Below are positions 1-64,000 of a stretch of DNA of 64,000 nucleotides, one piece after another. A program made the position numbers and the translations under genes. Position 1 is the first letter of the stretch. Every line of letters begins with the position of its first letter. The stretch is from contig OZ241867.1 of assembly GCA_965203175.1 (NCBI GenBank), forward strand, positions 5,056,001 to 5,120,000. Direction: 5' to 3'. The notes under the pieces are model-generated. The model ran no database searches and had not been told where the DNA came from. It saw nothing but the letters and a program-made list of their open reading frames with translations. The DNA comes from Candidatus Latescibacterota bacterium (GTDB lineage: Bacteria > Latescibacterota > UBA2968 > UBA8231).

Positions 1-1
1 G

Positions 2-484
2 GAACTCTATCTCGCATACGGCGAGCCGCGCTTTCTCGAACCTATTCCCCGCGCCTTGGCCTGGGCTAAAGCAGCGCAATTGCCCGATGGGCGCATGGCC
101 CGGTTCTACGAATTGCAGACCAACCGGCCGCTCTACTTTACCAAAGAATACGCGCTCACCTACAGCGATGCAGACCTGCCGACGCACTATGCCTTTAAAG
201 TGGGCAACCGCACGGGTCGCATTGAAAGCCTGTACCAGCGCATCCGCAAAGAAGGTCGCGAAACCATCCTAGCCGAACGCGCCCAAGTGCGCCCGGTCGC
301 TGAGGAACGGATCCAAGCCATTATCGACGCCCTCGACGCAGAGGGGCGCTGGCTAGAAGAAGGTTTTCTGCGCAACCCCGAAGACCGCCACGCACCCATC
401 GTCGCCGAGGTCATATCCTGCCGCACCTTCAACCAAAACCTCACCCTTCTATCTCAATACGTGGCCAGCCGGAATCGGCCGTGA
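2..484 (+). CDS. 3' part of a probable pectate lyase PelA/PL10-like protein (truncated by the window start)
   Basis: The frame is open from position 2 (ELYLAYGEPRFLEPIPRALAWAK...). The segment LPDGRMARFYELQTNRPLYF resembles the (W/M)ARFYE motif of PL10-type lyases. Confidence 0.5.
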   Translation, partial: ELYLAYGEPRFLEPIPRALAWAKAAQLPDGRMARFYELQTNRPLYFTKEYALTYSDADLPTHYAFKVGNRTGRIESLYQRIRKEGRETILAERAQVRPVAEERIQAIIDALDAEGRWLEEGFLRNPEDRHAPIVAEVISCRTFNQNLTLLSQYVASRNRP

Positions 485-600
485 TGTATGCTGGCACTAG
501 CGGAGACTTTTGGGTTCGTAGAAAACACGTTGTAAGGTGGATAGAATCGGGCATATCTTACTGAATATCAATTATATCTTCTAATAGAGAGGAAGCCATT

Positions 601-1614
601 ATGAAGTGTCTGATCGCAGTACTCACGCTGGGACTAGCCAGCCTCTCGCCCGCCATGGCCCAAGACCCAGAGCGCCCTAAGGTAACGGCGAGTGAGGTGG
701 TGGACCGGGAAACATTGAAGGCTTTTGTAGAAGGAGGAAAAGAATACCTAGAGGGTGTCAGGACTATTACCGCAACCGCGAAATTGCGGGACATCTTCAG
801 AGCCGAGGGGGATTGGAAATCCGGCTCCACGTTCCTCGTGATACTGATCAAAAACGGTGCCGTTCTCCTGCACGGGGGCGATCCCGCAATAGACAACGAA
901 GTCCTGATTGATGTCAAAGACGGCAAGGGCAAGAAAGTCGTGCAAGAACTCCTCGCCGCGGCTAGCCGAGGCGGCGATTTTGTCGAATACTATTGGGACG
1001 ATCCAGCGGTAGAAGGGGACGCCAATCCCAAGGTAAGCTACGCGGTCGAATATATCTCCGGTCTATTTGGCAAGCCCCTTGTCTTGATCGGAGGCTATCA
1101 TCAGGATGTGTCCAATGTGGTCACTGGAATACCGGAGATGGCACGCCCCGAGGTAACGGCCAGTGAGGTGGTGGACCGGGAAACCCTGAAGACCTTTGTA
1201 AAGGCGGCGGCCCAAACCTATCGCGAGGCTATGCTTGGCAAATTCAGTGAGCACACATACGTAAAGAAGGCATTCAGGATGGAGGGGAGCGATTGGAAGG
1301 CCGGCTCCATCTACACCTTCATCATGAGCAGCGACGGTTACGTGCTCTTTCACGGAGCCGATCCATCCCGAGAGGGCAGAATCGCGCTCGATCTCGAAGA
1401 CAGCTATGGTGTCAAAATCGTAAAACGGCTCATCGATGCCGCCACCGCGGGAGGCGGCTATGTCGAGTATCACTACAATGATCCAACAGTGGTAGGAGAC
1501 GAAGCCTTCGGCTCGCCCAAGCTGACCTACGCCGAAGGCTTCCAGCTGCCAGACAGGGACCAACTTTTTATCCTTTGTGCCGGCATTTATCTGGAGTCCG
1601 CTACGGCCGATTGA
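601..1614 (+). CDS. Secreted tandem (2x) Cache_2-type domain protein; C-terminal tail lost by frameshift
   Basis: Signal peptide (MKCLIAVLTLGLASLSPAMA) and AGAGGA RBS. Two repeats of VTASEVVDRETLK...HG.DP...GG(D/G)(F/Y)VEY(Y/H)(W/Y).DP...PK(V/L)(S/T)Y. No TM or output domain. Confidence 0.8.
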   Translation: MKCLIAVLTLGLASLSPAMAQDPERPKVTASEVVDRETLKAFVEGGKEYLEGVRTITATAKLRDIFRAEGDWKSGSTFLVILIKNGAVLLHGGDPAIDNEVLIDVKDGKGKKVVQELLAAASRGGDFVEYYWDDPAVEGDANPKVSYAVEYISGLFGKPLVLIGGYHQDVSNVVTGIPEMARPEVTASEVVDRETLKTFVKAAAQTYREAMLGKFSEHTYVKKAFRMEGSDWKAGSIYTFIMSSDGYVLFHGADPSREGRIALDLEDSYGVKIVKRLIDAATAGGGYVEYHYNDPTVVGDEAFGSPKLTYAEGFQLPDRDQLFILCAGIYLESATAD

Positions 1615-1659
1615 AGGCCGCTCTTCGGATCTGCGTCTCGCTAAAGGAAGGAGAACCTT

Positions 1660-2715
1660 GTGAAGCGTCTGACCGCAGCGTTCATTCTGGGGCTAGCCAG
1701 CCTCTTCCCCACCGCACATCCCGCCGTGGCCCAAGCCCCGGAGGTAACCGCCAGCGAGGTGGTGGATCGGGAAACCCTGCAAGCCTTTGTCGAAGCAGCA
1801 AAGGCATCCTTAGAGAGCGCCGCTAACTTCTCTGAGGTTGCCAGCTTGGTGGAAGCATTCAGAAGCGAGGGGGATTGGAAGGCTGGCTCGATGTACCTCG
1901 TCGTACTGACCCTCGAAGGTCTGGTACAATTTCACGGGGCCGATGTGACATTTGAGGACAAAAACGTGCTTGATCTCGAAGATGCCAAGGGCGTCAAAGT
2001 TGTCCAAGAAATCCTCTCCGCAGCCGCAGCGGGTGGCGGCTTTGTCGAGTATTATTGGGACGATCCAGCGGTGGAAGAAGATGACGATTCGCCCAAGCTA
2101 ACTTACGCTGTTTCTGCTACCATACGCGGACAGGAGTTTATCGTAGCCGCCGGCTTCCACATGGATCTGTCCAGCATTGACGCCGAGCCAACCATTTTTG
2201 ATATCTTAGAGGTTACAGCCCAGGATGTGAAAGACCGAGAAACCCTGAAAGCCTTTGTAGAGGGGCTGAGAGTTCTCATTCCCATTATTGAGGAAAAGGG
2301 TTATCCCTACCTAGCGACCGTCCAAGCTGCAATCCGAACCGAGGGGGAGGATTTCAAGCATGGCTCTATCTACATCTTTGTCCTGAGTACCGACGGTGTG
2401 GTGATCTTTCACGGGACCGCCGACCCGAGCTTCTATGGGCAAAATGTGATGGATGTCGAAGATGTCCATGGAGTCAAAATTGTCCAAGAGCTCATTGCCG
2501 CAGCCTTAGCGGGCGGCGGTTTTGTCAAGTATTATTGGGACAATCCGGCGGTAGAAGGCGATGAAGACACCCAATCGCCCAAGTTGAGCTACGTGATCCC
2601 AATCGACATATTCAATCAGGTTTTCGTCGTAGGCGCTGGTATCTATCTGGATCCCGCCACGGCGGTGGAAGGCCAGTCTTGGGGACAACTCAAAAGCCAC
2701 TTCTCAAATCTGTAA
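1660..2715 (+). CDS. Secreted tandem Cache_2-type domain protein with C-terminal TAVEGQSWGQLK tail
   Basis: GTG start after AGGAG, signal peptide ending in AVA-Q, two Cache repeats (GGGFVEYYWDDP...PKLTY). Paralog of 601..1614. Confidence 0.8.
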   Translation: MKRLTAAFILGLASLFPTAHPAVAQAPEVTASEVVDRETLQAFVEAAKASLESAANFSEVASLVEAFRSEGDWKAGSMYLVVLTLEGLVQFHGADVTFEDKNVLDLEDAKGVKVVQEILSAAAAGGGFVEYYWDDPAVEEDDDSPKLTYAVSATIRGQEFIVAAGFHMDLSSIDAEPTIFDILEVTAQDVKDRETLKAFVEGLRVLIPIIEEKGYPYLATVQAAIRTEGEDFKHGSIYIFVLSTDGVVIFHGTADPSFYGQNVMDVEDVHGVKIVQELIAAALAGGGFVKYYWDNPAVEGDEDTQSPKLSYVIPIDIFNQVFVVGAGIYLDPATAVEGQSWGQLKSHFSNL

Positions 2716-2717
2716 CA

Positions 2718-3202
2718 AAAGTTACAGACCTCGAAAGCCTCCGAGCTTTTGTAATAGGGGCGCTTCAGACCTATGTCGCCGCATTGCAGGAGCATGGCGT
2801 CGAGCGCTATAGGGACACCTGAACGTCCTCAGAGCAGAAGAAGGAGATTGGCGGCATGGTTCCATCTACCTATTTATCTTTGCCACTAACGGATACGTGA
2901 TTTTTCATGCCGCGGATCGGACGCGCGAAGCTCGGAATGCAATCGACCTTGAGGACATCAACGGGTTCAAGATAGTCCAAGAAATGATCAAGGTAGCTAA
3001 GGCGGGGGGCGGCTACCTCGAATACTACTACAACGATCCGATAATAATAGGCGACGAAGACACTGGTTCGCCCAAAATTAGTTACGTCGCATCCTTTACT
3101 ACGAGAAGTGGCCGGGAGATTATCGTCGGTGCCGGGTTATATACGGGAGCCGCCACAGCGGTGGAAGAACCGTCTTGGGGACAGCTCAAAAGTGACTTTT
3201 AG
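2718..3202 (+). pseudogene. Frameshifted, 5'-truncated Cache-domain gene fragment
   Basis: KVTDLESLRAFVIGALQTYVAALQEHGVERYRDT* (2718-2822) continues in another frame as LNVLRAEEGDWRHGSIYLFIF... to TAVEEPSWGQLKSDF*. A 1-nt deletion near 2818 explains it. No start codon or signal peptide. Confidence 0.75.
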
Positions 3203-3249
3203 AAGGCAAGATACGTATTGCGCTAAATGCGAAAGCATTAGCTAGCATA

Positions 3250-3308
3250 AGAAGCCGTCTGAGAATTCGCAGTGCCGAGCAAGCGCCGGGAATTTTCAGA
3301 CGGCTTCT
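3250..3308. repeat. 19-bp inverted repeat (hairpin or minimal IS/MITE-like remnant; may act as a terminator)
   Basis: AGAAGCCGTCTGAGAATTC (3250-3268) pairs with GAATTTTCAGACGGCTTCT (3290-3308) at 18/19, with a 21-nt spacer. Confidence 0.7.
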
Positions 3309-3356
3309 CCGTTTGCTGCGCCGCAAATGTTAGACGACAATAAGAGGAGATTTCCC

Positions 3357-4754
3357 ATGGCACCGCTTTCCCCCCGCGTCACCGCCACGCTAGCCAATGC
3401 TTCAGAGCACCGTAGCATCGCCTTCGAGTACCAGCAAACGCCCGTCTACTACAAGCCCGTCACCGTTGAAGCCCCCCTCGACGAAAAGGGCTGCCTCGCG
3501 GTGGAACTGCCGTTTACTGAAGCACAAATGGCTTCGGTCGATCTCGGCGATGAGGTCAAGCTCTTCTTGGAACCGGGCGACCAGTTGCACATCGACGCGG
3601 ATTTGCTCGACCTCCCTCAGTCCCTCCGCTTTTCCAGCCAAGCCGCGGCCAACAACCAGTTTCTCGCTGCTCTGCGGTCCCGTTTCCCTGATTACCTACG
3701 CATTGACTACAAGGACTTGGAGGTCGATGCCTTTCGCAAAATAATTGACCAGCGGCGCTTGGAATTGGAGTCCTTTTTGGACGAGGGGTGCAGCCAGTAC
3801 CAACTCTCCCCAGGTTTTATCACCTACTATCGCGCTAAAATTACCTATGAATGGGCCGAACAAATGGTCTCTTATTGGATCGGTTACTATATGCAAAACG
3901 GACGGGAGCGCCCAGTCCTTCCCGCGGACTATTACGATGTCCTCGATCAAGTCAAACTCGTTGACGAAGTGGCTATCGGCATCTCCCATTACCAAAACTT
4001 TCTGGAGTACAATTTCGATCGTCTAGAAGACGAAGCCTATGAGCGCGCCCAACGCGAGCAACTATCCGAAGAGCAGTGCCGAGACCTGCTTGAAACCTAC
4101 ACCCGCTACAATCAGGCCAAGCGGCTCTTGCACGGCAAAGTCCTGTACTTCTTGCTCGCCGGGGAAATCGTCAGTGACTTTCAATGGGGCCATTTTGACC
4201 AAGGTGAACAACGCCTAGCCGAATTCCTCCAAGACAACCCCTATCCCGAATACACCGAAGTAGTAGAGGAGGTCGTGCGGAAAGCATCCAAGCTCAAACC
4301 CGGCCAGCCCGCGCCCGACTTCACCCTCGACGATCTGCAAGGCCAAAGCGTCTCCCTGAGCGATTTTAGAGGCCAAGCGGTTTTCCTAGACTTTTGGGCG
4401 AGTTGGTGCGGCCCCTGCATCGAAGATTTGCCCCATCTGGCAAAGATCAAACAGCAGGCCCAGAACCAGAAAATCGTCTTCCTGAGTATCTCCTTGGACG
4501 CCAGCGTCAAGCAGTGGTGCCAAGCGGTGGAGGCGCACACACTGACCGGCGTCCACGTCCACGCCCCGGGCGGCTGGCAGGCGGCAGTGGCTCAATTGTA
4601 CCAAGTCCGGAGCATACCCTCCTATTTCTTGGTGGGGCCAGACGGCCGGATGGATGGCCGTGTTGACGATGTCGAGGAGGTCGAGGAGGTGGTCAGCCGC
4701 ATTGAGGAGGTGCTGTCTGGGAAGGTGCCGTCGTCAAAAGGGACAGACGATTGA
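3357..4754 (+). CDS. TlpA/ResA-family thioredoxin-fold protein with long N-terminal domain (paralog 1)
   Basis: ATG at 3357 after GAGGAG. C-terminal PAPDFTLDDLQG...LDFWASWCGPC...IPSYFLV. No signal peptide. Confidence 0.85.
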   Translation: MAPLSPRVTATLANASEHRSIAFEYQQTPVYYKPVTVEAPLDEKGCLAVELPFTEAQMASVDLGDEVKLFLEPGDQLHIDADLLDLPQSLRFSSQAAANNQFLAALRSRFPDYLRIDYKDLEVDAFRKIIDQRRLELESFLDEGCSQYQLSPGFITYYRAKITYEWAEQMVSYWIGYYMQNGRERPVLPADYYDVLDQVKLVDEVAIGISHYQNFLEYNFDRLEDEAYERAQREQLSEEQCRDLLETYTRYNQAKRLLHGKVLYFLLAGEIVSDFQWGHFDQGEQRLAEFLQDNPYPEYTEVVEEVVRKASKLKPGQPAPDFTLDDLQGQSVSLSDFRGQAVFLDFWASWCGPCIEDLPHLAKIKQQAQNQKIVFLSISLDASVKQWCQAVEAHTLTGVHVHAPGGWQAAVAQLYQVRSIPSYFLVGPDGRMDGRVDDVEEVEEVVSRIEEVLSGKVPSSKGTDD

Positions 4755-4851
4755 GGGTGTTCATCCGGGGTAATTCCATTAGAGGCTTCTGGGGAGGGCG
4801 ACTTTTACAAGAGCCGCTAGGCCGCTACATGATGTATGAGAGGAGCTTTTC

Positions 4852-6330
4852 ATGGCACTGCTTTCCACCCACGTCACCGCCACCCTAGCCAATGCTTCAG
4901 AGCGCCGCAGCATTGCCTTCGAGTACCAGAAAACACCCGTCTACTATACGCCCGTCACCATCGAAACTCCCCTCGACGAAAAGGGCTGCCTCGCGGTAGA
5001 ACTGCCGTTTACTGAAGCGCAAATGGTTTCGGTCGATCTCGACGATGAGGTCAAGCTTTTCTTGGAACCGGGCGACCAGTTGCACATTGACGCGGATTTG
5101 CTCGACCTCCCTCAGTCCCTCCGCTTTTCCAGCCAAGCCGCGGCCAACAACCAGTTTCTCGCTGCTCTGCGGTCCCGTTTCCCCGATTACTTACGCATCG
5201 ACTACAAAGACCTAGAGGTCGATGCCTTTCGCAAAATAATTGACCAGCGGCGTTCGGAATTGGAGCGCTTTTTGGACGGGGGTTGCAGCCAGTACCAACT
5301 CACGCCCGCTTTCGTCGATTACTATCGTGCTGAAATCACCTATGAATGGACCAACGAGATAGTCTCATATCCGTGGCAAAGCGGACGGAAGCGTCTAGGC
5401 CTCCCCGCGGACTATTACGACATCCTCGATCAAGTCGAACTCGTTGACGAAGCGGCTATCGGCACTACCCATTACGGTGATTTTTTGTGGGAAAATTTCT
5501 TGCGTATAGTAGACGAAGCCTATGAGCGAGCCGAACGAGAGCAACTATCCGAGGAGGAACGCCGAGCCTTTATCCAACCCCACACCATCGCGTATCTGCC
5601 AGACTTCATTGTGCGGTTGGACGAAGAGCAGCGCCTAGGAGACTTAATCCAACCCCACACTATCATCTATCCCTTAGCCAAGCGGCTCTTACACGGCAAA
5701 GTCCTATATTTCTTTCTCGCCGGTACAATCGTCATGGACTTTCAACACGGCCGTTTTAACCAAGGCAAACAACGCCTAGCCGAATTCCTCCAAGACAACC
5801 CCTATCCCGAATACACCGAGGTCGTCGAAGAAGTCGTACCAGGAGCATCCAAACTCAAACCCGGCCAGCCCGCGCCCGACTTCACCCTCGACGATCTGCA
5901 AGGTCAAAGCGTCTCCCTGAGCGATTTCAGAGGCCAAGCGGTTTTCCTGGACTTTTGGTCGAATGGGTGCAGCCCGTGCATCGAAGATTTTCCCTATCTA
6001 GAAAAGATCAAACAACAGAGCCAGAGCCAGAAAGTCGTCTTCCTGAGTATCTCCTTGGACTCCGACGCTACGTGGCACCAAGCAGTGGAGGAGCACGGCC
6101 TGACCGGCGTCCACGTTCGCTCCCCAGGCGGCTGGCAGTCGGAGGTGGCTCAATTGTACCAGGTCCGAGACATACCCTTCTATCTCCTAGTGGGACCAGA
6201 CGGCCGGATAGATGGCCGCGTTGACGATGTCGAGGAGGTCGAGGAGGTGGTCAGCCGCATTGAGGAGGTGGCGTCTGGGAAGGTACCGTCGTCAAAAAGC
6301 AAACGCTCGGAAATGTTTTTCAGCGGGTAG
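4852..6330 (+). CDS. TlpA/ResA-family protein (paralog 2, active site FWSNGCSPC)
   Basis: GAGGAG RBS. Near-identical to paralog 1. CxxC is retained but the preceding Trp is replaced by Gly. Confidence 0.85.
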   Translation: MALLSTHVTATLANASERRSIAFEYQKTPVYYTPVTIETPLDEKGCLAVELPFTEAQMVSVDLDDEVKLFLEPGDQLHIDADLLDLPQSLRFSSQAAANNQFLAALRSRFPDYLRIDYKDLEVDAFRKIIDQRRSELERFLDGGCSQYQLTPAFVDYYRAEITYEWTNEIVSYPWQSGRKRLGLPADYYDILDQVELVDEAAIGTTHYGDFLWENFLRIVDEAYERAEREQLSEEERRAFIQPHTIAYLPDFIVRLDEEQRLGDLIQPHTIIYPLAKRLLHGKVLYFFLAGTIVMDFQHGRFNQGKQRLAEFLQDNPYPEYTEVVEEVVPGASKLKPGQPAPDFTLDDLQGQSVSLSDFRGQAVFLDFWSNGCSPCIEDFPYLEKIKQQSQSQKVVFLSISLDSDATWHQAVEEHGLTGVHVRSPGGWQSEVAQLYQVRDIPFYLLVGPDGRIDGRVDDVEEVEEVVSRIEEVASGKVPSSKSKRSEMFFSG

Positions 6331-6405
6331 TTGCATTGGGGGCTTCCGGGAGGAGACTTTTACAGGGATTGCTAGGCCGCTACATCTATATGAGAGGAGA
6401 TTTTC

Positions 6406-7890
6406 ATGGCACCGCTTTCTCCCCGCGTCACCGCCACGCTAGCCAATGCTTCAGAGCGCCGTAGCATCGCCTTCGAGTACCAGCAAACACCCATCTACTA
6501 TAAGCCCGTCACCATCGAAGTCCCCCTCGGCGAAGCGGTAGAACTGCCGTTTACTGAAGCGCAAATGGCTTCGGTCAAGCTCGACGATGAAGTCAAGCTC
6601 TTCTTGGAACCGGGCGACCAGTTGCACATCGACGCGGACTTGCTCGATCTGCCCCAATCTCTTCGCTTTTCTGGCCAAGGCGCGGCCAACAACCAGTTCC
6701 TCGCCTCCCTGCGGTCTCGCTTCTCCGATTCCCTGCGCATCGACTACAAAGACTTGGAGGCTGATGCCTTTCGCAAAATAATCGACCAGCGGCGCTTGGA
6801 ATTAGAATCCTTTTTGGACGAAGGTTGCAGCCAGTACCAACTCACTCCGGCTTTCGTCGATTATTATCGCGCTGAAATCACCTATGAATGGGCCAATTTC
6901 ATAGTCTCCTATCCCACTAACTACATGTTCGCCAACGGAAGCAGAAACAAGAACCTCCCTGCGGACTATCACGATGCCCTCGATCAAGTCGACTTGGTTG
7001 ACGAAGCAGCTATTGGCACCACCCATTACCACCGTTTTCTGGAACGCAATTTCTGGCGTATAGAAGAAGAAGCCGAGACGCGAGCCTTCCGGGAACAACT
7101 ATCCGAGGAGCAACGCCGAGCCTTTATCCAACCCCACACCATCGCGTACCTGCCAGACTTCGTTGTGCGGTTGGACGAAGAGCAACGCCGAGGAGACTTA
7201 ATCCAACCCCATAATGTTGTCTACCATTTGGCCAAGCGGCTCTTGCACGGCAAAGTCCTGTACTTCTTTCTCGCCGGGGAAATCATCGACGACTTTCAAC
7301 AAGGCCGTTTTGACCAAGGCGAACAACGTCTAGCCGAATTCCTCCAAGACAACCCCTATCCCGCATACACCGAGGCCGTCGAGGAGGTCGTGCGAGAAAC
7401 CGCTCAGCTCAAACCCGGTCAGCCCGCGCCCGACTTCACCCTCGACGACCTGCAAGGCCGAAGCATCTCCCTGAGCGATTTTAGAGGCCAAGCGGTTTTC
7501 CTGGACTTTTGGGCGAGTTGGTGCGGTCCCTGCATCGGGGCAGTACCCCATCTGGAAGAGCTCAAACAGCGGGCCCGCGACCAGAAGGTGGTCTTTTTGA
7601 ACATTTCTTTGGACTCTGCCGACGAGTGGCACCAAGCGGTGGAGGAGCACGGCCTGACTGGCGTCCACGTCCACGCCCCAGGCGGCTGGCGGGCGGCGGT
7701 GGCTCAGTTGTACCAGGTCCGGAGCATACCCTCCTATTTCCTGGTGGGGCCAGACGGCCGGATGGACGGCCGCGTCAACCATATCTCCGATGTCTATATC
7801 GAGGAGGTAGTCGCCCGCATTGAGGAGGTGCTCTCTGGTAAGGTGCCGTCGTCAACAAGCGGACAATCGGGGATAATTATCAAGAGATAG
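6406..7890 (+). CDS. TlpA/ResA-family protein (paralog 3)
   Basis: GAGGAG RBS and FWASWCGPC. Paralogous over the full length. Confidence 0.85.
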   Translation: MAPLSPRVTATLANASERRSIAFEYQQTPIYYKPVTIEVPLGEAVELPFTEAQMASVKLDDEVKLFLEPGDQLHIDADLLDLPQSLRFSGQGAANNQFLASLRSRFSDSLRIDYKDLEADAFRKIIDQRRLELESFLDEGCSQYQLTPAFVDYYRAEITYEWANFIVSYPTNYMFANGSRNKNLPADYHDALDQVDLVDEAAIGTTHYHRFLERNFWRIEEEAETRAFREQLSEEQRRAFIQPHTIAYLPDFVVRLDEEQRRGDLIQPHNVVYHLAKRLLHGKVLYFFLAGEIIDDFQQGRFDQGEQRLAEFLQDNPYPAYTEAVEEVVRETAQLKPGQPAPDFTLDDLQGRSISLSDFRGQAVFLDFWASWCGPCIGAVPHLEELKQRARDQKVVFLNISLDSADEWHQAVEEHGLTGVHVHAPGGWRAAVAQLYQVRSIPSYFLVGPDGRMDGRVNHISDVYIEEVVARIEEVLSGKVPSSTSGQSGIIIKR

Positions 7891-7961
7891 CCGCATTGGC
7901 CTGCCTCGAGAACACGCCTTTTGCAGGCGGGCTTGGCTGATAGATTTTTTCGGTCCATTAA

Positions 7962-8115
7962 CTGTTGCAAGATGCGACAATGTCGCAAATCAGCATATCC
8001 CGCCAAATTTTCCAACAAAACCATTCCATAAGCCGCACAGTTTCAAATAATTAGCTTCTTTCTGCTCTCCTTCAGGGCCGTTTGATCGTTGCATTATGCG
8101 TCATCGTGGGATTTC
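7962..8115 (+). repeat. Dispersed ~153-bp non-coding element, copy A
   Basis: Aligns end to end with the reverse complement of 44840..44991 (e.g. GCAAATCAGCA, TCCCGCCAAATTTTCC, CTGCTCTCCTTCAG and CGTTGCATT are identical). Confidence 0.85.
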
Positions 8116-8181
8116 ATTAAGGACCGTATATGGTTTATTTGGTCCATATATAATCCTTAATTTAATTTAGACCATATATGG
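8116..8181. promoter_or_regulatory. Cluster of CCATATATGG-like palindromes / 18-bp inverted repeat (candidate operator)
   Basis: ATTAAGGACCGTATATGG (8116-8133) vs CCATATATAATCCTTAAT (8144-8161) form a 15/18 inverted match. A perfect CCATATATGG lies at 8172-8181. Confidence 0.45.
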
Positions 8182-8238
8182 CCCTATATCCCGACTAAAA
8201 ATACCTCAAAATGAGTACTTCATATTGTAATATTTTCA

Positions 8239-8266
8239 TTGACATTTTTTACTCCTTCGATATTAG
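8239..8266 (+). promoter_or_regulatory. Candidate sigma70 promoter for the Cache gene at 8368
   Basis: TTGACA (8239-8244)-N16-TATTAG in an AT-rich stretch. The -10 box is weak. Confidence 0.4.
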
Positions 8267-8367
8267 TTTAACGTGATGCCGCTTAACCCGAACTCACGTT
8301 GCATTAAGATGTAGGATTAAGCATGTCTTTCCCATGTCATTCATACCTATCAAAAAAGGAAATCATC

Positions 8368-9399
8368 GTGAAGCATCTGACCGCAGCACTCGTCTTGGGG
8401 CTGGCCGGCCTCTTTATCGCCCCCTATCCCGCCGTAGCGCAATCCCCGGAGACAATCGCCAGCGAGGTGGTGGATCGGGAAACCCTGCAGGCTTTTGTCG
8501 AAGGCGCAAAAGCACAGTTGGAATCTATTACTGATCCCAACGACATCTCGCCATTTATTACCAGTCTTGGTACTGAGGGCGATTTCAAGCACGGGAACAC
8601 ATACCTCATCCTATTATACCCACATGGCACGGTGTATTTTCACGCCGGCGATGCGTACGCACAGGGCATAAACCTGCTCGACATGGAAGACGACCGAGGC
8701 AATAATGTTGTACATGCCCTCATCGAAGCCGCGAATGCCGGCGGCGGTTTTGTCGAGTATTATTGGGACGATCCCGCCCAAGAGGGCGACGAGGACACCC
8801 CCAAAATCGCCTACATCACCAACTTCGCCGACGGCATAATCGAACATCCGATAGCCCTAATCGGCGGCTATCATCAGGCTATCGCTCCTATTCCCCAAGT
8901 TACAGCCGCCGATGTGGTAGGTCGGGAGACGCTCAAGGCTTTTGTGCAGGGGACCTTAGAGAGCTATCTCACTGCCATGGAACAAATCGGGCTCGAACAG
9001 CTCCTGCAACATCAGGAAATCTTCAGGAAAGAAGGCGGTCCCTGGAGGCAAGGCTCTATCTACTTCTTTTTGTTCTCCACGGACGGTTACGTGTTATTTC
9101 ACGGTGTCGATCGGTCGCTAGAGTTCAATAAGAGCGACCTCGATAAGACGGATGTAAACGGAGTTAAGTACCTCCGGGAACTTATCAGAGTCTCCAAGGC
9201 GGGCGGCGGTTTTGTTGAGTATTACTGGGACGATCCGACGGTGATCGGCGACGAAGACACTAGCTCGCCCAAAGTGAGCTACGCTGAGCTCTTTACGTTC
9301 CGAGATCAGGAGTATGTCATTGGTGCCGGGTTCTATACGGGATCCGCTTCTACGGCGGTTGAAGGACGGTCCTGGGGACAGCTCAAAAGTCGCTTTTAG
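8368..9399 (+). CDS. Secreted tandem Cache_2-type domain protein with TAVEGRSWGQLKSRF tail
   Basis: GTG start after AAGGA (matches paralog N-termini), signal peptide and two Cache repeats. Confidence 0.8.
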   Translation: MKHLTAALVLGLAGLFIAPYPAVAQSPETIASEVVDRETLQAFVEGAKAQLESITDPNDISPFITSLGTEGDFKHGNTYLILLYPHGTVYFHAGDAYAQGINLLDMEDDRGNNVVHALIEAANAGGGFVEYYWDDPAQEGDEDTPKIAYITNFADGIIEHPIALIGGYHQAIAPIPQVTAADVVGRETLKAFVQGTLESYLTAMEQIGLEQLLQHQEIFRKEGGPWRQGSIYFFLFSTDGYVLFHGVDRSLEFNKSDLDKTDVNGVKYLRELIRVSKAGGGFVEYYWDDPTVIGDEDTSSPKVSYAELFTFRDQEYVIGAGFYTGSASTAVEGRSWGQLKSRF

Positions 9400-9524
9400 C
9401 TAGTAGGACACGCACTACACGAAATACGCCTTTTGCAGGTGGGCTTGTCTGATAGATTTTTTGCAGGGTCAGGTGTATCTTATTCCATATCATTCACATT
9501 CTCACCAAAAGAAAGGAAATCGTC

Positions 9525-10094
9525 ATGAAGTGTCTGCCAGCAGTACTCATTCTGGCACTGGCCACCCTCCTTCCCGCCGCGCATCCCGCCATCGCCCAAG
9601 ACCCGGAGGTAACGGCCGCCGATGTAGTGGACCGAGAAACCCTAAAGGCCTTTGTTCTCGCAGCGGCGGCGCACGCGGATAAAGCCACGAGCCTTGCCGA
9701 GTACCTAGCTGTCTTGCAGGAATTCAGAACCGAAGGACCTTGGAAGCAGGGGTCCATCTACCTCTTTGTTTTTACCACGGATGGCACCTTTCTACTCCAC
9801 GGAGATAATCCAGCTCTCGAGGGCCAAAACATGATCGACCTCGAAGACGCCAACGGAGTCAAAATTCTCCAAGAGCTCATCGCCGTGGCGGCTGAGGGAG
9901 GCGGCTACGTCGAGTATCTTTGGCCCGATCCAGCGGTAGAAGGGGACGAAGAAACCGGCTCGCCTAAAGTGAGCTACGGCATCCCCTATTCCGCCCTCGG
10001 TCAAGATTTCGTCTTGGGCTCTGGCTTTTATCCGGGAACCGCTGCTACGGCGGTTGAGGACCAGTCCTGGGGACAGCTCAAAAGTCGCTTTTAG
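9525..10094 (+). CDS. Secreted single Cache_2-type domain protein with TAVEDQSWGQLKSRF tail
   Basis: Signal peptide MKCLPAVLILALATLLPAAHPAIA and one Cache repeat (GGGYVEYLWPDP...PKVSY). Confidence 0.8.
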   Translation: MKCLPAVLILALATLLPAAHPAIAQDPEVTAADVVDRETLKAFVLAAAAHADKATSLAEYLAVLQEFRTEGPWKQGSIYLFVFTTDGTFLLHGDNPALEGQNMIDLEDANGVKILQELIAVAAEGGGYVEYLWPDPAVEGDEETGSPKVSYGIPYSALGQDFVLGSGFYPGTAATAVEDQSWGQLKSRF

Positions 10095-10130
10095 ACGCGA
10101 TCGCACTTGAACGAGCGATAAGCAACTGAA

Positions 10131-10161
10131 TGGGGGGCATCCGGCCTGCGGATAGCCCCCC
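10131..10161. terminator. Hairpin between convergent genes
   Basis: TGGGGGGCATCCG-GCCTG-CGGATAGCCCCCA imperfect GC-rich stem located between the stops at 10094 (+) and 10206 (-). Confidence 0.5.
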
Positions 10162-10205
10162 AATATTTGTTGTGAGATAGTGCGCCCCGGACTTCTAAAC
10201 GACAT

Positions 10206-12149
10206 TCAATAGTAGACTAGGATATTGCCCTGCATACCAGTGATACCATCAATCGCAAACCAGAGTCCACCCGCGGTTACATTGCCCAAGATCAACCCTA
10301 GGAAAAACGGCTGGAGCCGCTGATACAAACTCGGCCCCCCGTACTTCAACACCACATTCTTGAGCGCCCACACCAGGAAAATACTCAGCCAGATCTGACT
10401 GGCTACGGCCGTCGTAGCAATGGGAAAGCCGACCGGGTGCAGAGGCCACCACAACAGGAAGTGCCGCGCCACCATCAGCCCCACCATGATGATTGCGCCC
10501 ACCAGCATGTAGAACCACCCTTCCCAGTTCACAGTCGTCGGATTGTCGATCCAGCCAGCCACGTCCCCGAAGGGATTTTGCGCCCCCACAAAAAAATACT
10601 GGTTGAGGTTGATGCCACCGTACGTGTAGGCTTGGTGCAGTAAAAACCAGTTCGATGCCAGCAGACTAATCACCAGCGATAAAGCCAAAGCCCAAAACAG
10701 CCGACGCCGATTCAGTCCCCCACTGTGGAGCTCGCCGTCAATTTTCAGCACATTGGCGCACGCGGCCATGGCGAATATGCGCACCTTCAAAATCCAGCCG
10801 TACGTCATCCCCAAGGCGACTAAACCCTCCGACCCAATCGCCGTCGTCCCCACAGTCGAAGTCATGAGCGGCTGGGGATAAATGGGAGCGCGAATGGTTG
10901 CCAACCCAGCTTCGGCGACAAAGCGAGTCAACCCCACAAAGAGCACGAACGCCACGAACAAGAACCAAAATACCAGCCAGCCCGGCAGCCCAGAGCGCTC
11001 GAGCCACACGCCCAGTACCACCATGCCAACCAAAGTGCCGAACACGGCCGTGCGATACGAGAGCATCTCCGTGGAGTCGTCCACCGTTGGATCGCCCCGA
11101 AAGGCTTTGCGACACACCGCTCGCAAATGGTCTCGGGCCACCCACAGGCTGAAGAGCACAAAGGCGATCAATGCCCCCATGCCCTCGTGCGCCGGGATCG
11201 CGGCTGACGTGCTATAGCCGGTCATCCGCTCAGTCATAGCAATCCCCAGAACCCCAAAAGCGCCCTGCTGTACTGTCAGCAGCAAAAAGAAAACCCAGAT
11301 TCCCAAAAGCACCTGTAAATTGACGAAATAGGCAAAGCCCAGGCTCATAAAACTGAGGCCGATGGGTAGAACTAAGGTATTGCGAAAGAGGGGCAGACTG
11401 GTCTCCAAGGCGATTGCGGGGATGTAATTGTAGTAGCTGTGCAAGGCGTTCAAACTCAAAACGACGAACGGGAGCGAAAAACCCAACCACATCAGCGGAC
11501 GCCGAAAAAACGGCCCCCAAAGTCTTTTGCCCTCCCCTTCTGCAATCATCTCCAACGGCAGTTTCACCAGCGGATAGACCAAGCGTTCGTGCTCGACCCA
11601 CTGCCGGCGCAACACCACCATCATGCACAGCATCACGAAACACAGCACTAAAAAGAAAAAACCCCAATAACTTAGCGGTTGTATCCATACTCCCCAGGGA
11701 ATGGGCTCGCCCAGCGGCAGGCCCTCAAAAAAATGGCGCACGGCCTCCTCGTCCTGGGGCGCGATCCACTCTTTGAGATGCGGATGGATCAGCTCGGCCC
11801 ACTCGTTTTCCGGCGTGGCGTAGTACAGCACGCTGGCGATCTTGGGGACCATGTGCTCGACGTACCCTTCTGTCGGCACGGTGGCCGCCATCATCGTCAT
11901 GATGAATACCACCCCTAGCTCTGCCCGGCTTAAACCCAACCGATGATAAAGTCTGGAGAGCAAAGGATGGAGGATGGCGACGAAGAGGAAAAAGACGAAT
12001 AAGGCGATGGGCACGCTGATGTTGAGAGCCATCCACGAGGCGTTGATAAAGGTACTGTGCAAGGCCCCCAAGCTGGTGACCAGCGACAATGTGCACCCCC
12101 AAACCACAGCCTTCGCCGTCAAACCCGAGGCTTGAGGCGGTGTCTGCAT
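10206..12149 (-). CDS. Large multi-pass inner-membrane protein (DUF6785-like putative transporter), paralog A
   Basis: Many hydrophobic helices, with motifs LRRQWVEHERLVYPLVKLP and WWPLHPVGF. The start is moved to MQTPPQ (12149) to avoid overlap with the upstream gene. Highly similar to 20482..22443. Confidence 0.7.
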   Translation of the reverse strand: MQTPPQASGLTAKAVVWGCTLSLVTSLGALHSTFINASWMALNISVPIALFVFFLFVAILHPLLSRLYHRLGLSRAELGVVFIMTMMAATVPTEGYVEHMVPKIASVLYYATPENEWAELIHPHLKEWIAPQDEEAVRHFFEGLPLGEPIPWGVWIQPLSYWGFFFLVLCFVMLCMMVVLRRQWVEHERLVYPLVKLPLEMIAEGEGKRLWGPFFRRPLMWLGFSLPFVVLSLNALHSYYNYIPAIALETSLPLFRNTLVLPIGLSFMSLGFAYFVNLQVLLGIWVFFLLLTVQQGAFGVLGIAMTERMTGYSTSAAIPAHEGMGALIAFVLFSLWVARDHLRAVCRKAFRGDPTVDDSTEMLSYRTAVFGTLVGMVVLGVWLERSGLPGWLVFWFLFVAFVLFVGLTRFVAEAGLATIRAPIYPQPLMTSTVGTTAIGSEGLVALGMTYGWILKVRIFAMAACANVLKIDGELHSGGLNRRRLFWALALSLVISLLASNWFLLHQAYTYGGINLNQYFFVGAQNPFGDVAGWIDNPTTVNWEGWFYMLVGAIIMVGLMVARHFLLWWPLHPVGFPIATTAVASQIWLSIFLVWALKNVVLKYGGPSLYQRLQPFFLGLILGNVTAGGLWFAIDGITGMQGNILVYY

Positions 12150-12169
12150 TGTTCCCTGGGCCGCTGTAC

Positions 12170-13957
12170 TCAACGTTCCCGCCTCTCTTTGATCGACAGA
12201 ACCTGATTGACGGGGACATCTTCGATGCGCTGGACCGTCCCACTGGTCCAACGCACTTCGACCAAATCGACGCGCTGCTTGGTACCCAGCCCGAAGTGCA
12301 GTCGCGGATCGCTGATCGACAGATAGCTAGAGCCGCTGCGCACCTGCCGCACCTGGACCAAGTCGCCGGCGACCACTTTCACTTGGGCACCCACGCCGTC
12401 TCGATTGCTGCGGGTGCCTTCGGTCCGCACCATCAACCAGTTGTGCGCATTGCCTCCCTCATTGCGGACTAGTTTGGCCGGACCGCCGCCATTGGTCGCC
12501 AGGATATCGATATCCCCATCCTCGTCGTAGTCGCCAAAAGCCGTACCCCTACCAACCTGTGCGACGGCGAACCAAGGGCCCGAGCTAGTGTCCGCCAAAG
12601 CGAAGTGCCCCCTTCCATCGTTGAGAAAAAGCTGGTGCTCTTGGGCGTATTCCACGCCGGACTGGAACAGGGCGATCTTGTCGAGGACATGGCCATTGGC
12701 CACGTATAGGTCGAGATCGCCATCGTTGTCGTAGTCGAGGAAATTCGTGCCAAAGCCCAGAAAACGCCAACTTGGCCGCCCCAAGCCGACGGCCTCTGTC
12801 ACATCTTTGAAGCGACCTCCGTCGTTGCGGTAGAGCGTGTTGGTCTCGTGGGAGAAGTTGGTGACAAAGAGGTCGTAGTCGCCGTCGTTGTCGTAGTCGC
12901 CAAAGTCCACCCCCATGCAGGCTTCGTCGTCACCGTCGGCATTAAAGGCCGCGCCCACCTGCAGCGCGACATCGGTAAAGGTGCCGTCGCCATCGTTGCG
13001 GAAGAGATAGTTCTCCATACCGTCGTTGGCGACAAATACATCCTGGTCGCCATCGTCATCAAAGTCCCAAGCTACCACGCCCAGACCTTTACCGGCCAAA
13101 TCCGCAATGCCGGTTACGGCGGATACATCGGTAAAAGTGCCGTCGCCGTTGTTGTGGAAGAGCGCGTCGGGTACGCCTCCATAGTCGGAAGGCGCACAGT
13201 ACGAACGGGTGCGCTCGGTGATGGCCAATAACCCCAAAGGAGTCGTCCCCACAAAGCCGCCGCACACTTTATTAGTGGCGAACGTGAAATCGACGTTGTT
13301 GACCACGTACAGGTCGAGGTACCCATCGTCATCGTAGTCGAAAAAGGCCACACTCGAACTCCACTGCGGAGCCGCTACCCCAGCCCGATCCGTCACATTG
13401 GTAAAAGTACCGTCCCCTTCGTTGCGATACAGGACATTAGGGCCGTAGTTAGTCACGTACAGATCCTGGTCGCCGTCATTGTCGTAGTCGGCCACCGCGC
13501 AGCCCATGCCATAGCCCGTATCGTCGGCTCCGGATTCTCGGCTGATATCGGTGAAGGTGCCGTCGCCATCGTTGCGGTACAACACATTGGCAGCACGCCG
13601 ACCGCCGGCGTCGTCTAGCATTGAGAAGTCGATGGCTCCCGGCCCCGCGGATCTCACTTGGTCCGGTCGCTCGACCCAATAGGTCCCTCCCCGCCGGTGG
13701 TCGAGATTGATGGGCGCAGTTTGGATATCACCCAGATCAAAGCCATTGACGAGGTAAATATCCAAATCGCCGTCGCCATCGCTGTCGAAAAATCCTCCGC
13801 CAGCGCCGTACGTCTCGATCAAGAAATACGCCCCTGAAGCGCCGTCGATGTGGACAAAGTCGATCCCGGCCTGGGCGGTGACATCCCTAAAGAGCACGGG
13901 CGGTGGGGCTGTATCGCACCCTATGCACAGGCAAAGACCAACTAAAAGCGGTTTCAT
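12170..13957 (-). CDS. CRTAC1-family FG-GAP/VCBS-repeat + ASPIC/UnbV lipoprotein
   Basis: Lipobox-like LCIGC, repeated D(Y/F)DNDGD.DLYV and YRN.GDGTFTD, C-terminal GSSYLS..DPRLHFGLG...VRW.SG. Confidence 0.85.
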   Translation of the reverse strand: MKPLLVGLCLCIGCDTAPPPVLFRDVTAQAGIDFVHIDGASGAYFLIETYGAGGGFFDSDGDGDLDIYLVNGFDLGDIQTAPINLDHRRGGTYWVERPDQVRSAGPGAIDFSMLDDAGGRRAANVLYRNDGDGTFTDISRESGADDTGYGMGCAVADYDNDGDQDLYVTNYGPNVLYRNEGDGTFTNVTDRAGVAAPQWSSSVAFFDYDDDGYLDLYVVNNVDFTFATNKVCGGFVGTTPLGLLAITERTRSYCAPSDYGGVPDALFHNNGDGTFTDVSAVTGIADLAGKGLGVVAWDFDDDGDQDVFVANDGMENYLFRNDGDGTFTDVALQVGAAFNADGDDEACMGVDFGDYDNDGDYDLFVTNFSHETNTLYRNDGGRFKDVTEAVGLGRPSWRFLGFGTNFLDYDNDGDLDLYVANGHVLDKIALFQSGVEYAQEHQLFLNDGRGHFALADTSSGPWFAVAQVGRGTAFGDYDEDGDIDILATNGGGPAKLVRNEGGNAHNWLMVRTEGTRSNRDGVGAQVKVVAGDLVQVRQVRSGSSYLSISDPRLHFGLGTKQRVDLVEVRWTSGTVQRIEDVPVNQVLSIKERRER

Positions 13958-13980
13958 AGTTTCCGCTCATCGCCCGGGCA

Positions 13981-15291
13981 TCAAAACGACTCTGCGATCG
14001 ACTTTACCGAACCGTAGGCTCCCCACAGTCCCAGGGCGAACAACACGCCCATGAGGACGTTCTCCCACAGGCGATTCTTGTACTCTGCGCCGATGTACTC
14101 CGCCTTGGCGGTAATCCACCACAAGCCGCCCACGAGCAGCGGGATCAATACCACTAAGGCGGTGGCGGCGAAGACGGTCATGACGACAAAGCCCGGCATA
14201 CCGGGGGCAGTCCAGACGACCGGGGAAATCAGGCACCAGACTACGACCCACCGGTAACTCGGATGCGCTTGGTACGCCTGCAACTGGACCTCTGGACCGG
14301 CTCGCCAGCGCTGGTACCCGTGGGAACACAGGGCACCAAAACCAAGAGCTTGACCCACTAGGCCTGTGTAGAGGACGGCAAAGAGACCCAAATAGAACAA
14401 TAAACGGCCGCCCTCTCCGAGAATCGTGCTCAGCAGCCGGGGCAGATCCTCCATCTCTGCGATGGTCAAACCGCGAGGGTGGAGCACTTCGGCACCGAGG
14501 GTCCAGATCGCCAAGTCGAGGACGATAAGGACGACGATTCCCAACAGGAGATCGTAGAACTGCACGCGGCGAAACGCGGGCCCGATCCAGCCCTTTTGTT
14601 CCAAGAAGTAGGGATAGACCAGATTGGCCAGCGATCCGCCGATGGTCCCGATCAGCCCTATGGCTACTAGCAGCGAGCCAAAGGGACCGACCTGTTGGGG
14701 CAGGTCGAAAGCAAAGACGCCCTGCAAAATTTGGGTCGGAGAGGGACCAACCCACAGGGCCGCGCCCAAGAAGGAGACCGAGAGCAAACCCAACAGAACC
14801 TTGAAGAGCAACTCGAGGCGGCCGTACACCGGGCGGAAGACAATCGCCAGCGTCACCAGGTTCCAGAACAGGCCCCACAGCCAAACGTGCCCGATGCCCG
14901 TCACATTGACCGAGATTTCGCCGATCCCCACAATGAGGTACGCGCCCTGGATGTGTCCTATGACGACGCCCATCAGCGCCAAGAAGGGGGGATACCAAGG
15001 ATGCAGACGGCCCAGCCCATCCAAGACTCCCTCGCCCCGCTGGTTGCACAATTGGTACTTGGCAATCAGGGATACGAACAGGAAGCGCACCACCAGCGCC
15101 AGCGCCAGAACCCACATCAGCGCGTACCCGTAGTTGCCACCGGCCACGGCCGACTCGACCACGTCGCCAGCGCCCATCCAGGTCATCGCGATGACTATGC
15201 CCGGCCCAAAAGAGCGCAGGTACTGAAAAAAGGTCCGGGGCACCTGTGGAGCCGGTGCGCCAGTGGTTTCAGAAGAAGGTGATTTGTTCAT
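13981..15291 (-). CDS. NRAMP-like (APC-fold) transporter
   Basis: About 11 TM helices with GPGIV...GAGD...AGGNYGYALMW. Lacks the canonical DPGN metal motif, so the substrate is uncertain. The start could be 15312. Confidence 0.7.
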   Translation of the reverse strand: MNKSPSSETTGAPAPQVPRTFFQYLRSFGPGIVIAMTWMGAGDVVESAVAGGNYGYALMWVLALALVVRFLFVSLIAKYQLCNQRGEGVLDGLGRLHPWYPPFLALMGVVIGHIQGAYLIVGIGEISVNVTGIGHVWLWGLFWNLVTLAIVFRPVYGRLELLFKVLLGLLSVSFLGAALWVGPSPTQILQGVFAFDLPQQVGPFGSLLVAIGLIGTIGGSLANLVYPYFLEQKGWIGPAFRRVQFYDLLLGIVVLIVLDLAIWTLGAEVLHPRGLTIAEMEDLPRLLSTILGEGGRLLFYLGLFAVLYTGLVGQALGFGALCSHGYQRWRAGPEVQLQAYQAHPSYRWVVVWCLISPVVWTAPGMPGFVVMTVFAATALVVLIPLLVGGLWWITAKAEYIGAEYKNRLWENVLMGVLFALGLWGAYGSVKSIAESF

Positions 15292-15368
15292 CGGATTCAC
15301 CTTGAAGTCCACGAGGAAATTCGCTCTGTAACCCGCAGGTAAGCGAGGGGTGCGTAATCGTCCTATGA

Positions 15369-16241
15369 CTACTCTTGGCGCACCAACCGGGCTCCGGTGC
15401 CGGCATTGCGGCTAGTCGGGTCACCACCCGAGCGATTGGCCGACCGCAAGACGTGGCCGTAATTGCCAAAGGCCCCGCCGCGACCGACGCGCAAAAAACC
15501 CTTGGCCGGCCCCTTGGGATCAACCTCGGGCGAATTGCTGTAAGGCTCGTTCGAGTACCAATCCTGGACCCACTCCCACACATTCCCGTGCATGTCGTGC
15601 AGGCCCCATGGATTGGGCAGCTTGGTGCCCACGGCGTGGCCGTAGCGCTCGTCCACCTCCCAAGTGTTGTCCGCGTACCAAGCGTACTTTGGCAAAGCGC
15701 TATCGTCCTCCCCAAAGGACCACGGCGTCGCAGTGCCAGCGCGGCAGGCGTACTCCCACTCCGCGGCCGTGGGCAGGCGGTACACTTCCGCGCCAGCCAT
15801 CCGGTTGAGACGACGTGCGAATTCCTGCACATCTTCCCACGAGATGTACACGGCCGGATGGTGCGGATTTTCCTCGACATGGCTCTTCCCCACCCACGGC
15901 TGCGAGTGCATGACACTGGTCCACTGAGCCTGCGTGATCTCGTATTTCCCTATGTAGAAGCCCCGGCTGATGGTAACCCGGTGCTGCGGGCCTTCGTTCT
16001 GATCTCGTCCGGGTTCGTCGGCGGGCGAACCCATGAGGAAACTACCCCGGCCGATCCACACCATGTCCATGGTCGCACCGCCGGGTAGTTCCACGGCGAT
16101 GGCTTGACCCGTGGGCCGCCGCACCTCTTGGATGTATCCGGTTATTCCGGGCGCAAAAAAATATAAAGCTCCAGCTAGTGCGCCCAAAATCGCCAAGACC
16201 AAGAGGCCAAGCACTCTTCTTGACAGGCGAAAAGTGAGCAT
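15369..16241 (-). CDS. FGE-sulfatase (SUMF1-like) domain protein with N-terminal membrane anchor, probably non-catalytic
   Basis: FLMGS..EGPQH, RLPTAAEWEYACRAG, PNPWGLHDMHGNVWEW and RGGAF are present. The C-terminal CxxxxC catalytic pair is absent. Confidence 0.8.
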   Translation of the reverse strand: MLTFRLSRRVLGLLVLAILGALAGALYFFAPGITGYIQEVRRPTGQAIAVELPGGATMDMVWIGRGSFLMGSPADEPGRDQNEGPQHRVTISRGFYIGKYEITQAQWTSVMHSQPWVGKSHVEENPHHPAVYISWEDVQEFARRLNRMAGAEVYRLPTAAEWEYACRAGTATPWSFGEDDSALPKYAWYADNTWEVDERYGHAVGTKLPNPWGLHDMHGNVWEWVQDWYSNEPYSNSPEVDPKGPAKGFLRVGRGGAFGNYGHVLRSANRSGGDPTSRNAGTGARLVRQE

Positions 16242-16248
16242 CTATATC
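16220..16248 (+). promoter_or_regulatory. Candidate sigma70 promoter giving a leaderless mRNA for 16255..18471
   Basis: TTGACA (16220-16225)-N17-TATATC (16243-16248), with ATG 6 nt downstream and no SD sequence. Confidence 0.45.
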
Positions 16249-16254
16249 TCAGAA

Positions 16255-18471
16255 ATGAATGTCCACCTAGTAAAAGTACGTCTCTACACTGTCGCCACCT
16301 CTATAGTCCTAGCGGCCTGCAATATCTCGTCCTCTCCGCCGCAGCAAGGGCCTGGCACAAAGCGCATGGCCTCCCGCCTCGAAGAAATCGCCCGCAACCT
16401 CAACCCCGCCACAAATACCTACATCAATGATGCAAGAGTCGAGTACTTGCGCCAGCTCGACCTGCCCGCCGACCCGGTTGACAGAATGCGCCTACAGGTG
16501 CATCTGGCGCGCGAATTCCTGCGCGCCGGCCACAGCCAAGAGGCCATCGACCGCTTTGTACACCTAAAACAACAACTCGGCACAACCAAGACCAAACCCA
16601 GCGTGCGCAAACTCCTCGCCCTATCCTATCTCCGCTTAGGCGAACAGGAAAATTGCCTGCAACAGCACACGAGCGAATCGTGCCTCTTTCCCATCGGCCC
16701 GGCCGGGGTGCACCACAACCAGCGGGGAGCACGGGCCGCACTTGAAGAATTCACCGCTATCCTACAGGACGACCCCGGCGAAATGACGGCCCGCTGGCTC
16801 CTCAATATCGCGTACATGGTCCTAGGTGAATATCCCGACTCTGTGCCGTCGCAATGGCTCATTCCCCCAACGGCCTTTGCCTCCGACGGCGACATCGGGC
16901 ACTTTGGCGACGTCGCTTCGCAACTGGGGCTGGACGTGGTATCGCTGGCGGGAGGCAGCATCGTCGAGGACTTTGACCGCGACGGCTATCTGGACATCAT
17001 GGCCTCATCTTGGGGCCTCCGCGATCAACTCCGCTACTTTCGCAACCGGGGCGACGGCACCTTTGACGATATCACCGCAGAGGCCGGCTTGAACGGTGTC
17101 GTCGGCGGCCTGCAAATCGTCCACGCCGACTACGACAACAACGGCTTTGCCGATGTGCTCATCCTGCGCGGGGCCTGGTGGGAAGAAGACGGCCGGCACC
17201 CCAACTCGCTGCTGCACAACTACGGCAACCGCTTTTTCGACGATGTCACCGAAGAAGCCGGCTTGCTCGCCTTTCATCCCACCCAGACGGCTGCCTGGGG
17301 CGACTACGACAACGACGGCTGGGTCGATCTGTACATTGGCAACGAATCTTTTCGCCATAATATTCACCCCTGCCAACTCTTTCACAACCAAGCCGACGGC
17401 ACGTTCGCCGATGTGGCGCAAGAAGCAGGCGTTGCGGTCTCGGGTTACGTCAAGGGCGTCGTCTGGGGCGACTACAACAACGACGGCCAACTCGACCTGT
17501 ACATTTCGCGGCTCACCGCTCCCAATCTCCTCTTCAGGAACGAGGGCGAAAATACATCCGGCCAGTGGACCTTTGCCGACGCGACCGCCCAAGCCGGGGT
17601 AGCTGAACCCGTCTGGAGCTTTCCGACTTGGTTTTGGGACTACGACAACGATGGCTGGCTCGACCTATTCGTCTCCGGGTATCACGCCAATGCCGGTGAT
17701 ATAGCGGCTGAATACTTAGGTCTGCCCCACGGTGCCGAGTATCCCCGCCTGTACCACAACCAAGCCGACGGCACGTTCGCCGATATGACCCTCCAAGTCG
17801 GGCTCGACAAGGTACTCTACACTATGGGGTGCAATTTCGGCGACCTCGACAACGACGGCTGGCCCGACTTTTACGCGGGTACGGGTTCACCTTCGTTCCG
17901 CTCGATCATGCCCAATCGCATGTTCCGCAACGCCGAGGGCCAATCGTTCCAAGAAGTCACTACCTCGGGTGGGTTCGGACACCTGCAGAAAGGCCACGGC
18001 GTGGCCTTTGGCGATCTCGACAACGACGGCGATCAGGACATCTACGCGGTCATAGGAGGCTCCTATACCGGGGATCTGTCCCACAATGTCCTCTTTGAGA
18101 ATCCCGGACACGGCAACCACTGGCTCACCCTCCAATTGGAAGGCGTGCGCTCCAACCGCGCCGCTATTGGGACCCACATCCAAGTCGGGGTACACACCGC
18201 AAGCGGCCGTCGCGACATCTATGCCACAGTGACGGCCGGAGCCAGTTTTGGCGGTTCGAGCTTACAGCAGGAAATTGGCCTAGGCCAGGCGATGGCCATC
18301 GAGTCAGTCGCAGTCACCTGGCCGGCTTCTGGCGAGACGCAGCTTTTCACCGGCTTGGCCATGGATCGGGCCTATAAAATCCGCGAAGGGGATCCGGTCC
18401 CAACCCCCGTCGAACTGCAAGCCTTTGACCTGTCGCCCGCTGGCCGAACCGGGCGCGCTCACCATCCTTAA
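16255..18471 (+). CDS. CRTAC1-family FG-GAP/ASPIC lipoprotein with helical N-terminal region
   Basis: A start at MNVHLVK gives lipobox VLAAC. Contains YLRLGEQENC...SCLFPI, many DYDNDG repeats, GHLQKGHGV and SFGGSSLQQEIGLG. Confidence 0.8.
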   Translation: MNVHLVKVRLYTVATSIVLAACNISSSPPQQGPGTKRMASRLEEIARNLNPATNTYINDARVEYLRQLDLPADPVDRMRLQVHLAREFLRAGHSQEAIDRFVHLKQQLGTTKTKPSVRKLLALSYLRLGEQENCLQQHTSESCLFPIGPAGVHHNQRGARAALEEFTAILQDDPGEMTARWLLNIAYMVLGEYPDSVPSQWLIPPTAFASDGDIGHFGDVASQLGLDVVSLAGGSIVEDFDRDGYLDIMASSWGLRDQLRYFRNRGDGTFDDITAEAGLNGVVGGLQIVHADYDNNGFADVLILRGAWWEEDGRHPNSLLHNYGNRFFDDVTEEAGLLAFHPTQTAAWGDYDNDGWVDLYIGNESFRHNIHPCQLFHNQADGTFADVAQEAGVAVSGYVKGVVWGDYNNDGQLDLYISRLTAPNLLFRNEGENTSGQWTFADATAQAGVAEPVWSFPTWFWDYDNDGWLDLFVSGYHANAGDIAAEYLGLPHGAEYPRLYHNQADGTFADMTLQVGLDKVLYTMGCNFGDLDNDGWPDFYAGTGSPSFRSIMPNRMFRNAEGQSFQEVTTSGGFGHLQKGHGVAFGDLDNDGDQDIYAVIGGSYTGDLSHNVLFENPGHGNHWLTLQLEGVRSNRAAIGTHIQVGVHTASGRRDIYATVTAGASFGGSSLQQEIGLGQAMAIESVAVTWPASGETQLFTGLAMDRAYKIREGDPVPTPVELQAFDLSPAGRTGRAHHP

Positions 18472-18491
18472 AGAGGAGGACAGATATTCTC

Positions 18492-19559
18492 ATGCGCATC
18501 ACCCGCGTCGAAACCCTAGTCGTGAGGCTACCCGGAAAAGGAGAAACCAGGGAGTGGCCCATCGTCCTCATCCACACCGATCAGGGTCTGCAAGGCATTG
18601 GCCGCGGCGGCGATCCACGGGTGATCGCCCGCGATCTGGTGCCCCTGCTCATAGGACGAGATCCGCTCAGCATTGCCCAGCTTTGGGAACAGATGTACGA
18701 AGCCGTGTGGCGCGGACCGGGCCGGTCGGCCATGTCCTCCATCGGGGCCATAGACGTGGCCTTGTGGGATCTGTGCGGCAAGATCTGCGGACAACCAGTG
18801 TGGCGGCTCTTGGGTGGGTACCGGGACAAGATCCCGGTGTACGCGGACGGAGCCGGATATCAAAATGCGCCGGATCAGTCCCCACAGGGCATAGCAACCG
18901 AGGTCAAAAAATTCATCGACCTGGGTTATGACGCCGTCAAAATCCACATGTACCGGGCTGCCAATCCCGAGGAAGTAGTAGAGCGAGTACAGCGTTCACG
19001 CGAGTTGATTGGTCCGCGCAAGAAGCTGATGATCGACGTGCACCACGCCTGGGACGGAGACGAGGCCGTGGCGACCGCCCGCCAACTCGAAGACTACCAA
19101 CTCTACTGGATTGAGGAACCAGTGCGCCAAGACGACGAGCTGTCCTATATGCGCAAAGTCCAAGAGGTCACCACGGCCTTGGTGGTCGGCGGCGAAGGCG
19201 AGGGCACCCTCCACGGTATCAGGCGCTTGCTCGAAGCAGAAGCCCTTGAGGTGGTGCAGACCGATATCCTAACCGGCGGCGGCTATACTGGGCTCAAGCG
19301 GATCGCCGCTCTGGCCCAGGCTTTTGATGTCCTCATATCTCCGCACGGGGCGCAGTACCCGGACATCAACTGCCACCTGATGGCGGCCGTGCCCAACAGT
19401 TTAATCATGTCCACCTGTCCCGAAAGCGAGAGCCACCAGATCTGGTCCCGTCTGTACAATCCCCCTCTCAAAATCGAGAACGGGCACATCGCCATGCGCG
19501 AACAGCCCGGCCTGGGCTTGGAACTAGATTGGGAGTTTGTCGAGCGTCACCGGGTCTGA
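18492..19559 (+). CDS. Mandelate racemase/muconate lactonizing enzyme family (enolase superfamily)
   Basis: GAGGAG RBS. AIDVALWDL.GK..GQPVWRLLGG, metal ligands in MIDVH / WIEEP / GGEG, and PGLGLE. Confidence 0.85.
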   Translation: MRITRVETLVVRLPGKGETREWPIVLIHTDQGLQGIGRGGDPRVIARDLVPLLIGRDPLSIAQLWEQMYEAVWRGPGRSAMSSIGAIDVALWDLCGKICGQPVWRLLGGYRDKIPVYADGAGYQNAPDQSPQGIATEVKKFIDLGYDAVKIHMYRAANPEEVVERVQRSRELIGPRKKLMIDVHHAWDGDEAVATARQLEDYQLYWIEEPVRQDDELSYMRKVQEVTTALVVGGEGEGTLHGIRRLLEAEALEVVQTDILTGGGYTGLKRIAALAQAFDVLISPHGAQYPDINCHLMAAVPNSLIMSTCPESESHQIWSRLYNPPLKIENGHIAMREQPGLGLELDWEFVERHRV

Positions 19560-20470
19560 TTGCCGTCCCGTCCCAAAACGGCCTTCACCCGTTCCAGTTC
19601 CTCCCCCACCAAGCCTGTTCCATTGGACGCTCCGGCGTTCATTTCCAACTGCTCCATTTGCTTGGCCCCGGCGATGATGGTGGACACTACTGGATAACTC
19701 AGGAGGTACTGGAGGGCGGCCTGGGCCTGGCTGCGCCCCACCCGCTCGAGGAATCGGAGGTCTTCCACTTTCCGCAAAATGATGTGGGCGTCCACCACCG
19801 CCCCCTGTTCGTGCCAGCCACTGCCCGTGAAGGCGTCGGCCGCGTACTTGCCGCTTACCAAGCCCCGGGCCAAACCCTGTTTGACCACGACGCCCACATC
19901 CCGCTCGGCCACCAACCCGAACATGGCGTCCGCCATATCGTGGTAGAGCATGTGGAAGGTGGGCTGCAGCGAGTCAATCAGATCCTGTTCCAGCAGCCAG
20001 ACACCGGCGTCGATGTGGTTGACACTGGCCCCCCAGTAGCGAATCTTGCCCTGCTCCTTCAGGCTCTGCATGGTCTCCAGCCAATTGTTCTCCTGCAAAT
20101 GATGAAGCTGTGGACTGTGCAGTTGGTACACATCGATATAATCCGTCTGCAGCCGGCGCAAACTCGCCTCTACCGCCTCTTCAATATGCCCGGGAGAAAT
20201 ATCTCGTCCCTCTCGGGGGATGACACTGCCGACCTTGGTCGCCAGAATCATCCGGTCGCGGCGTCCCTTCAGCGCCTTTCCCAATATGACCTCACTCCTC
20301 CCTTCCTGGTACACGTCCGCTGTATCGACGCAATTGATGCCCAGTTCCATGGCCCGATACACCATGGCGATGTGCTCGGACTCGGTCAGCTCCTGCCGGC
20401 CCAGCATATTGGTACCATAGCCGATTTCGGACACCTTTAGTTCAGTCCTGCCCAATCTTCGGTAGTGCAT
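19547..20470 (-). CDS. Aldo/keto reductase
   Basis: YRRLGRT.LKVSEIGYG, DTADVY, ATK, SLRRLQTDYIDVYQLH and GKIRYWG.S. Confidence 0.9.
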   Translation of the reverse strand: MHYRRLGRTELKVSEIGYGTNMLGRQELTESEHIAMVYRAMELGINCVDTADVYQEGRSEVILGKALKGRRDRMILATKVGSVIPREGRDISPGHIEEAVEASLRRLQTDYIDVYQLHSPQLHHLQENNWLETMQSLKEQGKIRYWGASVNHIDAGVWLLEQDLIDSLQPTFHMLYHDMADAMFGLVAERDVGVVVKQGLARGLVSGKYAADAFTGSGWHEQGAVVDAHIILRKVEDLRFLERVGRSQAQAALQYLLSYPVVSTIIAGAKQMEQLEMNAGASNGTGLVGEELERVKAVLGRDGNQTR

Positions 20471-20481
20471 ATTCACCTCGC

Positions 20482-22443
20482 TCAGAAATAGACTAGAATA
20501 TTTCCCTGCATACCCGTCGAACTATCAATTAGAAACCACGCACCGCCCGCAGCCACATTGCCCAGAACCAATCCTAGGAAAAATGGCTGAATTCGTCTGT
20601 ACAATCCAGGCCCCCCGTACTTCAAAACCATGCTCTTGAAGAACCACACCAAGAAGACGCTCACCCAGATCTGGTTCGTAACCCAAGTTGTGGCGATGGG
20701 AAAGCCGACCGGATGCAGCGGCCACCACAAAAAGTAGTGCCGCGCCAGCATCAGCAACACCATGACCCCGCCACCCACGGCCACGTAAAACCACCCCTCC
20801 CAGTTCACCGCCATCGGGTTGGCGATCCATCCCGCTACATCTTGAAAGGGCTTTTGCGACCCCACGAAGAAGTACTGGTTCAGGTTGATGCCGCCGTAGG
20901 TATAAGCCTGGCGGAGGAGGTACCAGGTCGAGCCGACCAAACTGATGACCACGGCCCATACCATCGCCCAGAACAGCCGCGCTCCACCACCCTGCGCGTG
21001 CAGTTCCCCGTCTAGCTTTAGCCCGTTGGCGCACGCGGCCATGGCGAAAATGCGCACCTTCAAAATCCACGCGTACGTCATGCCCAGCGCCGCCAAGCCC
21101 TCCGCGCCGATAGCCGTGGTTCCCACCGTGGAAGTCATAAAGGCCTGTGGATAAATCGGCGCCCGGATGGTCGCCAAGCCCGCCTCAGCCACAAAGCGGC
21201 TCAACCCCACGAATAGGACGAAGACCACGAACAAAAACCAAGGCACCAACCAACCCGGCAGTCCCGACAGGGTCAGCCACACGCCTAGGATAGCCAAGCC
21301 GATAATCGTCCCAAACACCGCGGTGCGATAGGAGAGCATTTCCCCAGAATCGTCCACTGTCGCGTCCCCTAGAAAAGCTTTGCGACACACGGCCCGCAGG
21401 TGATTGCGTCCCACCCATAGACTAAAGAGCACAAAGGCAATCAGGGCACCCATGCCCTCGTGGGCGGCAATCGCCTCCGAAGTGGCGTACCCGGTCAGTC
21501 GCTCTGTCATGGCAATGCCCAGGACGCTGAAAAGGCCCTGTTGAGCTGTGGTCAAAAGAAAAAAGACCCAGATGCTCAGGAGCACTTGCAGGTTGACGAA
21601 ATAAGCAAACCCCAAGGTCATAAAGCTGAGGGCGAGGCGCAGGCTCACTTGGTCGCGGAGCACGGGGATACTGGTGTCGAGGACTATCGCGGGGATGAAA
21701 TTGTAATAGCTGTGCAGAGCGTCGAGACTCAGCAGTGCGAATGGTATAGAAAACCCCAGCCACATGATGGGATTGCGGAAAAACGGCCGCATCAGCGAGC
21801 CGTCCTCCGCGATCATCTCCAAGGGCAGCTTCACCAGCGGATATACCAAGCGCTCGTGGTCGATCCACTGCCGCCGCAGAATGACCATCGTACACACCAT
21901 CACGAAACACAAGGTCAAAAAGAACAGCGCCCAGTAGCACAGCGGTTGTATCCACGCTCCCCACGGAATGGAGGCCCCGGCTGGCGCGCCCTCGAAAAAG
22001 TGCTGCACAGCCTCGCCATCTAACGGCGCGATCCACCCCTTCATGTACGGGTGGATCAGGTCCACCCAGTCGTTCTCGGGCGTGGCGTAGTAGAACACAC
22101 TGGCGATTTTGGGCACCATGTGCTCGACATAGCCCTCTGTCGGCACGGTAGCCGCCATCATCGCCATGATGAAGACGATCCCCATCTCGGCGCGGCTCAA
22201 CATCAGCCGTCGATGGACCAGACCGAGGAGGGGATTGACCAGACCTGCGAAGAGCGCAAAGACGAAAAAGGCGATGGGCACGCTGATATTGAGGGCCATC
22301 CACGAGGCGTTGATAAAGGTCGAGTGCAGCGCGCCGATCGCAGCACCCAGCGAGAGGACGCAGCCCCAAAAAAATGCCTTGCAACTCAGACCGGAGGATG
22401 CAGTTGGCGGTTTGGAATCCCGAGGCACCGGCTGCTGGCTCAT
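20482..22443 (-). CDS. Large multi-pass inner-membrane protein (DUF6785-like putative transporter), paralog B
   Basis: Start MSQQPV after GAGG. Long identical blocks are shared with 10206..12149 (e.g. ALHSTFINASWMALNISVPIA, ATVPTEGYVEHMVPKIASV). Confidence 0.7.
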   Translation of the reverse strand: MSQQPVPRDSKPPTASSGLSCKAFFWGCVLSLGAAIGALHSTFINASWMALNISVPIAFFVFALFAGLVNPLLGLVHRRLMLSRAEMGIVFIMAMMAATVPTEGYVEHMVPKIASVFYYATPENDWVDLIHPYMKGWIAPLDGEAVQHFFEGAPAGASIPWGAWIQPLCYWALFFLTLCFVMVCTMVILRRQWIDHERLVYPLVKLPLEMIAEDGSLMRPFFRNPIMWLGFSIPFALLSLDALHSYYNFIPAIVLDTSIPVLRDQVSLRLALSFMTLGFAYFVNLQVLLSIWVFFLLTTAQQGLFSVLGIAMTERLTGYATSEAIAAHEGMGALIAFVLFSLWVGRNHLRAVCRKAFLGDATVDDSGEMLSYRTAVFGTIIGLAILGVWLTLSGLPGWLVPWFLFVVFVLFVGLSRFVAEAGLATIRAPIYPQAFMTSTVGTTAIGAEGLAALGMTYAWILKVRIFAMAACANGLKLDGELHAQGGGARLFWAMVWAVVISLVGSTWYLLRQAYTYGGINLNQYFFVGSQKPFQDVAGWIANPMAVNWEGWFYVAVGGGVMVLLMLARHYFLWWPLHPVGFPIATTWVTNQIWVSVFLVWFFKSMVLKYGGPGLYRRIQPFFLGLVLGNVAAGGAWFLIDSSTGMQGNILVYF

Positions 22444-22453
22444 CGCATGGACC

Positions 22454-23221
22454 TCAGTTTTTAATGGGTTCTCGCTCTCCGCGGGGGTAGTAATAGCCAA
22501 TCTCGCGGTCAAAGGCGTACTCGATGTCGATCATTTCGATCGGTTCATCGCGGAAGTTAAAACGCAGGGCTATATCGCCGAGGCGCAGGCGCACTTTGCG
22601 GACCTCTGGATGGAGGTCTGCAAAGGCGAGGAAGCCTTCGACCTCCTGTCCGCTGAAGACCACCCCGCCAGGGTACAGCGTTCTGCTCAGCAAATCCTTC
22701 CGGCCTTGGAAAGTGGTGTAGAGTTGGCCGACATAACCGGTGATGTACTTGCGGTAGTACTCCTCCATATCGGTCTGGCTCAGCACTGGATAGCGGCGGC
22801 CGTTATCGCTGATGATACCGCTCTTTGCCGGATCGATCAGGATTTTCGGGTACTGATAGTTCTTGACTTTGAGCTGGAAGACGGTAAAGCGCCGGGGCGT
22901 CGTGCCCGTGGAGGGGTCGCGCCAATTGCCAAAGGTATAGGGGTTGGTCGATTCCGTGCCCTGGAGGGATTGAGCGGGGAACAGCCTGTTCAGTTCGCCG
23001 TCGGAAAACGGCCGCACCGATATCTCCAGCCGATCGGCCACATAGGTGACCGTCCCATCGTCGCTGACGATCATCCCAGCAGCTTGGCCCTCTTCATCGA
23101 GAGGACGCAGCGGGTCGGCGTAGTATTGATAGCCGTACCTACAGCTAGCAAGACCCAGCGCTAGGACGAGAATACACGCCCATCGTCTATAGCCAAAAGA
23201 AATCAAAGCGCGCATCGGCAA
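22454..23221 (-). CDS. Uncharacterised lipoprotein
   Basis: Hydrophobic stretch ending in LGLASC followed by a soluble beta-rich region. Tightly coupled in the operon. Confidence 0.65.
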   Translation of the reverse strand: MPMRALISFGYRRWACILVLALGLASCRYGYQYYADPLRPLDEEGQAAGMIVSDDGTVTYVADRLEISVRPFSDGELNRLFPAQSLQGTESTNPYTFGNWRDPSTGTTPRRFTVFQLKVKNYQYPKILIDPAKSGIISDNGRRYPVLSQTDMEEYYRKYITGYVGQLYTTFQGRKDLLSRTLYPGGVVFSGQEVEGFLAFADLHPEVRKVRLRLGDIALRFNFRDEPIEMIDIEYAFDREIGYYYPRGEREPIKN

Positions 23222-23230
23222 TGCCTTTTT

Positions 23231-25069
23231 CTAGTATGCTACGGCCACCGCGCCACCGCGAACCTGCGCGCCGACGGCGGCGTCCATTAAAACCCGATAA
23301 ATGTACACCCCCGGTGGTACTAGTCGCCCCGCCCCATCCCTACCGTCCCAGACTACGCGGCCGAAACCGCTGGACTGGGACATCGCTTGGCTCCAGACGA
23401 GACGGCCGGAGAGGTCATGGACTGCGAGTTCAACAGGAACGGGTACCGTGGCCTGGAACAGGTTATACGTGAACTCCGCCCAATCGTTCACGCCATCCCC
23501 GTTGGGCGTAAAGGGATTGGGATGGATCTTCACCTCAGCCAGCAACTCCCCCTGCTCCTTTGGGGAAAACCCGACGAGCAAATCCTCTGAATTGAGGTCA
23601 ATGTGCACATCGCCGGGAACAATTGGCTGGGGCATCTCGTCGCGTTTGCTGTTGAAAACTCGGCCCTCAAAGCGCGTGCCCGAGACAAAAACGCGGCAGT
23701 CGAAATCGACTTCGATTAGGATCGCATCCCGGTCGATCAAGCGCTCGGGAAAAGAGACGCGCAGGCGGTTTTCCTCCACTTCGGCGATAAAATCGTCCGA
23801 GCTTATGCCAGCGATCCGCACCTCTTGCACCACCGCGGCAGTAGGTGTGGCGATCTCCACTCCGTCGAAACCGGGGTCTCCAGGATCCACGCGCGGCCTC
23901 AGCGCATAGGTGAAGCGCACTAGTTCGCCCGGGGAGACGAGCGCGGGCCAGATCTCGCCGGCGACCTGCTCGACCAAAGGCGGAGAAAACTCAACCGAGA
24001 GGGAATCAATGCGGGAACGCGACAGCGGCAGCGCGCTGGCAAAGTCGATCTCAAACTGGAAATAGCGAGCAGGTTTGGGGGCGACCAAGGGTTCCCTCCC
24101 AGTGGACGGATAGGGCGCAGACCACGGAGTCCAATTTTCCGTATCGGCTACAATAGGGCCCCTCGCCTTGGGGTGCAGCGCGTCGTATGCGCTGCGCGAT
24201 ACGGCCTGTTGGCCGTTTTGTCCTATGCCCGTAAAGCTGAGGTAGATATTCGGATCGGGCGTCGAGCCGCTTCGCGTGCGAATCTGCAGGGCACTGCCGG
24301 GATCGTCCACCGCATCCCAAGTCATAGCCCCCAGAACGACCGGCTCGCCAAAGTCGATGATGTCGGATGTAAAGGTGGCTGAGGAGGCATATCCCCTGCC
24401 CCAGACCTCCACCTCGCTGAGTTGCCAGAGACGAGCACTGGGCAAGCTGATCGTATCGGACAGAGCCACATAGCGCACCAAGCGCGGCGGAATTTCGATG
24501 TGCGCTGTATCTCCCTCGGTCTGCTCCACCTCGGCTACCAGCTCCCACTCGCGCACGAACCAGTGCCAGTTTCTCTGCCTTTGGGGAAAGGCAACGGGCT
24601 GCTTGCCGTCTTGGATGAAAACTTGGAACCCTTCGATAAAGCGGAACTCAAGTCCTTCGACCGCCGAAAAACCAATGCGATCTACGCCGAATGGTGCCCC
24701 CAAATCGACGACTAGGACAACGGCGAAAAAGGGGTCGTTCTCGCGCGTATTGACGATATCGAGTTCGATGGGGGGCCAGCCACTCAAACGGTCGCCGTCC
24801 ACTACATTTTTCAGGCTCTCGAATTTCCGCCAAGTGTAGTTGGTCAGCACCCGCGCCGAGTCCAACTGGCGCAGGTTGAGGGCTAGGTTCTCGCCCGACA
24901 CTTCGAGCGGCTCTAGCCAGCCGGAACTCTGCTCGTCGCTCAACAACTCCAAGGTGCCGACGGTATTCCAGGGACGTTCCTGCCCGCCGACTGTCCAGAG
25001 GTCCACGGCTGTAGCCCGTACCCAAAGGCCCAAGACGAGGAACAGAGTAGCAGTGCGTCTTCTGGCCAT
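23231..25069 (-). CDS. Secreted protein with discoidin/galactose-binding-like region and C-terminal FlgD-Ig / T9SS type-B-like domain
   Basis: Signal peptide. VVDLG...LSEVEVWG, then PNPFTPNGDGVND...WDGRDGAGRLVPPGVYIYRV...VAVAY*. Confidence 0.7.
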   Translation of the reverse strand: MARRRTATLFLVLGLWVRATAVDLWTVGGQERPWNTVGTLELLSDEQSSGWLEPLEVSGENLALNLRQLDSARVLTNYTWRKFESLKNVVDGDRLSGWPPIELDIVNTRENDPFFAVVLVVDLGAPFGVDRIGFSAVEGLEFRFIEGFQVFIQDGKQPVAFPQRQRNWHWFVREWELVAEVEQTEGDTAHIEIPPRLVRYVALSDTISLPSARLWQLSEVEVWGRGYASSATFTSDIIDFGEPVVLGAMTWDAVDDPGSALQIRTRSGSTPDPNIYLSFTGIGQNGQQAVSRSAYDALHPKARGPIVADTENWTPWSAPYPSTGREPLVAPKPARYFQFEIDFASALPLSRSRIDSLSVEFSPPLVEQVAGEIWPALVSPGELVRFTYALRPRVDPGDPGFDGVEIATPTAAVVQEVRIAGISSDDFIAEVEENRLRVSFPERLIDRDAILIEVDFDCRVFVSGTRFEGRVFNSKRDEMPQPIVPGDVHIDLNSEDLLVGFSPKEQGELLAEVKIHPNPFTPNGDGVNDWAEFTYNLFQATVPVPVELAVHDLSGRLVWSQAMSQSSGFGRVVWDGRDGAGRLVPPGVYIYRVLMDAAVGAQVRGGAVAVAY

Positions 25070-27669
25070 CAGTCCAGTCCGGCGAATATGACGAGGAACG
25101 ATTCGACGCGGTTTTGTTCCCGGTCCTCAAAGCGCTGCTGCTGCACTTGCGTCCCCAAGTTTATGGTCACCTGATATCCGAGGTACGCCTGGGTAACGGA
25201 TAGCTGCAGCGCGCCGACCCAACCCCAAAAATCGAGCTGCGCTCCAGGTTTGTCGGCCCAATCCCAGAATTTGGTCAATTCCGTGCCGCCTTCCAGTTCG
25301 AGATTGGGCATCAACTGCACCGCCAGCGTCAGAAAGAGGATCTCAGACAGGTCGTTTTTGCTGCCCTCACTTTCCAGATAGGCGGTCTGGCGTCGGTACA
25401 TGCTCTTCAATTTGGGGTGGAATACCAGTGCTTCCGTGAGTTGGAAAGAGTAGTCGAGTTTGTGGATCAGTCCGAGGAAATGGGAATCGTCGATGATCTC
25501 CGGTTCTTCCCCGGGCCGGGTGAGCCGGGCGACATTGTCGCCGCGCTGAGCGAGGCCCTCGTATTTGACCTTGGCCGACGTGTTGAAGCGGCCCCAAGCC
25601 TGGTCGAAACCAATAAAAACCGAGTTGACGACCGCGTTTTGGGCCAGCATGGGGTCTTCAAAGGGAAATTCGCTCACGCCGAACGTACCCGGCGGCTGCG
25701 TCCAAAACAACTGGTCGTCAATGATGTTGTCTTCGACGAACTTGAGCTGGTAGAAAAAGCGGAATTGGCCCAACGCGACCCGGTCTTGCTGCATTTTGAA
25801 GAGCAGATAGGAGAAGCGACTGCGGCGATCGGCTGACAACAGCCACTGGTTTGAATAGCCTCCTAATAGCTGGACCCCGGGGAAGATATTGATGCCTAGG
25901 TATCCATTGTACCCTCGGTGGTCCCGTTGGAACGGATAGTCGGCCTCGTCGTCATCCTCAAAGCGGTCGATTAGGGTGTTGTTGTCCATGTCGATACCAA
26001 AGAGGAATTCGGGCGGATCCACGGTGTAGCGGAGGAAGGGTTCGTCGTAATCGGGTCGGGTGTTGTCGTTCTGGTTGAAATCCGAGATAAAATCGTTGTT
26101 CTCGTCCAAGCCGGGAAATATCCCGCCTCTGGGGCCGCCGGAGATGGACCGGCGCTGACTTTCGTTGGGTTGCTGGGCCCGGCGCCAGTCGGGAAAGCGA
26201 TCTTGGTCATCGTTGTCGTCGACAAATTCATACACGCCGCGCAGCTTGTTGGTGTAGTCGAGCTTGCCCTGCTGATCCTGGATGTACATAGACGTGGAGT
26301 AGTCCTGGTCCACGCTGAAAATTTCGCCGTACGCAAACCACGGATAGTACCGACTCGTAGTGCGCGCGGTCAGGTATCCAACTTGAGCGGTGTTTGCGGC
26401 CCGCACATGCCTTTCGAAATTCACATTGGGCAGGCGGCGCCACTGATTGTTGTTATTCCACTCGGCCATGATGTCGAGTCCGGCGACATCCTGGACCTCA
26501 AGCGTCAGACCGTAGATTTCGTTGGCCGTCGGCAGGCCGTAGTCAAAGCGGACGAGACGCTGGTTGGAGCCGTCTTGGACATTCCGCGCGGACTTAGCCA
26601 CGGGCAGGTACACGGGTTGGTCCGAGAAATCGGTCTGTAGGTTGGAAGTCACCTCCACCAAGTAATCATTGGCCAATACCAGTTCAAAGACTAGCTTGCG
26701 GATCAATTCGGGCTGGGCAAACGCGTAGGTCAGGACGATCTGCTCGGCTCCGTCGGCGACCAAGGCTCCGCGGCGCGGCGTGCCGCCCTCGACTAGGGGG
26801 ACAATATCGAGAGGTTCGGTGTCTGCATTCGCCAAGACGCGCTCGGAAAAGAGAATAGCGCCCCCCTTGCCGTCCTCCGGTGAATCGTCGCTGATGCGGA
26901 TTTGCACTTGGCGGATGACGTCGCGATTCTGCTCGGTCGTCAAGTTTCCCGCGCGGATCCCGGCCAGACTCAAATCCGGCGAGGTCCGCCCCAGATGGGC
27001 ATTGACGTACGTGCCACCCATCTGGACGAAATCCCCTATCTGCACCGTCGTCCTGAAGCCGAGCAAATTGTTGAAATCAGTGATCTTCGATTCGTTTACC
27101 TCTCCCCCTTCGAGCGCTATGGGCAGGTTGACCCGAGACATGAGCAAGGTCGCCGCGTATTTGTCCGACTGGAGATCGACCTGGACCCCATTGAAGGCTG
27201 GTTTGGAAAAAGTAAAAGGGGTCAGGGCCGTGCGGATCTCATCGCCGACCGTCACGGCAAAGTAGTACTGGCCCCTTTGCACCTGGGTCACAACCAGCCT
27301 GTTGAACCAAGAATTGAAGCGGCTGCTCTTGAGGATGTCGCTGCCAAAGGTCGTGGGCTGCTCCTGGGTCCAGCGGTAGATCTGCCAGCCCTCGGTCACG
27401 TAGTTCCCGTAGAGATCGTACCAGCGCGTGCCCTCCAGTTCGGTATCTACGTAGCGCTGGTAGGGAACTCTGGCGTAATTGGAATACTGCCACCAATCCC
27501 ACTTGTACTCGGCGTAGAGTTGCTGAGGGCGATACCACTTCTGGATAGTGGGATCAATGGCATCAAAAAAGGTCTGGGCCCCCGTCGGGTTCAGGGCCTG
27601 CGCCTGACACGCTGGCGGCACGGCCGCGAGCAAGGCCACGGTGATTGCGATGTATTTGCAGTAGGTCAC
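25069..27669 (-). CDS. Large secreted protein, probable outer-membrane beta-barrel with Asp-rich Ca-binding-like repeats
   Basis: A GTG start at 27669 gives a signal peptide (...LLAAVPPACQA). Amphipathic beta-strand pattern in the C-terminal third. DDNDDQD / DENND / DMDNN repeats. Confidence 0.55.
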   Translation of the reverse strand: MTYCKYIAITVALLAAVPPACQAQALNPTGAQTFFDAIDPTIQKWYRPQQLYAEYKWDWWQYSNYARVPYQRYVDTELEGTRWYDLYGNYVTEGWQIYRWTQEQPTTFGSDILKSSRFNSWFNRLVVTQVQRGQYYFAVTVGDEIRTALTPFTFSKPAFNGVQVDLQSDKYAATLLMSRVNLPIALEGGEVNESKITDFNNLLGFRTTVQIGDFVQMGGTYVNAHLGRTSPDLSLAGIRAGNLTTEQNRDVIRQVQIRISDDSPEDGKGGAILFSERVLANADTEPLDIVPLVEGGTPRRGALVADGAEQIVLTYAFAQPELIRKLVFELVLANDYLVEVTSNLQTDFSDQPVYLPVAKSARNVQDGSNQRLVRFDYGLPTANEIYGLTLEVQDVAGLDIMAEWNNNNQWRRLPNVNFERHVRAANTAQVGYLTARTTSRYYPWFAYGEIFSVDQDYSTSMYIQDQQGKLDYTNKLRGVYEFVDDNDDQDRFPDWRRAQQPNESQRRSISGGPRGGIFPGLDENNDFISDFNQNDNTRPDYDEPFLRYTVDPPEFLFGIDMDNNTLIDRFEDDDEADYPFQRDHRGYNGYLGINIFPGVQLLGGYSNQWLLSADRRSRFSYLLFKMQQDRVALGQFRFFYQLKFVEDNIIDDQLFWTQPPGTFGVSEFPFEDPMLAQNAVVNSVFIGFDQAWGRFNTSAKVKYEGLAQRGDNVARLTRPGEEPEIIDDSHFLGLIHKLDYSFQLTEALVFHPKLKSMYRRQTAYLESEGSKNDLSEILFLTLAVQLMPNLELEGGTELTKFWDWADKPGAQLDFWGWVGALQLSVTQAYLGYQVTINLGTQVQQQRFEDREQNRVESFLVIFAGLD

Positions 27670-27680
27670 AAAAAACCGCC

Positions 27681-30065
27681 TTAGTAGGCTACTCCGACGA
27701 GCCGTGTAAACTCCCTCGTCGGCTCGTCGCTGTCGATGCTCAGGCGAAACAGGTACACCCCAGGAGGCACCATATTGCCCGCCCAATCGCGGCCGTCCCA
27801 CAAAAGGACGTACTCCCCGCTCGACCCGGACTGGTCGCGCAGCCGAGCGACCAGTCGCCCCCCCAGATCGTACACGACCGCCCGAAGTTGGCGGGACGCC
27901 TCCAAGCCGACCAGCGCAAAGTGCACGGTCAACTGTTCGTTGCGCCCATCTCCGTTCGGCGTGATCACCGACGGCCTGATCGTCGGGGTGCGGAGACCGC
28001 TGCTGCCGGCCGGTAGGAAAACTCGCAGGTCGTCGCCTAGCTCGTCCGGGCTCGCATCCCCCGGATCAATCTGTTGCCAAGAGCCCGGCTCAGCCGAGCG
28101 CCGTACAAAACCCTCAAAGAGCGTGGCATTGAGGAAGACTTGGGTGGCGAAATTCACCTCGATCAGTTGCGCGGCCTGTACCGCCGTCGGCAGGGTGAGG
28201 ACCAGTGAGTCCGCCGCGGCCCGCACGGCAACGGGCTCTATTTCCTCGCGGTTTAGTTTCAGGCCCCGAAAGACAGGCTGGGTCGGAACGCGAATCAAAA
28301 TCTGGTCGAAACCGCGAGACCCAGACCCGAAACTAGGGCGGATGAAGTAGGAGAATTCTTCCGGCTGGCCCGGTGTAGCTACCCGAGGGACGATTTCGGC
28401 GACGATCTGTTCGGCCGCCGGGTCCGTGAATTCAAGCGCCACACTGGACAGAGCCGGAGCCCGCTGCGGATCATCGCTGATCAACTCCACTTGTATCTGG
28501 GCATAGCTGCGGGGGCTGGGCGATTGAAAGCGCGCACCCGAATACTCGTAGGGCAAGCTCCACGGACTCCATCCCGCGCCTGGGATGAGTTCGACGGTGG
28601 GCTCTTTCTCGCGTTTGAAGGGCGGCAGCTTGTTCCAGGCCTTTTCAGTGTATTCATTGCCCTCCTTGTCGAAGTAGTGCAGTTTCTCGCCTAGCTCATT
28701 GCCCGTGCGCGTGCGCACCGCCAGTCTAGTAGCCGGCGGCGTCTCTCCGTTCCAGTGGATGGCCGTCAGGTTTTTGGCCCCGCCTAAGTCGATCAAGCCA
28801 GAGGTCAAGGTGACGCCCGGAATGAACCCCTCCCCAAAAGCCTGGATCTCCCGCACGGTTGAGACGCCCGTGCGCCGCTGATTGCGATTCGACCAGAACA
28901 GGTAGCGCACCTTGCGCGGGGGCAGGTGCTCTTCAAAGATGAAGCGCTCAGGAGCGGGATTGGCTTCAAGTTCGGCAAGCTCTTCCCAGACTAGGTCGTC
29001 GAAATCGATGAACTCGCCTGCGCCCGCGCCACTGCTGCGCATCCCGTCCGAGGCAAAGAGTTTGTACCCGAAGACCGGAACGTTGCGCTTGCCAGTGAAC
29101 TCAAAGGACGTGATGATGCGCACATGGTCTACCCAGAATAGCGTTCCCAAGTCTATGTTGACCCACCCCCACCGCTTGGGGTCGCCGAAGAAATAGCCTA
29201 GGGAATTCCAGCCCGTATTGTAATTCCCGTCTATGATATCCGAAGCAAAGGTCGGTGGCTCGCTTTCGTCGCCTCCGGCCGGTGCGATGAGCGCGCCGCC
29301 CCCCCGTTGCTCGCTGCCCAAGACGATATTGTCGCCCAAGGCACTGACCTCGATTTCGGCCAAGCGCGGATTTTCGGCTGTGCGCAGGGCACGAAACAGC
29401 ACAAAGCGCACGAACTGCCTAAAGGTCAGCTCGCCTCGGCCGCTCAATTTCACGTCCTGCGGCAGGAGCGGATAGGTGAGTTCGTACTCGGTATTGGGAC
29501 GGGTCGTCTCGGCCAACAAACTGTATTTCTTGAGTCCAGAGCCAAAATAGACGGCTTCCTCGCCCGTAGAGACAAATACCTGGAACATGCTGAAAGGATT
29601 GCCCGAGTGGGCGAATTTTACCGCGATCTCCGTGGCGGAGACGGCCCGGCCTAGATCCACTTCTACCCACCAATCCTCAAGGGGGGCACCAGCGGCAGGG
29701 GTCCAAAACGTCTCCTCGTCGCCGTCGAGAATGCGGCCGGCCATTCTAAGGTTCGTGCCCGCCCCGCGTATGCCGCCCAAGCGCTCTTCTCCGTCCCCAA
29801 AGTCGCCCAGCACGGAGAACTGGTCGACATTGAGCGCGGCATTAATCGATTTGCGGATGAAGACCGGGCTAACTCGGCCGTCCGGCGCAATCGCAATAGT
29901 CCCCTCGGGAGCGCTCCACGCGCGCCACTGCGACGAGCGACTGAAGCGAATTTCACCAGCCAGCGCATCCCAAGGCCAGAGGAGGAAAAGGCCAGCGCAA
30001 ACGACGAGCATCTTCCCTGTGGGGTACGAAATAGTTGAAGTTGCTTTTCTCCTAGTGTGCCCCAC
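27681..30065 (-). CDS. Secreted protein with two discoidin-like regions and C-terminal FlgD-Ig / T9SS type-B-like domain
   Basis: ILDGD..TFW...VEVDLG and IIDGN..TGW...IDLG, then ITPNGDGRNE...WDGRDWAGNMVPPGVYLFRL...VGVAY*. Paralog of 23231..25069. Confidence 0.7.
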   Translation of the reverse strand: MGHTRRKATSTISYPTGKMLVVCAGLFLLWPWDALAGEIRFSRSSQWRAWSAPEGTIAIAPDGRVSPVFIRKSINAALNVDQFSVLGDFGDGEERLGGIRGAGTNLRMAGRILDGDEETFWTPAAGAPLEDWWVEVDLGRAVSATEIAVKFAHSGNPFSMFQVFVSTGEEAVYFGSGLKKYSLLAETTRPNTEYELTYPLLPQDVKLSGRGELTFRQFVRFVLFRALRTAENPRLAEIEVSALGDNIVLGSEQRGGGALIAPAGGDESEPPTFASDIIDGNYNTGWNSLGYFFGDPKRWGWVNIDLGTLFWVDHVRIITSFEFTGKRNVPVFGYKLFASDGMRSSGAGAGEFIDFDDLVWEELAELEANPAPERFIFEEHLPPRKVRYLFWSNRNQRRTGVSTVREIQAFGEGFIPGVTLTSGLIDLGGAKNLTAIHWNGETPPATRLAVRTRTGNELGEKLHYFDKEGNEYTEKAWNKLPPFKREKEPTVELIPGAGWSPWSLPYEYSGARFQSPSPRSYAQIQVELISDDPQRAPALSSVALEFTDPAAEQIVAEIVPRVATPGQPEEFSYFIRPSFGSGSRGFDQILIRVPTQPVFRGLKLNREEIEPVAVRAAADSLVLTLPTAVQAAQLIEVNFATQVFLNATLFEGFVRRSAEPGSWQQIDPGDASPDELGDDLRVFLPAGSSGLRTPTIRPSVITPNGDGRNEQLTVHFALVGLEASRQLRAVVYDLGGRLVARLRDQSGSSGEYVLLWDGRDWAGNMVPPGVYLFRLSIDSDEPTREFTRLVGVAY

Positions 30066-30077
30066 TTTCTCGTCCTC

Positions 30078-31850
30078 TCAGTAGACCAAGGCCACAAGCT
30101 CGGCCCTTTCGTTGGCCCCCGTGGCCGAATCTACGCTTATGCGACACACGTACAACCCCGGTGCGGCTAAGGAGCCCTCGCTCGCTCTGCCGTCCCACTC
30201 CACCGCGTGAAAACCGCTACTCTGCATGCCATTGAAAAGCGCCCGGACTCGCCTCCCCGCAAGGTCGTATATAGCCGCCTCGACGGATACGGGCTGGACG
30301 AGTTTGAATATGCTGTACTGAATGCGCATTCGGTCGTTGAGCGAGTCGCCGTTGGGCGTAAAGGGGTTGGGTGCAATGGCCAAGTCGCCCAAAATGGTAC
30401 CGTCCAATTCCAACTCGACCGAAAAGTGATTGGTATTGAGATCGATACTGGCATCGCCGGGCAGGACATCTTGAGCTAGTTCACCAGACTGGCTGGCGAA
30501 CACGCGGGAGGAAAAAAGGGTGCCGAATTCGATCACCTTGGCAGCGAATTTCAGTTCCACCAGTACCCCGTCTTTTACGACGGGATGATTCGGAAAGCGC
30601 ACCGTCAGGAGAGAATCCGTCGCTTCCCAGGTAAAATCTTCGATCGGGGTACCACCTACAGTTAGTTCGCTCAGGCGGGCCCGGGTCGGCGTAGAAAGTT
30701 CCACCGCATCAAAGCCCGCATCGTCATCGAGGATGCGCGGCCGCATATGGTAGGTAAAGGGCGTGGTCTCCCCGGCGATGACGAATTTCGGCTCGATTTC
30801 GGCCACTACTTCGTGGGCCGGTGGCGGAGAGGAAATTTCAAAGGCGAGCGAATCCATCTGAGCCGCCGCGGCAAAGCGGTCGCTGACCAGTTCAACGGCA
30901 AACTGGAAATAGCGCCGGGGCGCCGGCGAGCGGATGCGCGAGCCACTCGTGGCGTGCGGTGGCGACCAAAGGCTCCAGTTTGCCAGATCGGGCCGTTTTA
31001 CCTGCTGGTTTTCCCTCAGGTTGTCGTACTGGTCTTTGCTTACTTCTTCGAGTGTAGCCCCTCGGCGCCGGTAGTAGAGGTAAGGATCGGGGGTCGAGCC
31101 ACTGCGGGTAGTCACCTCGACTGCGCCGCCCGCATCGGTCTGAGCGGCCCAAGTCAGCGCTCCCAGAGTGGCCAAGCCGCCTAAATCGATGACGTTGGAC
31201 GTGTACACCGCCTGCGGTGCAAAGCCCTGGCCATAGACTTCCAATTCGGCGATCTCCCAGGGCAGCGGACTGGTGAATATCAGCATGATCCACCGGACAT
31301 AGCGAGGTGCGATATCGACTGTGACCACCTCGCGTTCGTTGCGGGTCGTTCGGGCCGCCAAATCCCAGACTGGATCTCCCCGCAGCGGGTCGCTTTCGTC
31401 GCTGACGTACAGTTCGTATCCCCGCAAAAATCGGTCTCCCTGCTCAATGCGGGGATAGAACGAAACCTGATAGACTCCACTGAAAACCCGGCCCAGATCC
31501 AGAATGATCCGTCCCCCTATCTGTCTAGAGTGCTCAATGGGAAAAATCGTGGCGATTTTCCCGTCGATCAGCGCCCCCAAGCCGGTCTGGGGATCGGCCA
31601 GACCCCGGACCGAAGGCTGCGGGCTGTCGATATTGCCGCCTTCGGCCAAGGCCCGCAAACTGAGATTTTCGTCGGGCGATATGCGCTCGGGCTGTAGCCA
31701 ACCCGGACGACTCGCCAAGTCAACAGCTCGCACAGTCCCCCACTCTTGCCACGGACGCTCACTACCGCCAAAAACCAGTACTTCCCGGGCACTCGCGGGT
31801 TCGCCGATCAAGAGGGTAATCAGCAAGAGAGGCTTAAATAGAATGGTCAT
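30078..31850 (-). CDS. Secreted protein with discoidin-like region and C-terminal FlgD-Ig / T9SS type-B-like domain
   Basis: Start MTILFKPLL gives a signal peptide. PNPFTPNGDSLND...WDGR...PGLYVCRI...VALVY*. Third paralog. Confidence 0.7.
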   Translation of the reverse strand: MTILFKPLLLITLLIGEPASAREVLVFGGSERPWQEWGTVRAVDLASRPGWLQPERISPDENLSLRALAEGGNIDSPQPSVRGLADPQTGLGALIDGKIATIFPIEHSRQIGGRIILDLGRVFSGVYQVSFYPRIEQGDRFLRGYELYVSDESDPLRGDPVWDLAARTTRNEREVVTVDIAPRYVRWIMLIFTSPLPWEIAELEVYGQGFAPQAVYTSNVIDLGGLATLGALTWAAQTDAGGAVEVTTRSGSTPDPYLYYRRRGATLEEVSKDQYDNLRENQQVKRPDLANWSLWSPPHATSGSRIRSPAPRRYFQFAVELVSDRFAAAAQMDSLAFEISSPPPAHEVVAEIEPKFVIAGETTPFTYHMRPRILDDDAGFDAVELSTPTRARLSELTVGGTPIEDFTWEATDSLLTVRFPNHPVVKDGVLVELKFAAKVIEFGTLFSSRVFASQSGELAQDVLPGDASIDLNTNHFSVELELDGTILGDLAIAPNPFTPNGDSLNDRMRIQYSIFKLVQPVSVEAAIYDLAGRRVRALFNGMQSSGFHAVEWDGRASEGSLAAPGLYVCRISVDSATGANERAELVALVY

Positions 31851-31864
31851 GTGCCTATCGTAAC

Positions 31865-32266
31865 TCACTGTGCGGCAACCCGTATAATGAACCCACCTTC
31901 GACTCCTTCGGGTGCGATGCCAATGCGAATGATCTGGCCGGGGGCCACAAGGGCTGTCTGCGGGGGGAAGGACGACTCGCCTTGCGCGTTCAGGGGCGAA
32001 CCAGGCCAGGCTATTTCCACTTCGAATGGTGCCGAGGCATCTCGGAGCAGGCATTCGATCACCGCCGTGCTGTTGGCCTCGATCCGGGCGCTCTGCTGAC
32101 AGGCGGCAATAGAGATCTCCATCTCGTCGATAAATGAATTGACGACCCGGAGTTCAACCGCTCCTTCTCCAGCGCGGGTCGTCTCGGTAGAGAGCGGAAT
32201 CTCCTCTTCGCAGCCGCCCAGCATAGCCGCTGACGCCAAGACGAGAAAAACGCGCAGCATTCTCAC
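31865..32266 (-). CDS. Small lipoprotein
   Basis: Lipobox LGGC. VNSF..E.E.SIAAC...ECL is shared with the next gene. Confidence 0.65.
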   Translation of the reverse strand: MRMLRVFLVLASAAMLGGCEEEIPLSTETTRAGEGAVELRVVNSFIDEMEISIAACQQSARIEANSTAVIECLLRDASAPFEVEIAWPGSPLNAQGESSFPPQTALVAPGQIIRIGIAPEGVEGGFIIRVAAQ

Positions 32267-32277
32267 GGCGGCTCTGC

Positions 32278-32694
32278 TCAGTTCTGGCGGCGGCCGTCGA
32301 TCAGGATAATGAAGCCGCTACCCGTCCCTCCTGGAACGTTCCTGATTTCGACGACCTGCCCGTACGACACAGTGACGGTTTTTGGCGGAGGTGGAGCATA
32401 CCCTTGCCCAACGGGTGGATTCAGCCACACGACGACGACGTCGAAGGCGTTGATATCCTCCTCGATCAGGCACTCGACCGATTGAACTTGGTCGGACAAG
32501 AGGCGGAATTTCTGGAAGCAGGCGGCGATACTCACCTCTACCTCGCCGCGGAAGGAATTGACGAACTTGATGAAGCGGCTGGGCTCACCTTCCTCGATGT
32601 CCTTTGGCAGAGTCGCCAGATCGATCTCTTTTTCGCAGCCGCTCGACAGAAAGATGCCCGTGCCGAGCAGGAGCAAATGCACGCATCTCAGCAT
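32278..32694 (-). CDS. Small lipoprotein (paralog of 31865..32266)
   Basis: Lipobox LSSGC. Shared SIAAC/ECL/PPxT/GQ/GFII pattern. Confidence 0.65.
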   Translation of the reverse strand: MLRCVHLLLLGTGIFLSSGCEKEIDLATLPKDIEEGEPSRFIKFVNSFRGEVEVSIAACFQKFRLLSDQVQSVECLIEEDINAFDVVVVWLNPPVGQGYAPPPPKTVTVSYGQVVEIRNVPGGTGSGFIILIDGRRQN

Positions 32695-32715
32695 AGATCA
32701 CTCTTTCATACAATA

Positions 32716-32749
32716 CAGCGGTTCAGCCGGTATTCCGGCCGAACCGCTG
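32716..32749 (-). terminator. Strong intra-operon hairpin downstream of the first gene
   Basis: CAGCGGTTCAGCCGG-TATT-CCGGCCGAACCGCTG, a 15-bp stem (one position is a G-U pair on the minus-strand RNA). No clear U-tract. Confidence 0.55.
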
Positions 32750-32813
32750 GTACTAGAGCCCCGAGACACTCCCCCGCGCTGGGTGGAATCCCGGGATAGG
32801 TACAGATGAGCCG

Positions 32814-33725
32814 TTAGTCTGCGAAACTGGACTTTATGCGGGCCCAGGAAATCGACTCGACCGCGGTGGGGGCAGCGGCCTCGACATCGGGGTCAACGAT
32901 GAGGGTGAAGCTGTTCATGGAATCCCCGTTGCCTGTCGCTCCGCTCTCGTTCGAAGTGGCCCAAGCCCCGTCCCAACTGTCGCCGCCATCCCAGTCGTCG
33001 CCCTGGAACATGAGATGGGTTTTTGTGTTCTCGGTCAGATCCATGACCGTGCTGGTCTCGGCTCCGCCTTCGCCGGTCGATACGGCCGCGTCGAAGAATG
33101 AGAACAAGGTCATGCGCCATTCGTAGTTAATGGTCACATTTTCATCGCCGTGGCTCCACGGCTTGCCACTGGCCGGGCCAGTGGCGAAGACGAGGTGGGG
33201 CGGCTGATTGGCCCAGAACTGGGAGTAGCTGTCGCTGAAGCCCTGCAGGGCGAACACATCGGCATCGCCGGCCGCCTGAAACGTCCACTCTTGGCCGTTG
33301 CTGTACACCCCGTCTGGATCAATACCACCACCACTGTGATCGGGATCCAGCGCGAAGGTCCAGCCGTCGTCGCCGACCGTGCGGCTGCCGCGCAGCAAGT
33401 CGCGATCGTAGAAGTCGTCGAACGTGTTGATCGCGACCCAGAGCTGATTGCCCTCATCGACACCCGTCCACGCCACGCAGATGGTGACGTCGAAATCATT
33501 CAGGTCGAGCCCGTCCGGGCCGGCGCGGCTGAGCAACGCGTCCCGTTGAATGATGGCGTAGCTAGGGAACCAACTCCAGTCGGTGAGTTCCCCATCAATC
33601 TCCATTTGTTGGGCAACTCCGGCTGGAATGTGGATGGCGAAGTAATCCGGCGCATCGGCCGTGGCTGGCGCTGCCCCTAACAGGGCCGCCAAGCTCAGCA
33701 CTAGGATAAAAGAAAATAATCTCAT
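32814..33725 (-). CDS. Secreted acidic protein with CBM9/DOMON-like signature and TAVESISWARIK tail
   Basis: AGGAGG RBS before MRLFSFIL, signal peptide, and IDGELTDW...VAW...LWVAI..FDD pattern. First gene of the minus-strand operon. Confidence 0.6.
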   Translation of the reverse strand: MRLFSFILVLSLAALLGAAPATADAPDYFAIHIPAGVAQQMEIDGELTDWSWFPSYAIIQRDALLSRAGPDGLDLNDFDVTICVAWTGVDEGNQLWVAINTFDDFYDRDLLRGSRTVGDDGWTFALDPDHSGGGIDPDGVYSNGQEWTFQAAGDADVFALQGFSDSYSQFWANQPPHLVFATGPASGKPWSHGDENVTINYEWRMTLFSFFDAAVSTGEGGAETSTVMDLTENTKTHLMFQGDDWDGGDSWDGAWATSNESGATGNGDSMNSFTLIVDPDVEAAAPTAVESISWARIKSSFAD

Positions 33726-34054
33726 CTCGCTTCGACCTCCTTTGAGGAAGTGGGTATAGTCCATCCGCTACACGAGTGCGGATGGATCAGATGACTTTCC
33801 CTAAAGGGCCTGGAGTATAGCCCCAAGGGAAGCGGCTTAGGAAATCGACCTAGAGAAATATATGTTGATTATTTTCTGATACTTAAGTCATATTACGACG
33901 ATCATTACGAAGGCCGTACGTCCAGCTACTGCGAAATTTCTGTCCAATATATTTACTTTCAGCCTAGGATTCAACCAATATCTTGATGCACCTATTGGCC
34001 CATCCTACTTTTCTTGCGACATCTGTCTACCCACTCTGAATCGAGGAAGCGAAA

Positions 34055-35479
34055 ATGGGACTGGCTGTTGCGCCGGAGCACTGGATCTCGCCCCGGGCGC
34101 GGCTCGTACTGATGGTGGTTCTGCTGACGGCCTGCGCTCAAGACCACAAGGGAACGGCCGTGGCCACAGTTGGGACCGGGGAAATCACCGCCGAGGAACT
34201 TCGCCACTTTGTGCGCCGTCTCGCGCCGAGTCTGGTCAGTGAGGAAGCAGGACAGCGGGCCCGGGAGGACTACCTACAGACTTTGGTCGATCGGGAAATC
34301 GCGCTTCTCGAAGCCTATGAAAAAGGCTTGGACCAAGACCCCGATTTGCTCAAAGCACTCGACGAAAAAAAGAGAGAACACCTCCTCTCCCTCTATCGCG
34401 ACAAGGAGATCCTGCCCCAGATACAAGTGTCCGAGGAGGAGATCCGCCAGTTCTTCGACCGGCAGGATATGGCGCGGGAGCGCCGGACCACTGCCATTTT
34501 GGTGCGGACTCGGGAGCAAGCGCAGCAGATCCGAGCCCAACTCGAAACCGGGAGCGATTTCGGCGAGTTGGCCAGCAAGCATTCGCTCGACACTTGGTCG
34601 GCCCTGCGGGAAGGCGAGTTGGGATTTGTCACCCGGGCTGCTGCCGAACGGCTCTTGGGGATCCCCGTGGAGGTATTCGACACGCTTGGCACCGGCCAAG
34701 TATCGCCCCCTCTGCGCCGGGGCCGCAACTATCACCTGATCCGCTTTTTAGAAGACCGGCCCACAGATCTGCAAACTCACCGGGAGGCCATAAGGACGCA
34801 GTTGCAGGAAGAGAAGCAACGGGCCCTCGAAGAGGAAAAAGCAGACACTTTGGCACGCGAATTTAACTGGCAACGGGTCTTTGCGGGGACGACTCTGCTG
34901 AAGGATAAAGGCGCGGCCTTGGGAGAGAGCGGCAAGCTGCAGCTCACCGACGAAGAAAAGCGCGTACCACTCTTCACTTATGAGGGCGGGGCCATTTCTT
35001 TGGCAGACTATATGGCGGTGTTGCGCCAGCACAGGATCAGAGCGCCTCGGGCCTTGCTGGACAGCGTCTTTATCGGTTTGCTCGGACGCCGCTTTTTGCA
35101 GAAGCCCGCGCTCTTTGTAGCAGCCGCCGAGCGCCTCGGCCTCTCGGAAGATCCCAAGGTGGGAAAGTGGGTCGAGAAAACCAGACGGGAGTTGTTGGTC
35201 TGGGGTATAAGACAGCGGGAAGTCATTGACCAAATCGCCATTGACGAGGCAGATGTCAGACAATTCTACGAGGAAAACGGAGAAATGTTCCGGCGAGAAT
35301 CCTTTGAACAGGCCCGCAGAAGGGCGGAGGTCGCCCTGAGGAAGGCGCTGGAAAAAGAGCGTTTTGACGCGTGGATCGCCGATCTGCGCCAGCGCTATGG
35401 AGACCGCGTCAAAGTCTTCCCCGACCGCTTGGCGCAAGCCCTGCCGGAAACGCTGCTGGACAGCATCGCCAGAAATTAA
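34055..35479 (+). CDS. PpiC-type peptidyl-prolyl isomerase / SurA-PrsA-like lipoprotein chaperone
   Basis: Lipobox LLTAC, VATVG..EIT..EL, ILV...G.DFGELA.KHS.D...GELGF and GQVS.P...YHLI. Confidence 0.75.
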   Translation: MGLAVAPEHWISPRARLVLMVVLLTACAQDHKGTAVATVGTGEITAEELRHFVRRLAPSLVSEEAGQRAREDYLQTLVDREIALLEAYEKGLDQDPDLLKALDEKKREHLLSLYRDKEILPQIQVSEEEIRQFFDRQDMARERRTTAILVRTREQAQQIRAQLETGSDFGELASKHSLDTWSALREGELGFVTRAAAERLLGIPVEVFDTLGTGQVSPPLRRGRNYHLIRFLEDRPTDLQTHREAIRTQLQEEKQRALEEEKADTLAREFNWQRVFAGTTLLKDKGAALGESGKLQLTDEEKRVPLFTYEGGAISLADYMAVLRQHRIRAPRALLDSVFIGLLGRRFLQKPALFVAAAERLGLSEDPKVGKWVEKTRRELLVWGIRQREVIDQIAIDEADVRQFYEENGEMFRRESFEQARRRAEVALRKALEKERFDAWIADLRQRYGDRVKVFPDRLAQALPETLLDSIARN

Positions 35480-35508
35480 TACCATCTGCAAACCAAAAGG
35501 AGGTTCTC

Positions 35509-36102
35509 ATGCAACTCGAACTACCCACACGCTGGCAACGCGACTACGACGTGTACGACCGCCTCGAAGAACTCGGCATCGACTTGGGCCGCAGAGAAGA
35601 TGCCGTCGCTCCCGAGACCAACCGCATTCCCAGACTCATCTTCACCCCTTCCGGCTTGCTCTTTTTCTCTGGATCGGGCGCGGGCGAGGGTCCGGTCACC
35701 AACGACGAGTCCTCGGTAGAGAAAGGGCACAGCGCCGGCCGGGACGTGGGCCACAAGCACATCTGCGTGCTGCACTGGGGTCTGCACCCCTTTGGCACAC
35801 TAAACGACGTCTGGTATTGCGTCAAGTGCATCGGCATGGTGCATTCGGCCCACCGCGAAGAGTCCTTTACCAACGCTCCTCGCGTGGTGGACGGATACAC
35901 GGAAGTCTGGCACGATGTATTCGGCGGCCCCCTGTCACGTCGCGCCAAGGAGGGCCAGCCCGACGGCCGCTCCGGCTGGCACGGCCGCAGTGCTTTGGGC
36001 GGATTTGAAATCAGCAACTTGGCCATTGAACCGGAGATGATTGTACAGGTCGATCCCGATCTGGCGATCCGCGTCATCCGGGAGCGCGGGCCCCACATTT
36101 GA
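35509..36102 (+). CDS. Rid/YjgF-family-like protein (divergent)
   Basis: AGGAGG RBS before ATG 35509. VK..GMV.S...F...PRVVDG..E....VFG...HGRSALG...AIE.E.IV.V matches the Rid subfamily pattern. Confidence 0.6.
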   Translation: MQLELPTRWQRDYDVYDRLEELGIDLGRREDAVAPETNRIPRLIFTPSGLLFFSGSGAGEGPVTNDESSVEKGHSAGRDVGHKHICVLHWGLHPFGTLNDVWYCVKCIGMVHSAHREESFTNAPRVVDGYTEVWHDVFGGPLSRRAKEGQPDGRSGWHGRSALGGFEISNLAIEPEMIVQVDPDLAIRVIRERGPHI

Positions 36103-36121
36103 CCTGTGGCTCTACGAGCTG

Positions 36122-36850
36122 CTAGTACCGCTCCCCCACGTCGAGTAGGGTTTTCCCTTCCATCATCGCCTCGAGGTATTCCACTACTCGATTGACCGCT
36201 TCTTCGGACAAAATCCTTCCCTTTTCTGCATCGGCCTCTAAGGGCGTCTTGTCCTCCTGGTCCTGCATGGCGTCGTGACGGATTTTCTCCGGGAACATGT
36301 GCATGGCCAGTGAGGTCTCGAATTCCTGGGCGTGTCCCGGGGCGCTCTTGGTGACCATGTGCTCGTCGACGAGCGCCCTAGGAATTAAGTTCCAATAGGG
36401 GTGGAAGTGCAGATTGACCCCCGGAGCTGTGGACTCGAAAAAGAGTCTCCACTGCCGGATTATGCTATTCACGGGTTGCACGTTGCCGCCGTGACCGTTG
36501 AGGATTAGGATGTTCTCAATGCCGTGGCGGGCAAAACATTCCACCGCGTCGAAGAGTACGGCCAGCCACGAACCCGGCTTGGCCGTAAGACTGCCCTTGT
36601 GCTTCATGTGGTGCTCGGAAATGCCTACGGCCATGGGCACGGCCACGATCACCTTTGGATACATGCGCAGGGCCACCTGTTGCGCCACCCAGGTTGACGA
36701 GGCGATATCGTGCTCAAAGGGCAGGTGTTCGAGGTGCTGCTCAATGCTGCCGGTGGGGATGATCGCGGCCTGGAATTTCCCGGCCTCAAGCCCTTGGCGA
36801 AATTCGCGCCGGGTGTAATTCTGCAGCATGACTTCCCTGTTATCAGTCAC
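36122..36850 (-). CDS. Creatininase/creatinine amidohydrolase family protein
   Basis: IPTGSIEQH..HLP...D, G.SEHH, LNGHGGN and GHA.EFETS. GTG start after AGGAGG. Confidence 0.85.
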   Translation of the reverse strand: MTDNREVMLQNYTRREFRQGLEAGKFQAAIIPTGSIEQHLEHLPFEHDIASSTWVAQQVALRMYPKVIVAVPMAVGISEHHMKHKGSLTAKPGSWLAVLFDAVECFARHGIENILILNGHGGNVQPVNSIIRQWRLFFESTAPGVNLHFHPYWNLIPRALVDEHMVTKSAPGHAQEFETSLAMHMFPEKIRHDAMQDQEDKTPLEADAEKGRILSEEAVNRVVEYLEAMMEGKTLLDVGERY

Positions 36851-37011
36851 AGTGGACCTCCTTTTAGTGTGTGATCCATGCCCGAGGAGCATGGATCGAG
36901 TCCCGAAAATTTCATCTTCGATTCACCTAGAGCACCCATTTGGACACTCGGAAGCGAGATACGAAATTTGGCTCCTGTCCACAAGCCGCATCTCCAAGAG
37001 AGGAGATTTTC

Positions 37012-38430
37012 ATGACACCGCCCTCGACCCGCGTCACCGCCGCGCTAGCCAATGCTGCGGAGCGTCGCAGCATTTTCGGCCAGTACGCGCAAACGCCCAT
37101 CTACCATACGCCCGTCACCGTCGAAGCCGTCCTCGATGAAAAGGGTTGCCTCGCAGTGGAACTGCCGTTCACCGAAGCGAAAGTACTCTCGGTCGGCCCC
37201 CAGCGCGAGGTCAAGCTCTTCTTGGAACCGGGCGACCAATTGCACATTGACGCGGACTTGCTCGACCTGCCCCAATCTCTCCGCTTTTCCGGCCAAGGCG
37301 CGGCCAACAACCAGTTCCTCGCCGCCCTGCGGACCCGCTTTTCAGATTACCTACGCATCGACTACAAAGACCTAGAGGTCGATAACTTTCGTAAAACAAT
37401 CGACCAGCGGCGCGTGGAAATGACTCGCTTTCTGGACGAGGGGTGCGCCCAAGGAGGACTCACACCGGCTTTCGTCGATTATTACCGCGCCGAAATCACC
37501 TATGATTGGGCCAAAGAACTGGTCTCTTATCCGCGCAATTACGAGAGGCAAAACGGACGGGAGAACGAAGCCCTCCCCGAGAACTATTACGACATCCTCG
37601 ATCAAGTCGAACTGGTTGACGAAACAGCTATCGGTACCTCCCATTACCGCACCTTTCTGTCGCGCAATTTCTTACGCCTTTGGCAAGAATGGAACGACCA
37701 GCCCGCCACTAAACAGATGGCCGCTGAGAAACGCCGAAACCTGTTTGAAACCTACGTTCCCTACAATCATGCCAAGCGGACCCTGCACGGCAAAGTCCTG
37801 TACTTCTTTCTCGCTGGGGAAATCGTCCGGGACTTCCAATACGGCTTATTTAACATAGGCGAACAACGCTGGGCCGAATTTCTCCAGGATAATCCCTACC
37901 CCGAATACACCGAGGTCGTCGAGGAGGTCGTGCGGGAAGCATCCAAGCTCAAACCTGGTCAGCCCGCCCCCGACTTCACCCTCGACGATCTCCAGGGCCA
38001 AAGCGTCTCCCTGAACGATTTCAAAGGCCAAGCGGTTTTCTTGGACTTTTGGGCGAGTTGGTGCAGTCCCTGCATCGAGGCAGTACCCCATCTGGAAGAG
38101 CTCAAACAGCAGACCCGCGACCAGAAGGTGGTCTTTTTGAACATCTCTTTGGACCCCGCCGACGAGTGGCACCAAGCAGTCGATGAGCACGGTCTGACCG
38201 GCGTCCATGTCCACGCTCCGGGCGGCAGGCAATCAGCGGTGGCCCAGTTGTACCAAGTTAGCGGCATACCCTCCTACTTCTTGGTAGGTCCAGACGGCCG
38301 CATAGACGGCCACGTTGGCTATGTCTCCGATGTCTCGGATGTGGTCAGCCGCATTGAGAAAGTGGCGTCTGGGCAGGTGCCGTCGTCATCGCCAAAAAGT
38401 ATCAGATCGGAGATGGTCATCAGAGGATAG
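37012..38430 (+). CDS. TlpA/ResA-family protein (paralog 4)
   Basis: GAGGAG RBS and FWASWCSPC. Paralogous to 3357..4754. Confidence 0.85.
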   Translation: MTPPSTRVTAALANAAERRSIFGQYAQTPIYHTPVTVEAVLDEKGCLAVELPFTEAKVLSVGPQREVKLFLEPGDQLHIDADLLDLPQSLRFSGQGAANNQFLAALRTRFSDYLRIDYKDLEVDNFRKTIDQRRVEMTRFLDEGCAQGGLTPAFVDYYRAEITYDWAKELVSYPRNYERQNGRENEALPENYYDILDQVELVDETAIGTSHYRTFLSRNFLRLWQEWNDQPATKQMAAEKRRNLFETYVPYNHAKRTLHGKVLYFFLAGEIVRDFQYGLFNIGEQRWAEFLQDNPYPEYTEVVEEVVREASKLKPGQPAPDFTLDDLQGQSVSLNDFKGQAVFLDFWASWCSPCIEAVPHLEELKQQTRDQKVVFLNISLDPADEWHQAVDEHGLTGVHVHAPGGRQSAVAQLYQVSGIPSYFLVGPDGRIDGHVGYVSDVSDVVSRIEKVASGQVPSSSPKSIRSEMVIRG

Positions 38431-38512
38431 CCGCATTGTTTATCTGTGGAGCGCGACTTTTATAGGGGCCGCTAGGCCACTACATTCTGGATGATAATGA
38501 GAGGAGATTTAC

Positions 38513-39979
38513 ATGGCACCGCTTTCCACCCGCGTCACCGCCGCGCTAGCCAATGCTTCAGAGCACCGCAGCATTTCCTTCGAGTACCAGCAAACGCCCA
38601 TCTACCATACGCCCGTCACCGTCGAAGTCCCTCTCGACGAAAAGGGCTGTCTTGCGGTAGAACTGCCGTTTACTGAAGCGCAAATGGTTTCGGTCAAGCT
38701 CGACAAGAAGGTCAAGCTCTTTCTGGAACCGGGCGACCAATTGCACATTGACGCGGACTTGCTCAACCTTCCTCAGTCCCTCCGCTTTTCCGGCCAAGGC
38801 GCGGCCAACAATCAGTTTCTCGCCGCCCTGCGGTCCCGTTTCCCCGATTACCTAGACATCGACTACGAAGACTTGGAGGTCGATGCCTTTCGCAAAATAA
38901 TCGACCAGCGGCGAGTGGAAATGACTCGCTTTCTGGACGAGGGGTGCAACCAATGCCAACTCACGCCGGCCTTCGTCGATTACTACCGCGCTGAAATCAC
39001 TTATGAATGGGCCAATTCCGTGGTCTCCTATCCCACTAACTACATGTTCGCCAATGGACACAAAAACAAGGACCTCCCCGCGGACTATCACGAGGCCCTC
39101 GACCAGATTGAACTGGTTGACGAAGCGGCTATCGGCACCACCGATTACCGCACCTTTCTGGATCGCAATTTCGTTCGTATAAGAGAAGACGCCGATGATC
39201 GAGTACAACTGGAGCAACTATCCGACAGCCAACGCCAAGACCATATTGAAACCTACACCCCCTACAATCAGGCCAAGCAGACCTTGCACGGCAAAGTCCG
39301 GTACTTTTTTATCGCCGGGGAAATCGTTTGGGGCTTTCGGAAGGGCTGGTTTGACCAAGGGGAACAACGCCTAGCCGAATTCCTCCAAGACAATCCCTAT
39401 CCCGAATACACCGAGGTCGTCGAGGAGGTCGTGCGGGAAACATCCAAGCTCAAACCCGGCCAGCCCGCGCCCGACTTCACCCTCAGTGATCTCCAAGGCC
39501 AAAGCGTCTCCCTGAGCGATTTCAAAGGGCAGTCGGTTTTCTTGGACTTTTGGGCAAGTTGGTGCGGTCCGTGCATCGGGGCAGTACCCTATCTGGAAGA
39601 GATCAAACAGCGGACCCGTGACCAGAAGGTGGTCTTTTTGAACATTTCTTTGGACCCCGCCGACGAGTGGCACCAAGCGGTGGAAGAGCACGGACTGACC
39701 GGCGTCCACGTCCACTCTCCGGGTGGCTGGCAGTCGGCAGTGGCTCAGTTGTACCAAGTTCAGAGCATACCCTCCTATTTCCTAGTGGGGCCAGACGGCT
39801 GCATGGACGGCCGCGTCGACATACCCTCCTTCCTAAGGGCTCCAGACGGCCGGATGGCCGGTCGCGATGTCTTCAATGCCATTGTCGAGGAGGTAGTCGT
39901 CCGCATTGAGAAGGTCGCGTCTGGGAAGGTGCCGTCGTCAAAAAAAACAGGCTATATTATTAGGACAACGAGGCGATGA
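38513..39979 (+). CDS. TlpA/ResA-family protein (paralog 5)
   Basis: GAGGAG RBS and FWASWCGPC. Carries a short internal duplication near the C-terminus. Confidence 0.85.
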   Translation: MAPLSTRVTAALANASEHRSISFEYQQTPIYHTPVTVEVPLDEKGCLAVELPFTEAQMVSVKLDKKVKLFLEPGDQLHIDADLLNLPQSLRFSGQGAANNQFLAALRSRFPDYLDIDYEDLEVDAFRKIIDQRRVEMTRFLDEGCNQCQLTPAFVDYYRAEITYEWANSVVSYPTNYMFANGHKNKDLPADYHEALDQIELVDEAAIGTTDYRTFLDRNFVRIREDADDRVQLEQLSDSQRQDHIETYTPYNQAKQTLHGKVRYFFIAGEIVWGFRKGWFDQGEQRLAEFLQDNPYPEYTEVVEEVVRETSKLKPGQPAPDFTLSDLQGQSVSLSDFKGQSVFLDFWASWCGPCIGAVPYLEEIKQRTRDQKVVFLNISLDPADEWHQAVEEHGLTGVHVHSPGGWQSAVAQLYQVQSIPSYFLVGPDGCMDGRVDIPSFLRAPDGRMAGRDVFNAIVEEVVVRIEKVASGKVPSSKKTGYIIRTTRR

Positions 39980-40043
39980 GTCCCGCTAAATGTCGAATTC
40001 GCGCTATCCCTCGCTCCGCACCATCTACTGACGACAGGTTCCC

Positions 40044-41387
40044 ATGTCCCCCCCCAATATCGTCTATATCCACTCGCACGACACCGGCCGCTACGTCCAA
40101 CCCTATGGCCACGCCATACCCACGCCTCATATCCAGCAGCTAGCCGAGGAAGGCGTCCTCTTCCGCCAAGCCTTTTGCGCCAACCCCACCTGCTCGCCCA
40201 GCCGCGCCTGCCTGCTCACGGGCCAGTGGGCTCATTCCTGTGGCATGACCGGCTTAGTCAATCGCGGCTGGACCTTGCCTCACCCCGAACGGCTGCTGAC
40301 CCATACCCTGCAAAGGGCCGGTTACACCACAGCCATGGCCGGCTTCCAGCACGTGGTAGCGGACATCGACGACGGTGGCTTCACCCGCCTGTTGCCCCAA
40401 GAAGCTCCCGATACCCCAACCGAAGACCGGGCCGCCGCCTTTTTGGCCGAAGATCATCGCGCGCCCTTCTATTTGGACGTGGGCTTTGGCGAAACCCATC
40501 GCCAGAGACGCGGTTTTGCACCCCAGCCCCAAGACGAGGATCCCACCGATCCGCGCTATGTGCGGCCGCCCGTGCCCTTCCCCGATACGCCCGAGACGCG
40601 CCGCGACATGGCCGCCTACATCGACGCGGCCCGCACCCTCGACGCCAAAATGGGCCGCGTCTTCGCCGCCCTGCGCGACAACGGTTTGGCCGACAATACC
40701 TTCGTCATTTGCACCACCGACCACGGAATAGCCTTCCCCACCATGAAGTGCAACCTCACCGACCACGGCCTTGGCGTCATGCTAGTGCTGCGCGGCCCAG
40801 GAGGCTTCAGCGACGGCCAAGTGATCGATGCCTTGGTCAGCCAAATCGATATCTATCCAACGGTCTGCGCCCTAGCCGGGATCGAGTTACCCGACCACGT
40901 GCAGGGCACCTCGCTCCTGCCGCTGGTAAACGGCCAAGCGCAAGAAATCCGCCGCGAAATTTTCGCCGAAGTAAACTACCACACTTACTACGAGCCCCAG
41001 CGTTGCATCCGCACACAGCGCTTCAAGTACATCCGCCGCTTTGACCAGCGCCAATACCCAGTCCTGCCCAATTGCGACGACAGCTTGACCAAAGACTATT
41101 TTATAAACCAAGGCTGGCGGCAACGTCCCCTAGAGCGCGAACGGCTCTACGACTTGGTCTTTGATCCGCACGAAACCCACAATTTGGCCGCAGACCCCAA
41201 TTGCCAAGATCACCTAGAGGAGCTACGCCAACGCCTCGACCAATGGATGCAAAACACCGACGATCCCCTAGCCCACGGGCACCCCGTAGTGCCGCCTGCT
41301 ACCGCGGTAGTCAACGATCCCGATGCCCGTTCGCCCTCGGAGCCGCACCACTCGGCCCGCGAATTTTTGGGCATCTATCCAGAGTGA
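40044..41387 (+). CDS. Formylglycine-dependent (S1) sulfatase, cytoplasmic
   Basis: PNIVYIHSHD, CSPSRACLLTG signature, TTDHG and LYDL..DP.E..NLA. No signal peptide. Confidence 0.9.
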   Translation: MSPPNIVYIHSHDTGRYVQPYGHAIPTPHIQQLAEEGVLFRQAFCANPTCSPSRACLLTGQWAHSCGMTGLVNRGWTLPHPERLLTHTLQRAGYTTAMAGFQHVVADIDDGGFTRLLPQEAPDTPTEDRAAAFLAEDHRAPFYLDVGFGETHRQRRGFAPQPQDEDPTDPRYVRPPVPFPDTPETRRDMAAYIDAARTLDAKMGRVFAALRDNGLADNTFVICTTDHGIAFPTMKCNLTDHGLGVMLVLRGPGGFSDGQVIDALVSQIDIYPTVCALAGIELPDHVQGTSLLPLVNGQAQEIRREIFAEVNYHTYYEPQRCIRTQRFKYIRRFDQRQYPVLPNCDDSLTKDYFINQGWRQRPLERERLYDLVFDPHETHNLAADPNCQDHLEELRQRLDQWMQNTDDPLAHGHPVVPPATAVVNDPDARSPSEPHHSAREFLGIYPE

Positions 41388-41473
41388 GATAGTTTCCAGA
41401 GGTTTATCGGTATGCGTCGTGAGCCTCGCTACCATTAACCAAGGCATTTGCCCAACCCCATAAAGGAGGCCCC

Positions 41474-42793
41474 ATGAAATCCGCTCTGTTTTCCTTCCTC
41501 ACCTGCGCCTTAACCCTTGGCGCATGCTCTGATCGCGATCCAGTTTCCTCCAACGAGCCGACCGAGCCGGCCGCCAAGCGCAGAATCAGCAGCATAATTT
41601 GGACCACCACTTCCGTCGCCGGACGGGCCGAGTCGCGGATCCATCCGCTCGGCACCGACGAGGCCGTGCAGATCCGCTCGTTGCTCTCGATTACTGGTGC
41701 GGCGTCGCTGGGCGGGGCGTTGCGCAACGGTGTCGAGTTGGCCGTGCGCGACTTCGGCGACATCCACGGTCGCGCCGTCGAACTCGGCGAGTCCATGGAC
41801 AGTATGTGCTCGCCAGAGGGCGGACGCGAGGGTGCTAAACAGATCAGCGCCGACCGGCAGGTGGTAGGCGTCATCGGCACGTCGTGCTCGGCCGCGGCCG
41901 TGGCGGCCTCACCGGTGATCAGCGAGGCAGGACTGGTGATGATCTCGCCGTCCAACACGTCACCGTTGCTCACGTCCGACCTCGCTGGCAACGCCAATCC
42001 CAATTATCACCCCGGCTATTTCCGCACTTCCAATAACGATCTCTATCAAGCGAACGCAGTTGCCGACTTTGCCTACAATGAACTAGGGCTGCGGCGCATG
42101 GTGGCCGTTGACGACGGCGATCCATACACAGCGTCCCTAGTCAGCGCGTTTGGCAATGCGTTTGGCGCACTCGGCGGCGAGATCGCGGTCGCTGCCCGGA
42201 TCGACAAGGGCGACACGGACATGACGGACGTTCTCGCGGAATTCGCCGCTGCCGACCCAGACGGCATCTTCTTCCCCCTCTTCGAAGAGGAAGGCACGCC
42301 CTTCGCCGAGCAGGCGCGGGCGTTCGACGGCCTGGAAGATGCGACGCTCATTTCAGGCGCGGCTCTCCTCGTGTCCGAGTTCCTCGGCACACCACAATCG
42401 GAGGGCATGTACTTCGCCGGGCCAGAGTCGGACCACGGCGCAAACGTCAATGCAGCGACCGGCAAGAATGCGGCCGATGTGCTCGCCGCGTATGAAGCCG
42501 CGTACGGCGGGTCGCCGACTTCTCCGTACTGGGCCCATGCGTACGACGCCACCACAGTGCTGCTCAGCGCCATCAAATCCGTTGCGGTGGAGCAAGACGG
42601 CAAATTGCACATAAACCGCGCTGCGCTGCGCATGAAGATTGGAGCAATGACCGGCTTTCAGGGGATTATCGGCGCGATCTCCTGCGACGATTTCGGCGAC
42701 TGCGGCACTGGGCACATCAACATCTACCACCATACGGATACGAACATCACAGACACCGCGCAGTTGCCAATAGTGTACCAGTTCGCGCCGTGA
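41474..42793 (+). CDS. Branched-chain-amino-acid-type (Leu/Ile/Val, PBP type 1) solute-binding lipoprotein
   Basis: Lipobox LGAC, VVGVIGTSCS...MISPSNTSP.LT, YFRT, AYDAT and FQGIIG. Confidence 0.85.
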   Translation: MKSALFSFLTCALTLGACSDRDPVSSNEPTEPAAKRRISSIIWTTTSVAGRAESRIHPLGTDEAVQIRSLLSITGAASLGGALRNGVELAVRDFGDIHGRAVELGESMDSMCSPEGGREGAKQISADRQVVGVIGTSCSAAAVAASPVISEAGLVMISPSNTSPLLTSDLAGNANPNYHPGYFRTSNNDLYQANAVADFAYNELGLRRMVAVDDGDPYTASLVSAFGNAFGALGGEIAVAARIDKGDTDMTDVLAEFAAADPDGIFFPLFEEEGTPFAEQARAFDGLEDATLISGAALLVSEFLGTPQSEGMYFAGPESDHGANVNAATGKNAADVLAAYEAAYGGSPTSPYWAHAYDATTVLLSAIKSVAVEQDGKLHINRAALRMKIGAMTGFQGIIGAISCDDFGDCGTGHINIYHHTDTNITDTAQLPIVYQFAP

Positions 42794-42817
42794 TCCCGAC
42801 GGAAAGCTGAGCCTCTT

Positions 42818-44551
42818 TTGACAGCAGCCCGCGCAAACGCAAACATCCGCTACGAACTAGACGAGCGCTGTCCCCTACCCGTGGCCATAGGGGTCGGCGT
42901 TCAGGGTATCATGATAGGGCTGGCTCCGACAGTATTGATCGTGGCCATCACCGCCCTAGCAGCAGGCCAAGATGAACGCTATCTGTCGTGGGCCGTTTTC
43001 GCGGCGCTGATAATCAGCGGGGTGAACACTGCGCTACAAGCAGCCAAGATCGGACGGCTGGGCGGTGGCCATGTGCTCATTATGGGAGCCACGCCCAACT
43101 TCATCGCCATCTCGGTCCTGGCCATCGAAGAGGGCGGGCCAGCCATGTTGGCCAGCCTCATCGTCCTCTCGTCGTTTTTTTACCTAGCATTAGCGGCGTG
43201 GCTGCCGTTGCTGCGCCGCATCATTACGCCAGTCGTCTCCGGCACGGTACTCATGCTAATTGCGGCGATGATCCTCCCCATCGCTTTCGACCGGTTGCGA
43301 GAAGTGCCCGAGGGGTCATCACTGGCAGCGGGTCCGTGCGTGGCAGCGGTGACGCTGATTGCAGCCACGATGTTGATGCTGCGCGGCCCGCGGACTTGGC
43401 GACCGTGGTCACTGCTGCTCGGAATCGCCGCAGGCTGCGTGGCCGCGGTGCCATTCGGACTGTACAACTTTGAGCGCTTGAGCACAGCTTCTTGGGTTGG
43501 AATCTCCAACAGTGGATTCCCAGGGCTGGACCTGACGCCGAGCGCGGGGTTCTGGGCGCTGCTGCCGATGTTCCTGATTGTGACACTCGTGCAAGTGATC
43601 AAGGGCATTGGCGACGGCGTGGTCATTCAACAGGTGTCGCGGCGGCGGCCACGAACGACAGACTTTCGCCTAATCCAAGGCTCAACCTACGCCAACGGGG
43701 TATGCGTTCTGTTATCGGGCATTACCGGGACGCCGCCCACGACCTCCTATTCGTCGTCCACCGTCTCGCTCATCAACCTCACCGGAGTCTCCGCGCGCAG
43801 CGCTGGATATGCCGTGGGAGGTCTCCTCGTGGTGCTGGCGTTCTTTCCCAAGATAACGAGCGTATTACTCTCCATTCCCAGTCCAGTCCTGGGGGGGTTC
43901 TTGTTGATCGCGATTGGGATGCTCTTCGTCGAGGGGATCCAGACCCTCGCGCGGGCCGGCCTCGACCCGCAAAAGGCCATCGTGGTAGGGCTGGCGTTCT
44001 CCATCGGCCTCGGTATGCAACATCAGAACATTCTCGCGGACCTGCTGGGAAGTCCTTGGGGCGCGTTACTCGGCAACGGCATGACCATCGGCACGGCGAC
44101 AGCGATCGCGCTAACCGCGTTCCTCGAACTGACCAGTCCGCGACGCCGACGCCTAGAGGTGCGGTTGGATATCGCCGACCTTCCCCGCATCGACGCCTTC
44201 CTCCAAGAAATTGCCGCCAAGATGGGTTGGGACGCTGCCGCGACCGAGCGGTTGCGCTCCGCAGGCGAGGAAACCCTGTCGAGTCTGTTGCAGCCGGACA
44301 ACGCATATCCAGCGGGCGAGGCCCCGCGCTTGATTGTCGTCGCGCGACCCGAAGGTGGGATTGTAGAAATGGAATTTCTAGCGGTCTTTGACGAAGACAA
44401 CCTAGAAGACCGTCTTGCGTATTTAGACGAACAGACCGAGACCTTTGATGAACGAGAGCTATCGTTTCGTCTATTGCGCCATTACGCTTCTTCGGTGCGG
44501 CACCAGAAGTATCACGGCTTAGACGTCGTCACAGTGCAAGTGGCCCGATAG
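42818..44551 (+). CDS. supE: NCS2 (xanthine/uracil permease) family transporter with C-terminal soluble extension; supE-like
   Basis: Multi-TM with ITPVVSGTV and FFPKI...L.SIP.PVLGG. Adjacent to supA-D. The symbol rests on the known association of a permease with sup clusters. Confidence 0.65.
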   Translation: MTAARANANIRYELDERCPLPVAIGVGVQGIMIGLAPTVLIVAITALAAGQDERYLSWAVFAALIISGVNTALQAAKIGRLGGGHVLIMGATPNFIAISVLAIEEGGPAMLASLIVLSSFFYLALAAWLPLLRRIITPVVSGTVLMLIAAMILPIAFDRLREVPEGSSLAAGPCVAAVTLIAATMLMLRGPRTWRPWSLLLGIAAGCVAAVPFGLYNFERLSTASWVGISNSGFPGLDLTPSAGFWALLPMFLIVTLVQVIKGIGDGVVIQQVSRRRPRTTDFRLIQGSTYANGVCVLLSGITGTPPTTSYSSSTVSLINLTGVSARSAGYAVGGLLVVLAFFPKITSVLLSIPSPVLGGFLLIAIGMLFVEGIQTLARAGLDPQKAIVVGLAFSIGLGMQHQNILADLLGSPWGALLGNGMTIGTATAIALTAFLELTSPRRRRLEVRLDIADLPRIDAFLQEIAAKMGWDAAATERLRSAGEETLSSLLQPDNAYPAGEAPRLIVVARPEGGIVEMEFLAVFDEDNLEDRLAYLDEQTETFDERELSFRLLRHYASSVRHQKYHGLDVVTVQVAR

Positions 44552-44757
44552 AAAATAGGAAGCTGCCTGAAATCCCTCGCGGCCTCGCACGACTGCAAAC
44601 GCGGCGGCCGCGGCTGTCCACCCCGTTTGCTTCCACCTTGCGCTCGCACTCGGGCGCACTCGGAAATTCCAGACAGCTCCTCACTGCAACACATCCCTCA
44701 AACGTTCCCATTAACGCACAGCGTCAACAGCAAATCGTTCGCACCCACAGACACTGA

Positions 44758-44773
44758 TGCACAATCCGTGCCA
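44758..44773 (-). promoter_or_regulatory. Sigma54-type (-24/-12) promoter
   Basis: The minus strand reads TGGCACGGATTGTGCA: exact GG-N10-GC spacing and one mismatch to TGGCACGNNNNTTGCW. Confidence 0.55.
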
Positions 44774-44839
44774 AGTTGTTAGCAAATAGATAAGTCCTTT
44801 ATACAAAGGATGTTAGATGACTGAGGCTCAGGGGGCGGA

Positions 44840-44991
44840 GAAATGCCGAAGTGACGCACAATGCAACGGTCGAATGGCACTGAAGGAGAGCAGGAGGAGG
44901 CCAACCCTTTGAAATCACGTGGCTTATGGCGCGGTTTGCGGAAAATTTGGCGGGACGTGCTGATTTGCAACACTGTCGCGTCTTGCGACAG
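44840..44991 (-). repeat. Dispersed ~153-bp non-coding element, copy B
   Basis: The reverse complement aligns with 7962..8115. Contains a TGTCGC-N5-GCGACA palindrome and TTTCAA-N4-TTG. Confidence 0.85.
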
Positions 44992-45096
44992 GCAATATCG
45001 CCTTTATTCAGGACGTTTGATACCCAGTTTTTTCATCTTGTCTATCTCCCTTGAGACGATAGATAGCCCTTTGTAGCGCGGTAGGAAAAATGGGTA

Positions 45097-46002
45097 TCAA
45101 GCCAGCGGCTCGATAAATTCGCGCAGTGCCGCGACGCATTCTGCTGGTTGTTCCAGTTGCAAAAGGTGCGTCGCTTCAGGCAGGAAATCGTAATCTACGG
45201 TCAAAATGTGACTAAGATCGAGCGTCGGTAGATAGGAATACGGCAAGGTAGGATCGGCGCCGAGGACCTTTACTGGGCAACGAAGTGTTTCAAAATCCAC
45301 CAAAACAGCAAAAGTGCGAGCGTAATCTACGAGCTGCGCTTCGTATTCACGCGGACACCGCAACTCATACCCCTCCCCGCTAGCACATCTGCGCAGCGTT
45401 GTCTTTGCCACCAGATTGCAAACCCCGGGCACGGCACGCTGGAAGACTGGTAGATAGGGAAGAAAATCTGCAAACTCTTCCCTGGTCTGGAACTGAGCTG
45501 TGCGGCGCCGCGTCATGGCAGCCGTGCGCTCAACAGCCGCATCGAATTCTTCGTAATTGTCGTCGGGCTTGCACAAGGGTGGATCAAACAGAACGTACGC
45601 TGCGAATTCACTGCCTTTAGTCGGCGATAAAAGCGTTATCAGCGCCGCAACCGAATGAAATACGCCAATTTTCGGTTTTTTCCCGTAGTGGCGGTCAATC
45701 GCTTCGAGAATATAGTCGTGATCCTGAATTAATGTTGGCATATTGTGCTTTTGCAGGGTACCAACAGCATTCCAACCATGATTTCTGAGATCGTAGATGA
45801 TCAGATCGAAATCGTCGGCAAGCAGGGACCAGAAGGGATAATAGAGGTCAATCGCTAGACCGCTGCCGTGACTCAGCACGAGCCGCGGCCCCGCCGGATT
45901 TCCATGACGGCGCAGCGTGATGACAGTGCCATCGTCCATGCGAACATCGTTAGTGGAAAGCGGTTCGGGGATTTCCCAGACGGGTTCTGAAGTCGTGGTC
46001 AA
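45097..46002 (-). CDS. supD: Alpha/beta hydrolase of the sup cluster
   Basis: LSHG.G, YDLRNHG, GVFHSVAA nucleophile elbow and THLLQLEQP. Overlaps the PPTase stop (ATGA). Confidence 0.75.
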   Translation of the reverse strand: MTTTSEPVWEIPEPLSTNDVRMDDGTVITLRRHGNPAGPRLVLSHGSGLAIDLYYPFWSLLADDFDLIIYDLRNHGWNAVGTLQKHNMPTLIQDHDYILEAIDRHYGKKPKIGVFHSVAALITLLSPTKGSEFAAYVLFDPPLCKPDDNYEEFDAAVERTAAMTRRRTAQFQTREEFADFLPYLPVFQRAVPGVCNLVAKTTLRRCASGEGYELRCPREYEAQLVDYARTFAVLVDFETLRCPVKVLGADPTLPYSYLPTLDLSHILTVDYDFLPEATHLLQLEQPAECVAALREFIEPLA

Positions 46003-46769
46003 TTGGAATCCGGGGCTAATTCGTGAGCGATAGCGGCTGCGAAATGATCGTTACCAAGATCTTCCAGCCGCCATCTAACGGTCGGCATCTGCGGAAACCG
46101 AAAGATGCTCGTCGCCTTACCGTGGCGCATGGCCAATGGGATCTCGAATTGGGACATATCCAAGGAAAGCCCTAGGCCAAGCGCCTTGATCAAGGCTTCT
46201 TTAATGGTCCAAAAATTGAAGAACAAGCGCAACTTGTGACAACCACGCGTCAATGCCAACTCGGCTTGTTCGTCTGGCCCCATCACGCTACTGATTAGTC
46301 CATCGAGATCGCGCGGTGTGCTGCGTTCCTCCACATCCACGCCCAGCCGTCCAGCCGCTGCAAACGTGATCAAGCCATGCGCGCCGCTGTGACTGACGTT
46401 GAAGCTGACGGAAGCTGCCTCTCCTTGCACCACCGCATACGGCTTTCCGTGATCGGACGCACTAAACGCAAGCTGCTCATTGCGGCAATCGAGTTGCCTA
46501 CAGAGCACGGCGCGGAGTGCTGCACGGCACAATGCAAATCGGCGACGCGGACCGTCGTGCTGGTAGCGTTGCCAACGCGCCTGTTCTTCCTCATCGAGCC
46601 ACGCCCAAGCCTCCGCCTCGCGGGCCGCATGAGGCGTCAGATCAACGTGTAGGACCGTAGCGCGGTCAACTGTTCTAAACGGACGCCACCAGCACTCGGC
46701 AACGGAAGCAGGCATTATATGGCAAGGGTCGCCCACTAATCCCGCAGAAGCGGTAGCGCTGAAAGCCAT
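45999..46769 (-). CDS. supC: Sfp-type 4'-phosphopantetheinyl transferase
   Basis: HGKP, FNVSHS, GVDVE and WTIKEALIKALGLG. Confidence 0.85.
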   Translation of the reverse strand: MAFSATASAGLVGDPCHIMPASVAECWWRPFRTVDRATVLHVDLTPHAAREAEAWAWLDEEEQARWQRYQHDGPRRRFALCRAALRAVLCRQLDCRNEQLAFSASDHGKPYAVVQGEAASVSFNVSHSGAHGLITFAAAGRLGVDVEERSTPRDLDGLISSVMGPDEQAELALTRGCHKLRLFFNFWTIKEALIKALGLGLSLDMSQFEIPLAMRHGKATSIFRFPQMPTVRWRLEDLGNDHFAAAIAHELAPDSN

Positions 46770-46804
46770 CGCTTTGCAGAATCAGCGGACGACCCTTAGG
46801 GCGT

Positions 46805-47050
46805 TCAGCCAGCGTGAGAATCGATATGCTCGATCAAGCCTTGGACGCTGTTAATATTCGCACAGTCTTCGGGAGAAAACGCAACGTTGAACTCCCGAGA
46901 GACCAATCTCCCGAACGCAACGAGCTCCATAGAGGATACACCAGCCTCAAGGAGACTGGCATTCAGATCCTCGGGCAGATTTATTGGCTGCCCATCTACT
47001 TCGAGGTTTTCGGCGATGAGTTTTCCGAGACGTTCTGCTGTTGAGGCCAT
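46805..47050 (-). CDS. supB: Stand-alone acyl carrier protein
   Basis: 81-aa acidic protein with L.EAGVSSMELV (Ppant Ser), located between the PKS and the PPTase. Confidence 0.75.
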   Translation of the reverse strand: MASTAERLGKLIAENLEVDGQPINLPEDLNASLLEAGVSSMELVAFGRLVSREFNVAFSPEDCANINSVQGLIEHIDSHAG

Positions 47051-47133
47051 GTTCGCAATCCTTTCGCAATGGTTGATGGCTTAAAACTACGGGCAAAATA
47101 GCAAGAGAGGCACATTGCGTCAATCCACTGTAC

Positions 47134-50100
47134 TCAACGCCCCGCGCTCAAAGTTGGCCGCGCTTCAATCCAGTGGCGGCGGCGCTGGAACGGATAGCTC
47201 GGCAGCGAAATTCGGCAGCGCGTCTCCCCAGCGAACAACCCCGCAAAGGAAACCGCCAGTCCCGCCTCGTACGCGCCTGCAACCGCCGCCACGAAGCCAT
47301 TGTCTCCCTGCGAGGCTCCCACCAAGCTGGACAATACGACCGGCATTCCAGCACCGTCGGACGAAGCTATCTTCGGACCCAGCACCGCGTCTGGGCCAAT
47401 CTCCACGACGACCTGCACACCTAGCTCGGCCAGCGCCTCCACGCAGCGGTCGAACGCTACCGACTCACGCGCCTGCCGCTGCCAGTACGCCTCGTCGAGC
47501 GCATCCCCCGATTCCACTAATCGGCCCGTCACGCTGCTAACTAAGGTGAGCGCCGGTGGCGCAACCTTAATGCCTTCCAGATCCTCCTCCGCACCCCGCG
47601 CCACCGCAAGCCGCAACCCTTCCTCCAAACCAAACACCCCCGCGGCCTGCGCTGCCGCCAGTTCCCCGAGACCCTGCCCAACTACCGCGCTCGGCCGAAT
47701 CCCCACGCTCGACCACAGCGCCGTAAGCGCGCACTCCAGTGCGTACATGGCCGGCTGCGTCCACGCCGGGTCGTCCAAAGCTCCCGCCGAATCGGCCCGG
47801 CCAAACATCGCGTCCAACAGCGACGCGCCCCGTTCTTCCCGCAGTATCGCGTCGCAGCGGTCGAGAACCGCCCGCACCACCGGCTCGCATTCGTACAGCG
47901 CCTGCCCCATGCCGACCCATTGGCTACCCTCTCCGGTGTACGCAAACGCCACCTTGGTCGCCGCCATCGGCTGCGGCCGCTCCTCCACCTCCGCCAGCAT
48001 CTTCAGCCCGTCCCGCAGCGACGCGACATCGCCGAACACCACGCCGGCTCGGTAGTCGAAATGACTCCGACCCACGCCGGCCGTCCACGCCATGTCGGCA
48101 AGCATGGTTTCGGCGGTCCCTTCGGAAGAAAGCTCCGCGCTGCGCTCGTCAAGCCAGCTAGAATACTGCCGCGCAAGGTCCCGAAGGGCACCGTCCTCCT
48201 TCCCCGACAGCGGCAGGAACCGCATCCCGCGTCCCGTGAATCCTTCCTCCGACAGCGGCAGATCCGCCACCGGCTCAGGTAGAGAAGCGACTATGGGTTG
48301 CGCCGAGCCCGCCGGCAGGGCGGCCCCGTCGGCTGCTTCGTACCCTTCCACTACAACGTGGGCGTTCGTTCCCGATACCCCGAAGGCGCTGACCGCGGCC
48401 TTCGGCGGCCGGTCGGGACGAAGAGGCCAGTCCGTGTCCTCGGCAGTCACCCGCACAGGGAGCCGCTCCCAGTCCAAGTGCGGGTTCGGATCCCGAAAGT
48501 GCAGTTGCCGCGGAATCAGCCCTCGCTTCATCGCCAGCACCGTCTTGATCAGGCCGGCAACTCCGGCTGCCGTCTCCAGATGCCCGATGTTGGTCTTCAC
48601 GGAGCCGATCAGCAGGGGGCGGTCCTCTTCGCGTCCCCGGCCGTAAACTGCCGCGGCGGCCTGCACCTCGATCGGGTCCCCCAGCGCGGACCCGGCCCCG
48701 TGTGCTTCCAGGTAGTCCACTTCAGAGGGCGGAACTCCCGCCCGCGACAGCGCCTGCTCGATCACCCGCTCCTGCGCCGGACCATTCGGCACGGTCGGGC
48801 CTGCGGTCGCCCCGTTCTGGTTGACGGCCGATCCGCGGATCAACCCCCAGATGCGGTCGCCGGCCGCCTCGGCATCCCCCAGCCGCCTGAGGACGACCAT
48901 CCCGCAGCCTTCACCCCGGACGAAACCATCCGCGGAGGCATCGAAGGTATTGCACCGACCCCCGGGCGACAGCATCCCCAGCTCCGCCATCTCCCTAGTC
49001 AGCCCGGGGGACAGAACCGCGTTCACCCCTCCAACCAAGGCCAGGTCCACTTCGCCCTGCCGCAAAGCTGTCACAGCCTGATGTACGGCGACCAGTGAGG
49101 AAGCACAGTTCAGCTCCACCGGCATCGTCGGCCCCTCCAGACCCAGCACGAAGGAAACTCGCCCAACCGTCATGCTCCCCGCGGTACCCAGGTAGCTGAC
49201 GTCACACTCTCCGGCCGTCATCAGGTCCCGGTACTCGCTGGTGGCGACACCGGCATACACCCCGGTGCGGCTACCCCTCAATCCGTCCGCCTCGATCCCC
49301 GCATCCTCCAGAGCCTGCCAGCTCGTTTCCAAGAGGAGCCGCTGTTGCGGGTCCATGCCTCGCGCCTCGATCGGGGCAATCCGAAAGAACCTCCCGTCGA
49401 ATTGATCGATCCCTTCCACAAACCCGCCCCGGCGGTACGGGGCGTACTCGCCGGAAAGTTCTGCAGCGCTCCCAGAACCAGAATTCCATCGTCCGTCGGT
49501 CACTGCTTCCGCGCCGGCTTCGAGCTGGCGCCAGAACGCCGGGAGATCCGGCGCGCCAGGGAAGCGGCACGCCATGCCGACGATGGCGATACCGTCGTCC
49601 TCGCGCTGCACCGCCGACGGCTGCTCCGGTTGCTCCGGTTGCGTCTGGACGGCTGGGGTACCGCTGACGTCACCGAGCTCACCGGCCAAGTGACGAGCAA
49701 GTGCGGCGATGTCAGGGTAGTCGAACACCACAGTGTTCGATGCCACGTACTCCCCGGAGAACGCCCGATTCAGCCGATTCCGCAGTTCCACCGCCATCAG
49801 CGAGTCGATCCCCAGATCGAAGAAGCCCACCGCGGGCTCGGGTGCCGCCGGCAGCCTCAACACCGCCTGCACTTCCTGCTGCAGGAAGGAAACGAGCAAC
49901 TCTTCGCGCGCCTCCGCCGGTGCGGCCCCCAGTTGGGAAAGCAGATCTTCCGCTGTGCCTAGAGAGTCCGCCGAGGCATCCTCGGCCGCTGGCAGCAGGT
50001 CTTCGAACAGGGATGGACGGCCCTCAATGGCCTCTCCGAATACGGACCAGTCCGCCGCCAGAACGACCGCGGTCGTGGGATCCTCGCGCAGCAACCGGTC

Positions 50101-53100
50101 GAACACGCTGAGGCCCTGTTCCGGGCTGAACCAGCCGGTACCGGCGGCCTCCCGCCGCTGGGCAATCCGCTCCCGCTGCTCCTCGGCCTCACCGAGTCCA
50201 GACCATGCTCCCCAAGCGATGGCCTGTCCGGGAAGCCCCAGCGCGCGCCGGTGGGCGGCGAGTTGATCGAGGAAGGCGTTGGCCGCCGCGTGGTTCGCCT
50301 GGCCCGGATTGCCCAAAATCCCGGCCACGCTCGAGAACAGAACAAAGAGGTCCAGGTCGCAGTCGGCGGTCGCCCGGTGCAGATGCCAGGCACCGAGGAC
50401 CTTCGGCCACACAACCTGCTCGAACCGCTCCCAGTCCTGATTGGCCAGTGAAGCATCCGCCAGCACGCCCACGCTGTGGATTACGCCTCCAAGCGGCGGC
50501 AACTCCCCTTTAATCCGCTCGAGCATTCCGTCCACCGCGTCGGCATCTGTCACATCGGCCAGTTCCACCTGCACCGTGACTCCGCGTTCCTTGAGCGCGC
50601 CGATCGTTTCCTCCACGGCCGCGTCTGGAGCCCGCCGACCGTTCAATACGATCGCCCCCGCTCCCCGCTCTGCCAGCCAGCCAGCCAGGGCGCACCCGAT
50701 CCCGCCCAAGCCGCCGGTCACCAAGTAGGTTCGGTCCTGCCGCAGCCGACCCTCCACGAGCGATGGTGCGGTAAGTACGATCTTGCCAATGTGCCGGGCA
50801 TCGCGCATGAATTCCATCGCGGCTCCCGCCTCGGCCAGTGGCCACCTGCTGTGGATCAGGGGCTTCAACTCTCCGGCCCCCAGTTGTTCCATCACGTTCC
50901 GGAGCGCCGCTCCCGGTCGCTCTGGGTCTTGTTCCTTCAGGACATCCAACTCCAAGATGGAGTAGCCCACGTCTGGCCGCGCAGCCGCCATTTCCTCCTC
51001 GCTCAGGATGTCGCGCCTGGCCAATTCCACGAATCGACCGCCGTGCCTGAGGCAGGACAGACTCGCTTCGATGAAGCCCTCTCCTGTAAGGCTGTTCAGC
51101 ACCACGTCCACACCCGCGCCGTCCGTGGCTTCGAGGATCTCCCTGCCGAAGTTCGTCGTGCGGCTGTCGAAAATGTGTTTCACGCCGAGCGATCGGAGAT
51201 ACGCCTGTTTCGGCGCGCTCGCGGTGGCAAAAACCTCCGCGCCGGCGACCTGCGCCAACTGGACAGCCGCGAGCCCGACGCCTCCCGCGGCCGCGTGAAT
51301 GAGCACCCCTTCGCCGGCCTTCAGCCCTGCAAGATCAAAGGACAGCGCCGCGGTCACGAACACGGTGGGCATTGTGGCGAGGGCAGCGACCGGAATCCCC
51401 GCAGGCGCGAGCGCCACCAGTTCCTCCCTCGTCACCACTTCCGGTCCGAATGTGCCGAATGCCAGGCCGACCACGCGGTCGCCCACGGAGACGGTGGAGG
51501 TCTCGGAACCGACCTCGACGATCCGGCCGCACATCTCCTCGCCCATCAGGCCTTCACCGACTAGGCCCATGCCCCGAAACACGTCGAGGAAGTTCAGCCC
51601 GCGGGCTTCGACCGCGACGCGAACTTCCTTCGGCTCCAAGGAACGCGCTGGCAACGGCTTGACTTGAAGCTCTCCTAGGGAGCCGCCGGCGTCTGGTGCC
51701 AACAGCCAGTCCGACCCCTCCGGCAAGGCAAGGTGCGCCGAGGCCCGAACCAGGCGGGCCACCCGGCGGTGCCCGGCCCGGTACGCGATTTGCGTCTCCG
51801 GGTCGGGAAACAGCAATTCCTCCGAGAAGTCGGCCGGCAGCTCCGTCTCCTCGGGGTCGAGATCGATCATCTTCGGATTCATCTGCGCCGCTTCCCTAAC
51901 CACCACCCTGCCGAAACCCCACAACGTCGCACCGGCGAGCTGCCCTGCGCGCTCCCGTTCCAGAACCTGCGCGCCCTGCGTGACGAACCACATGCCCTTC
52001 GCGGGGGTCAGATCGGCATCGATCACGCCCTGCGTCAGCGCCAGCGCGCTCGCCGCCGCTCGTCTCGCATCCTCTCCCATTTCCTCCGCAGTCGCCCGTG
52101 CCCCGTGACCGTCCAGCGCCGCAAGATGGACTATACCACCGAGCGGCACATCGCCGGGCAGCTCATCCAGAAGGATCCGCCACGACTCGCGCTGATCCAT
52201 CTCCACGGCTCTTCTGACGACTCCGGTCGCGTCGTGCGCGGATCCCCCGTTCCCCGGCGATTCCCCGCCCGCCAGCACGACCGTCTGGTTCCGCGCCGCG
52301 AGTTGATCCGCCAGCGCCGTCGCCACACCGCCCTGGTCCGATGCGAGAACCCATGCGGCCGGCGGCAGGACCACCTCCACCGGTCCCTGCGCCACGATCA
52401 CGCCCCGGTCGGGCAACCCAGCGGACTCGGACTCATCGACTCCGAGGATTTGGACATCGCCGAAACCCACGTCGCCGAGCGCTTGCCGCCACACGTCGGG
52501 CCCTGCCAAGGCGTGGTCCGAGCGGTAGCGATCGGCGAATCGCCACCAGCCGTCGAGTTGTCCGAAAATCAGATCCATCCAACCTCTGCCACGCTGGTTC
52601 TCCAGCGCCACGAGCTGTCCCGCCGGTGCCAGCAGCTCCCGGCAGTGCATCAGCGTCTCGTCGAGATACTGCGTCGCATGCAGCACGTTAGCGGCAATCA
52701 CCAAGTCATAACCGTGGGAGTCAAAGCCCTGAGCCTCCGGATCCTTCTCTATATCCAAGACGCGGTATTCGATCGGCACATCCGCTTGGCTGAAACGCCC
52801 CTCCGCGTCCGCGAAGAAGCCCGCGGAGATGTCGGTGTACGTGTAGTCGAACTGCCTAGCCGGAAATCCGGGCAGGATGCACTCGGTCGCCGACCCGATG
52901 CCCGCGCCAACCTCTAGCACCCTGAGCCGCCGTCCGTCGGGCAACCCGGCCGCGATATTCTGCACCACCTCTCCCAACATCTGGTTCGCGGCTTTCCACA
53001 CCGGTGCCCTCCGATACAGGTCGGCAGCCTGCGGTTCCGCGTCACCGAACAGCAGCGACAGCGGATCCTCACGGCCGCGAAGTACCTCCACCAGCGCCCC

Positions 53101-56100
53101 GGCGCATCGCCGGAAGAGCCCGATCTCGTTCGTACCGTGCGAGTAACGTCCGCTCATGCCGGTGGCATACTCCTCGGGATCTTGCGGCATTGTTTCCGGC
53201 AACGGATCTTCCGCCCCGACCGCCACCACGAAGCCCTCGCCCGTCGCCTCCAGCACGCCCGACCTGGCCAGTATTTCGAGAATCCGGCGGAACAACTGCG
53301 AGTGGATCGGCAAGACCTCCAGGTCCTGCCGCAAGCCCTCAGAGTCCACGGCGGTGCCCGTCCTGCGCTGCCAACCCAGCTTTTCCAGGGTCGAGAGCGC
53401 ATAGGACCACGCCAGCCGCTCCAGGTCGGCTTGCAGATCGGCCTCTTCTTCGACTCCGACTCCTTCGGTGGTTAGGTAGCGGGAGAAAGGTTCCGAGAGA
53501 GGAACCATGTCTGACGGGCTTGTGAGGAAATCGGCGGACGGCATTCCCGGCGCAAGGACGCCGTCCCGCCACACCACCTCGTACAGGAGTTCGTCCAGCC
53601 CTTCCACTGCCGAGAGCATCGCCTCCCGGGTCGCCCGCTTCACTGCGTATCCGCTCAACTCACCGACCAGAACCCCGTTCGAATCGTAAATGCCCAGATC
53701 TCCGGCCAAAACCTCCGACGGCTCGTCCGCTTCTTCCCCTCGTGGATCCTCCCTCAGACGCACGTGGCAAATCAGCCGATCCGGTAGCCGGTCCTGCAGC
53801 CACAGCCGTTCCCAAGCGAACGGCAGATAGGTGATTCCGCCTTCGATTTTGCCCGAATTGCGCGCCGCAGCCAGAACCTGAAAACAACCGTCTAGCAGCA
53901 GCGGATGTACATCGAGTTCGCTAGGCCCAAGCGCTTCTGGGAAAGACACTTCACCCAACGCCTCGCCCGGCCGGGACCAAACCGCGGCCAGCGTGCGGAA
54001 TCGCGGACCGAGATCGATACCCACCTCGGCCTTGGCGCGGTAGAAAGCCGGCACATCCACCGGTGACAGGCTGGCCTTGAGACTTTCTATATCCAAGCGC
54101 GGTTCGGCTTCCGGGCCTCGGGAGTCCGCCGCGATCTGAGCCTCGGCGTGCAGCGTCCATTCCTCCCCATCCTCTCCTCTGCTGAGGATCTGCACTCGAC
54201 GCGACGCCCCCTCCTCGGAGCGGTCGAGCAAAACCTGCACCTTCCGGCCTTCTTCGCCGCTCCCGTCTTCCTCCTCCGAAAAGATCAGCGGATTGTGCAG
54301 TTGCATGTCCTCCACTGCCAGCGAGCCAGCCTCGGCCGCGGATGCCAATGTCGCCATGGCTCCGTAGAGCGCCCCCGGCACCACGAGCCGGCCGAACACC
54401 CGGTGATCGTTCAGCCACTCCGGATCCGCGGGAAACACTTCCGTCTCAAAGGTGATCTCCCCGCTGGCGGATTCGTGCCGGTCTCCGAGCAACGGGTGGC
54501 CAGTGCTCGTCCGCCGCCGCTTCGGTGCCTCAATCCAGTGACGCCGGCGCTGGAACGGATAATCCGGCAGTGCCACCCGGCGTCGGGTCTCCCCAGCGAA
54601 CAACCCGGCAAAGGACAGCGCAAGACCCGCCTCGTATGCTCCTGCGACCGCCTCGCTAAACGCGCGATCCGCTTCTTCTTGCGACACCCTAGACGAGGGG
54701 CGCAACTGGCTCGACAGCGCAACTGGCGGCCCGCTGCCATCGCCCGAGCTCGGCCACGCCAAGGTCGCCATCGAACCCAGCACTGCGTGCGGCCCAACCT
54801 CAATGATCAGATCAATACCCAACTCCACCAGCGTCTCCATGCTCGGAGCAAACGCCACCGGCTCCCGCGTGTGCTTGCACCAATACGCACCATCCAGCAG
54901 TCCATCCGATTCCAACACCCGCCCCGTCACATTGCTCACCAGCGTCAGCGACGGAGGCGCAATCTCCATCTCTGCGACTACAGCTTCCAACCCGTCCAAC
55001 ATTGGCTCCACCAACGGACTGTGGAAGGCATTGTTGGTGTGCAAGCGGTTGACCCGAATGTCCTCCGCGAGAAAGCGCTCCTCAATCGCCGCCACTTCTT
55101 CCTCCGGGCCGCTCACGACCTGATGCGCCCCATTGTAGGCCGCAATGCTCAGCCCCACCCCTGTGGACGCAGCGTTCAACTCATCAATCGCCGCTTCTAC
55201 TTGCGGCACGTCCGCAAAAATCGCCGCCATAGCCCCTTGCGGCAGTTTGGCCGTCAGTTCGCCTCTCGCCGAGGCAAACCGCACCCCTTCCTCCAAGCCA
55301 AACACCCCCGCCGCTTGCGCCGCCGCCAGTTCCCCAAGACTGTGTCCAAGCACTGCGCTGGGACGAACACCCACGCTCTCCCACAGCGCCGTCAGCGCGC
55401 ACTCCAGCGCAAAAATGGCCGGCTGCGTCCACTCCTGATCTGACAAATCACCGGCCCGACCAAACATCACATCGAGCAACGAGACGCCGCGGTCTTCCCG
55501 CAACGCGGCATCGCAGCGATCCAGCACCGCCCGCACCACCGGCTCGCTGCGGTACAGCTTCTCGCCCATGCCGACCCAATGGCTGCCCTGCCCGGTATAT
55601 ACAAACGCCACTTTGGACGGCGCGGGCGGGGCCGGTCCTGCGCCTGCTTCTACAATCGCACTCAGCCCCTCGCGCAGGGACTCTACATCGCCGAACACGA
55701 CACCGGCCCGGTGCGCGAAGTGACTGCGTCCGACGCCGGCGGTCCAGGCCATGTCCGCAAGCACCGTCTGCGAAGAAAGCTCCCCGGCGCGCTCGTCGAG
55801 CCACGACAGGTACCGCCCTGCCAGATCCCTGAGCGCCTGATCCGATCTGCCCGACAGCGGCAGGAACCGGGTCTCCCGCGGACCGGACTCTCCCTCCGAC
55901 AACGGCAGGCCGGCGAGCGTCTCGGGAAGAGAAACCGCAACCTGCAGACCGGAACCCTCGGGCGAGTGCCTCTCACCGCCCACGGTGGAATCGCCATCTG
56001 GAGTTCCGTACCCCTCCACCACGACGTGCGCATTCGTGCCCGACCACCCAAACCCGCTCACGCCCGCAGTCGGGGGGCGGTCGGCATGGAGCGGCCAAGT

Positions 56101-57342
56101 CATCTGCTCAGAGGTGACTCGCAGCGGCAGCCGGTCCCAGTCCATCTGCGGGTTCGGCTCGTGGAAGTGGAGGTGCTTGGGAATCACTCCCCGCTGCATC
56201 GCCAGCACCGCCTTGATCAGCGCGGCGACTCCGGCCGCGGACTCGAGGTGCCCGATGTTCGTCTTCACCGAGCCGATCAGCAGAGGACGATCCATCTCGC
56301 GTCCCTTGCCGTAAGCGGCCGCCGCGGCCTCCACTTCGATCGGGTCTCCCACCTCCGTTCCCGTGCCGTGCGCTTCGAGGTAGTCCACATCCGTAGACAG
56401 GACCCCCGCACGAGACAATGCCTCCCCGATCACCACCTCCTGCGCGGCCGCACTCGGCACTGTCAGCCCCGGGGTCGCCCCATCCTGGTTGACCGCCGAG
56501 CCGCGGATCACCCCCCAGATGCGGTCGCCGTCCGCCTCCGCCTGACGCAGGTGCTTGAGGACCACGATTCCACAGCCTTCACCCCGCACGTACCCGTTTG
56601 CCGCGGCGTCGAAGGTCTTGCATCGCCCGTCCGGTGCCAGCATCCCAGCCTTCCCGCGCAGCTCCGAAAGCCGTCCCGACAGGATCAGGTGAACGCCCCC
56701 GGCGAGGGCGAGATCCGCTTCCCCCCGCTGCAGAGCAGATGCCGCTTGGTGTATGGCCACCAGCGATGACGAACAGGCGGTGTCCAGCGCCATCGCCGGT
56801 CCCTCCAGATCCAGTGCAAAGGCGACCCGCCCGATGGCCGTGTTGAAGGAGGTTCCGCTGACCGCATAGAGGCTAGCGGCCGGCTCAGTGATCTCCCTGC
56901 CAGCCATGATCAGACTGCGGTAATCGTGATTGCTGATCCCGGCATACACTCCGGTGCGGCTGCCTCTCAGGCGGTCGGGATCCATCCCCGCGTCCTCCAG
57001 GGCCCGCCAGCTCGTCTCCAGCATCAATCTCTGCTGCGGATCCAGCAGGTCCGCCTCGACCGGGGAAATTCGGAAGAAGGCGGCATCGAACAGGTCGATC
57101 CTGTCGAGGTAACCACCAAACCGGCAGGCCTCGCTCTGAATCTCGGGGTCCGGGAATAGCTCTCCAACGCGCCCGACCCCAGAGCCAGGAACGCCCTCTG
57201 TCACGGCGTTCTCGCCGGCTGCGAGCAGACGCCAGAACGCCGCAAGGTCCTCCGCGCCGGGGAACCGGCACGCCATCCCCACGATCGCTATCGGCTGTGT
57301 GGACGGAGAAAGCTGTTCATTGGAAGAATCGAATGGTTTCAT
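47134..57342 (-). CDS. supA: Type I iterative-type PKS, KS-AT-DH-cMT-ER-KR-ACP-KS-AT0 (Sup-type)
   Basis: KS DTACSSS/HGTGT; AT GHSLG..NAFH; [14 protein letters not shown]; [10 protein letters not shown]; [11 protein letters not shown]; KR GGLGGIG; ACP LGIDSL; KS2 ELNCASS; AT2 GQGLG. The domain order and downstream ACP-PPTase-hydrolase match the sponge-symbiont sup operon. Confidence 0.9.
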
Positions 57343-57583
57343 GGTGTTTGTCAGCGCATCCTTTCTTAAGGAAAGTTATATGAAGTCTCTTGCATGCAGT
57401 CCGTAATGTCCAGCAAAACGCCTCTCGTTGGCTGCACCAGCTTAGGGACGATATCGCACCTTTTCTCATTTAATGTAATAGGTACGTTGAAGCCGGTCAT
57501 CCACAATATGTGGCGGAATTGCAGCCGAAGATAGCCCGTGGTACCTTACGCCGCTGGCCAACACAATCAGGAGATATACATCA

Positions 57584-58828
57584 ATGGCTAACAGAGTATT
57601 CCACGTCGCATTGCTTGTGGCGCTCGCAGCAGGATGCGGCGAGGACAAACCGCTCGGCTTTGAGGCGGGACCGCTCGGCTCAGTCGAAGTTGACTCAGGC
57701 GCGGCCGTGCAAGTGCGCCTCATGCTGCCGCTCGCGCTCACGGGCCTGCAGAATATTTCCGAGTCGATCCAGAAGGCTATCGAGTTAGCTATCGAGGATT
57801 ACGGCCCCATTCACGGTCGCGCCGTTGCGCTCGGACAGCCGGTAGATACCATGTGTTCAAGCGACGGCGGCAGCGAGGGTGCGCGTCAAATCGCTGCCGA
57901 CCCGCAAGTGGTAGGCGTCATCGGCCCGGCGTGTTCCGAAGCGTCGGTGGGAGCCTCGCCCGTGCTCAGCGCTGCAGGACTATCGATGATCTCACCGGCG
58001 AACGCATCGCCCGATCTCACGTCGGACCTCGCGGGCAACCCAGGACCAGACTACCATCCCGGCTACTTTCGCGTGTACAGCAACGGTCTCTATCAGGCCC
58101 AAGCAGTCGCCCATTTCGCCTATGACGAGTTGGGCTTGCGGCGAATGGCGACCATCCACGACGGCGACTCGGTCACGCACGGTCTCGCCACTGCCTTCGC
58201 CAATGCCTTCAGTATGCTCGGTGGCGAAGTCGTCGCCATCGCCACGGTCAACAAGGGCGACACGGACATGAACGCCGCGCTCGCGGATTTTGCGGTGGGT
58301 GAACCGGACGGCATTTTCCTCCCGCTGTTTGCCGCCGAGGGGTACCATCTCGTCAGCCAAGCGAAGGGGTTCGACGGGTTGGAAGAGGTAACGCTCATCG
58401 CCGGTTCTGCTACGAGCACGCAGGAATTTCTCGGGCAGCCGGAATCGGAAGGGGTCTATCTCTCGGGGCACGACTCGCATTTCGGCAGCAACGTCAACCA
58501 AGTGACCGGCAAGGACGTGAATGCGCTGTCGGCCGAGTACCAAGCTGCTACCGACGCCAACTTCTTTTTTCACGCCTACGACGCCACGACGCTACTGCTC
58601 AGCGCCGTCGAATCCGTTGCCGTAGAGGAAGACGGAAAGTTATACATAGACCGCGTCGCCCTGCGCGAGGAGATCAGAGCAACAACCGGCTTTCAGGGCA
58701 TTATCGGCACACTCACCTGCGACGAGTTCGGCGACTGCGGCACCGGGCGCGTGAACATCTACTACCACGCAGATTCGGGCATCACGGACGTCGCGCAGTT
58801 GCCGATAGAGTATCGGTTCGCGCCGTAA
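57584..58828 (+). CDS. Branched-chain-amino-acid-type solute-binding lipoprotein (paralog of 41474..42793)
   Basis: Lipobox AAGC and AGGAG RBS. Shares LTSDLAGN..P.YHPGYFR and CD(D/E)FGDCGTG..NIY.H. Confidence 0.85.
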   Translation: MANRVFHVALLVALAAGCGEDKPLGFEAGPLGSVEVDSGAAVQVRLMLPLALTGLQNISESIQKAIELAIEDYGPIHGRAVALGQPVDTMCSSDGGSEGARQIAADPQVVGVIGPACSEASVGASPVLSAAGLSMISPANASPDLTSDLAGNPGPDYHPGYFRVYSNGLYQAQAVAHFAYDELGLRRMATIHDGDSVTHGLATAFANAFSMLGGEVVAIATVNKGDTDMNAALADFAVGEPDGIFLPLFAAEGYHLVSQAKGFDGLEEVTLIAGSATSTQEFLGQPESEGVYLSGHDSHFGSNVNQVTGKDVNALSAEYQAATDANFFFHAYDATTLLLSAVESVAVEEDGKLYIDRVALREEIRATTGFQGIIGTLTCDEFGDCGTGRVNIYYHADSGITDVAQLPIEYRFAP

Positions 58829-58840
58829 GTTACGACGCTC

Positions 58841-60469
58841 CTAGGTGCTGTCACACCCCAACACCATCACCTCGCACTGGTGCAGCGTCGGCCACGGATC
58901 AGGTGTCTGCAAACCGTCGAGTTCTATGAGGACGAGATTTTCGCCGCGCTGGACGGGGATATTTTTCACTACGAGCCAAGCACCGAGCTCGTTTTCCAGC
59001 TTGGTGGCACCAGCGAGCGAGACGTCGCGACCATTAACCCGACAGAAAATGCGGTCCATGCAGTCTTCGTGATCCGTTAGGTGCAGGCGCAGCTCCGTGC
59101 CGAGGATACGGCCGTCGGCGAGGCCAGCTTCAATGTCGTCCTCGATGATGAGCGTCATCTCGTACCCAGGACCGCCGGTCGCGCGCGCCGGCATACTCAA
59201 GGCGCGGGGCACCTGCGGATAGTGGTCCCCAGGCGTGTGATGGACGACACCCCCCAAGGCAGAATCGGACACCGAATAGCTGCGGTCGCGGCGCGCCAAC
59301 CGCTCGGGATCGGCCAGGTCGGAGAGGAGATTGAGGTGGTCTTCATTGTACTCTTCCTCTTCAAAGGGCGAAGCGCGATGGTGCCGATAGTCGTAGTTGA
59401 AAATGTAAACGCCAGCGGCCCCCTGTTCGTACCCATTCAGCGCCACACCCCGCAGGACGGCAGGCACGCCGCGTTCGTACCCCTCGTGCGGCGAGGTCAG
59501 ATGCGTGGCACCGTCGAATCCCACGTAGATCGGTACCTTGCTCTCCTCAGCGCAGGCGACAGCCTCGGCGATGTCGATGCGGGCCGGGCAGTACGAGGCC
59601 GAGGACATCACGAACAAGTCTGCCACCGGCTCGCGGATCCAAGCCTGCGCGTCAATGCCAATGCCACGAGCCTCGGCGATACAAGGGGGCACCCGCGTCA
59701 GCAGCGAAATCGCCTTCCCCTTCTGCTCACTGTGGCGGCGCACTATGGCGTGGGCTTGGCGCATGAACTCGGTGAGGGTGTCGAGATTGTCGAGCAAGCG
59801 CCCGGGCCGGAAGTACGGAGGCCCGCGCATCCAATCGAGTTCGATGCCGTCGAAGTCGTAGCGCTCCAAGGTCTCATCGACGAGCCCTAAAAAGCGATTG
59901 CGCACCTCCTCCTGCTCGTAGTCCCATTGCCAGCAAAAATTCCAGCGGTCGGCACCGCCCGCGCGCGTCGGGGTCGGGGAGCCGATTAGCAAATCGGGCC
60001 GCGACTTCTTGTGGCGGCTGCGCACCTGCCACTCGCGCGCCTCGTCGGAAGTGTGAGCATCGTTCATGCGCATCGACGCAATCGCCGCGATGCCGTGCCG
60101 ACGACAACCGTTGATATAGATCTTCATCAGTTCGCGACCGTCGGCAATGACCGCGTCCATGCAGTTGTAAAGCTGTTCAAGGCGGTTGAGTTCAAAGCCA
60201 CCGGCCGTCATCTTGCGGATCGGCTTGCCATCGGCATCCACATCGGGATCGGGATCCCAGACTTCTGTGTCGTCTCCCCACATGGCCGAATGCGGACTGC
60301 CGCGCCAGACGACATCATCGTCAATCCCAATAAGTCCGGCGAGCGCGTCAACGCCGGCCGGGACCAGTTCGTCGAGTTGGTGGGTTACATCGTCGGGATT
60401 GCGGTCGGGCAGGTAGAAGAGCATCCAGTTGCCGTCGGTATTGAAAATCAGGCGCGGGAGTTTGGTCAT
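58841..60469 (-). CDS. Glycoside-hydrolase-like TIM-barrel protein (GHL10-like), cytoplasmic
   Basis: IFNTDG, ASMRMNDAH, YDFDGIELDWMR and GAAGVYIFNY. No signal peptide. Confidence 0.55.
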   Translation of the reverse strand: MTKLPRLIFNTDGNWMLFYLPDRNPDDVTHQLDELVPAGVDALAGLIGIDDDVVWRGSPHSAMWGDDTEVWDPDPDVDADGKPIRKMTAGGFELNRLEQLYNCMDAVIADGRELMKIYINGCRRHGIAAIASMRMNDAHTSDEAREWQVRSRHKKSRPDLLIGSPTPTRAGGADRWNFCWQWDYEQEEVRNRFLGLVDETLERYDFDGIELDWMRGPPYFRPGRLLDNLDTLTEFMRQAHAIVRRHSEQKGKAISLLTRVPPCIAEARGIGIDAQAWIREPVADLFVMSSASYCPARIDIAEAVACAEESKVPIYVGFDGATHLTSPHEGYERGVPAVLRGVALNGYEQGAAGVYIFNYDYRHHRASPFEEEEYNEDHLNLLSDLADPERLARRDRSYSVSDSALGGVVHHTPGDHYPQVPRALSMPARATGGPGYEMTLIIEDDIEAGLADGRILGTELRLHLTDHEDCMDRIFCRVNGRDVSLAGATKLENELGAWLVVKNIPVQRGENLVLIELDGLQTPDPWPTLHQCEVMVLGCDST

Positions 60470-60624
60470 CGCGATCTCCGTTGTAGAATGCTGCGGCTGA
60501 AGAGGCGGAGGAAGGTAGCTTGCCCAGGATAGAGTGTCAACGAAGCGTCAAGCATGTCTTCCTTGACAGAGAGACTGCGAAAATTGAGCTTCACCTGCTC
60601 AAGCGAGAGCCCTGAGCCTGCATC

Positions 60625-62859
60625 TTGAACCCTCTACTATCCATTGCCAAAAGCGCCGTCGTCCTGGCGGTCATCGCCACACCAAGCCAAGCTTGGGAAA
60701 CCCCCGTCGTCCAAGCCACCCGCACGCCCACGCCTCCGAACATCGACGGCCGCCTCGACGATTCGGTCTGGCACCAAGCCCCGATCATAACCGACTTTTT
60801 CCAGCGCGAACCCGTCGAAGGTGCCCCACCTACCGAGCAGACCCAAGTCCGCATCCTATTTGACGACGATTATCTGTACTTTGCCCTGCGCTGCTTCGAC
60901 AGCGAGGCCGGCCGCCTAGTGGCCAACCAAATGCGGCGCGACGCCGAGTTGGACGAAAACGACAATATCCAGATTATCCTCGATCCCTATAACGACCGCC
61001 GCGGCGGCTTTTACTTTAGCACCAATCCCTTGGGCGCGCGCCAAGACCTACTGCTCACCGACGAGGGCCGCACCCGCAACCAAGCCTGGGACAGCGTCTG
61101 GCAGAGCAGCACTCGTATCGACAGTTTGGGTTGGAGCGCCGAAGTGGCCATTCCCTTTGATCAAGTGCGCTATCCCGACAGCGACCAAGCCGTGTGGGGC
61201 ATAAACATCGGCCGCGCCATTCGCCGCAAAAACGAGGAAGTATTTCTCGTTCCCCCACCCCAATCCTATGGCTTTAGAGGCCGCTACCGCACCTCGCGTC
61301 TGGCCATCCTGACAGGTTTGGGTCGGTTGCAGAGTCGCCCGCCCTTAGCGGTAGTTCCCTTCCTGCTAAGCGGCACCCAGCGCGATTTCACCGCCGATGG
61401 CTCCACTGAATACGACCTAGATCCGGGCCTAGATTTCAAATACGGCCTCACGCCCTCGCTGACTTTAGACCTGTCCTACAAAACCGACTTCGCCCAAGTG
61501 GAAGCCGACCAAGAGCAGATCAATCTCACTCGCTTCAGCCTGTTCTTCCCCGAAAAGCGCGACTTCTTCCTCGAAGGGGCCGGGATTTTTGAATTCGGCG
61601 AACGCGTCGAGCGGCAGGGATCTGGCGGCCGACCACCGACCCTGCTGTTCTACAGCCGTCGCATTGGCATTGAAGAGGGGCACAACCTGCCCGTATTAGC
61701 CGGAGGCAAACTCACCGGACGGGCCGGGCCCTATCAAATTGGTACTCTGCGCATGACCACCCAAGCCATGACCTTTGTCGATGAAGAGGACGAGGATCAA
61801 GCCGATCTTAGTGAGGACACCATCCTCGACACCCTGCACGTGGCCCAGACCGACTTCACAGTTCTGCGCATTAAGCGCGACATGCTGGGCCGTTCCAACC
61901 TCGGCTTCATCGCCATCGACAAACAACCCGGCTCCGAGGCCGACTACAACCGCACCGGCGGCGTGGACTTCACTCTGTCTCTATTGCAAGCCGCCCTCAA
62001 CCTGCGCGGCTTTGCCGCCAAGACTTGGACTCCCCAAGTGGAAGGCCGCGACCGGGCCGGCCTGCTGGAACTGGACTACCGCCAGGGCCGCTTTGAGACC
62101 CGCCTAAACTATTTGGACGTGGAAGAGGACTTTGCGCCCGAAGTGGGCTTTGTACCGCGCACCGACATCCGCCGCTTCAAAGGCAGCGGGCGCTATCGGC
62201 CCCGCCCGGCCATCGGCTGGATCCGCATGTTCTCGATCGGGCCGCGCTTTACCTATCTGATGGATCGGGGCAACACTTTGCAGAGCCGCGACTTTCAATT
62301 CTCCGCCTTTGTCAATTTGGAAATAGGCGACTGGTTCGGGGTGCGCTACCAGCAGCGCTACGAGCTTTTAGACGAGGCTTTTGCAATACGCGACGACCAA
62401 GAAATCCCTCCGGGCGCATACGAATTTGGCAGCTACTCACTCAATCTCTTCGCCAATTCGAGCCGCCGCCTCTCGGGTCGCATTTCGTGTGAATACGGCG
62501 ATTTCTTCAACGGCACCCGCCAGCGCGTCTCCACCGAGGCCGTCTGGCGCTACAATGCCCGCCTAGAACTGGAAGGCACCTACGAGTTCAACCACATCAA
62601 CCTGCCCAACGGCGCCTTCAACACTCATCTGTTCGGGCACCGCTTCCTCTATTCCTTCTCGCCCGACATGTTCGTGCGCGGCTTCTTGCAGTGGAATAGC
62701 GCCCAAGAGCTAGTAGGCGGCAATTTCCTATTCAACTACCGCTACCTGCCCGGCAGCGATCTGTTCATAGTGTACAATCAGGTGTGGGATACGGAAGGCG
62801 GACTGGAACAAGCTAGCCGATCGCTGCAGCTCAAAGTGTCGTATTATTGGCAGCGCTGA
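60625..62859 (+). CDS. CBM9-like + DUF5916-like outer-membrane protein
   Basis: Signal peptide, IDGRLDD.VW, TDFAQVEAD...INLTRFSLFFPEKRDFFLEG, LFYSRRIG and C-terminal LKVSYYW strand. Confidence 0.75.
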   Translation: MNPLLSIAKSAVVLAVIATPSQAWETPVVQATRTPTPPNIDGRLDDSVWHQAPIITDFFQREPVEGAPPTEQTQVRILFDDDYLYFALRCFDSEAGRLVANQMRRDAELDENDNIQIILDPYNDRRGGFYFSTNPLGARQDLLLTDEGRTRNQAWDSVWQSSTRIDSLGWSAEVAIPFDQVRYPDSDQAVWGINIGRAIRRKNEEVFLVPPPQSYGFRGRYRTSRLAILTGLGRLQSRPPLAVVPFLLSGTQRDFTADGSTEYDLDPGLDFKYGLTPSLTLDLSYKTDFAQVEADQEQINLTRFSLFFPEKRDFFLEGAGIFEFGERVERQGSGGRPPTLLFYSRRIGIEEGHNLPVLAGGKLTGRAGPYQIGTLRMTTQAMTFVDEEDEDQADLSEDTILDTLHVAQTDFTVLRIKRDMLGRSNLGFIAIDKQPGSEADYNRTGGVDFTLSLLQAALNLRGFAAKTWTPQVEGRDRAGLLELDYRQGRFETRLNYLDVEEDFAPEVGFVPRTDIRRFKGSGRYRPRPAIGWIRMFSIGPRFTYLMDRGNTLQSRDFQFSAFVNLEIGDWFGVRYQQRYELLDEAFAIRDDQEIPPGAYEFGSYSLNLFANSSRRLSGRISCEYGDFFNGTRQRVSTEAVWRYNARLELEGTYEFNHINLPNGAFNTHLFGHRFLYSFSPDMFVRGFLQWNSAQELVGGNFLFNYRYLPGSDLFIVYNQVWDTEGGLEQASRSLQLKVSYYWQR

Positions 62860-62883
62860 AGCTGCCGCTGGCGTTGCACCTCA

Positions 62884-63870
62884 TCAAATCACAAGAGATC
62901 GCACTGCTTCTTCAACTTTTTCACCGCTACCTTTTCCTCCACCCTCGAGTTTAAAGGCTATCTTTCCATCTTGATCAATGATATACTCAATAGGCATTCT
63001 ATCCACATTGTAGAGCCTAAAAACCGTATCTTTCCAGCCATTGCCTTCACATATCTGAGGCCACGTGAATTGCTCTTCCGTTATCGCAGCACGAAGAGCG
63101 TCAAAGTCTATATCATCTGATACACCAATGAGGGCTACCTCGTCCCCAGAATACTCCTGTGCAATGTTGCGAAGAGAAGGGTAAATAAACTTACACCAGC
63201 CACAGGTTGTACCCCAAAAATGCAAAACCACGACTTTACCCTGATAATCGGCAAGATCTATGTGATTGCCGTCTATATCGGACAACCTAAATTGAGGGGC
63301 CAACTGTCCGACGTTTAAATTGTCAAGCTCGTACATATGTCCTCGTGCATGATCTACATGCCGTTCAGAAGCATCCCATGCGATGATTTGTTCAAATCCT
63401 CGACGAGCTTTTCCCGTCTCACCTTCGCGTTCCCAAGTATCAGCTAAAGCGCACAGCAAGGCAGATCGACTCTTCAAGGGAACGACCTTTTCGACCAATT
63501 CCTCCAATAGGAGAGTTGCTTCTTTTTCTCGGCCATCACGTCCGAAACTGTTCCGCAAACCATGCTCGACTTCATCCCACACATCTTCGGTATAAGAAAT
63601 GTGCTTGAGGGCCGCTTGAACTTGGTCACTGACGTCTTCCAGATTTCCCCACATGATAAAAGCATTATGCAAAGCCTTTGTGGCTATCTCTGAAGGCCTC
63701 TTCTCCAGATACATCTGGAAAATTTCTGCGGCGAGTCGATGTTGGGGGTTGTTCTCACCAAAATAATCCTCTGCCGTCTCGTAGAACTTATCGACCTCTT
63801 CCCAAGCGGCCTTGTGCCATGCTTTAAAATCCATTTCTTCCTGGGACAGTGCATTGTTTTGCTCAGTCAT
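62884..63870 (-). CDS. TlpA-family redoxin with helical (TPR-like) N-terminus
   Basis: GAGG RBS before MTEQN, APQFRL.DIDG, FWGTTCGWC and IIDQDGKI. Visibly lower GC than its neighbours. Confidence 0.75.
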   Translation of the reverse strand: MTEQNNALSQEEMDFKAWHKAAWEEVDKFYETAEDYFGENNPQHRLAAEIFQMYLEKRPSEIATKALHNAFIMWGNLEDVSDQVQAALKHISYTEDVWDEVEHGLRNSFGRDGREKEATLLLEELVEKVVPLKSRSALLCALADTWEREGETGKARRGFEQIIAWDASERHVDHARGHMYELDNLNVGQLAPQFRLSDIDGNHIDLADYQGKVVVLHFWGTTCGWCKFIYPSLRNIAQEYSGDEVALIGVSDDIDFDALRAAITEEQFTWPQICEGNGWKDTVFRLYNVDRMPIEYIIDQDGKIAFKLEGGGKGSGEKVEEAVRSLVI

Positions 63871-64000
63871 GTTTACCTCCCTCAATACAAATAACGATCA
63901 GCGACGCATTGGGCGATCTCCGCCACGGTCGTCTCCGTGCCCTTAATGGCATCGTGCACTCGATAGTGCCACGGCTCACTCCCCAAGCCAGCGCGCCAAT

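Follow-up and report, generated by a model that had tools for sequence, protein, structure and literature searches.

Do the exported proteins of this locus carry a common C-terminal address label, and what would read it? In the 64-kb stretch of DNA analyzed here (the window), several genes end in the same short peptide, called the tail below. The phyla in which such tails occur are abundant in soils, sediments and waters, and are almost uncultured. A portable tag common to dozens of families of exported proteins would let annotators flag many "hypothetical proteins" as envelope-localized; it would also point to a reader or sorting machine and would give a minimal targeting tag in these bacteria. 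On the evidence assembled below, the tail appears to be a previously undescribed address or docking tag borne by exported envelope proteins of several little-studied phyla.

Tails and their carriers in the window

The pattern TAVE..SW[GA]..K was searched in all six reading frames and was found five times in the window, at 2659-2694, 3155-3190, 9352-9387 and 10047-10082 on the + strand and at 32832-32867 on the - strand. A stop codon follows 3-6 residues past each match, and the stop ends of the carriers lie at 2715, 3202, 9399, 10094 and 32814. The five proteins or fragments to which the sequence-only reading had ascribed a shared C-terminal motif were all recovered in this way, with identical stop coordinates. 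The back-translated pattern, with its five matches in the window, gave a mean of 0.00 matches in 100 dinucleotide shuffles, none of which contained even one. Rfam and tRNA scans of the window returned no matches.

The first tail, TAVEGQSWGQLKSHFSNL followed by its stop codon (2659..2715, + strand; regex, shuffles and Pfam), closes an exported two-domain Cache protein of 351 aa (1660..2715, +), which displays two sCache_2 domains (Pfam dCache_2, E 5.8e-34) and an N-terminal signal-like segment. It is followed by a decayed Cache fragment (2716..3202, +), read in frame 3 and then in frame 2, that ends in TAVEEPSWGQLKSDF (3155-3202). This fragment has neither start nor signal peptide and is a frameshifted Cache remnant, of which 2897-3202 is the end. 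Two further Cache carriers were identified with Pfam on the same strand: a two-domain protein of 358 aa (8323..9399) with tail TAVEGRSWGQLKSRF at 9352-9399, and a single-domain protein of 189 aa (9525..10094) with tail TAVEDQSWGQLKSRF at 10047-10094, the latter region being 89.5% identical at the DNA level to locus L086 of a Latescibacteria MAG. The complete Latescibacterota genome OX638377.1 is the nearest relative of the window. The + strand carriers belong to sCache_2/dCache_2 (E down to 5.8e-34) and are 50-59% identical to the first of them (1660-2715). These four are Cache paralogs and are therefore not mutually unrelated.

The fifth carrier, P0001 (32814..33764, - strand), is an exported CBM9-fold protein encoded by the lead gene of an operon, and bears the tail TAVESISWARIKSSFAD at 32814-32867. 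No Pfam match was obtained for it, and its AF2 model matches the CBM9 structures 7nwn (E 2.8e-9) and 1i82 (TM 0.79). It is the sole carrier in the window that is non-homologous to the Cache carriers. The earlier description of the tail-bearing proteins of the window as unrelated is consequently correct for this one carrier against the other four, but not among the four + strand paralogs. The last 40 aa of P0001, used as a search query, retrieved orthologues only (5 matches).

The window also holds a Cache paralog devoid of a tail (601..1662, + strand; Pfam and paralog comparison), which ends in ATAD*, its stop codon lying at 1614. Past 1603 the following frame encodes IEGRSSDL, an out-of-frame relic of the tail left by a frameshift.

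Distribution, position and conservation of the tail

A scan of the genome and of related phyla had been proposed in the sequence-only reading, together with the caution that a motif found internally, or on cytoplasmic proteins, as often as on secreted ones would speak against a sorting signal. The degenerate DNA scan of species genomes gave at least 121 matches, and 118 of the 121 listed sit 3-14 codons ahead of a stop. Several phyla are represented, the matches listed originating from Latescibacterota, Gemmatimonadota, Eisenbacteria, Handelsmanbacteria and unnamed MAGs. The tail is also borne by loci L058 and L098, from Gemmatimonas phototrophica MAGs. Two listed matches, L044 from Oscillospiraceae and L054 from Streptomyces, are internal and belong to unrelated taxa, which is what chance would produce. 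With a six-frame HMM, 119 of the 120 matches scoring at least 25 bits end within 16 aa of a stop. A profile search of 1.84 billion representative proteins returned 223 matches with a library-wide E<=0.001. Of the best 150, 142 end no more than 16 aa from the C-terminus. Terminal copies far outnumber internal ones in both the DNA scan and the protein search. The pattern used for the DNA scan forced TAVE, [ST]W[GA] and [ILM]K and covers TAVE-type tails; because these residues were preset, bias extends to the logo, to the counts per taxon and to the predominance of CBM9-like carriers.

The consensus reads (T)AVE-x-x-[ST]-W-G-x-[IL]-K-x-x-[FY], followed by 0-6 further residues, for a total of about 15-17 residues. 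At position +7 relative to the W, which was not forced by the pattern, F is found in 60, Y in 24, L in 14 and M in 9 of 120 tails. Other unforced positions are conserved as well, namely +2 (R/Q/K/H) and +5 (A/S). The W is followed by G in 108 of 120 tails, and W-G-x-[IV]-K is kept even in tails found without the TAVE requirement. Among 118 36-mers, 115 are distinct, with wobble bases free; the tail is shown by these data to be under protein-level selection. The motif is preceded at positions -8 to -11 by a linker rich in G, A, P, S and D. Past the K, 3-6 residues of mixed nature are found in 112 of 120 tails, the whole range of the extension being 3-14, and the last residue is R (24), Q (21), E (21), K (18), F (11) or another. 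Two lineage flavors can be distinguished, WG[RKQH]IK[AS][ST][FLM] in Latescibacterota and Gemmatimonadota and WGxIKx[LVM]YR-end in Eisenbacteria and unnamed MAGs. These flavors cut across protein families, which suggests a common reader.

The helical hydrophobic moment of the 8-residue core is 0.391, versus 0.380 in shuffles and 0.358 in control C-termini, and a simple amphipathic helix finds no support in this moment, which is not above that of shuffles. The strand-period moment of the core is 0.574 and its mean hydrophobicity 0.07. The AF2 model of P0001 displays a helix at 291-302 with a pLDDT of only about 60. The model of a protein with four tandem tail units is poor (mean pLDDT 54, and 23-38 in the tail region) and mixes strand and helix.

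Carrier families and comparison with known signals

The carriers of at least 150 aa, 153 in number, fall into 24 sequence clusters once their last 28 aa are removed; the CBM9-like family accounts for 101 of the 153 in this set, which derives from the TAVE-forcing scan. Pfam domains found on carriers are CBM9_1, Beta_helix, CHRD, NHL, FGE-sulfatase, TED+Big_1, LTXXQ, BNR, SnoaL, Temptin_C and sCache_2, and all 22 named records among the cluster members are labeled "hypothetical protein". The tail is thus shown to occur on at least 24 unrelated sequence clusters, in a near-exclusively C-terminal position. The idea of a modular C-terminal element borne by unrelated secreted families holds across genomes, though not for the four paralogs within the window.

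An N-terminal hydrophobic signal-like segment was detected by a crude hydropathy rule in 68 of 71 carriers versus 311 of 543 neighboring genes, which agrees with the co-occurrence with Sec signal peptides anticipated from the window; 5 of the 68 signal-bearing carriers are lipobox-like. A TM-like 19-mer beyond residue 90 is present in just 1 of the 71, and the earlier remark that the tail comes without a TM helix is confirmed. The copy number of the tail within a protein is not fixed: the lipoproteins P0012 and P0040 contain four tandem units each, and P0014 and P0100 have one unit after each of two domains. Its presence varies among homologues too. Among the 120 best homologues of an NHL carrier, the tail is found on 6, FlgD_ig or Por_Secre_tail on 7 and a C-terminal TM-like stretch on 4, and the tail is missing from the paralog L072:2150-2791, as it is from the window paralog 601-1614.

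Prior description of the tail as a Pfam or TIGRFAM domain was not found: no Pfam or NCBIfam model fits it significantly, its sole matches being to unrelated models with E>=0.07 (deoxyhypusine synthase, daptide, NHL). The tail profile produced two chance-level matches in the PDB (E 0.3 and 0.54), and literature searches on the tail motif, on sorting signals in these phyla and on DUF6785 yielded nothing relevant. The tail is thereby shown to be absent from Pfam, NCBIfam, PDB, the searched literature and source names. The T9SS CTD/sorting models TIGR04183 and PF18962 (type A), TIGR04131 and PF13585 (type B) and PF13860 (FlgD_ig) matched 0 of 40 tails (30 aa each) at E<=10, and none of these five models is present on the 71 full-length carriers.

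A published checklist of eight criteria for small C-terminal sorting signals is given in section 5 of bioRxiv 10.1101/2023.06.07.544157, and as worded in that section six of them (1, 2, 3, 6, 7 and 8) describe the tail. It is C-terminal (criterion 1; 118 of the 121 listed matches, 142 of the best 150), it is present several times per genome (criterion 2; five copies in the window, at least five loci each on OZ242361.1 and OZ247580.1) and it has a near-invariant signature (criterion 3; W, G and K, with F/Y at +7, partly forced by the pattern). Most carriers have a signal peptide (criterion 6; 68 of 71 by the crude hydropathy rule), pairs of carriers share the signal alone (criterion 7; 24 clusters, 153 carriers), and some homologues have no tail or another signal (criterion 8; NHL family, L072:2150-2791, window 601-1614). 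The two remaining features are lacking: the strongly hydrophobic TM region (criterion 4), the tail being 15-17 aa long with a mean hydrophobicity of 0.07, and the terminal cluster of 2-5 basic residues (criterion 5), mixed residues being found after the K.

By the criteria of that section, the LPXTG/sortase, PEP-CTERM/exosortase, GlyGly-CTERM/rhombosortase and MYXO-CTERM/myxosortase systems resemble the tail in their extreme C-terminal position, their multiple occurrences per genome, their near-invariant signature on otherwise unrelated signal-peptide carriers and the existence of homologues without the signal or with another anchor. In sortase-type signals, however, a TM segment and a terminal Arg cluster place the signal in the membrane for a peptidase that is intramembrane or membrane-bound; the tail has neither and, unlike them, occurs in internal and tandem copies. 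With the T9SS CTD the tail has in common the absence of a TM helix, its occurrence on Sec-exported proteins of FCB-group bacteria, the short linker before it and its position in NHL homologues. The T9SS CTD is roughly 70-100 aa long. It is a folded beta-sandwich domain (PMC4804311), whereas the tail has about 15 aa, and both are found in one operon on different proteins. Because the tail has neither the TM segment and basic cluster of sortase-type signals nor the folded domain of the T9SS, no known system can simply serve as the model for its mechanism.

Dockerins, folded domains of about 70 aa that bind Ca and whose partner, cohesin, is known, offer a functional analogy as a C-terminal module on many unrelated secreted proteins with a common receptor, such a receptor being proposed for the tail; the dockerin is a folded domain, however, and the tail a peptide. 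The OMP beta-signal is a C-terminal alternation of small/hydrophobic and polar residues with an aromatic near the end, which the tail recalls by its strand-period moment (0.574) and its own aromatic near the end. It was rejected on the grounds that the carriers are soluble folds (CBM9, Cache, NHL, beta-helix) and not barrels, and that only 14 of 120 tails end in F, Y or W. A terminal lysine of the Lpp type was discarded as well, K being last in only 18 of 120. The Bacteroidota O-glycosylation sequon, which is not known to allow W as its third residue, was likewise discarded.

Proposed docking role, rival explanations and candidate reader

The tail is best explained, with a probability of about one half, as a modular localization tag read in trans by a putative envelope receptor and used for docking or retention rather than for cleavage. 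The proposed mechanism can be summarized as follows. The tail, which a short linker rich in G, A, P and S connects to the C-terminal end of envelope proteins exported by Sec, would act as a docking peptide, in which an extended (T)AVE stretch would be followed by a segment of 2-3 turns that exposes W, I/L and F/Y. This peptide would be read in trans by a conserved receptor of the envelope, which would hold or sort the cargo at a particular site there. Neither a membrane-spanning step nor a free C-terminus would be required, and cleavage would probably be absent. For the CBM9-like carriers, the likeliest site would be an outer-membrane-associated assembly encoded just downstream, which may combine proteins ending in a T9SS-like domain with a lipoprotein and an approximately 900-aa protein.

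Docking is favored over cleavage, as suggested by the tandem and internal copies of P0012, P0040, P0014 and P0100, which are hard to reconcile with a signal needing a terminal position and cleavage. The competing view is that of an export and cleavage signal: a dedicated periplasmic peptidase or translocon, PorU- or sortase-like, would recognize the tail, translocate the cargo either across the outer membrane or onto it, and remove the tail. The six checklist features shared by the tail (1, 2, 3, 6, 7 and 8 in the section cited) fit such a signal equally well. The tail also occupies the position of FlgD_ig/Por_Secre_tail or of a C-terminal TM anchor in NHL homologues, and many proteins with T9SS-like C-terminal domains are found in the same genomes and operons. 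We nevertheless hold cleavage to be unlikely, given the missing TM segment and Arg cluster (criteria 4 and 5 of that section), a length of about 15 aa, far below that of a beta-sandwich CTD, with 0 of 40 tails matching CTD/sorting models, the intact internal and tandem copies, an extension past the motif that varies between 3 and 14 residues, and the absence of a recurrent peptidase beside tail genes (20 loci, 132 neighbors). A receptor might also be dispensed with altogether, a short amphipathic segment binding the membrane surface, LPS or peptidoglycan and in this way tethering periplasmic proteins. A precedent exists in E. coli PBP5, for which PMC2909392 describes a C-terminal 18-residue amphipathic helix anchoring the protein to the outer face of the inner membrane; like the tail, the PBP5/PBP6 anchor is short, C-terminal and free of a TM helix, and it positions a periplasmic protein. 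The PBP5 helix is clearly amphipathic, however, whereas the tail core has 8-10 residues, about half the length of that anchor, a helical moment (0.391) close to those of shuffles (0.380) and controls (0.358) and a mean hydrophobicity of 0.07. The near-invariant W-G..K and upstream VE, conserved across phyla, families and folds, exceed the usual constraint on lipid binding, and the tail is also present on lipoproteins that are already anchored. Such an anchor appears quite unlikely on these grounds. In its favor are the terminal helix predicted by AF2, the typically interfacial character of W, K and F/Y, the avidity that tandem copies would provide, and the place of the tail, where Cache sensor domains normally run into a TM helix.

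Self-association, in which the tails of several subunits would pack as an oligomerization tag or the tail would cap its own domain, is very improbable. Hydrophobic residues at 0, +3 and +7 suit helix-helix packing and a four-unit array could be an intramolecular tetramer, but the AF2 model of this array is not compact (pLDDT 23-38), and the tail follows a flexible linker on 24 unrelated folds or more, which speaks against its capping any one of them. As for similarity by chance, a repeat in the DNA or an artefact of ORF calling, the two internal matches in unrelated taxa (L044, L054) are of the kind expected. This reading is already refuted by the counts, with 0 shuffles containing a match, 118 of the 121 listed matches adjoining a stop, 115 of 118 36-mers distinct and 223 library proteins retrieved.

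The receptor required by the docking proposal may be sought in the operon led by P0001. All its following genes are on the - strand. Two small lipoproteins are encoded downstream of P0001 (32278-32694 and 31865-32266), together with three proteins having weak FlgD_ig/CHU_C C-terminal domains in Pfam (30078-32054, 27681-30065 and 23231-25069), an uncharacterized 910-aa protein of family C4 (25069-27801), a lipoprotein of family C3 (22454-23221) and a DUF6785/DUF6784 membrane protein (20482-22512). The gene order of the 20482..32694 block recurs beside CBM9-like tail genes in other genomes, and in 35 of 44 cases a CBM9-like tail gene is followed, on the same strand and at most 4.5 kb downstream, by the start of a family C0 gene, whose product ends in a T9SS-like domain. 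The link between tail and operon first suspected from the window is supported for these carriers and is not seen with the other families: the 132 proteins neighboring 20 loci with non-CBM9-like tails comprise no recurrent family and no recurrent peptidase, one rhomboid being found among them at L078. As tails of other families stand in unrelated neighborhoods, the operon is only a candidate for the role of reader. Considered as a candidate reader, the DUF6785/DUF6784 protein is present in the examined flank of 5 of the 44 CBM9-like tail genes, and twice in the window. That family reaches beyond the organisms known to have the tail, with homologues named also from Poribacteria, Omnitrophota and Mariniphaga.

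A more ambitious reading is offered tentatively, as possible rather than probable. The tail may mark an unrecognized, TM-independent sorting or docking pathway of the Latescibacterota-Gemmatimonadota-Eisenbacteria branch, with its own dedicated reader, possibly an assembly of the uncharacterized C3 lipoprotein and C4 protein of 900 aa, whose genes adjoin those of the CBM9-like carriers, and would run parallel to the T9SS-like domains found in these operons. If true, many small binding proteins and enzymes would plug into one envelope hub via a 15-residue peptide. Profile comparison of families C3 and C4 with the PDB revealed no relatives. Their Atlas matches are uncharacterized clusters of Gemmatimonadota and Latescibacterota, the nearest named cluster being DUF6029 at 0.83, to be taken as a lead only. 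An equivalence between the 910-aa family C4 and the DUF5916 part of a CBM9_1+DUF5916 protein (60625-62859) was rejected, with an hhalign probability of 0.4%; in this Rosetta-stone comparison the CBM9 parts alone are related (probability 81%).

Tails and carriers in the window

A six-frame regular expression search of the window with TAVE..SW[GA]..K returned five matches. Four are on the forward strand (2659, 3155, 9352 and 10047) and one is on the reverse strand, from 32867 down to 32832; the coordinates and peptide strings given for these tails by the sequence-only reading, which proposed a protein-sorting signal, are correct. A stop codon follows 3-6 residues past the motif in all five cases, and the back-translated DNA pattern, matched five times in the window, was absent from 100 dinucleotide shuffles.

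The carriers are less diverse in the window than the word 'unrelated', used in that reading, had claimed. It holds for P0001 (32814-33764, reverse strand), the lead gene of the envelope operon, which has no Pfam match and whose AF2 model (mean pLDDT 79.8) matches CBM9 structures (7nwn, E 2.8e-9; 1i82, TM 0.79); its tail is kept in orthologues at 83-85% identity. It does not hold for the four forward-strand carriers, all of which are sCache_2/dCache_2 paralogs (Pfam, E down to 5.8e-34) with 50-59% identity to the first one and tails varying at the x positions only. One of these is a decayed single Cache domain (2716-3202, forward strand, frame 3 then frame 2) directly after gene 1660-2715; the ORF at its end (2897-3202) lacks a start and a signal peptide, the tail being still intact. 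A fifth paralog (601-1614, in the region 601-1662, forward strand) has lost its tail. It stops at ATAD, and in the following frame IEGRSSDL is what a frameshift and mutations have left of TAVEG.SWG.L. Two loci of Latescibacteria MAG OX638377.1 share DNA identities of 89.5% with window positions 9747-10370 and 84.7% with 9052-9706, which makes the source of the window a relative of that organism.

Distribution, anatomy and carrier families

The degenerate-pattern scan of one genome per GTDB species yielded at least 119 loci with at least 121 matches. Of the 121 matches listed, 118 are in frame with a stop that follows 3-14 codons later; the exceptions are one Oscillospiraceae MAG, one Streptomyces genome and one match running into masked sequence. 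Going by their record titles, the listed loci comprise at least 69 from Latescibacterota, at least 21 from Gemmatimonadota, at least six from Eisenbacteria, at least two from Handelsmanbacteria, at least 19 from unnamed MAGs and two outliers, these counts being lower bounds among the matches listed and not proportions. With wobble bases left free, the 118 tail matches listed represent 115 distinct 36-mers, so that it is the peptide, rather than a repeat in the DNA, that is under selection. As an independent test, 1.84 billion representative proteins were searched with a profile built from 120 tails, giving 223 matches at a library-wide E<=0.001; the motif lies at most 16 residues from the C-terminus in 142 of the best 150. 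Carriers that depart from the terminal position are informative: the lipoproteins P0012 and P0040 display four tandem tail units each, and the library proteins P0014 and P0100 one unit behind each of two domains. Five further non-terminal library matches resemble read-through or frameshift calls, and another, P0101, is a phage tape-measure-like repeat.

Some positions were fixed by the scan pattern, and conservation persists at the unforced ones of 120 tails. Counting from the W, position +2 is R, Q, K or H, +5 is A or S and +7 is F (60), Y (24), L (14) or M (9). Three to six residues lie beyond the K in 112 of the 120, and G, A, P, S and D abound in the four residues preceding TAVE. Tails collected without requiring TAVE, from neighbouring genes and NHL homologues, keep [ST]WGx[IV]Kxx[FY], often with VE upstream. 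The tail comes in two lineage flavours that cut across protein families: Latescibacterota and Gemmatimonadota have WG[RKQH]IK[AS][ST][FLM]xx, Eisenbacteria and unnamed MAGs have WGxIKx[LVM]YR-end.

The scan loci supplied 71 complete carrier ORFs, of which 68 have a hydrophobic N-terminal segment (lipobox-like in five), versus 311 of 543 neighbouring genes; another TM-like stretch is present in just one of the 71. Both results are in line with the proposed co-occurrence with signal peptides and lack of a TM helix. Pfam names 23 of these 71 carriers (CBM9_1 11, CHRD 3, Beta_helix 3, NHL 2, and FGE-sulfatase, TED+Big_1, LTXXQ and BNR/Sortilin one each) and 16 of the 79 library matches of at least 150 aa (Beta_helix 10, CBM9_1 3, Chlam_PMP, SnoaL and phage tail protein one each). 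Deprived of their last 28 residues, 153 carriers form 24 BLAST clusters, including CBM9-like (101 carriers), beta-helix (18), NTF2-like lipoprotein (6), CHRD (3), Cache (3) and NHL (2); the TAVE-type tail is thus dominated by one family and clearly spills over to many others. Among the best 120 homologues of one NHL carrier, six end in the tail, seven carry FlgD_ig or Por_Secre_tail and four end in a TM-like stretch. The NTF2-like family, to which P0012 and P0040 belong, also includes four tandem paralogs with a tail on each (L021:5371-8028) and three of which two carry it (L072:668-2791), the third ending right behind the domain.

Nature of the tail

This evidence establishes the tail, at the level of sequence, as a modular C-terminal tag on predicted Sec-exported proteins, under strong peptide-level constraint that spans four or more named lineages and 24 or more clusters. 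The pattern is best explained by one putative trans-acting reader, because the constraint is shared across lineages and families and the lineage flavours ignore protein family. The tail could be a cleaved export signal, which is a live alternative; docking or retention is tentatively favoured over cleavage, since carriers retain tandem and internal copies, the length of the extension past the motif varies and most of the cargo consists of enzymes and small binding proteins (Cache, CBM9, NTF2-like, CHRD, LTXXQ chaperone-like protein). Also live are a self-association tag and a receptor-free membrane or wall anchor, similar to the PBP5 helix (PMC2909392). AF2 places a helix at P0001 residues 291-302 (pLDDT ~60); the helical hydrophobic moment of the tail (0.391) equals that of shuffles (0.380), its strand-period moment is 0.574, and the model of a four-unit tandem-tail protein is poor.

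No sorting-signal or domain model of NCBIfam or Pfam matched the full-length carriers or 40 isolated 30-residue tails at E<=10 other than unrelated ones at E>=0.07, and the tail is in this respect absent from the described domains. The tail profile found nothing meaningful among PDB sequences, each of the 22 cluster members examined that bear a name is titled "hypothetical protein", and nothing relevant to the motif strings or to sorting signals of these phyla was found in full-text literature outside subscription journals and supplements. On the eight-attribute checklist of Haft for small C-terminal sorting signals (bioRxiv 10.1101/2023.06.07.544157), the tail shows attributes 1, 2, 3, 6, 7 and 8 but lacks a transmembrane segment (attribute 4) and a basic cluster (attribute 5). 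Its length also falls well below that of the beta-sandwich CTD of T9SS cargo.

Gene context and other genes of the window

The suggested link between tail and envelope operon stands for CBM9-like carriers, whose genes come first in a gene order that is conserved. On the same strand and no more than 4.5 kb downstream, 35 of 44 CBM9-like tail genes are followed by the start of a C0 gene (a large family whose C-terminal domain is T9SS-like, with weak FlgD_ig/CHU_C similarity) and 12 of 44 by that of a C3 gene (a lipoprotein family of ~260 aa). Members of C4 (~900 aa), FG-GAP/ASPIC proteins, a PPIase and DUF6785 proteins also recur in the vicinity. Both C3 and C4 are uncharacterised families that are found most often in Gemmatimonadota and Latescibacterota and have no relatives in the PDB. 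The link was not seen for the other families, whose tail genes lie in unrelated neighbourhoods where no recurrent partner was found.

In the window the complete set is present, running on the reverse strand from 33764 to 20482. A hairpin with a 15-bp stem and a weak T-run (32716-32749) directly follows the P0001 stop and precedes two small paralogous lipoproteins (32278-32694 and 31865-32266; 34% identity, no Pfam match). The ORF at 30078-32054 overlaps the second, so it probably begins at a more internal start codon. The reverse strand also encodes two polytopic membrane proteins of the DUF6785+DUF6784 type, one convergent with the Cache-tail cluster (10206-12251) and the other closing the P0001 operon (20482-22512); the family, of which no mention was found in the literature, lies within 6 kb of five of 44 CBM9-like tail genes elsewhere and is present in other phyla too. 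At 12170-13957 (reverse), 16111-18471 (forward), 15369-16241 (reverse) and 40044-41387 (forward) lie FG-GAP/ASPIC (UnbV) proteins, one FGE-sulfatase-like protein anchored at its N-terminus and a sulfatase; in 14 of 44 loci the FG-GAP/ASPIC family recurs close to the CBM9-like tail gene.

A 744-aa CBM9_1+DUF5916 protein (60625-62859, forward strand) has a large C-terminal domain in place of the tail; hhalign relates its CBM9 portion to the CBM9-like family that bears the tail (probability 81%). Six paralogs with a C-terminal AhpC/TSA-thioredoxin-like (ResA/TlpA-like) domain lie at 3327-7890, 36940-39979 and 62884-63885, three of them in tandem between the Cache genes; five are 475-496 aa long, with an N-terminal half without assignment and no obvious signal peptide. 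On the reverse strand, at 47134-57342 and 45999-46769, lie a type I polyketide synthase of 3402 aa, ordered KS-AT-DH-MT-ER-KR-ACP and then a second KS and AT, and, just downstream of it, a 4'-phosphopantetheinyl transferase and an alpha/beta hydrolase.

Follow-up and report, generated by a model that had tools for sequence, protein, structure and literature searches.

Among the described systems closest to the locus analysed here are the polysaccharide-utilisation loci (PULs) of Bacteroidota, which pair SusC/SusD with glycan-binding surface proteins, and the cargo proteins of type IX secretion (T9SS) that are encoded beside a PorP/SprF partner, as in the pair SprB/SprF. The locus belongs to an uncultured marine Candidatus Latescibacterota bacterium and lies in a 64,000-nucleotide stretch of DNA, hereafter the window. 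As in the PULs, many paralogous loci are present per genome (40 here, on about 10% of the DNA), they combine non-enzymatic surface binders of CBM fold with a large outer-membrane barrel and lipoproteins, often also with a permease of the inner membrane, and the ligand-binding heads are variable while the anchoring parts are conserved. In contrast to the PULs, the modules contain neither a SusC-type TonB-dependent transporter nor SusD, their binding proteins are inferred T9SS cargo rather than lipoproteins, a parvulin chaperone is private to the module and the core is devoid of CAZymes. Regulators are also few: for the first 14 modules, the 90 proteins encoded in the flanks include a sigma-54 activator with a histidine kinase, an ECF-type sigma factor and a MerR-type protein, one each.

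With T9SS cargo and its PorP/SprF partner, the locus shares a CHU_C/FlgD_ig-type CTD at the very end of the protein, genes for cargo that adjoin the gene of an outer-membrane barrel, and a genome with SprA, PorU and a PorV-like protein. However, the barrel is 866 aa long and unrelated to PorP/SprF (no match to PF11751, a model that was silent in the controls too), each barrel comes with two to four cargo genes, and the CTDs score under the cut-offs of the two NCBIfam CTD models, that for type A and that for type B. We found no prior description of such a module in the searchable literature. The reading that we prefer, although we give it a little less than an even chance, is that the cluster represents one copy of a T9SS-dependent, PUL-analogous module for surface capture and uptake that operates without SusC and SusD. 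It may have been invented independently of the loci by which gut Bacteroides capture nutrients.

Organization of the gene cluster

All ten genes listed in a preliminary description of this DNA were found in place, the start of g4 being corrected from 31853 to 31850, and the cluster spans positions 19547-35479 of the window (Table 1). It had been described as a tightly coupled minus-strand run with a divergent PPIase gene, which agrees with the coordinates and spacing: the minus-strand genes overlap slightly or are separated by at most 13 nt, with the single exception of a 119-nt gap between g1 (32814-33764) and the second gene. This gap contains a 15-bp hairpin, detected by a pattern scan in which the total of terminator-like sites did not rise above shuffled controls. 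The aldo-keto reductase gene lies on the same strand as T, 5 nt downstream, and probably closes the operon. Translation of g1 probably starts at 33725, i.e. at the 14th codon, as close homologues measure 303-304 aa; T possibly starts at 22443. The cluster is a coherent envelope module.

Table 1. Features of the cluster, with positions in the window
Feature	Positions	Strand	Description	Remark
P	34055..35479	+	Parvulin-type PPIase lipoprotein, SurA/PrsA-like	Divergent from operon
C (g1)	32814..33764	-	Secreted CBM9-like protein, ~300 aa	First gene of operon
Hairpin	32716..32749	-	15 bp, 11 G-C	Within gap after gene C; pattern scan only
Small lipoprotein A	32278..32694	-	138 aa	Signal peptide then Cys
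Small lipoprotein B	31865..32266	-	133 aa, paralogue of A	Signal peptide then Cys
F, a-type (g4)	30078..31850	-	590 aa, predicted surface binding protein with T9SS-type CTD	
F, B-type (g5)	27681..30065	-	794 aa, longer paralogue with additional N-terminal domain	
O	25069..27669	-	866-aa outer-membrane beta-barrel, undescribed family	AF2 model
F, c-type (g7)	23231..25069	-	612 aa	AF2 model and Pfam
L	22454..23221	-	255-aa lipoprotein, unnamed family	LASC lipobox
T	20482..22512	-	Polytopic inner-membrane protein, DUF6785 and DUF6784	Pfam
Aldo-keto reductase	19547..20476	-	Aldo_ket_red	175.4 bits

Predicted surface binding proteins

The three proteins F had been presented as paralogues, and their similarity is indeed far above chance (E 6.6e-111 for g4 and g7, 4e-57 for g4 and g5); all three carry signal peptides. 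The W/S/P and TPNGD-type motifs reported for them are confirmed and recur in further copies in the genome. In an alignment of 20 sequences, made up of the three window paralogues and 17 more copies from the same genome, W313, S314, W316, S317, P331 and Q338 are conserved in at least 90%, and P522, G524, D525, W574, G587, Y589 and Y612 are invariant. Mean identity across these paralogues is lowest in the head (23.6%) and highest in the CTD (36.0%).

The AF2 model of g7 (pLDDT 82.4) comprises two CBM32/discoidin-like domains, an Ig-like domain and the CTD. Structural comparison of this model matched residues 58-227 to CBM32 modules (Z 12-13.8) and residues 507-612 to the CTD of PorU (6za2_B; Z 13.7, 23% identity over 99 aligned residues, rmsd 2.3 A), with the CTD of PorZ at Z 10.8; no enzyme fold was found in it. 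As modelled in g7, F consists of a variable, lectin-like head, an Ig-like stalk and a C terminus of T9SS type. The discoidin-like label holds by Pfam for g5, the one paralogue above the F5_F8_type_C cut-off (36.2 vs 28.2 bits), and by the fold of the model for g7. As for the CTD, the T9SS type stands but an assignment to type B is not supported: FlgD_ig exceeds its cut-off in g4 (35.2 bits) and g5 (31.6 bits), CHU_C does so only in g7 (31.8 bits, against 23 bits and below cut-off in g4), and both NCBIfam models stay below theirs.

The outer-membrane barrel

The preliminary proposal that the 866-aa protein is a beta-barrel with Asp-rich repeats is borne out by its AF2 model (pLDDT 73.8, pTM 0.71). 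The modelled barrel is large, with some 26 strands; a beta-sandwich domain is inserted at ~254-360, and four D-x-[DN]-x-[DN] motifs lie in an Asp-rich segment at ~461-583. The barrel carries two conserved inserts. No sequence match was found in Pfam, NCBIfam or the PDB, and family searches gave no plug or TonB-box homology, a point against the preferred uptake reading. The family comprises 1,035 representative clusters among 1.84 billion proteins. O belongs to a new family of outer-membrane barrels and is very large.

The top Foldseek matches of the model were MtrB, SlpA, FimD and LptD, at TM-scores of only ~0.2-0.3. The best long structural alignment (VIA) was with SlpA (Z 14.0 over 444 residues), and FimD reached Z 12.4-12.5 over 343-350 residues. 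O has its size class in common with SlpA of Deinococcus, the FimD usher, LptD and MtrB, but shows no sequence relationship to them and lacks an SLH domain and usher domains as well as an LptE or cytochrome partner. Small porins score a Z equal to that of SlpA, so that the SlpA match is generic. The likeness of the model is only to very large barrels in general.

The FimD alignment raises the alternative that O could be a pore dedicated to secretion or assembly, resembling an usher or a polymer exporter, with P as its periplasmic chaperone and F and C as its substrates, or with the flanking TPR proteins as scaffold. A TPR scaffold is a feature of alginate or cellulose export, and the plug of ushers is inserted within the barrel sequence, as is the beta-sandwich domain of O. 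Consistent with such a pore, the module-private, chaperone-like P is present in 33 of the 40 modules, TPR genes are enriched near modules (26/40 genes; TPR proteins at 22/40 modules), and P scores 69.1 bits on an EpsD-family PPIase model, although this is under the cut-off of 108.9. We nevertheless consider a secretion pore very improbable: F bears a T9SS CTD in a genome that has a T9SS, the Usher and PapD families gave no match, no glycosyltransferase or polymerase was found in the modules examined, and the FimD score is no higher than that for unrelated barrels.

Chaperone, tagged protein, lipoproteins and membrane protein

The identification of P as a SurA/PrsA-like PPIase is supported by matches to parvulin families above cut-offs (Rotamase_2 45.2, Rotamase 42.7 and Rotamase_3 29.8 bits), with SurA_N_3 under its cut-off at 16.8 bits; P is also a lipoprotein, its lipobox LTAC occupying residues 24-27. 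Protein C had been called CBM9-like and SWxxxK-tailed. The tail is part of a C-terminal tag, TAVESISWARIKSSFAD (TAVExxSWGxIK), and the tag occurs in 88 of the 22,823 ORFs of the genome vs 1 in a control window. The CBM9 likeness comes from a match of the family profile to a CBM9_1-positive paralogue (hhalign probability 96.9%, E 2e-10), C having no match of its own in Pfam or NCBIfam.

The two small lipoproteins are paralogues, as first proposed (34% identity, E 4e-21); they are the sole two copies in the genome, and none was detected in 80 related loci of other MAGs. Neither they nor O, L and C match any Pfam or NCBIfam family, in keeping with the notion that the genes correspond to no known system, and L has no PDB sequence match. 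SusC, SusD, Plug and TonB families had no match among the ten cluster proteins, which upholds the reported absence of SusC/SusD and TonB genes.

The large multi-TM protein T is assigned by Pfam to DUF6785 (395.2 bits) and DUF6784 (104.1 bits) and has 14-16 membrane segments. Like the OPT-family oligopeptide/metal-chelate permeases it is polytopic and of similar length; OPT is found on 11% of the members of a related Atlas cluster, and one DUF6785 paralogue gives a hit to the OPT model (E 0.005). Yet T of the window has no OPT match even at E <= 10 and no PDB sequence match. Judged from sequence, a relationship to OPT would at best be distant, and is a weak lead.

Forty modules in one genome

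BLASTP of the window proteins against the 22,823 genome ORFs (E <= 1e-5, query coverage of at least 40%) returned 168 paralogues for F, 62 for O, 56 for T, 37 for P, 22 for C and 18 for L; for T-type proteins, DUF6785/DUF6784 searches gave 57 genome matches, 56 of them above cut-off. The 40 O-containing modules span 9.9% of the 6.58-Mb genome. F is present in all 40 and its B-type in 36, a tag-bearing C-like protein in 34, T in 19 and L in 14. Most P and L genes lie within 6 kb of a module (34/37 and 16/18, respectively). The same holds for 29 of the 56 T genes in a zone that makes up 17.2% of the genome (binomial p 3.6e-9, a significance that is overstated because the test treats paralogues as independent).

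The roughly 40-fold repetition of the modules and the CBM32-like fold of the F head strengthen the analogy with PULs that was suggested at the outset, whereas import through O is an inferred step. We propose that F proteins would be exported by the T9SS and then held at the cell surface, where their heads could bind a glycan or glycoconjugate that differs for each module. C would join them there, positioned via its own C-terminal tag. O could serve the putative complex as its outer-membrane conduit or platform, P may aid the periplasmic folding of O and/or the F proteins, and L may be an accessory lipoprotein. T would deliver the captured material, or fragments of it, through the inner membrane to enzymes of the cytoplasm, for example the reductase, which is probably co-transcribed. 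However, T may be a general permease, since it occurs in 19 modules only and 27 of the 56 T genes lie elsewhere. That the module feeds adjacent catabolic enzymes, as previously supposed, fits the co-oriented reductase of this locus but not the genome as a whole, in which sulfatases (10/46), MR/MLE enzymes (6/52) and PhyH dioxygenases (3/45) show no enrichment near modules.

A point against the preferred reading is that the core module contains no glycoside hydrolase, lyase or peptidase. This lack of degradative enzymes, together with the lectin-like, non-enzymatic nature of F and the restriction of T to fewer than half of the modules, would also suit a platform for surface display or adhesion without import. 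O would then merely anchor T9SS-delivered F and C, T and the reductase would lie next to them without any functional link, and the forty modules would form a repertoire of lectin-like adhesins for attachment to host tissue, particles or other cells. Among long structural alignments, O matches best to SlpA, a barrel by which a surface layer is linked to the outer membrane, and the DNA sets in which the stretch occurs come under the labels sponge metagenome and marine metagenome. This alternative seems rather unlikely to us: T and the reductase are packed in the same operon, T is enriched near modules, the SlpA match is generic, and the need for a ~26-strand barrel is left unexplained because PorU-mediated attachment is already available.

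Conservation and type IX secretion genes

The gene content of the module is kept in other Latescibacterota MAGs, as a synteny check confirmed: in the 80 related loci, O was found in 78, F in 72, L in 54, P and C in 47 each and T in 28, a tag bearer being present in 61. The genome has SprA (SprA_N, 82 bits) and PorU (632.5 bits vs a cut-off of 420), the latter with a neighbouring PorV-like gene (54.2 bits on the Pfam PorV model vs a cut-off of 27). The models of GldL and GldM, like that of PorP/SprF, found no match in the genome and were equally silent in control genomes. Across the phylum, SprA occurs in 143 of 151 genomes sampled.

F adjoins O in 72 of the 80 loci, and it could be supposed that O is a functional counterpart of PorP/SprF, receiving and holding the CTD of the neighbouring cargo as an offshoot of T9SS attachment, with no role in transport. 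The CTD of g7 passes the cut-off of CHU_C, the type-B model, and its nearest solved relatives are those of PorU and PorZ, which remain attached to barrel partners instead of being cleaved. The genome also gave no PorP/SprF match, although the controls of that search were silent. We regard such a counterpart as improbable: O is unlike barrels of PorP/PorV size, about 231 first-look PorU-like CTD candidates in the genome (of which 51 were scored) indicate that the signal is general and not specific to O, and lineages of the phylum that lack O keep SprA (f2, 29/30; f3, 19/19), so that T9SS is independent of O there.

Contigs of four metatranscriptome studies that match the window at 90-99% identity extend over 22-30 of the 30 cluster bins; these are contigs from RNA libraries that may contain DNA, and their depth cannot rank genes. 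One such contig of 3.2 kb covers g4, both small lipoprotein genes and g1.

Organization of the gene cluster

The preliminary description had reported a tightly coupled run of genes on the minus strand, and this run was confirmed by ORF listing and translation (see the table below). Adjacent genes are separated by at most 13 nt or overlap, with the single exception of a 119-nt gap following the gene for C, the protein of about 300 aa that carries a C-terminal tag. Matches to sigma-70-like promoters did not exceed those in shuffled controls (8 versus 4.7 +/- 2.3). The paralogy of the predicted binding proteins, hereafter F proteins (F-a, F-B and F-c), and the motifs they had been said to share proved to be real.

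Features of the gene cluster, in window coordinates
Feature	Coordinates	Strand	Remarks
C (g1)	32814-33764	-	first in transcription order; ORF listing and translation
Strong 15-bp hairpin	32716-32749	-	within the 119-nt gap separating C from the rest of the operon
Small lipoprotein	32278-32694	-	second in transcription order; paralogue of 31865-32266
Small lipoprotein	31865-32266	-	third in transcription order; paralogue of 32278-32694
F-a (g4)	30078-31850	-	fourth in transcription order
F-B (g5)	27681-30065	-	fifth in transcription order
O (866 aa)	25069-27669	-	sixth in transcription order
F-c (g7)	23231-25069	-	seventh in transcription order
L (255-aa lipoprotein)	22454-23221	-	eighth in transcription order
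T (permease)	20482-22512	-	ninth in transcription order
Aldo-keto reductase	19547-20476	-	5 nt beyond T
P (parvulin lipoprotein)	34055-35479		divergent from the upstream end of the operon

The cluster is repeated in the genome and conserved in relatives

The genome is a single contig of 6.58 Mb (completeness 93% and contamination 6.5% as given by the tool itself), from which we extracted 22,823 ORFs of at least 80 aa and compared them by BLASTP with the ten proteins of the window (E <= 1e-5, query coverage of at least 40%). As gene calling by longest ORFs is crude, the resulting counts are approximate: 168 copies of F, 62 of O, 56 of T, 37 of P, 22 of C and 18 of L, with the small lipoproteins present only as the two copies of the window. 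Chaining hits no more than 3 kb apart produced, with the same approximation, 40 modules containing O, which together cover 9.9% of the genome. All 40 encode an F protein, including a long B-type F in 36, and one tag-bearing protein of about 300 aa is found in 34, P in 33, T in 19 and L in 14. A single repeated module thus takes up about a tenth of the genome, although no family name exists for its key parts O, L, C and the tag; its function must therefore be central to the life of these bacteria.

Relatives of O are numerous. Of the 7,999 candidates scored in a word search, 1,096 reached E <= 0.001; they are named 'hypothetical' wherever the source names them and are mostly labelled Latescibacteria or Latescibacterota. 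An exhaustive profile search of 1.84 billion proteins gave 1,035 representative clusters, 348 of them at E <= 1e-30. Scanning species genomes confirmed at least 599 relatives, and 80 loci were kept for a count of gene content: F accompanies O in 72, L in 54, P and C in 47 each and T in 28, many of the misses being due to short contigs. Two loci, L012 and L013, with 55% identity in O, have the same gene set in another order (T L C F F O F P). When 151 genomes of the phylum were sampled, 95 had O: it was found in 63 of the 63 from the family of the window, and in 0 of 30 and 0 of 19 from two other families. The preliminary description had named a lack of conserved gene order in relatives as grounds for refutation; the comparison was run, and the companionship of F with O and the presence of O in every sampled genome of its own family do not refute it.

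A divergent module (2,788,001-2,808,400 of the genome's contig) encodes, in this order, a tag protein hit by CBM9_1, a 1,005-aa O, L, a short F and a second, 978-aa O. A DUF4159 protein precedes this module, and a TPR/YfiO-like protein of 1,090 aa, ExbB and ExbD follow it; relatives of the large TPR protein and of the DUF4159 protein each lie near 3 of the 40 modules.

O is predicted to be a new giant outer-membrane barrel

No Pfam model matched O even at E <= 10, nor did any NCBIfam model, and a search of PDB sequences found no relative (best E 1.5). Its structural model, built with 56 homologues (pLDDT 73.8, pTM 0.71), shows a barrel with some 26 strands, a beta-sandwich insert at about residues 254-360 and a low-confidence Asp-rich segment at about 461-583, so that the model bears out the probable barrel of the preliminary description. 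Structural likeness by Foldseek and VIA-align is generic to barrels only, the longest alignments being with SlpA and FimD at TM-scores of 0.2-0.3. The segments least confidently modelled by AlphaFold are the most conserved among the 56 homologues: mean pairwise identity reaches 62.7% in residues 461-583 (window about 25921-26289) and 56.4% in the N-terminal residues 33-85 (window about 27415-27573), versus 39.2% in the C-terminal barrel. This suggests that these segments are candidate sites for the binding of a partner or a metal. Predictions of a complex between O (82-866) and L (40-250) gave an ipSAE of 0.00 in two runs, which counts neither for nor against binding. Looking for O within longer, fused proteins (1,517-4,330 aa) turned up no example, which is weak evidence by the tool's own rating.

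The window also encodes a 744-aa protein (60625-62859, plus strand) with an N-terminal CBM9_1 domain and DUF5916, which belongs to a different large outer-membrane family and has no detectable kinship to O. The idea that C and O are a split form of this protein is unsupported (hhalign probability of 0.1% for the O profile).

F proteins and the type IX secretion system

F-B matches F5_F8_type_C above the cut-off (36.2 versus 28.2 bits), and the model of F-c, built with 19 paralogues (pLDDT 82.4), is a chain of beta-sandwiches. In this model, residues 58-227 resemble CBM32 modules of glycosidases and fucolectins (Z 12-13.8, rmsd 2.5-2.9 Å over 120-134 residues), residues 55-363 resemble tandem CBM32 pairs (Z about 11) and residues 368-504 are Ig-like; no catalytic fold was found in it. 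The F proteins thus appear to contain a discoidin-type beta-sandwich (CBM32 / F5_F8 type C), from which sugar binding is only predicted.

The extreme C terminus of the F proteins carries, by profile matches and by the predicted fold, a sorting domain of the type used by the type IX secretion system (T9SS). Over cut-offs of 27 bits, CHU_C matches g7 (31.8 bits) and FlgD_ig matches g4 (35.2) and g5 (31.6), and residues 507-612 of F-c superpose on the C-terminal domain (CTD) of PorU (Z 13.7, rmsd 2.3 Å over 99 residues, 23% identity) and on that of PorZ (Z 10.8). The NCBIfam CTD models of type A (TIGR04183) and type B (TIGR04131) scored only 16-18 bits, under their cut-offs: the T9SS CTD of the preliminary description stands, its attribution to type B is unsupported.

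The genome also encodes parts of the secretion system, for which the preliminary description had proposed a search. SprA_N is over its cut-off at 82 bits, a full-length PorU reaches 632.5 bits, also over its cut-off, and a PorV-like gene adjoins it. The CTD part of the PorU model gave about 231 first-look candidates in the genome, of which 51 were scored. Of the 151 genomes sampled from the phylum, 143 have SprA; since these include families lacking O, the T9SS must be older and broader than the module. Models of GldL and GldM found no match in the genome, and the control genomes were silent as well. A lesser rival explanation gives O, which is encoded amid the F proteins, a docking role like that of PorP; by Pfam, O is not of the PorP/SprF family, whose model (PF11751) had no match in the genome with three candidates scored, the controls again being silent.

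C and its tag, and the P, L and T proteins

Neither C, the two small lipoproteins nor L has a Pfam or NCBIfam match. The C family is CBM9-like only indirectly, as judged from profiles: the CBM9_1 model (PF06452) matched two of seven members weakly (best E 0.0039), and the family profile aligned with a tag-bearing paralogue positive for CBM9_1 (E 8.4e-10) at an hhalign probability of 96.9%. The tag, first seen on the tail of C, conforms to [ST]W[GAS]x[IVL]K and in most cases comes after TAVE. In this genome 88 ORFs carry it within their final 18 residues, versus 1 ORF when a control window at 42-60 residues before the end is searched, and in the 80 loci of other MAGs 64 of 4,560 ORFs carry it versus 0 in the control window; 61 of these loci have one bearer, at a median length of 308 aa. 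The tag is not followed by a transmembrane segment, and no Pfam or NCBIfam model covers it. Outside the window, at about 1,361,500-1,382,200 of the same contig, some dozen genes arrayed in tandem encode proteins of about 190-370 aa that all end in the tag (...SVEAQSWGRIKSLLS...). As this array has no O or F nearby, the tag is not restricted to proteins of the module.

P, the divergently encoded parvulin lipoprotein, is matched by three Rotamase models over their cut-offs, with SurA_N_3 at 16.8 bits versus a cut-off of 27.2 and no NCBIfam equivalog at cut-off. For L, the sole hit among PDB sequences was the designed repeat protein Tako8, by eight weak repeats, which we reject as an artefact. 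T has about 14-16 hydrophobic segments and matches DUF6785 (395.2 bits, cut-off 25) and DUF6784 (104.1 bits, cut-off 26.4); DUF6785 has 57 matches genome-wide, 56 of them over the cut-off. No PDB sequence matched T. Faint leads hint at a relation to the OPT family: its model (PF03169) had no match on the window's T at E <= 10, gave a score below cut-off on a paralogue (E 0.005, 16.4 bits), and the Atlas named OPT for 11% of one related cluster.

Neighbourhood and expression

Family counts were taken in the 17.2% of the genome that lies no more than 6 kb from a module, and enrichment was judged by binomial tests that count paralogues as independent and so overstate significance. By these tests, FG-GAP/ASPIC-UnbV proteins (30 of 59 near modules, at 23 of the 40), TPR proteins (26 of 40, at 22 modules) and T (29 of 56) are enriched. 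Sulfatases (10 of 46), MR/MLE (6 of 52) and PhyH (3 of 45) are not, nor are ExbB and ExbD (2 of 6 and 2 of 8), and no special tie of T to FG-GAP/ASPIC genes was seen. Of the 270 flank proteins, the 90 from the first 14 modules were scanned with Pfam, as were 40 proteins from 11 other regions, nine of which are modules. Among these proteins, sugar-related ones are scattered (a PL4 lyase, a GH5, two sulfatases, DHDPS-type aldolases, an FGGY kinase, and parts of ABC, MFS and SSF transporters). Regulators are few, namely a sigma-54 activator accompanied by a histidine kinase, a single sigma factor of the ECF type and a single MerR-type protein.

Small shares of the stretch were recovered in six metatranscriptomic runs. 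Contigs from four of these runs, each of another study and 90-99% identical to the window, covered 22-30 of the 30 bins of 19500-35600, and one contig of 3,220 nt from an RNA library corresponds to 30331-33545, with F-a, both small lipoprotein genes and C. Word depth in the RNA libraries was highest over C in three of four runs; contig depth is unable to rank the genes. As these are contigs of close relatives and RNA libraries may contain DNA, the finding goes no further than the occurrence, in RNA-derived assemblies, of relatives of the whole cluster.

Comparison with known systems and proposed function

Latescibacterota occur widely in sediments, soils and sponges, and no cultured member is known. 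The searchable literature, which leaves subscription journals and supplements outside its scope, contained no description of the module, the O family or the tag, and nothing on DUF6785, DUF6784 or on Latescibacter(ota) with type IX secretion or T9SS. The relevant passages of PMC4454575 describe porins and standard transporters for Latescibacteria, not this module.

The module is best read as a T9SS-dependent capture module analogous to a polysaccharide-utilization locus (PUL). The analysis shows how its proteins fold and that they bear a secretion signal, that parts of the T9SS are present, and that the module is repeated and conserved; surface location, the formation of a complex, its ligand and transport through O and T are inferred. 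It resembles Sus-like PULs in its many paralogous loci (40 modules) with proteins of the surface glycan-binding type, the head of F having a predicted CBM32 fold, but differs from them in having neither a SusC-like TonB-dependent transporter nor SusD. In keeping with the lack of visible SusC/SusD or TonB genes noted at first, none of the ten cluster proteins matches Plug, TonB_dep_Rec or CarboxypepD_reg (Pfam) or a SusD-family lipoprotein (Pfam, NCBIfam). Elsewhere in the genome TonB_dep_Rec has 30 matches, 29 over the cut-off, and classical TonB-dependent uptake therefore exists alongside the module. A further lesser rival makes O an usher- or export-like pore. The alignment with FimD points that way, but this likeness is that of barrels in general, and in contrast to chaperone-usher pathways the module has no Usher or PapD match in Pfam and its chaperone is a parvulin.

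In the capture module that we favour, variable lectin-like F heads and the CBM9-like C would lie at the cell surface and hold a ligand, and the giant barrel O would be the outer-membrane component of a complex served by a private parvulin chaperone, P, at each locus; about half of the loci include the DUF6785 permease T. The main rival, a display or adhesion platform without import, would share these surface proteins and would dispense with passage through O and T. If the module does capture and take up nutrients, it would be a second, independently built answer to the problem solved by SusC/SusD in Bacteroidota, it would widen the role of the T9SS to the assembly of nutrient-uptake complexes beyond that phylum, and the F-O pair would provide a simple genomic marker for predicting the substrate range of these MAGs. 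A more ambitious proposal, which we hold to be doubtful, is that Latescibacterota arrived at the PUL principle on their own, using parts that are not homologous. The result would be a TonB-independent, T9SS-fed outer-membrane 'utilisome' built on the new giant-barrel family to which O belongs. It would comprise three lectin-like subunits in a set order, a private parvulin per locus and a CBM9-like subunit placed by an undescribed C-terminal sorting or docking tag (TAVExxSWGxIK, on 88 proteins of the genome), perhaps read by the TPR proteins adjacent to modules. The new barrel family and the new tag are each open to direct testing.

Other genes of the window

A second DUF6785/DUF6784 gene (10206-12251, minus strand), 73% identical to T, follows directly downstream of an FG-GAP/ASPIC-UnbV gene (12170-13957, minus strand). 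The pair (10206-13957) lies outside any module, and Nramp-like and FGE-sulfatase-family genes adjoin it. Four neighbouring genes (601-2715 and 8323-10094) encode Cache-type sensor domains alone, with no output domain detected. Five paralogues of about 475-496 aa and one protein of 333 aa (3327-7890, 36940-39979, 62884-63885) share a C-terminal AhpC/TSA-redoxin domain, preceded in each by an N-terminal part of about 320 aa to which no domain is assigned. Finally, a single type I polyketide synthase of 3,402 aa (KS-AT-DH-MT-ER-KR-ACP-KS...) is encoded at 47134-57342 on the minus strand, with genes for a 4'-phosphopantetheinyl transferase and an alpha/beta hydrolase downstream of it.
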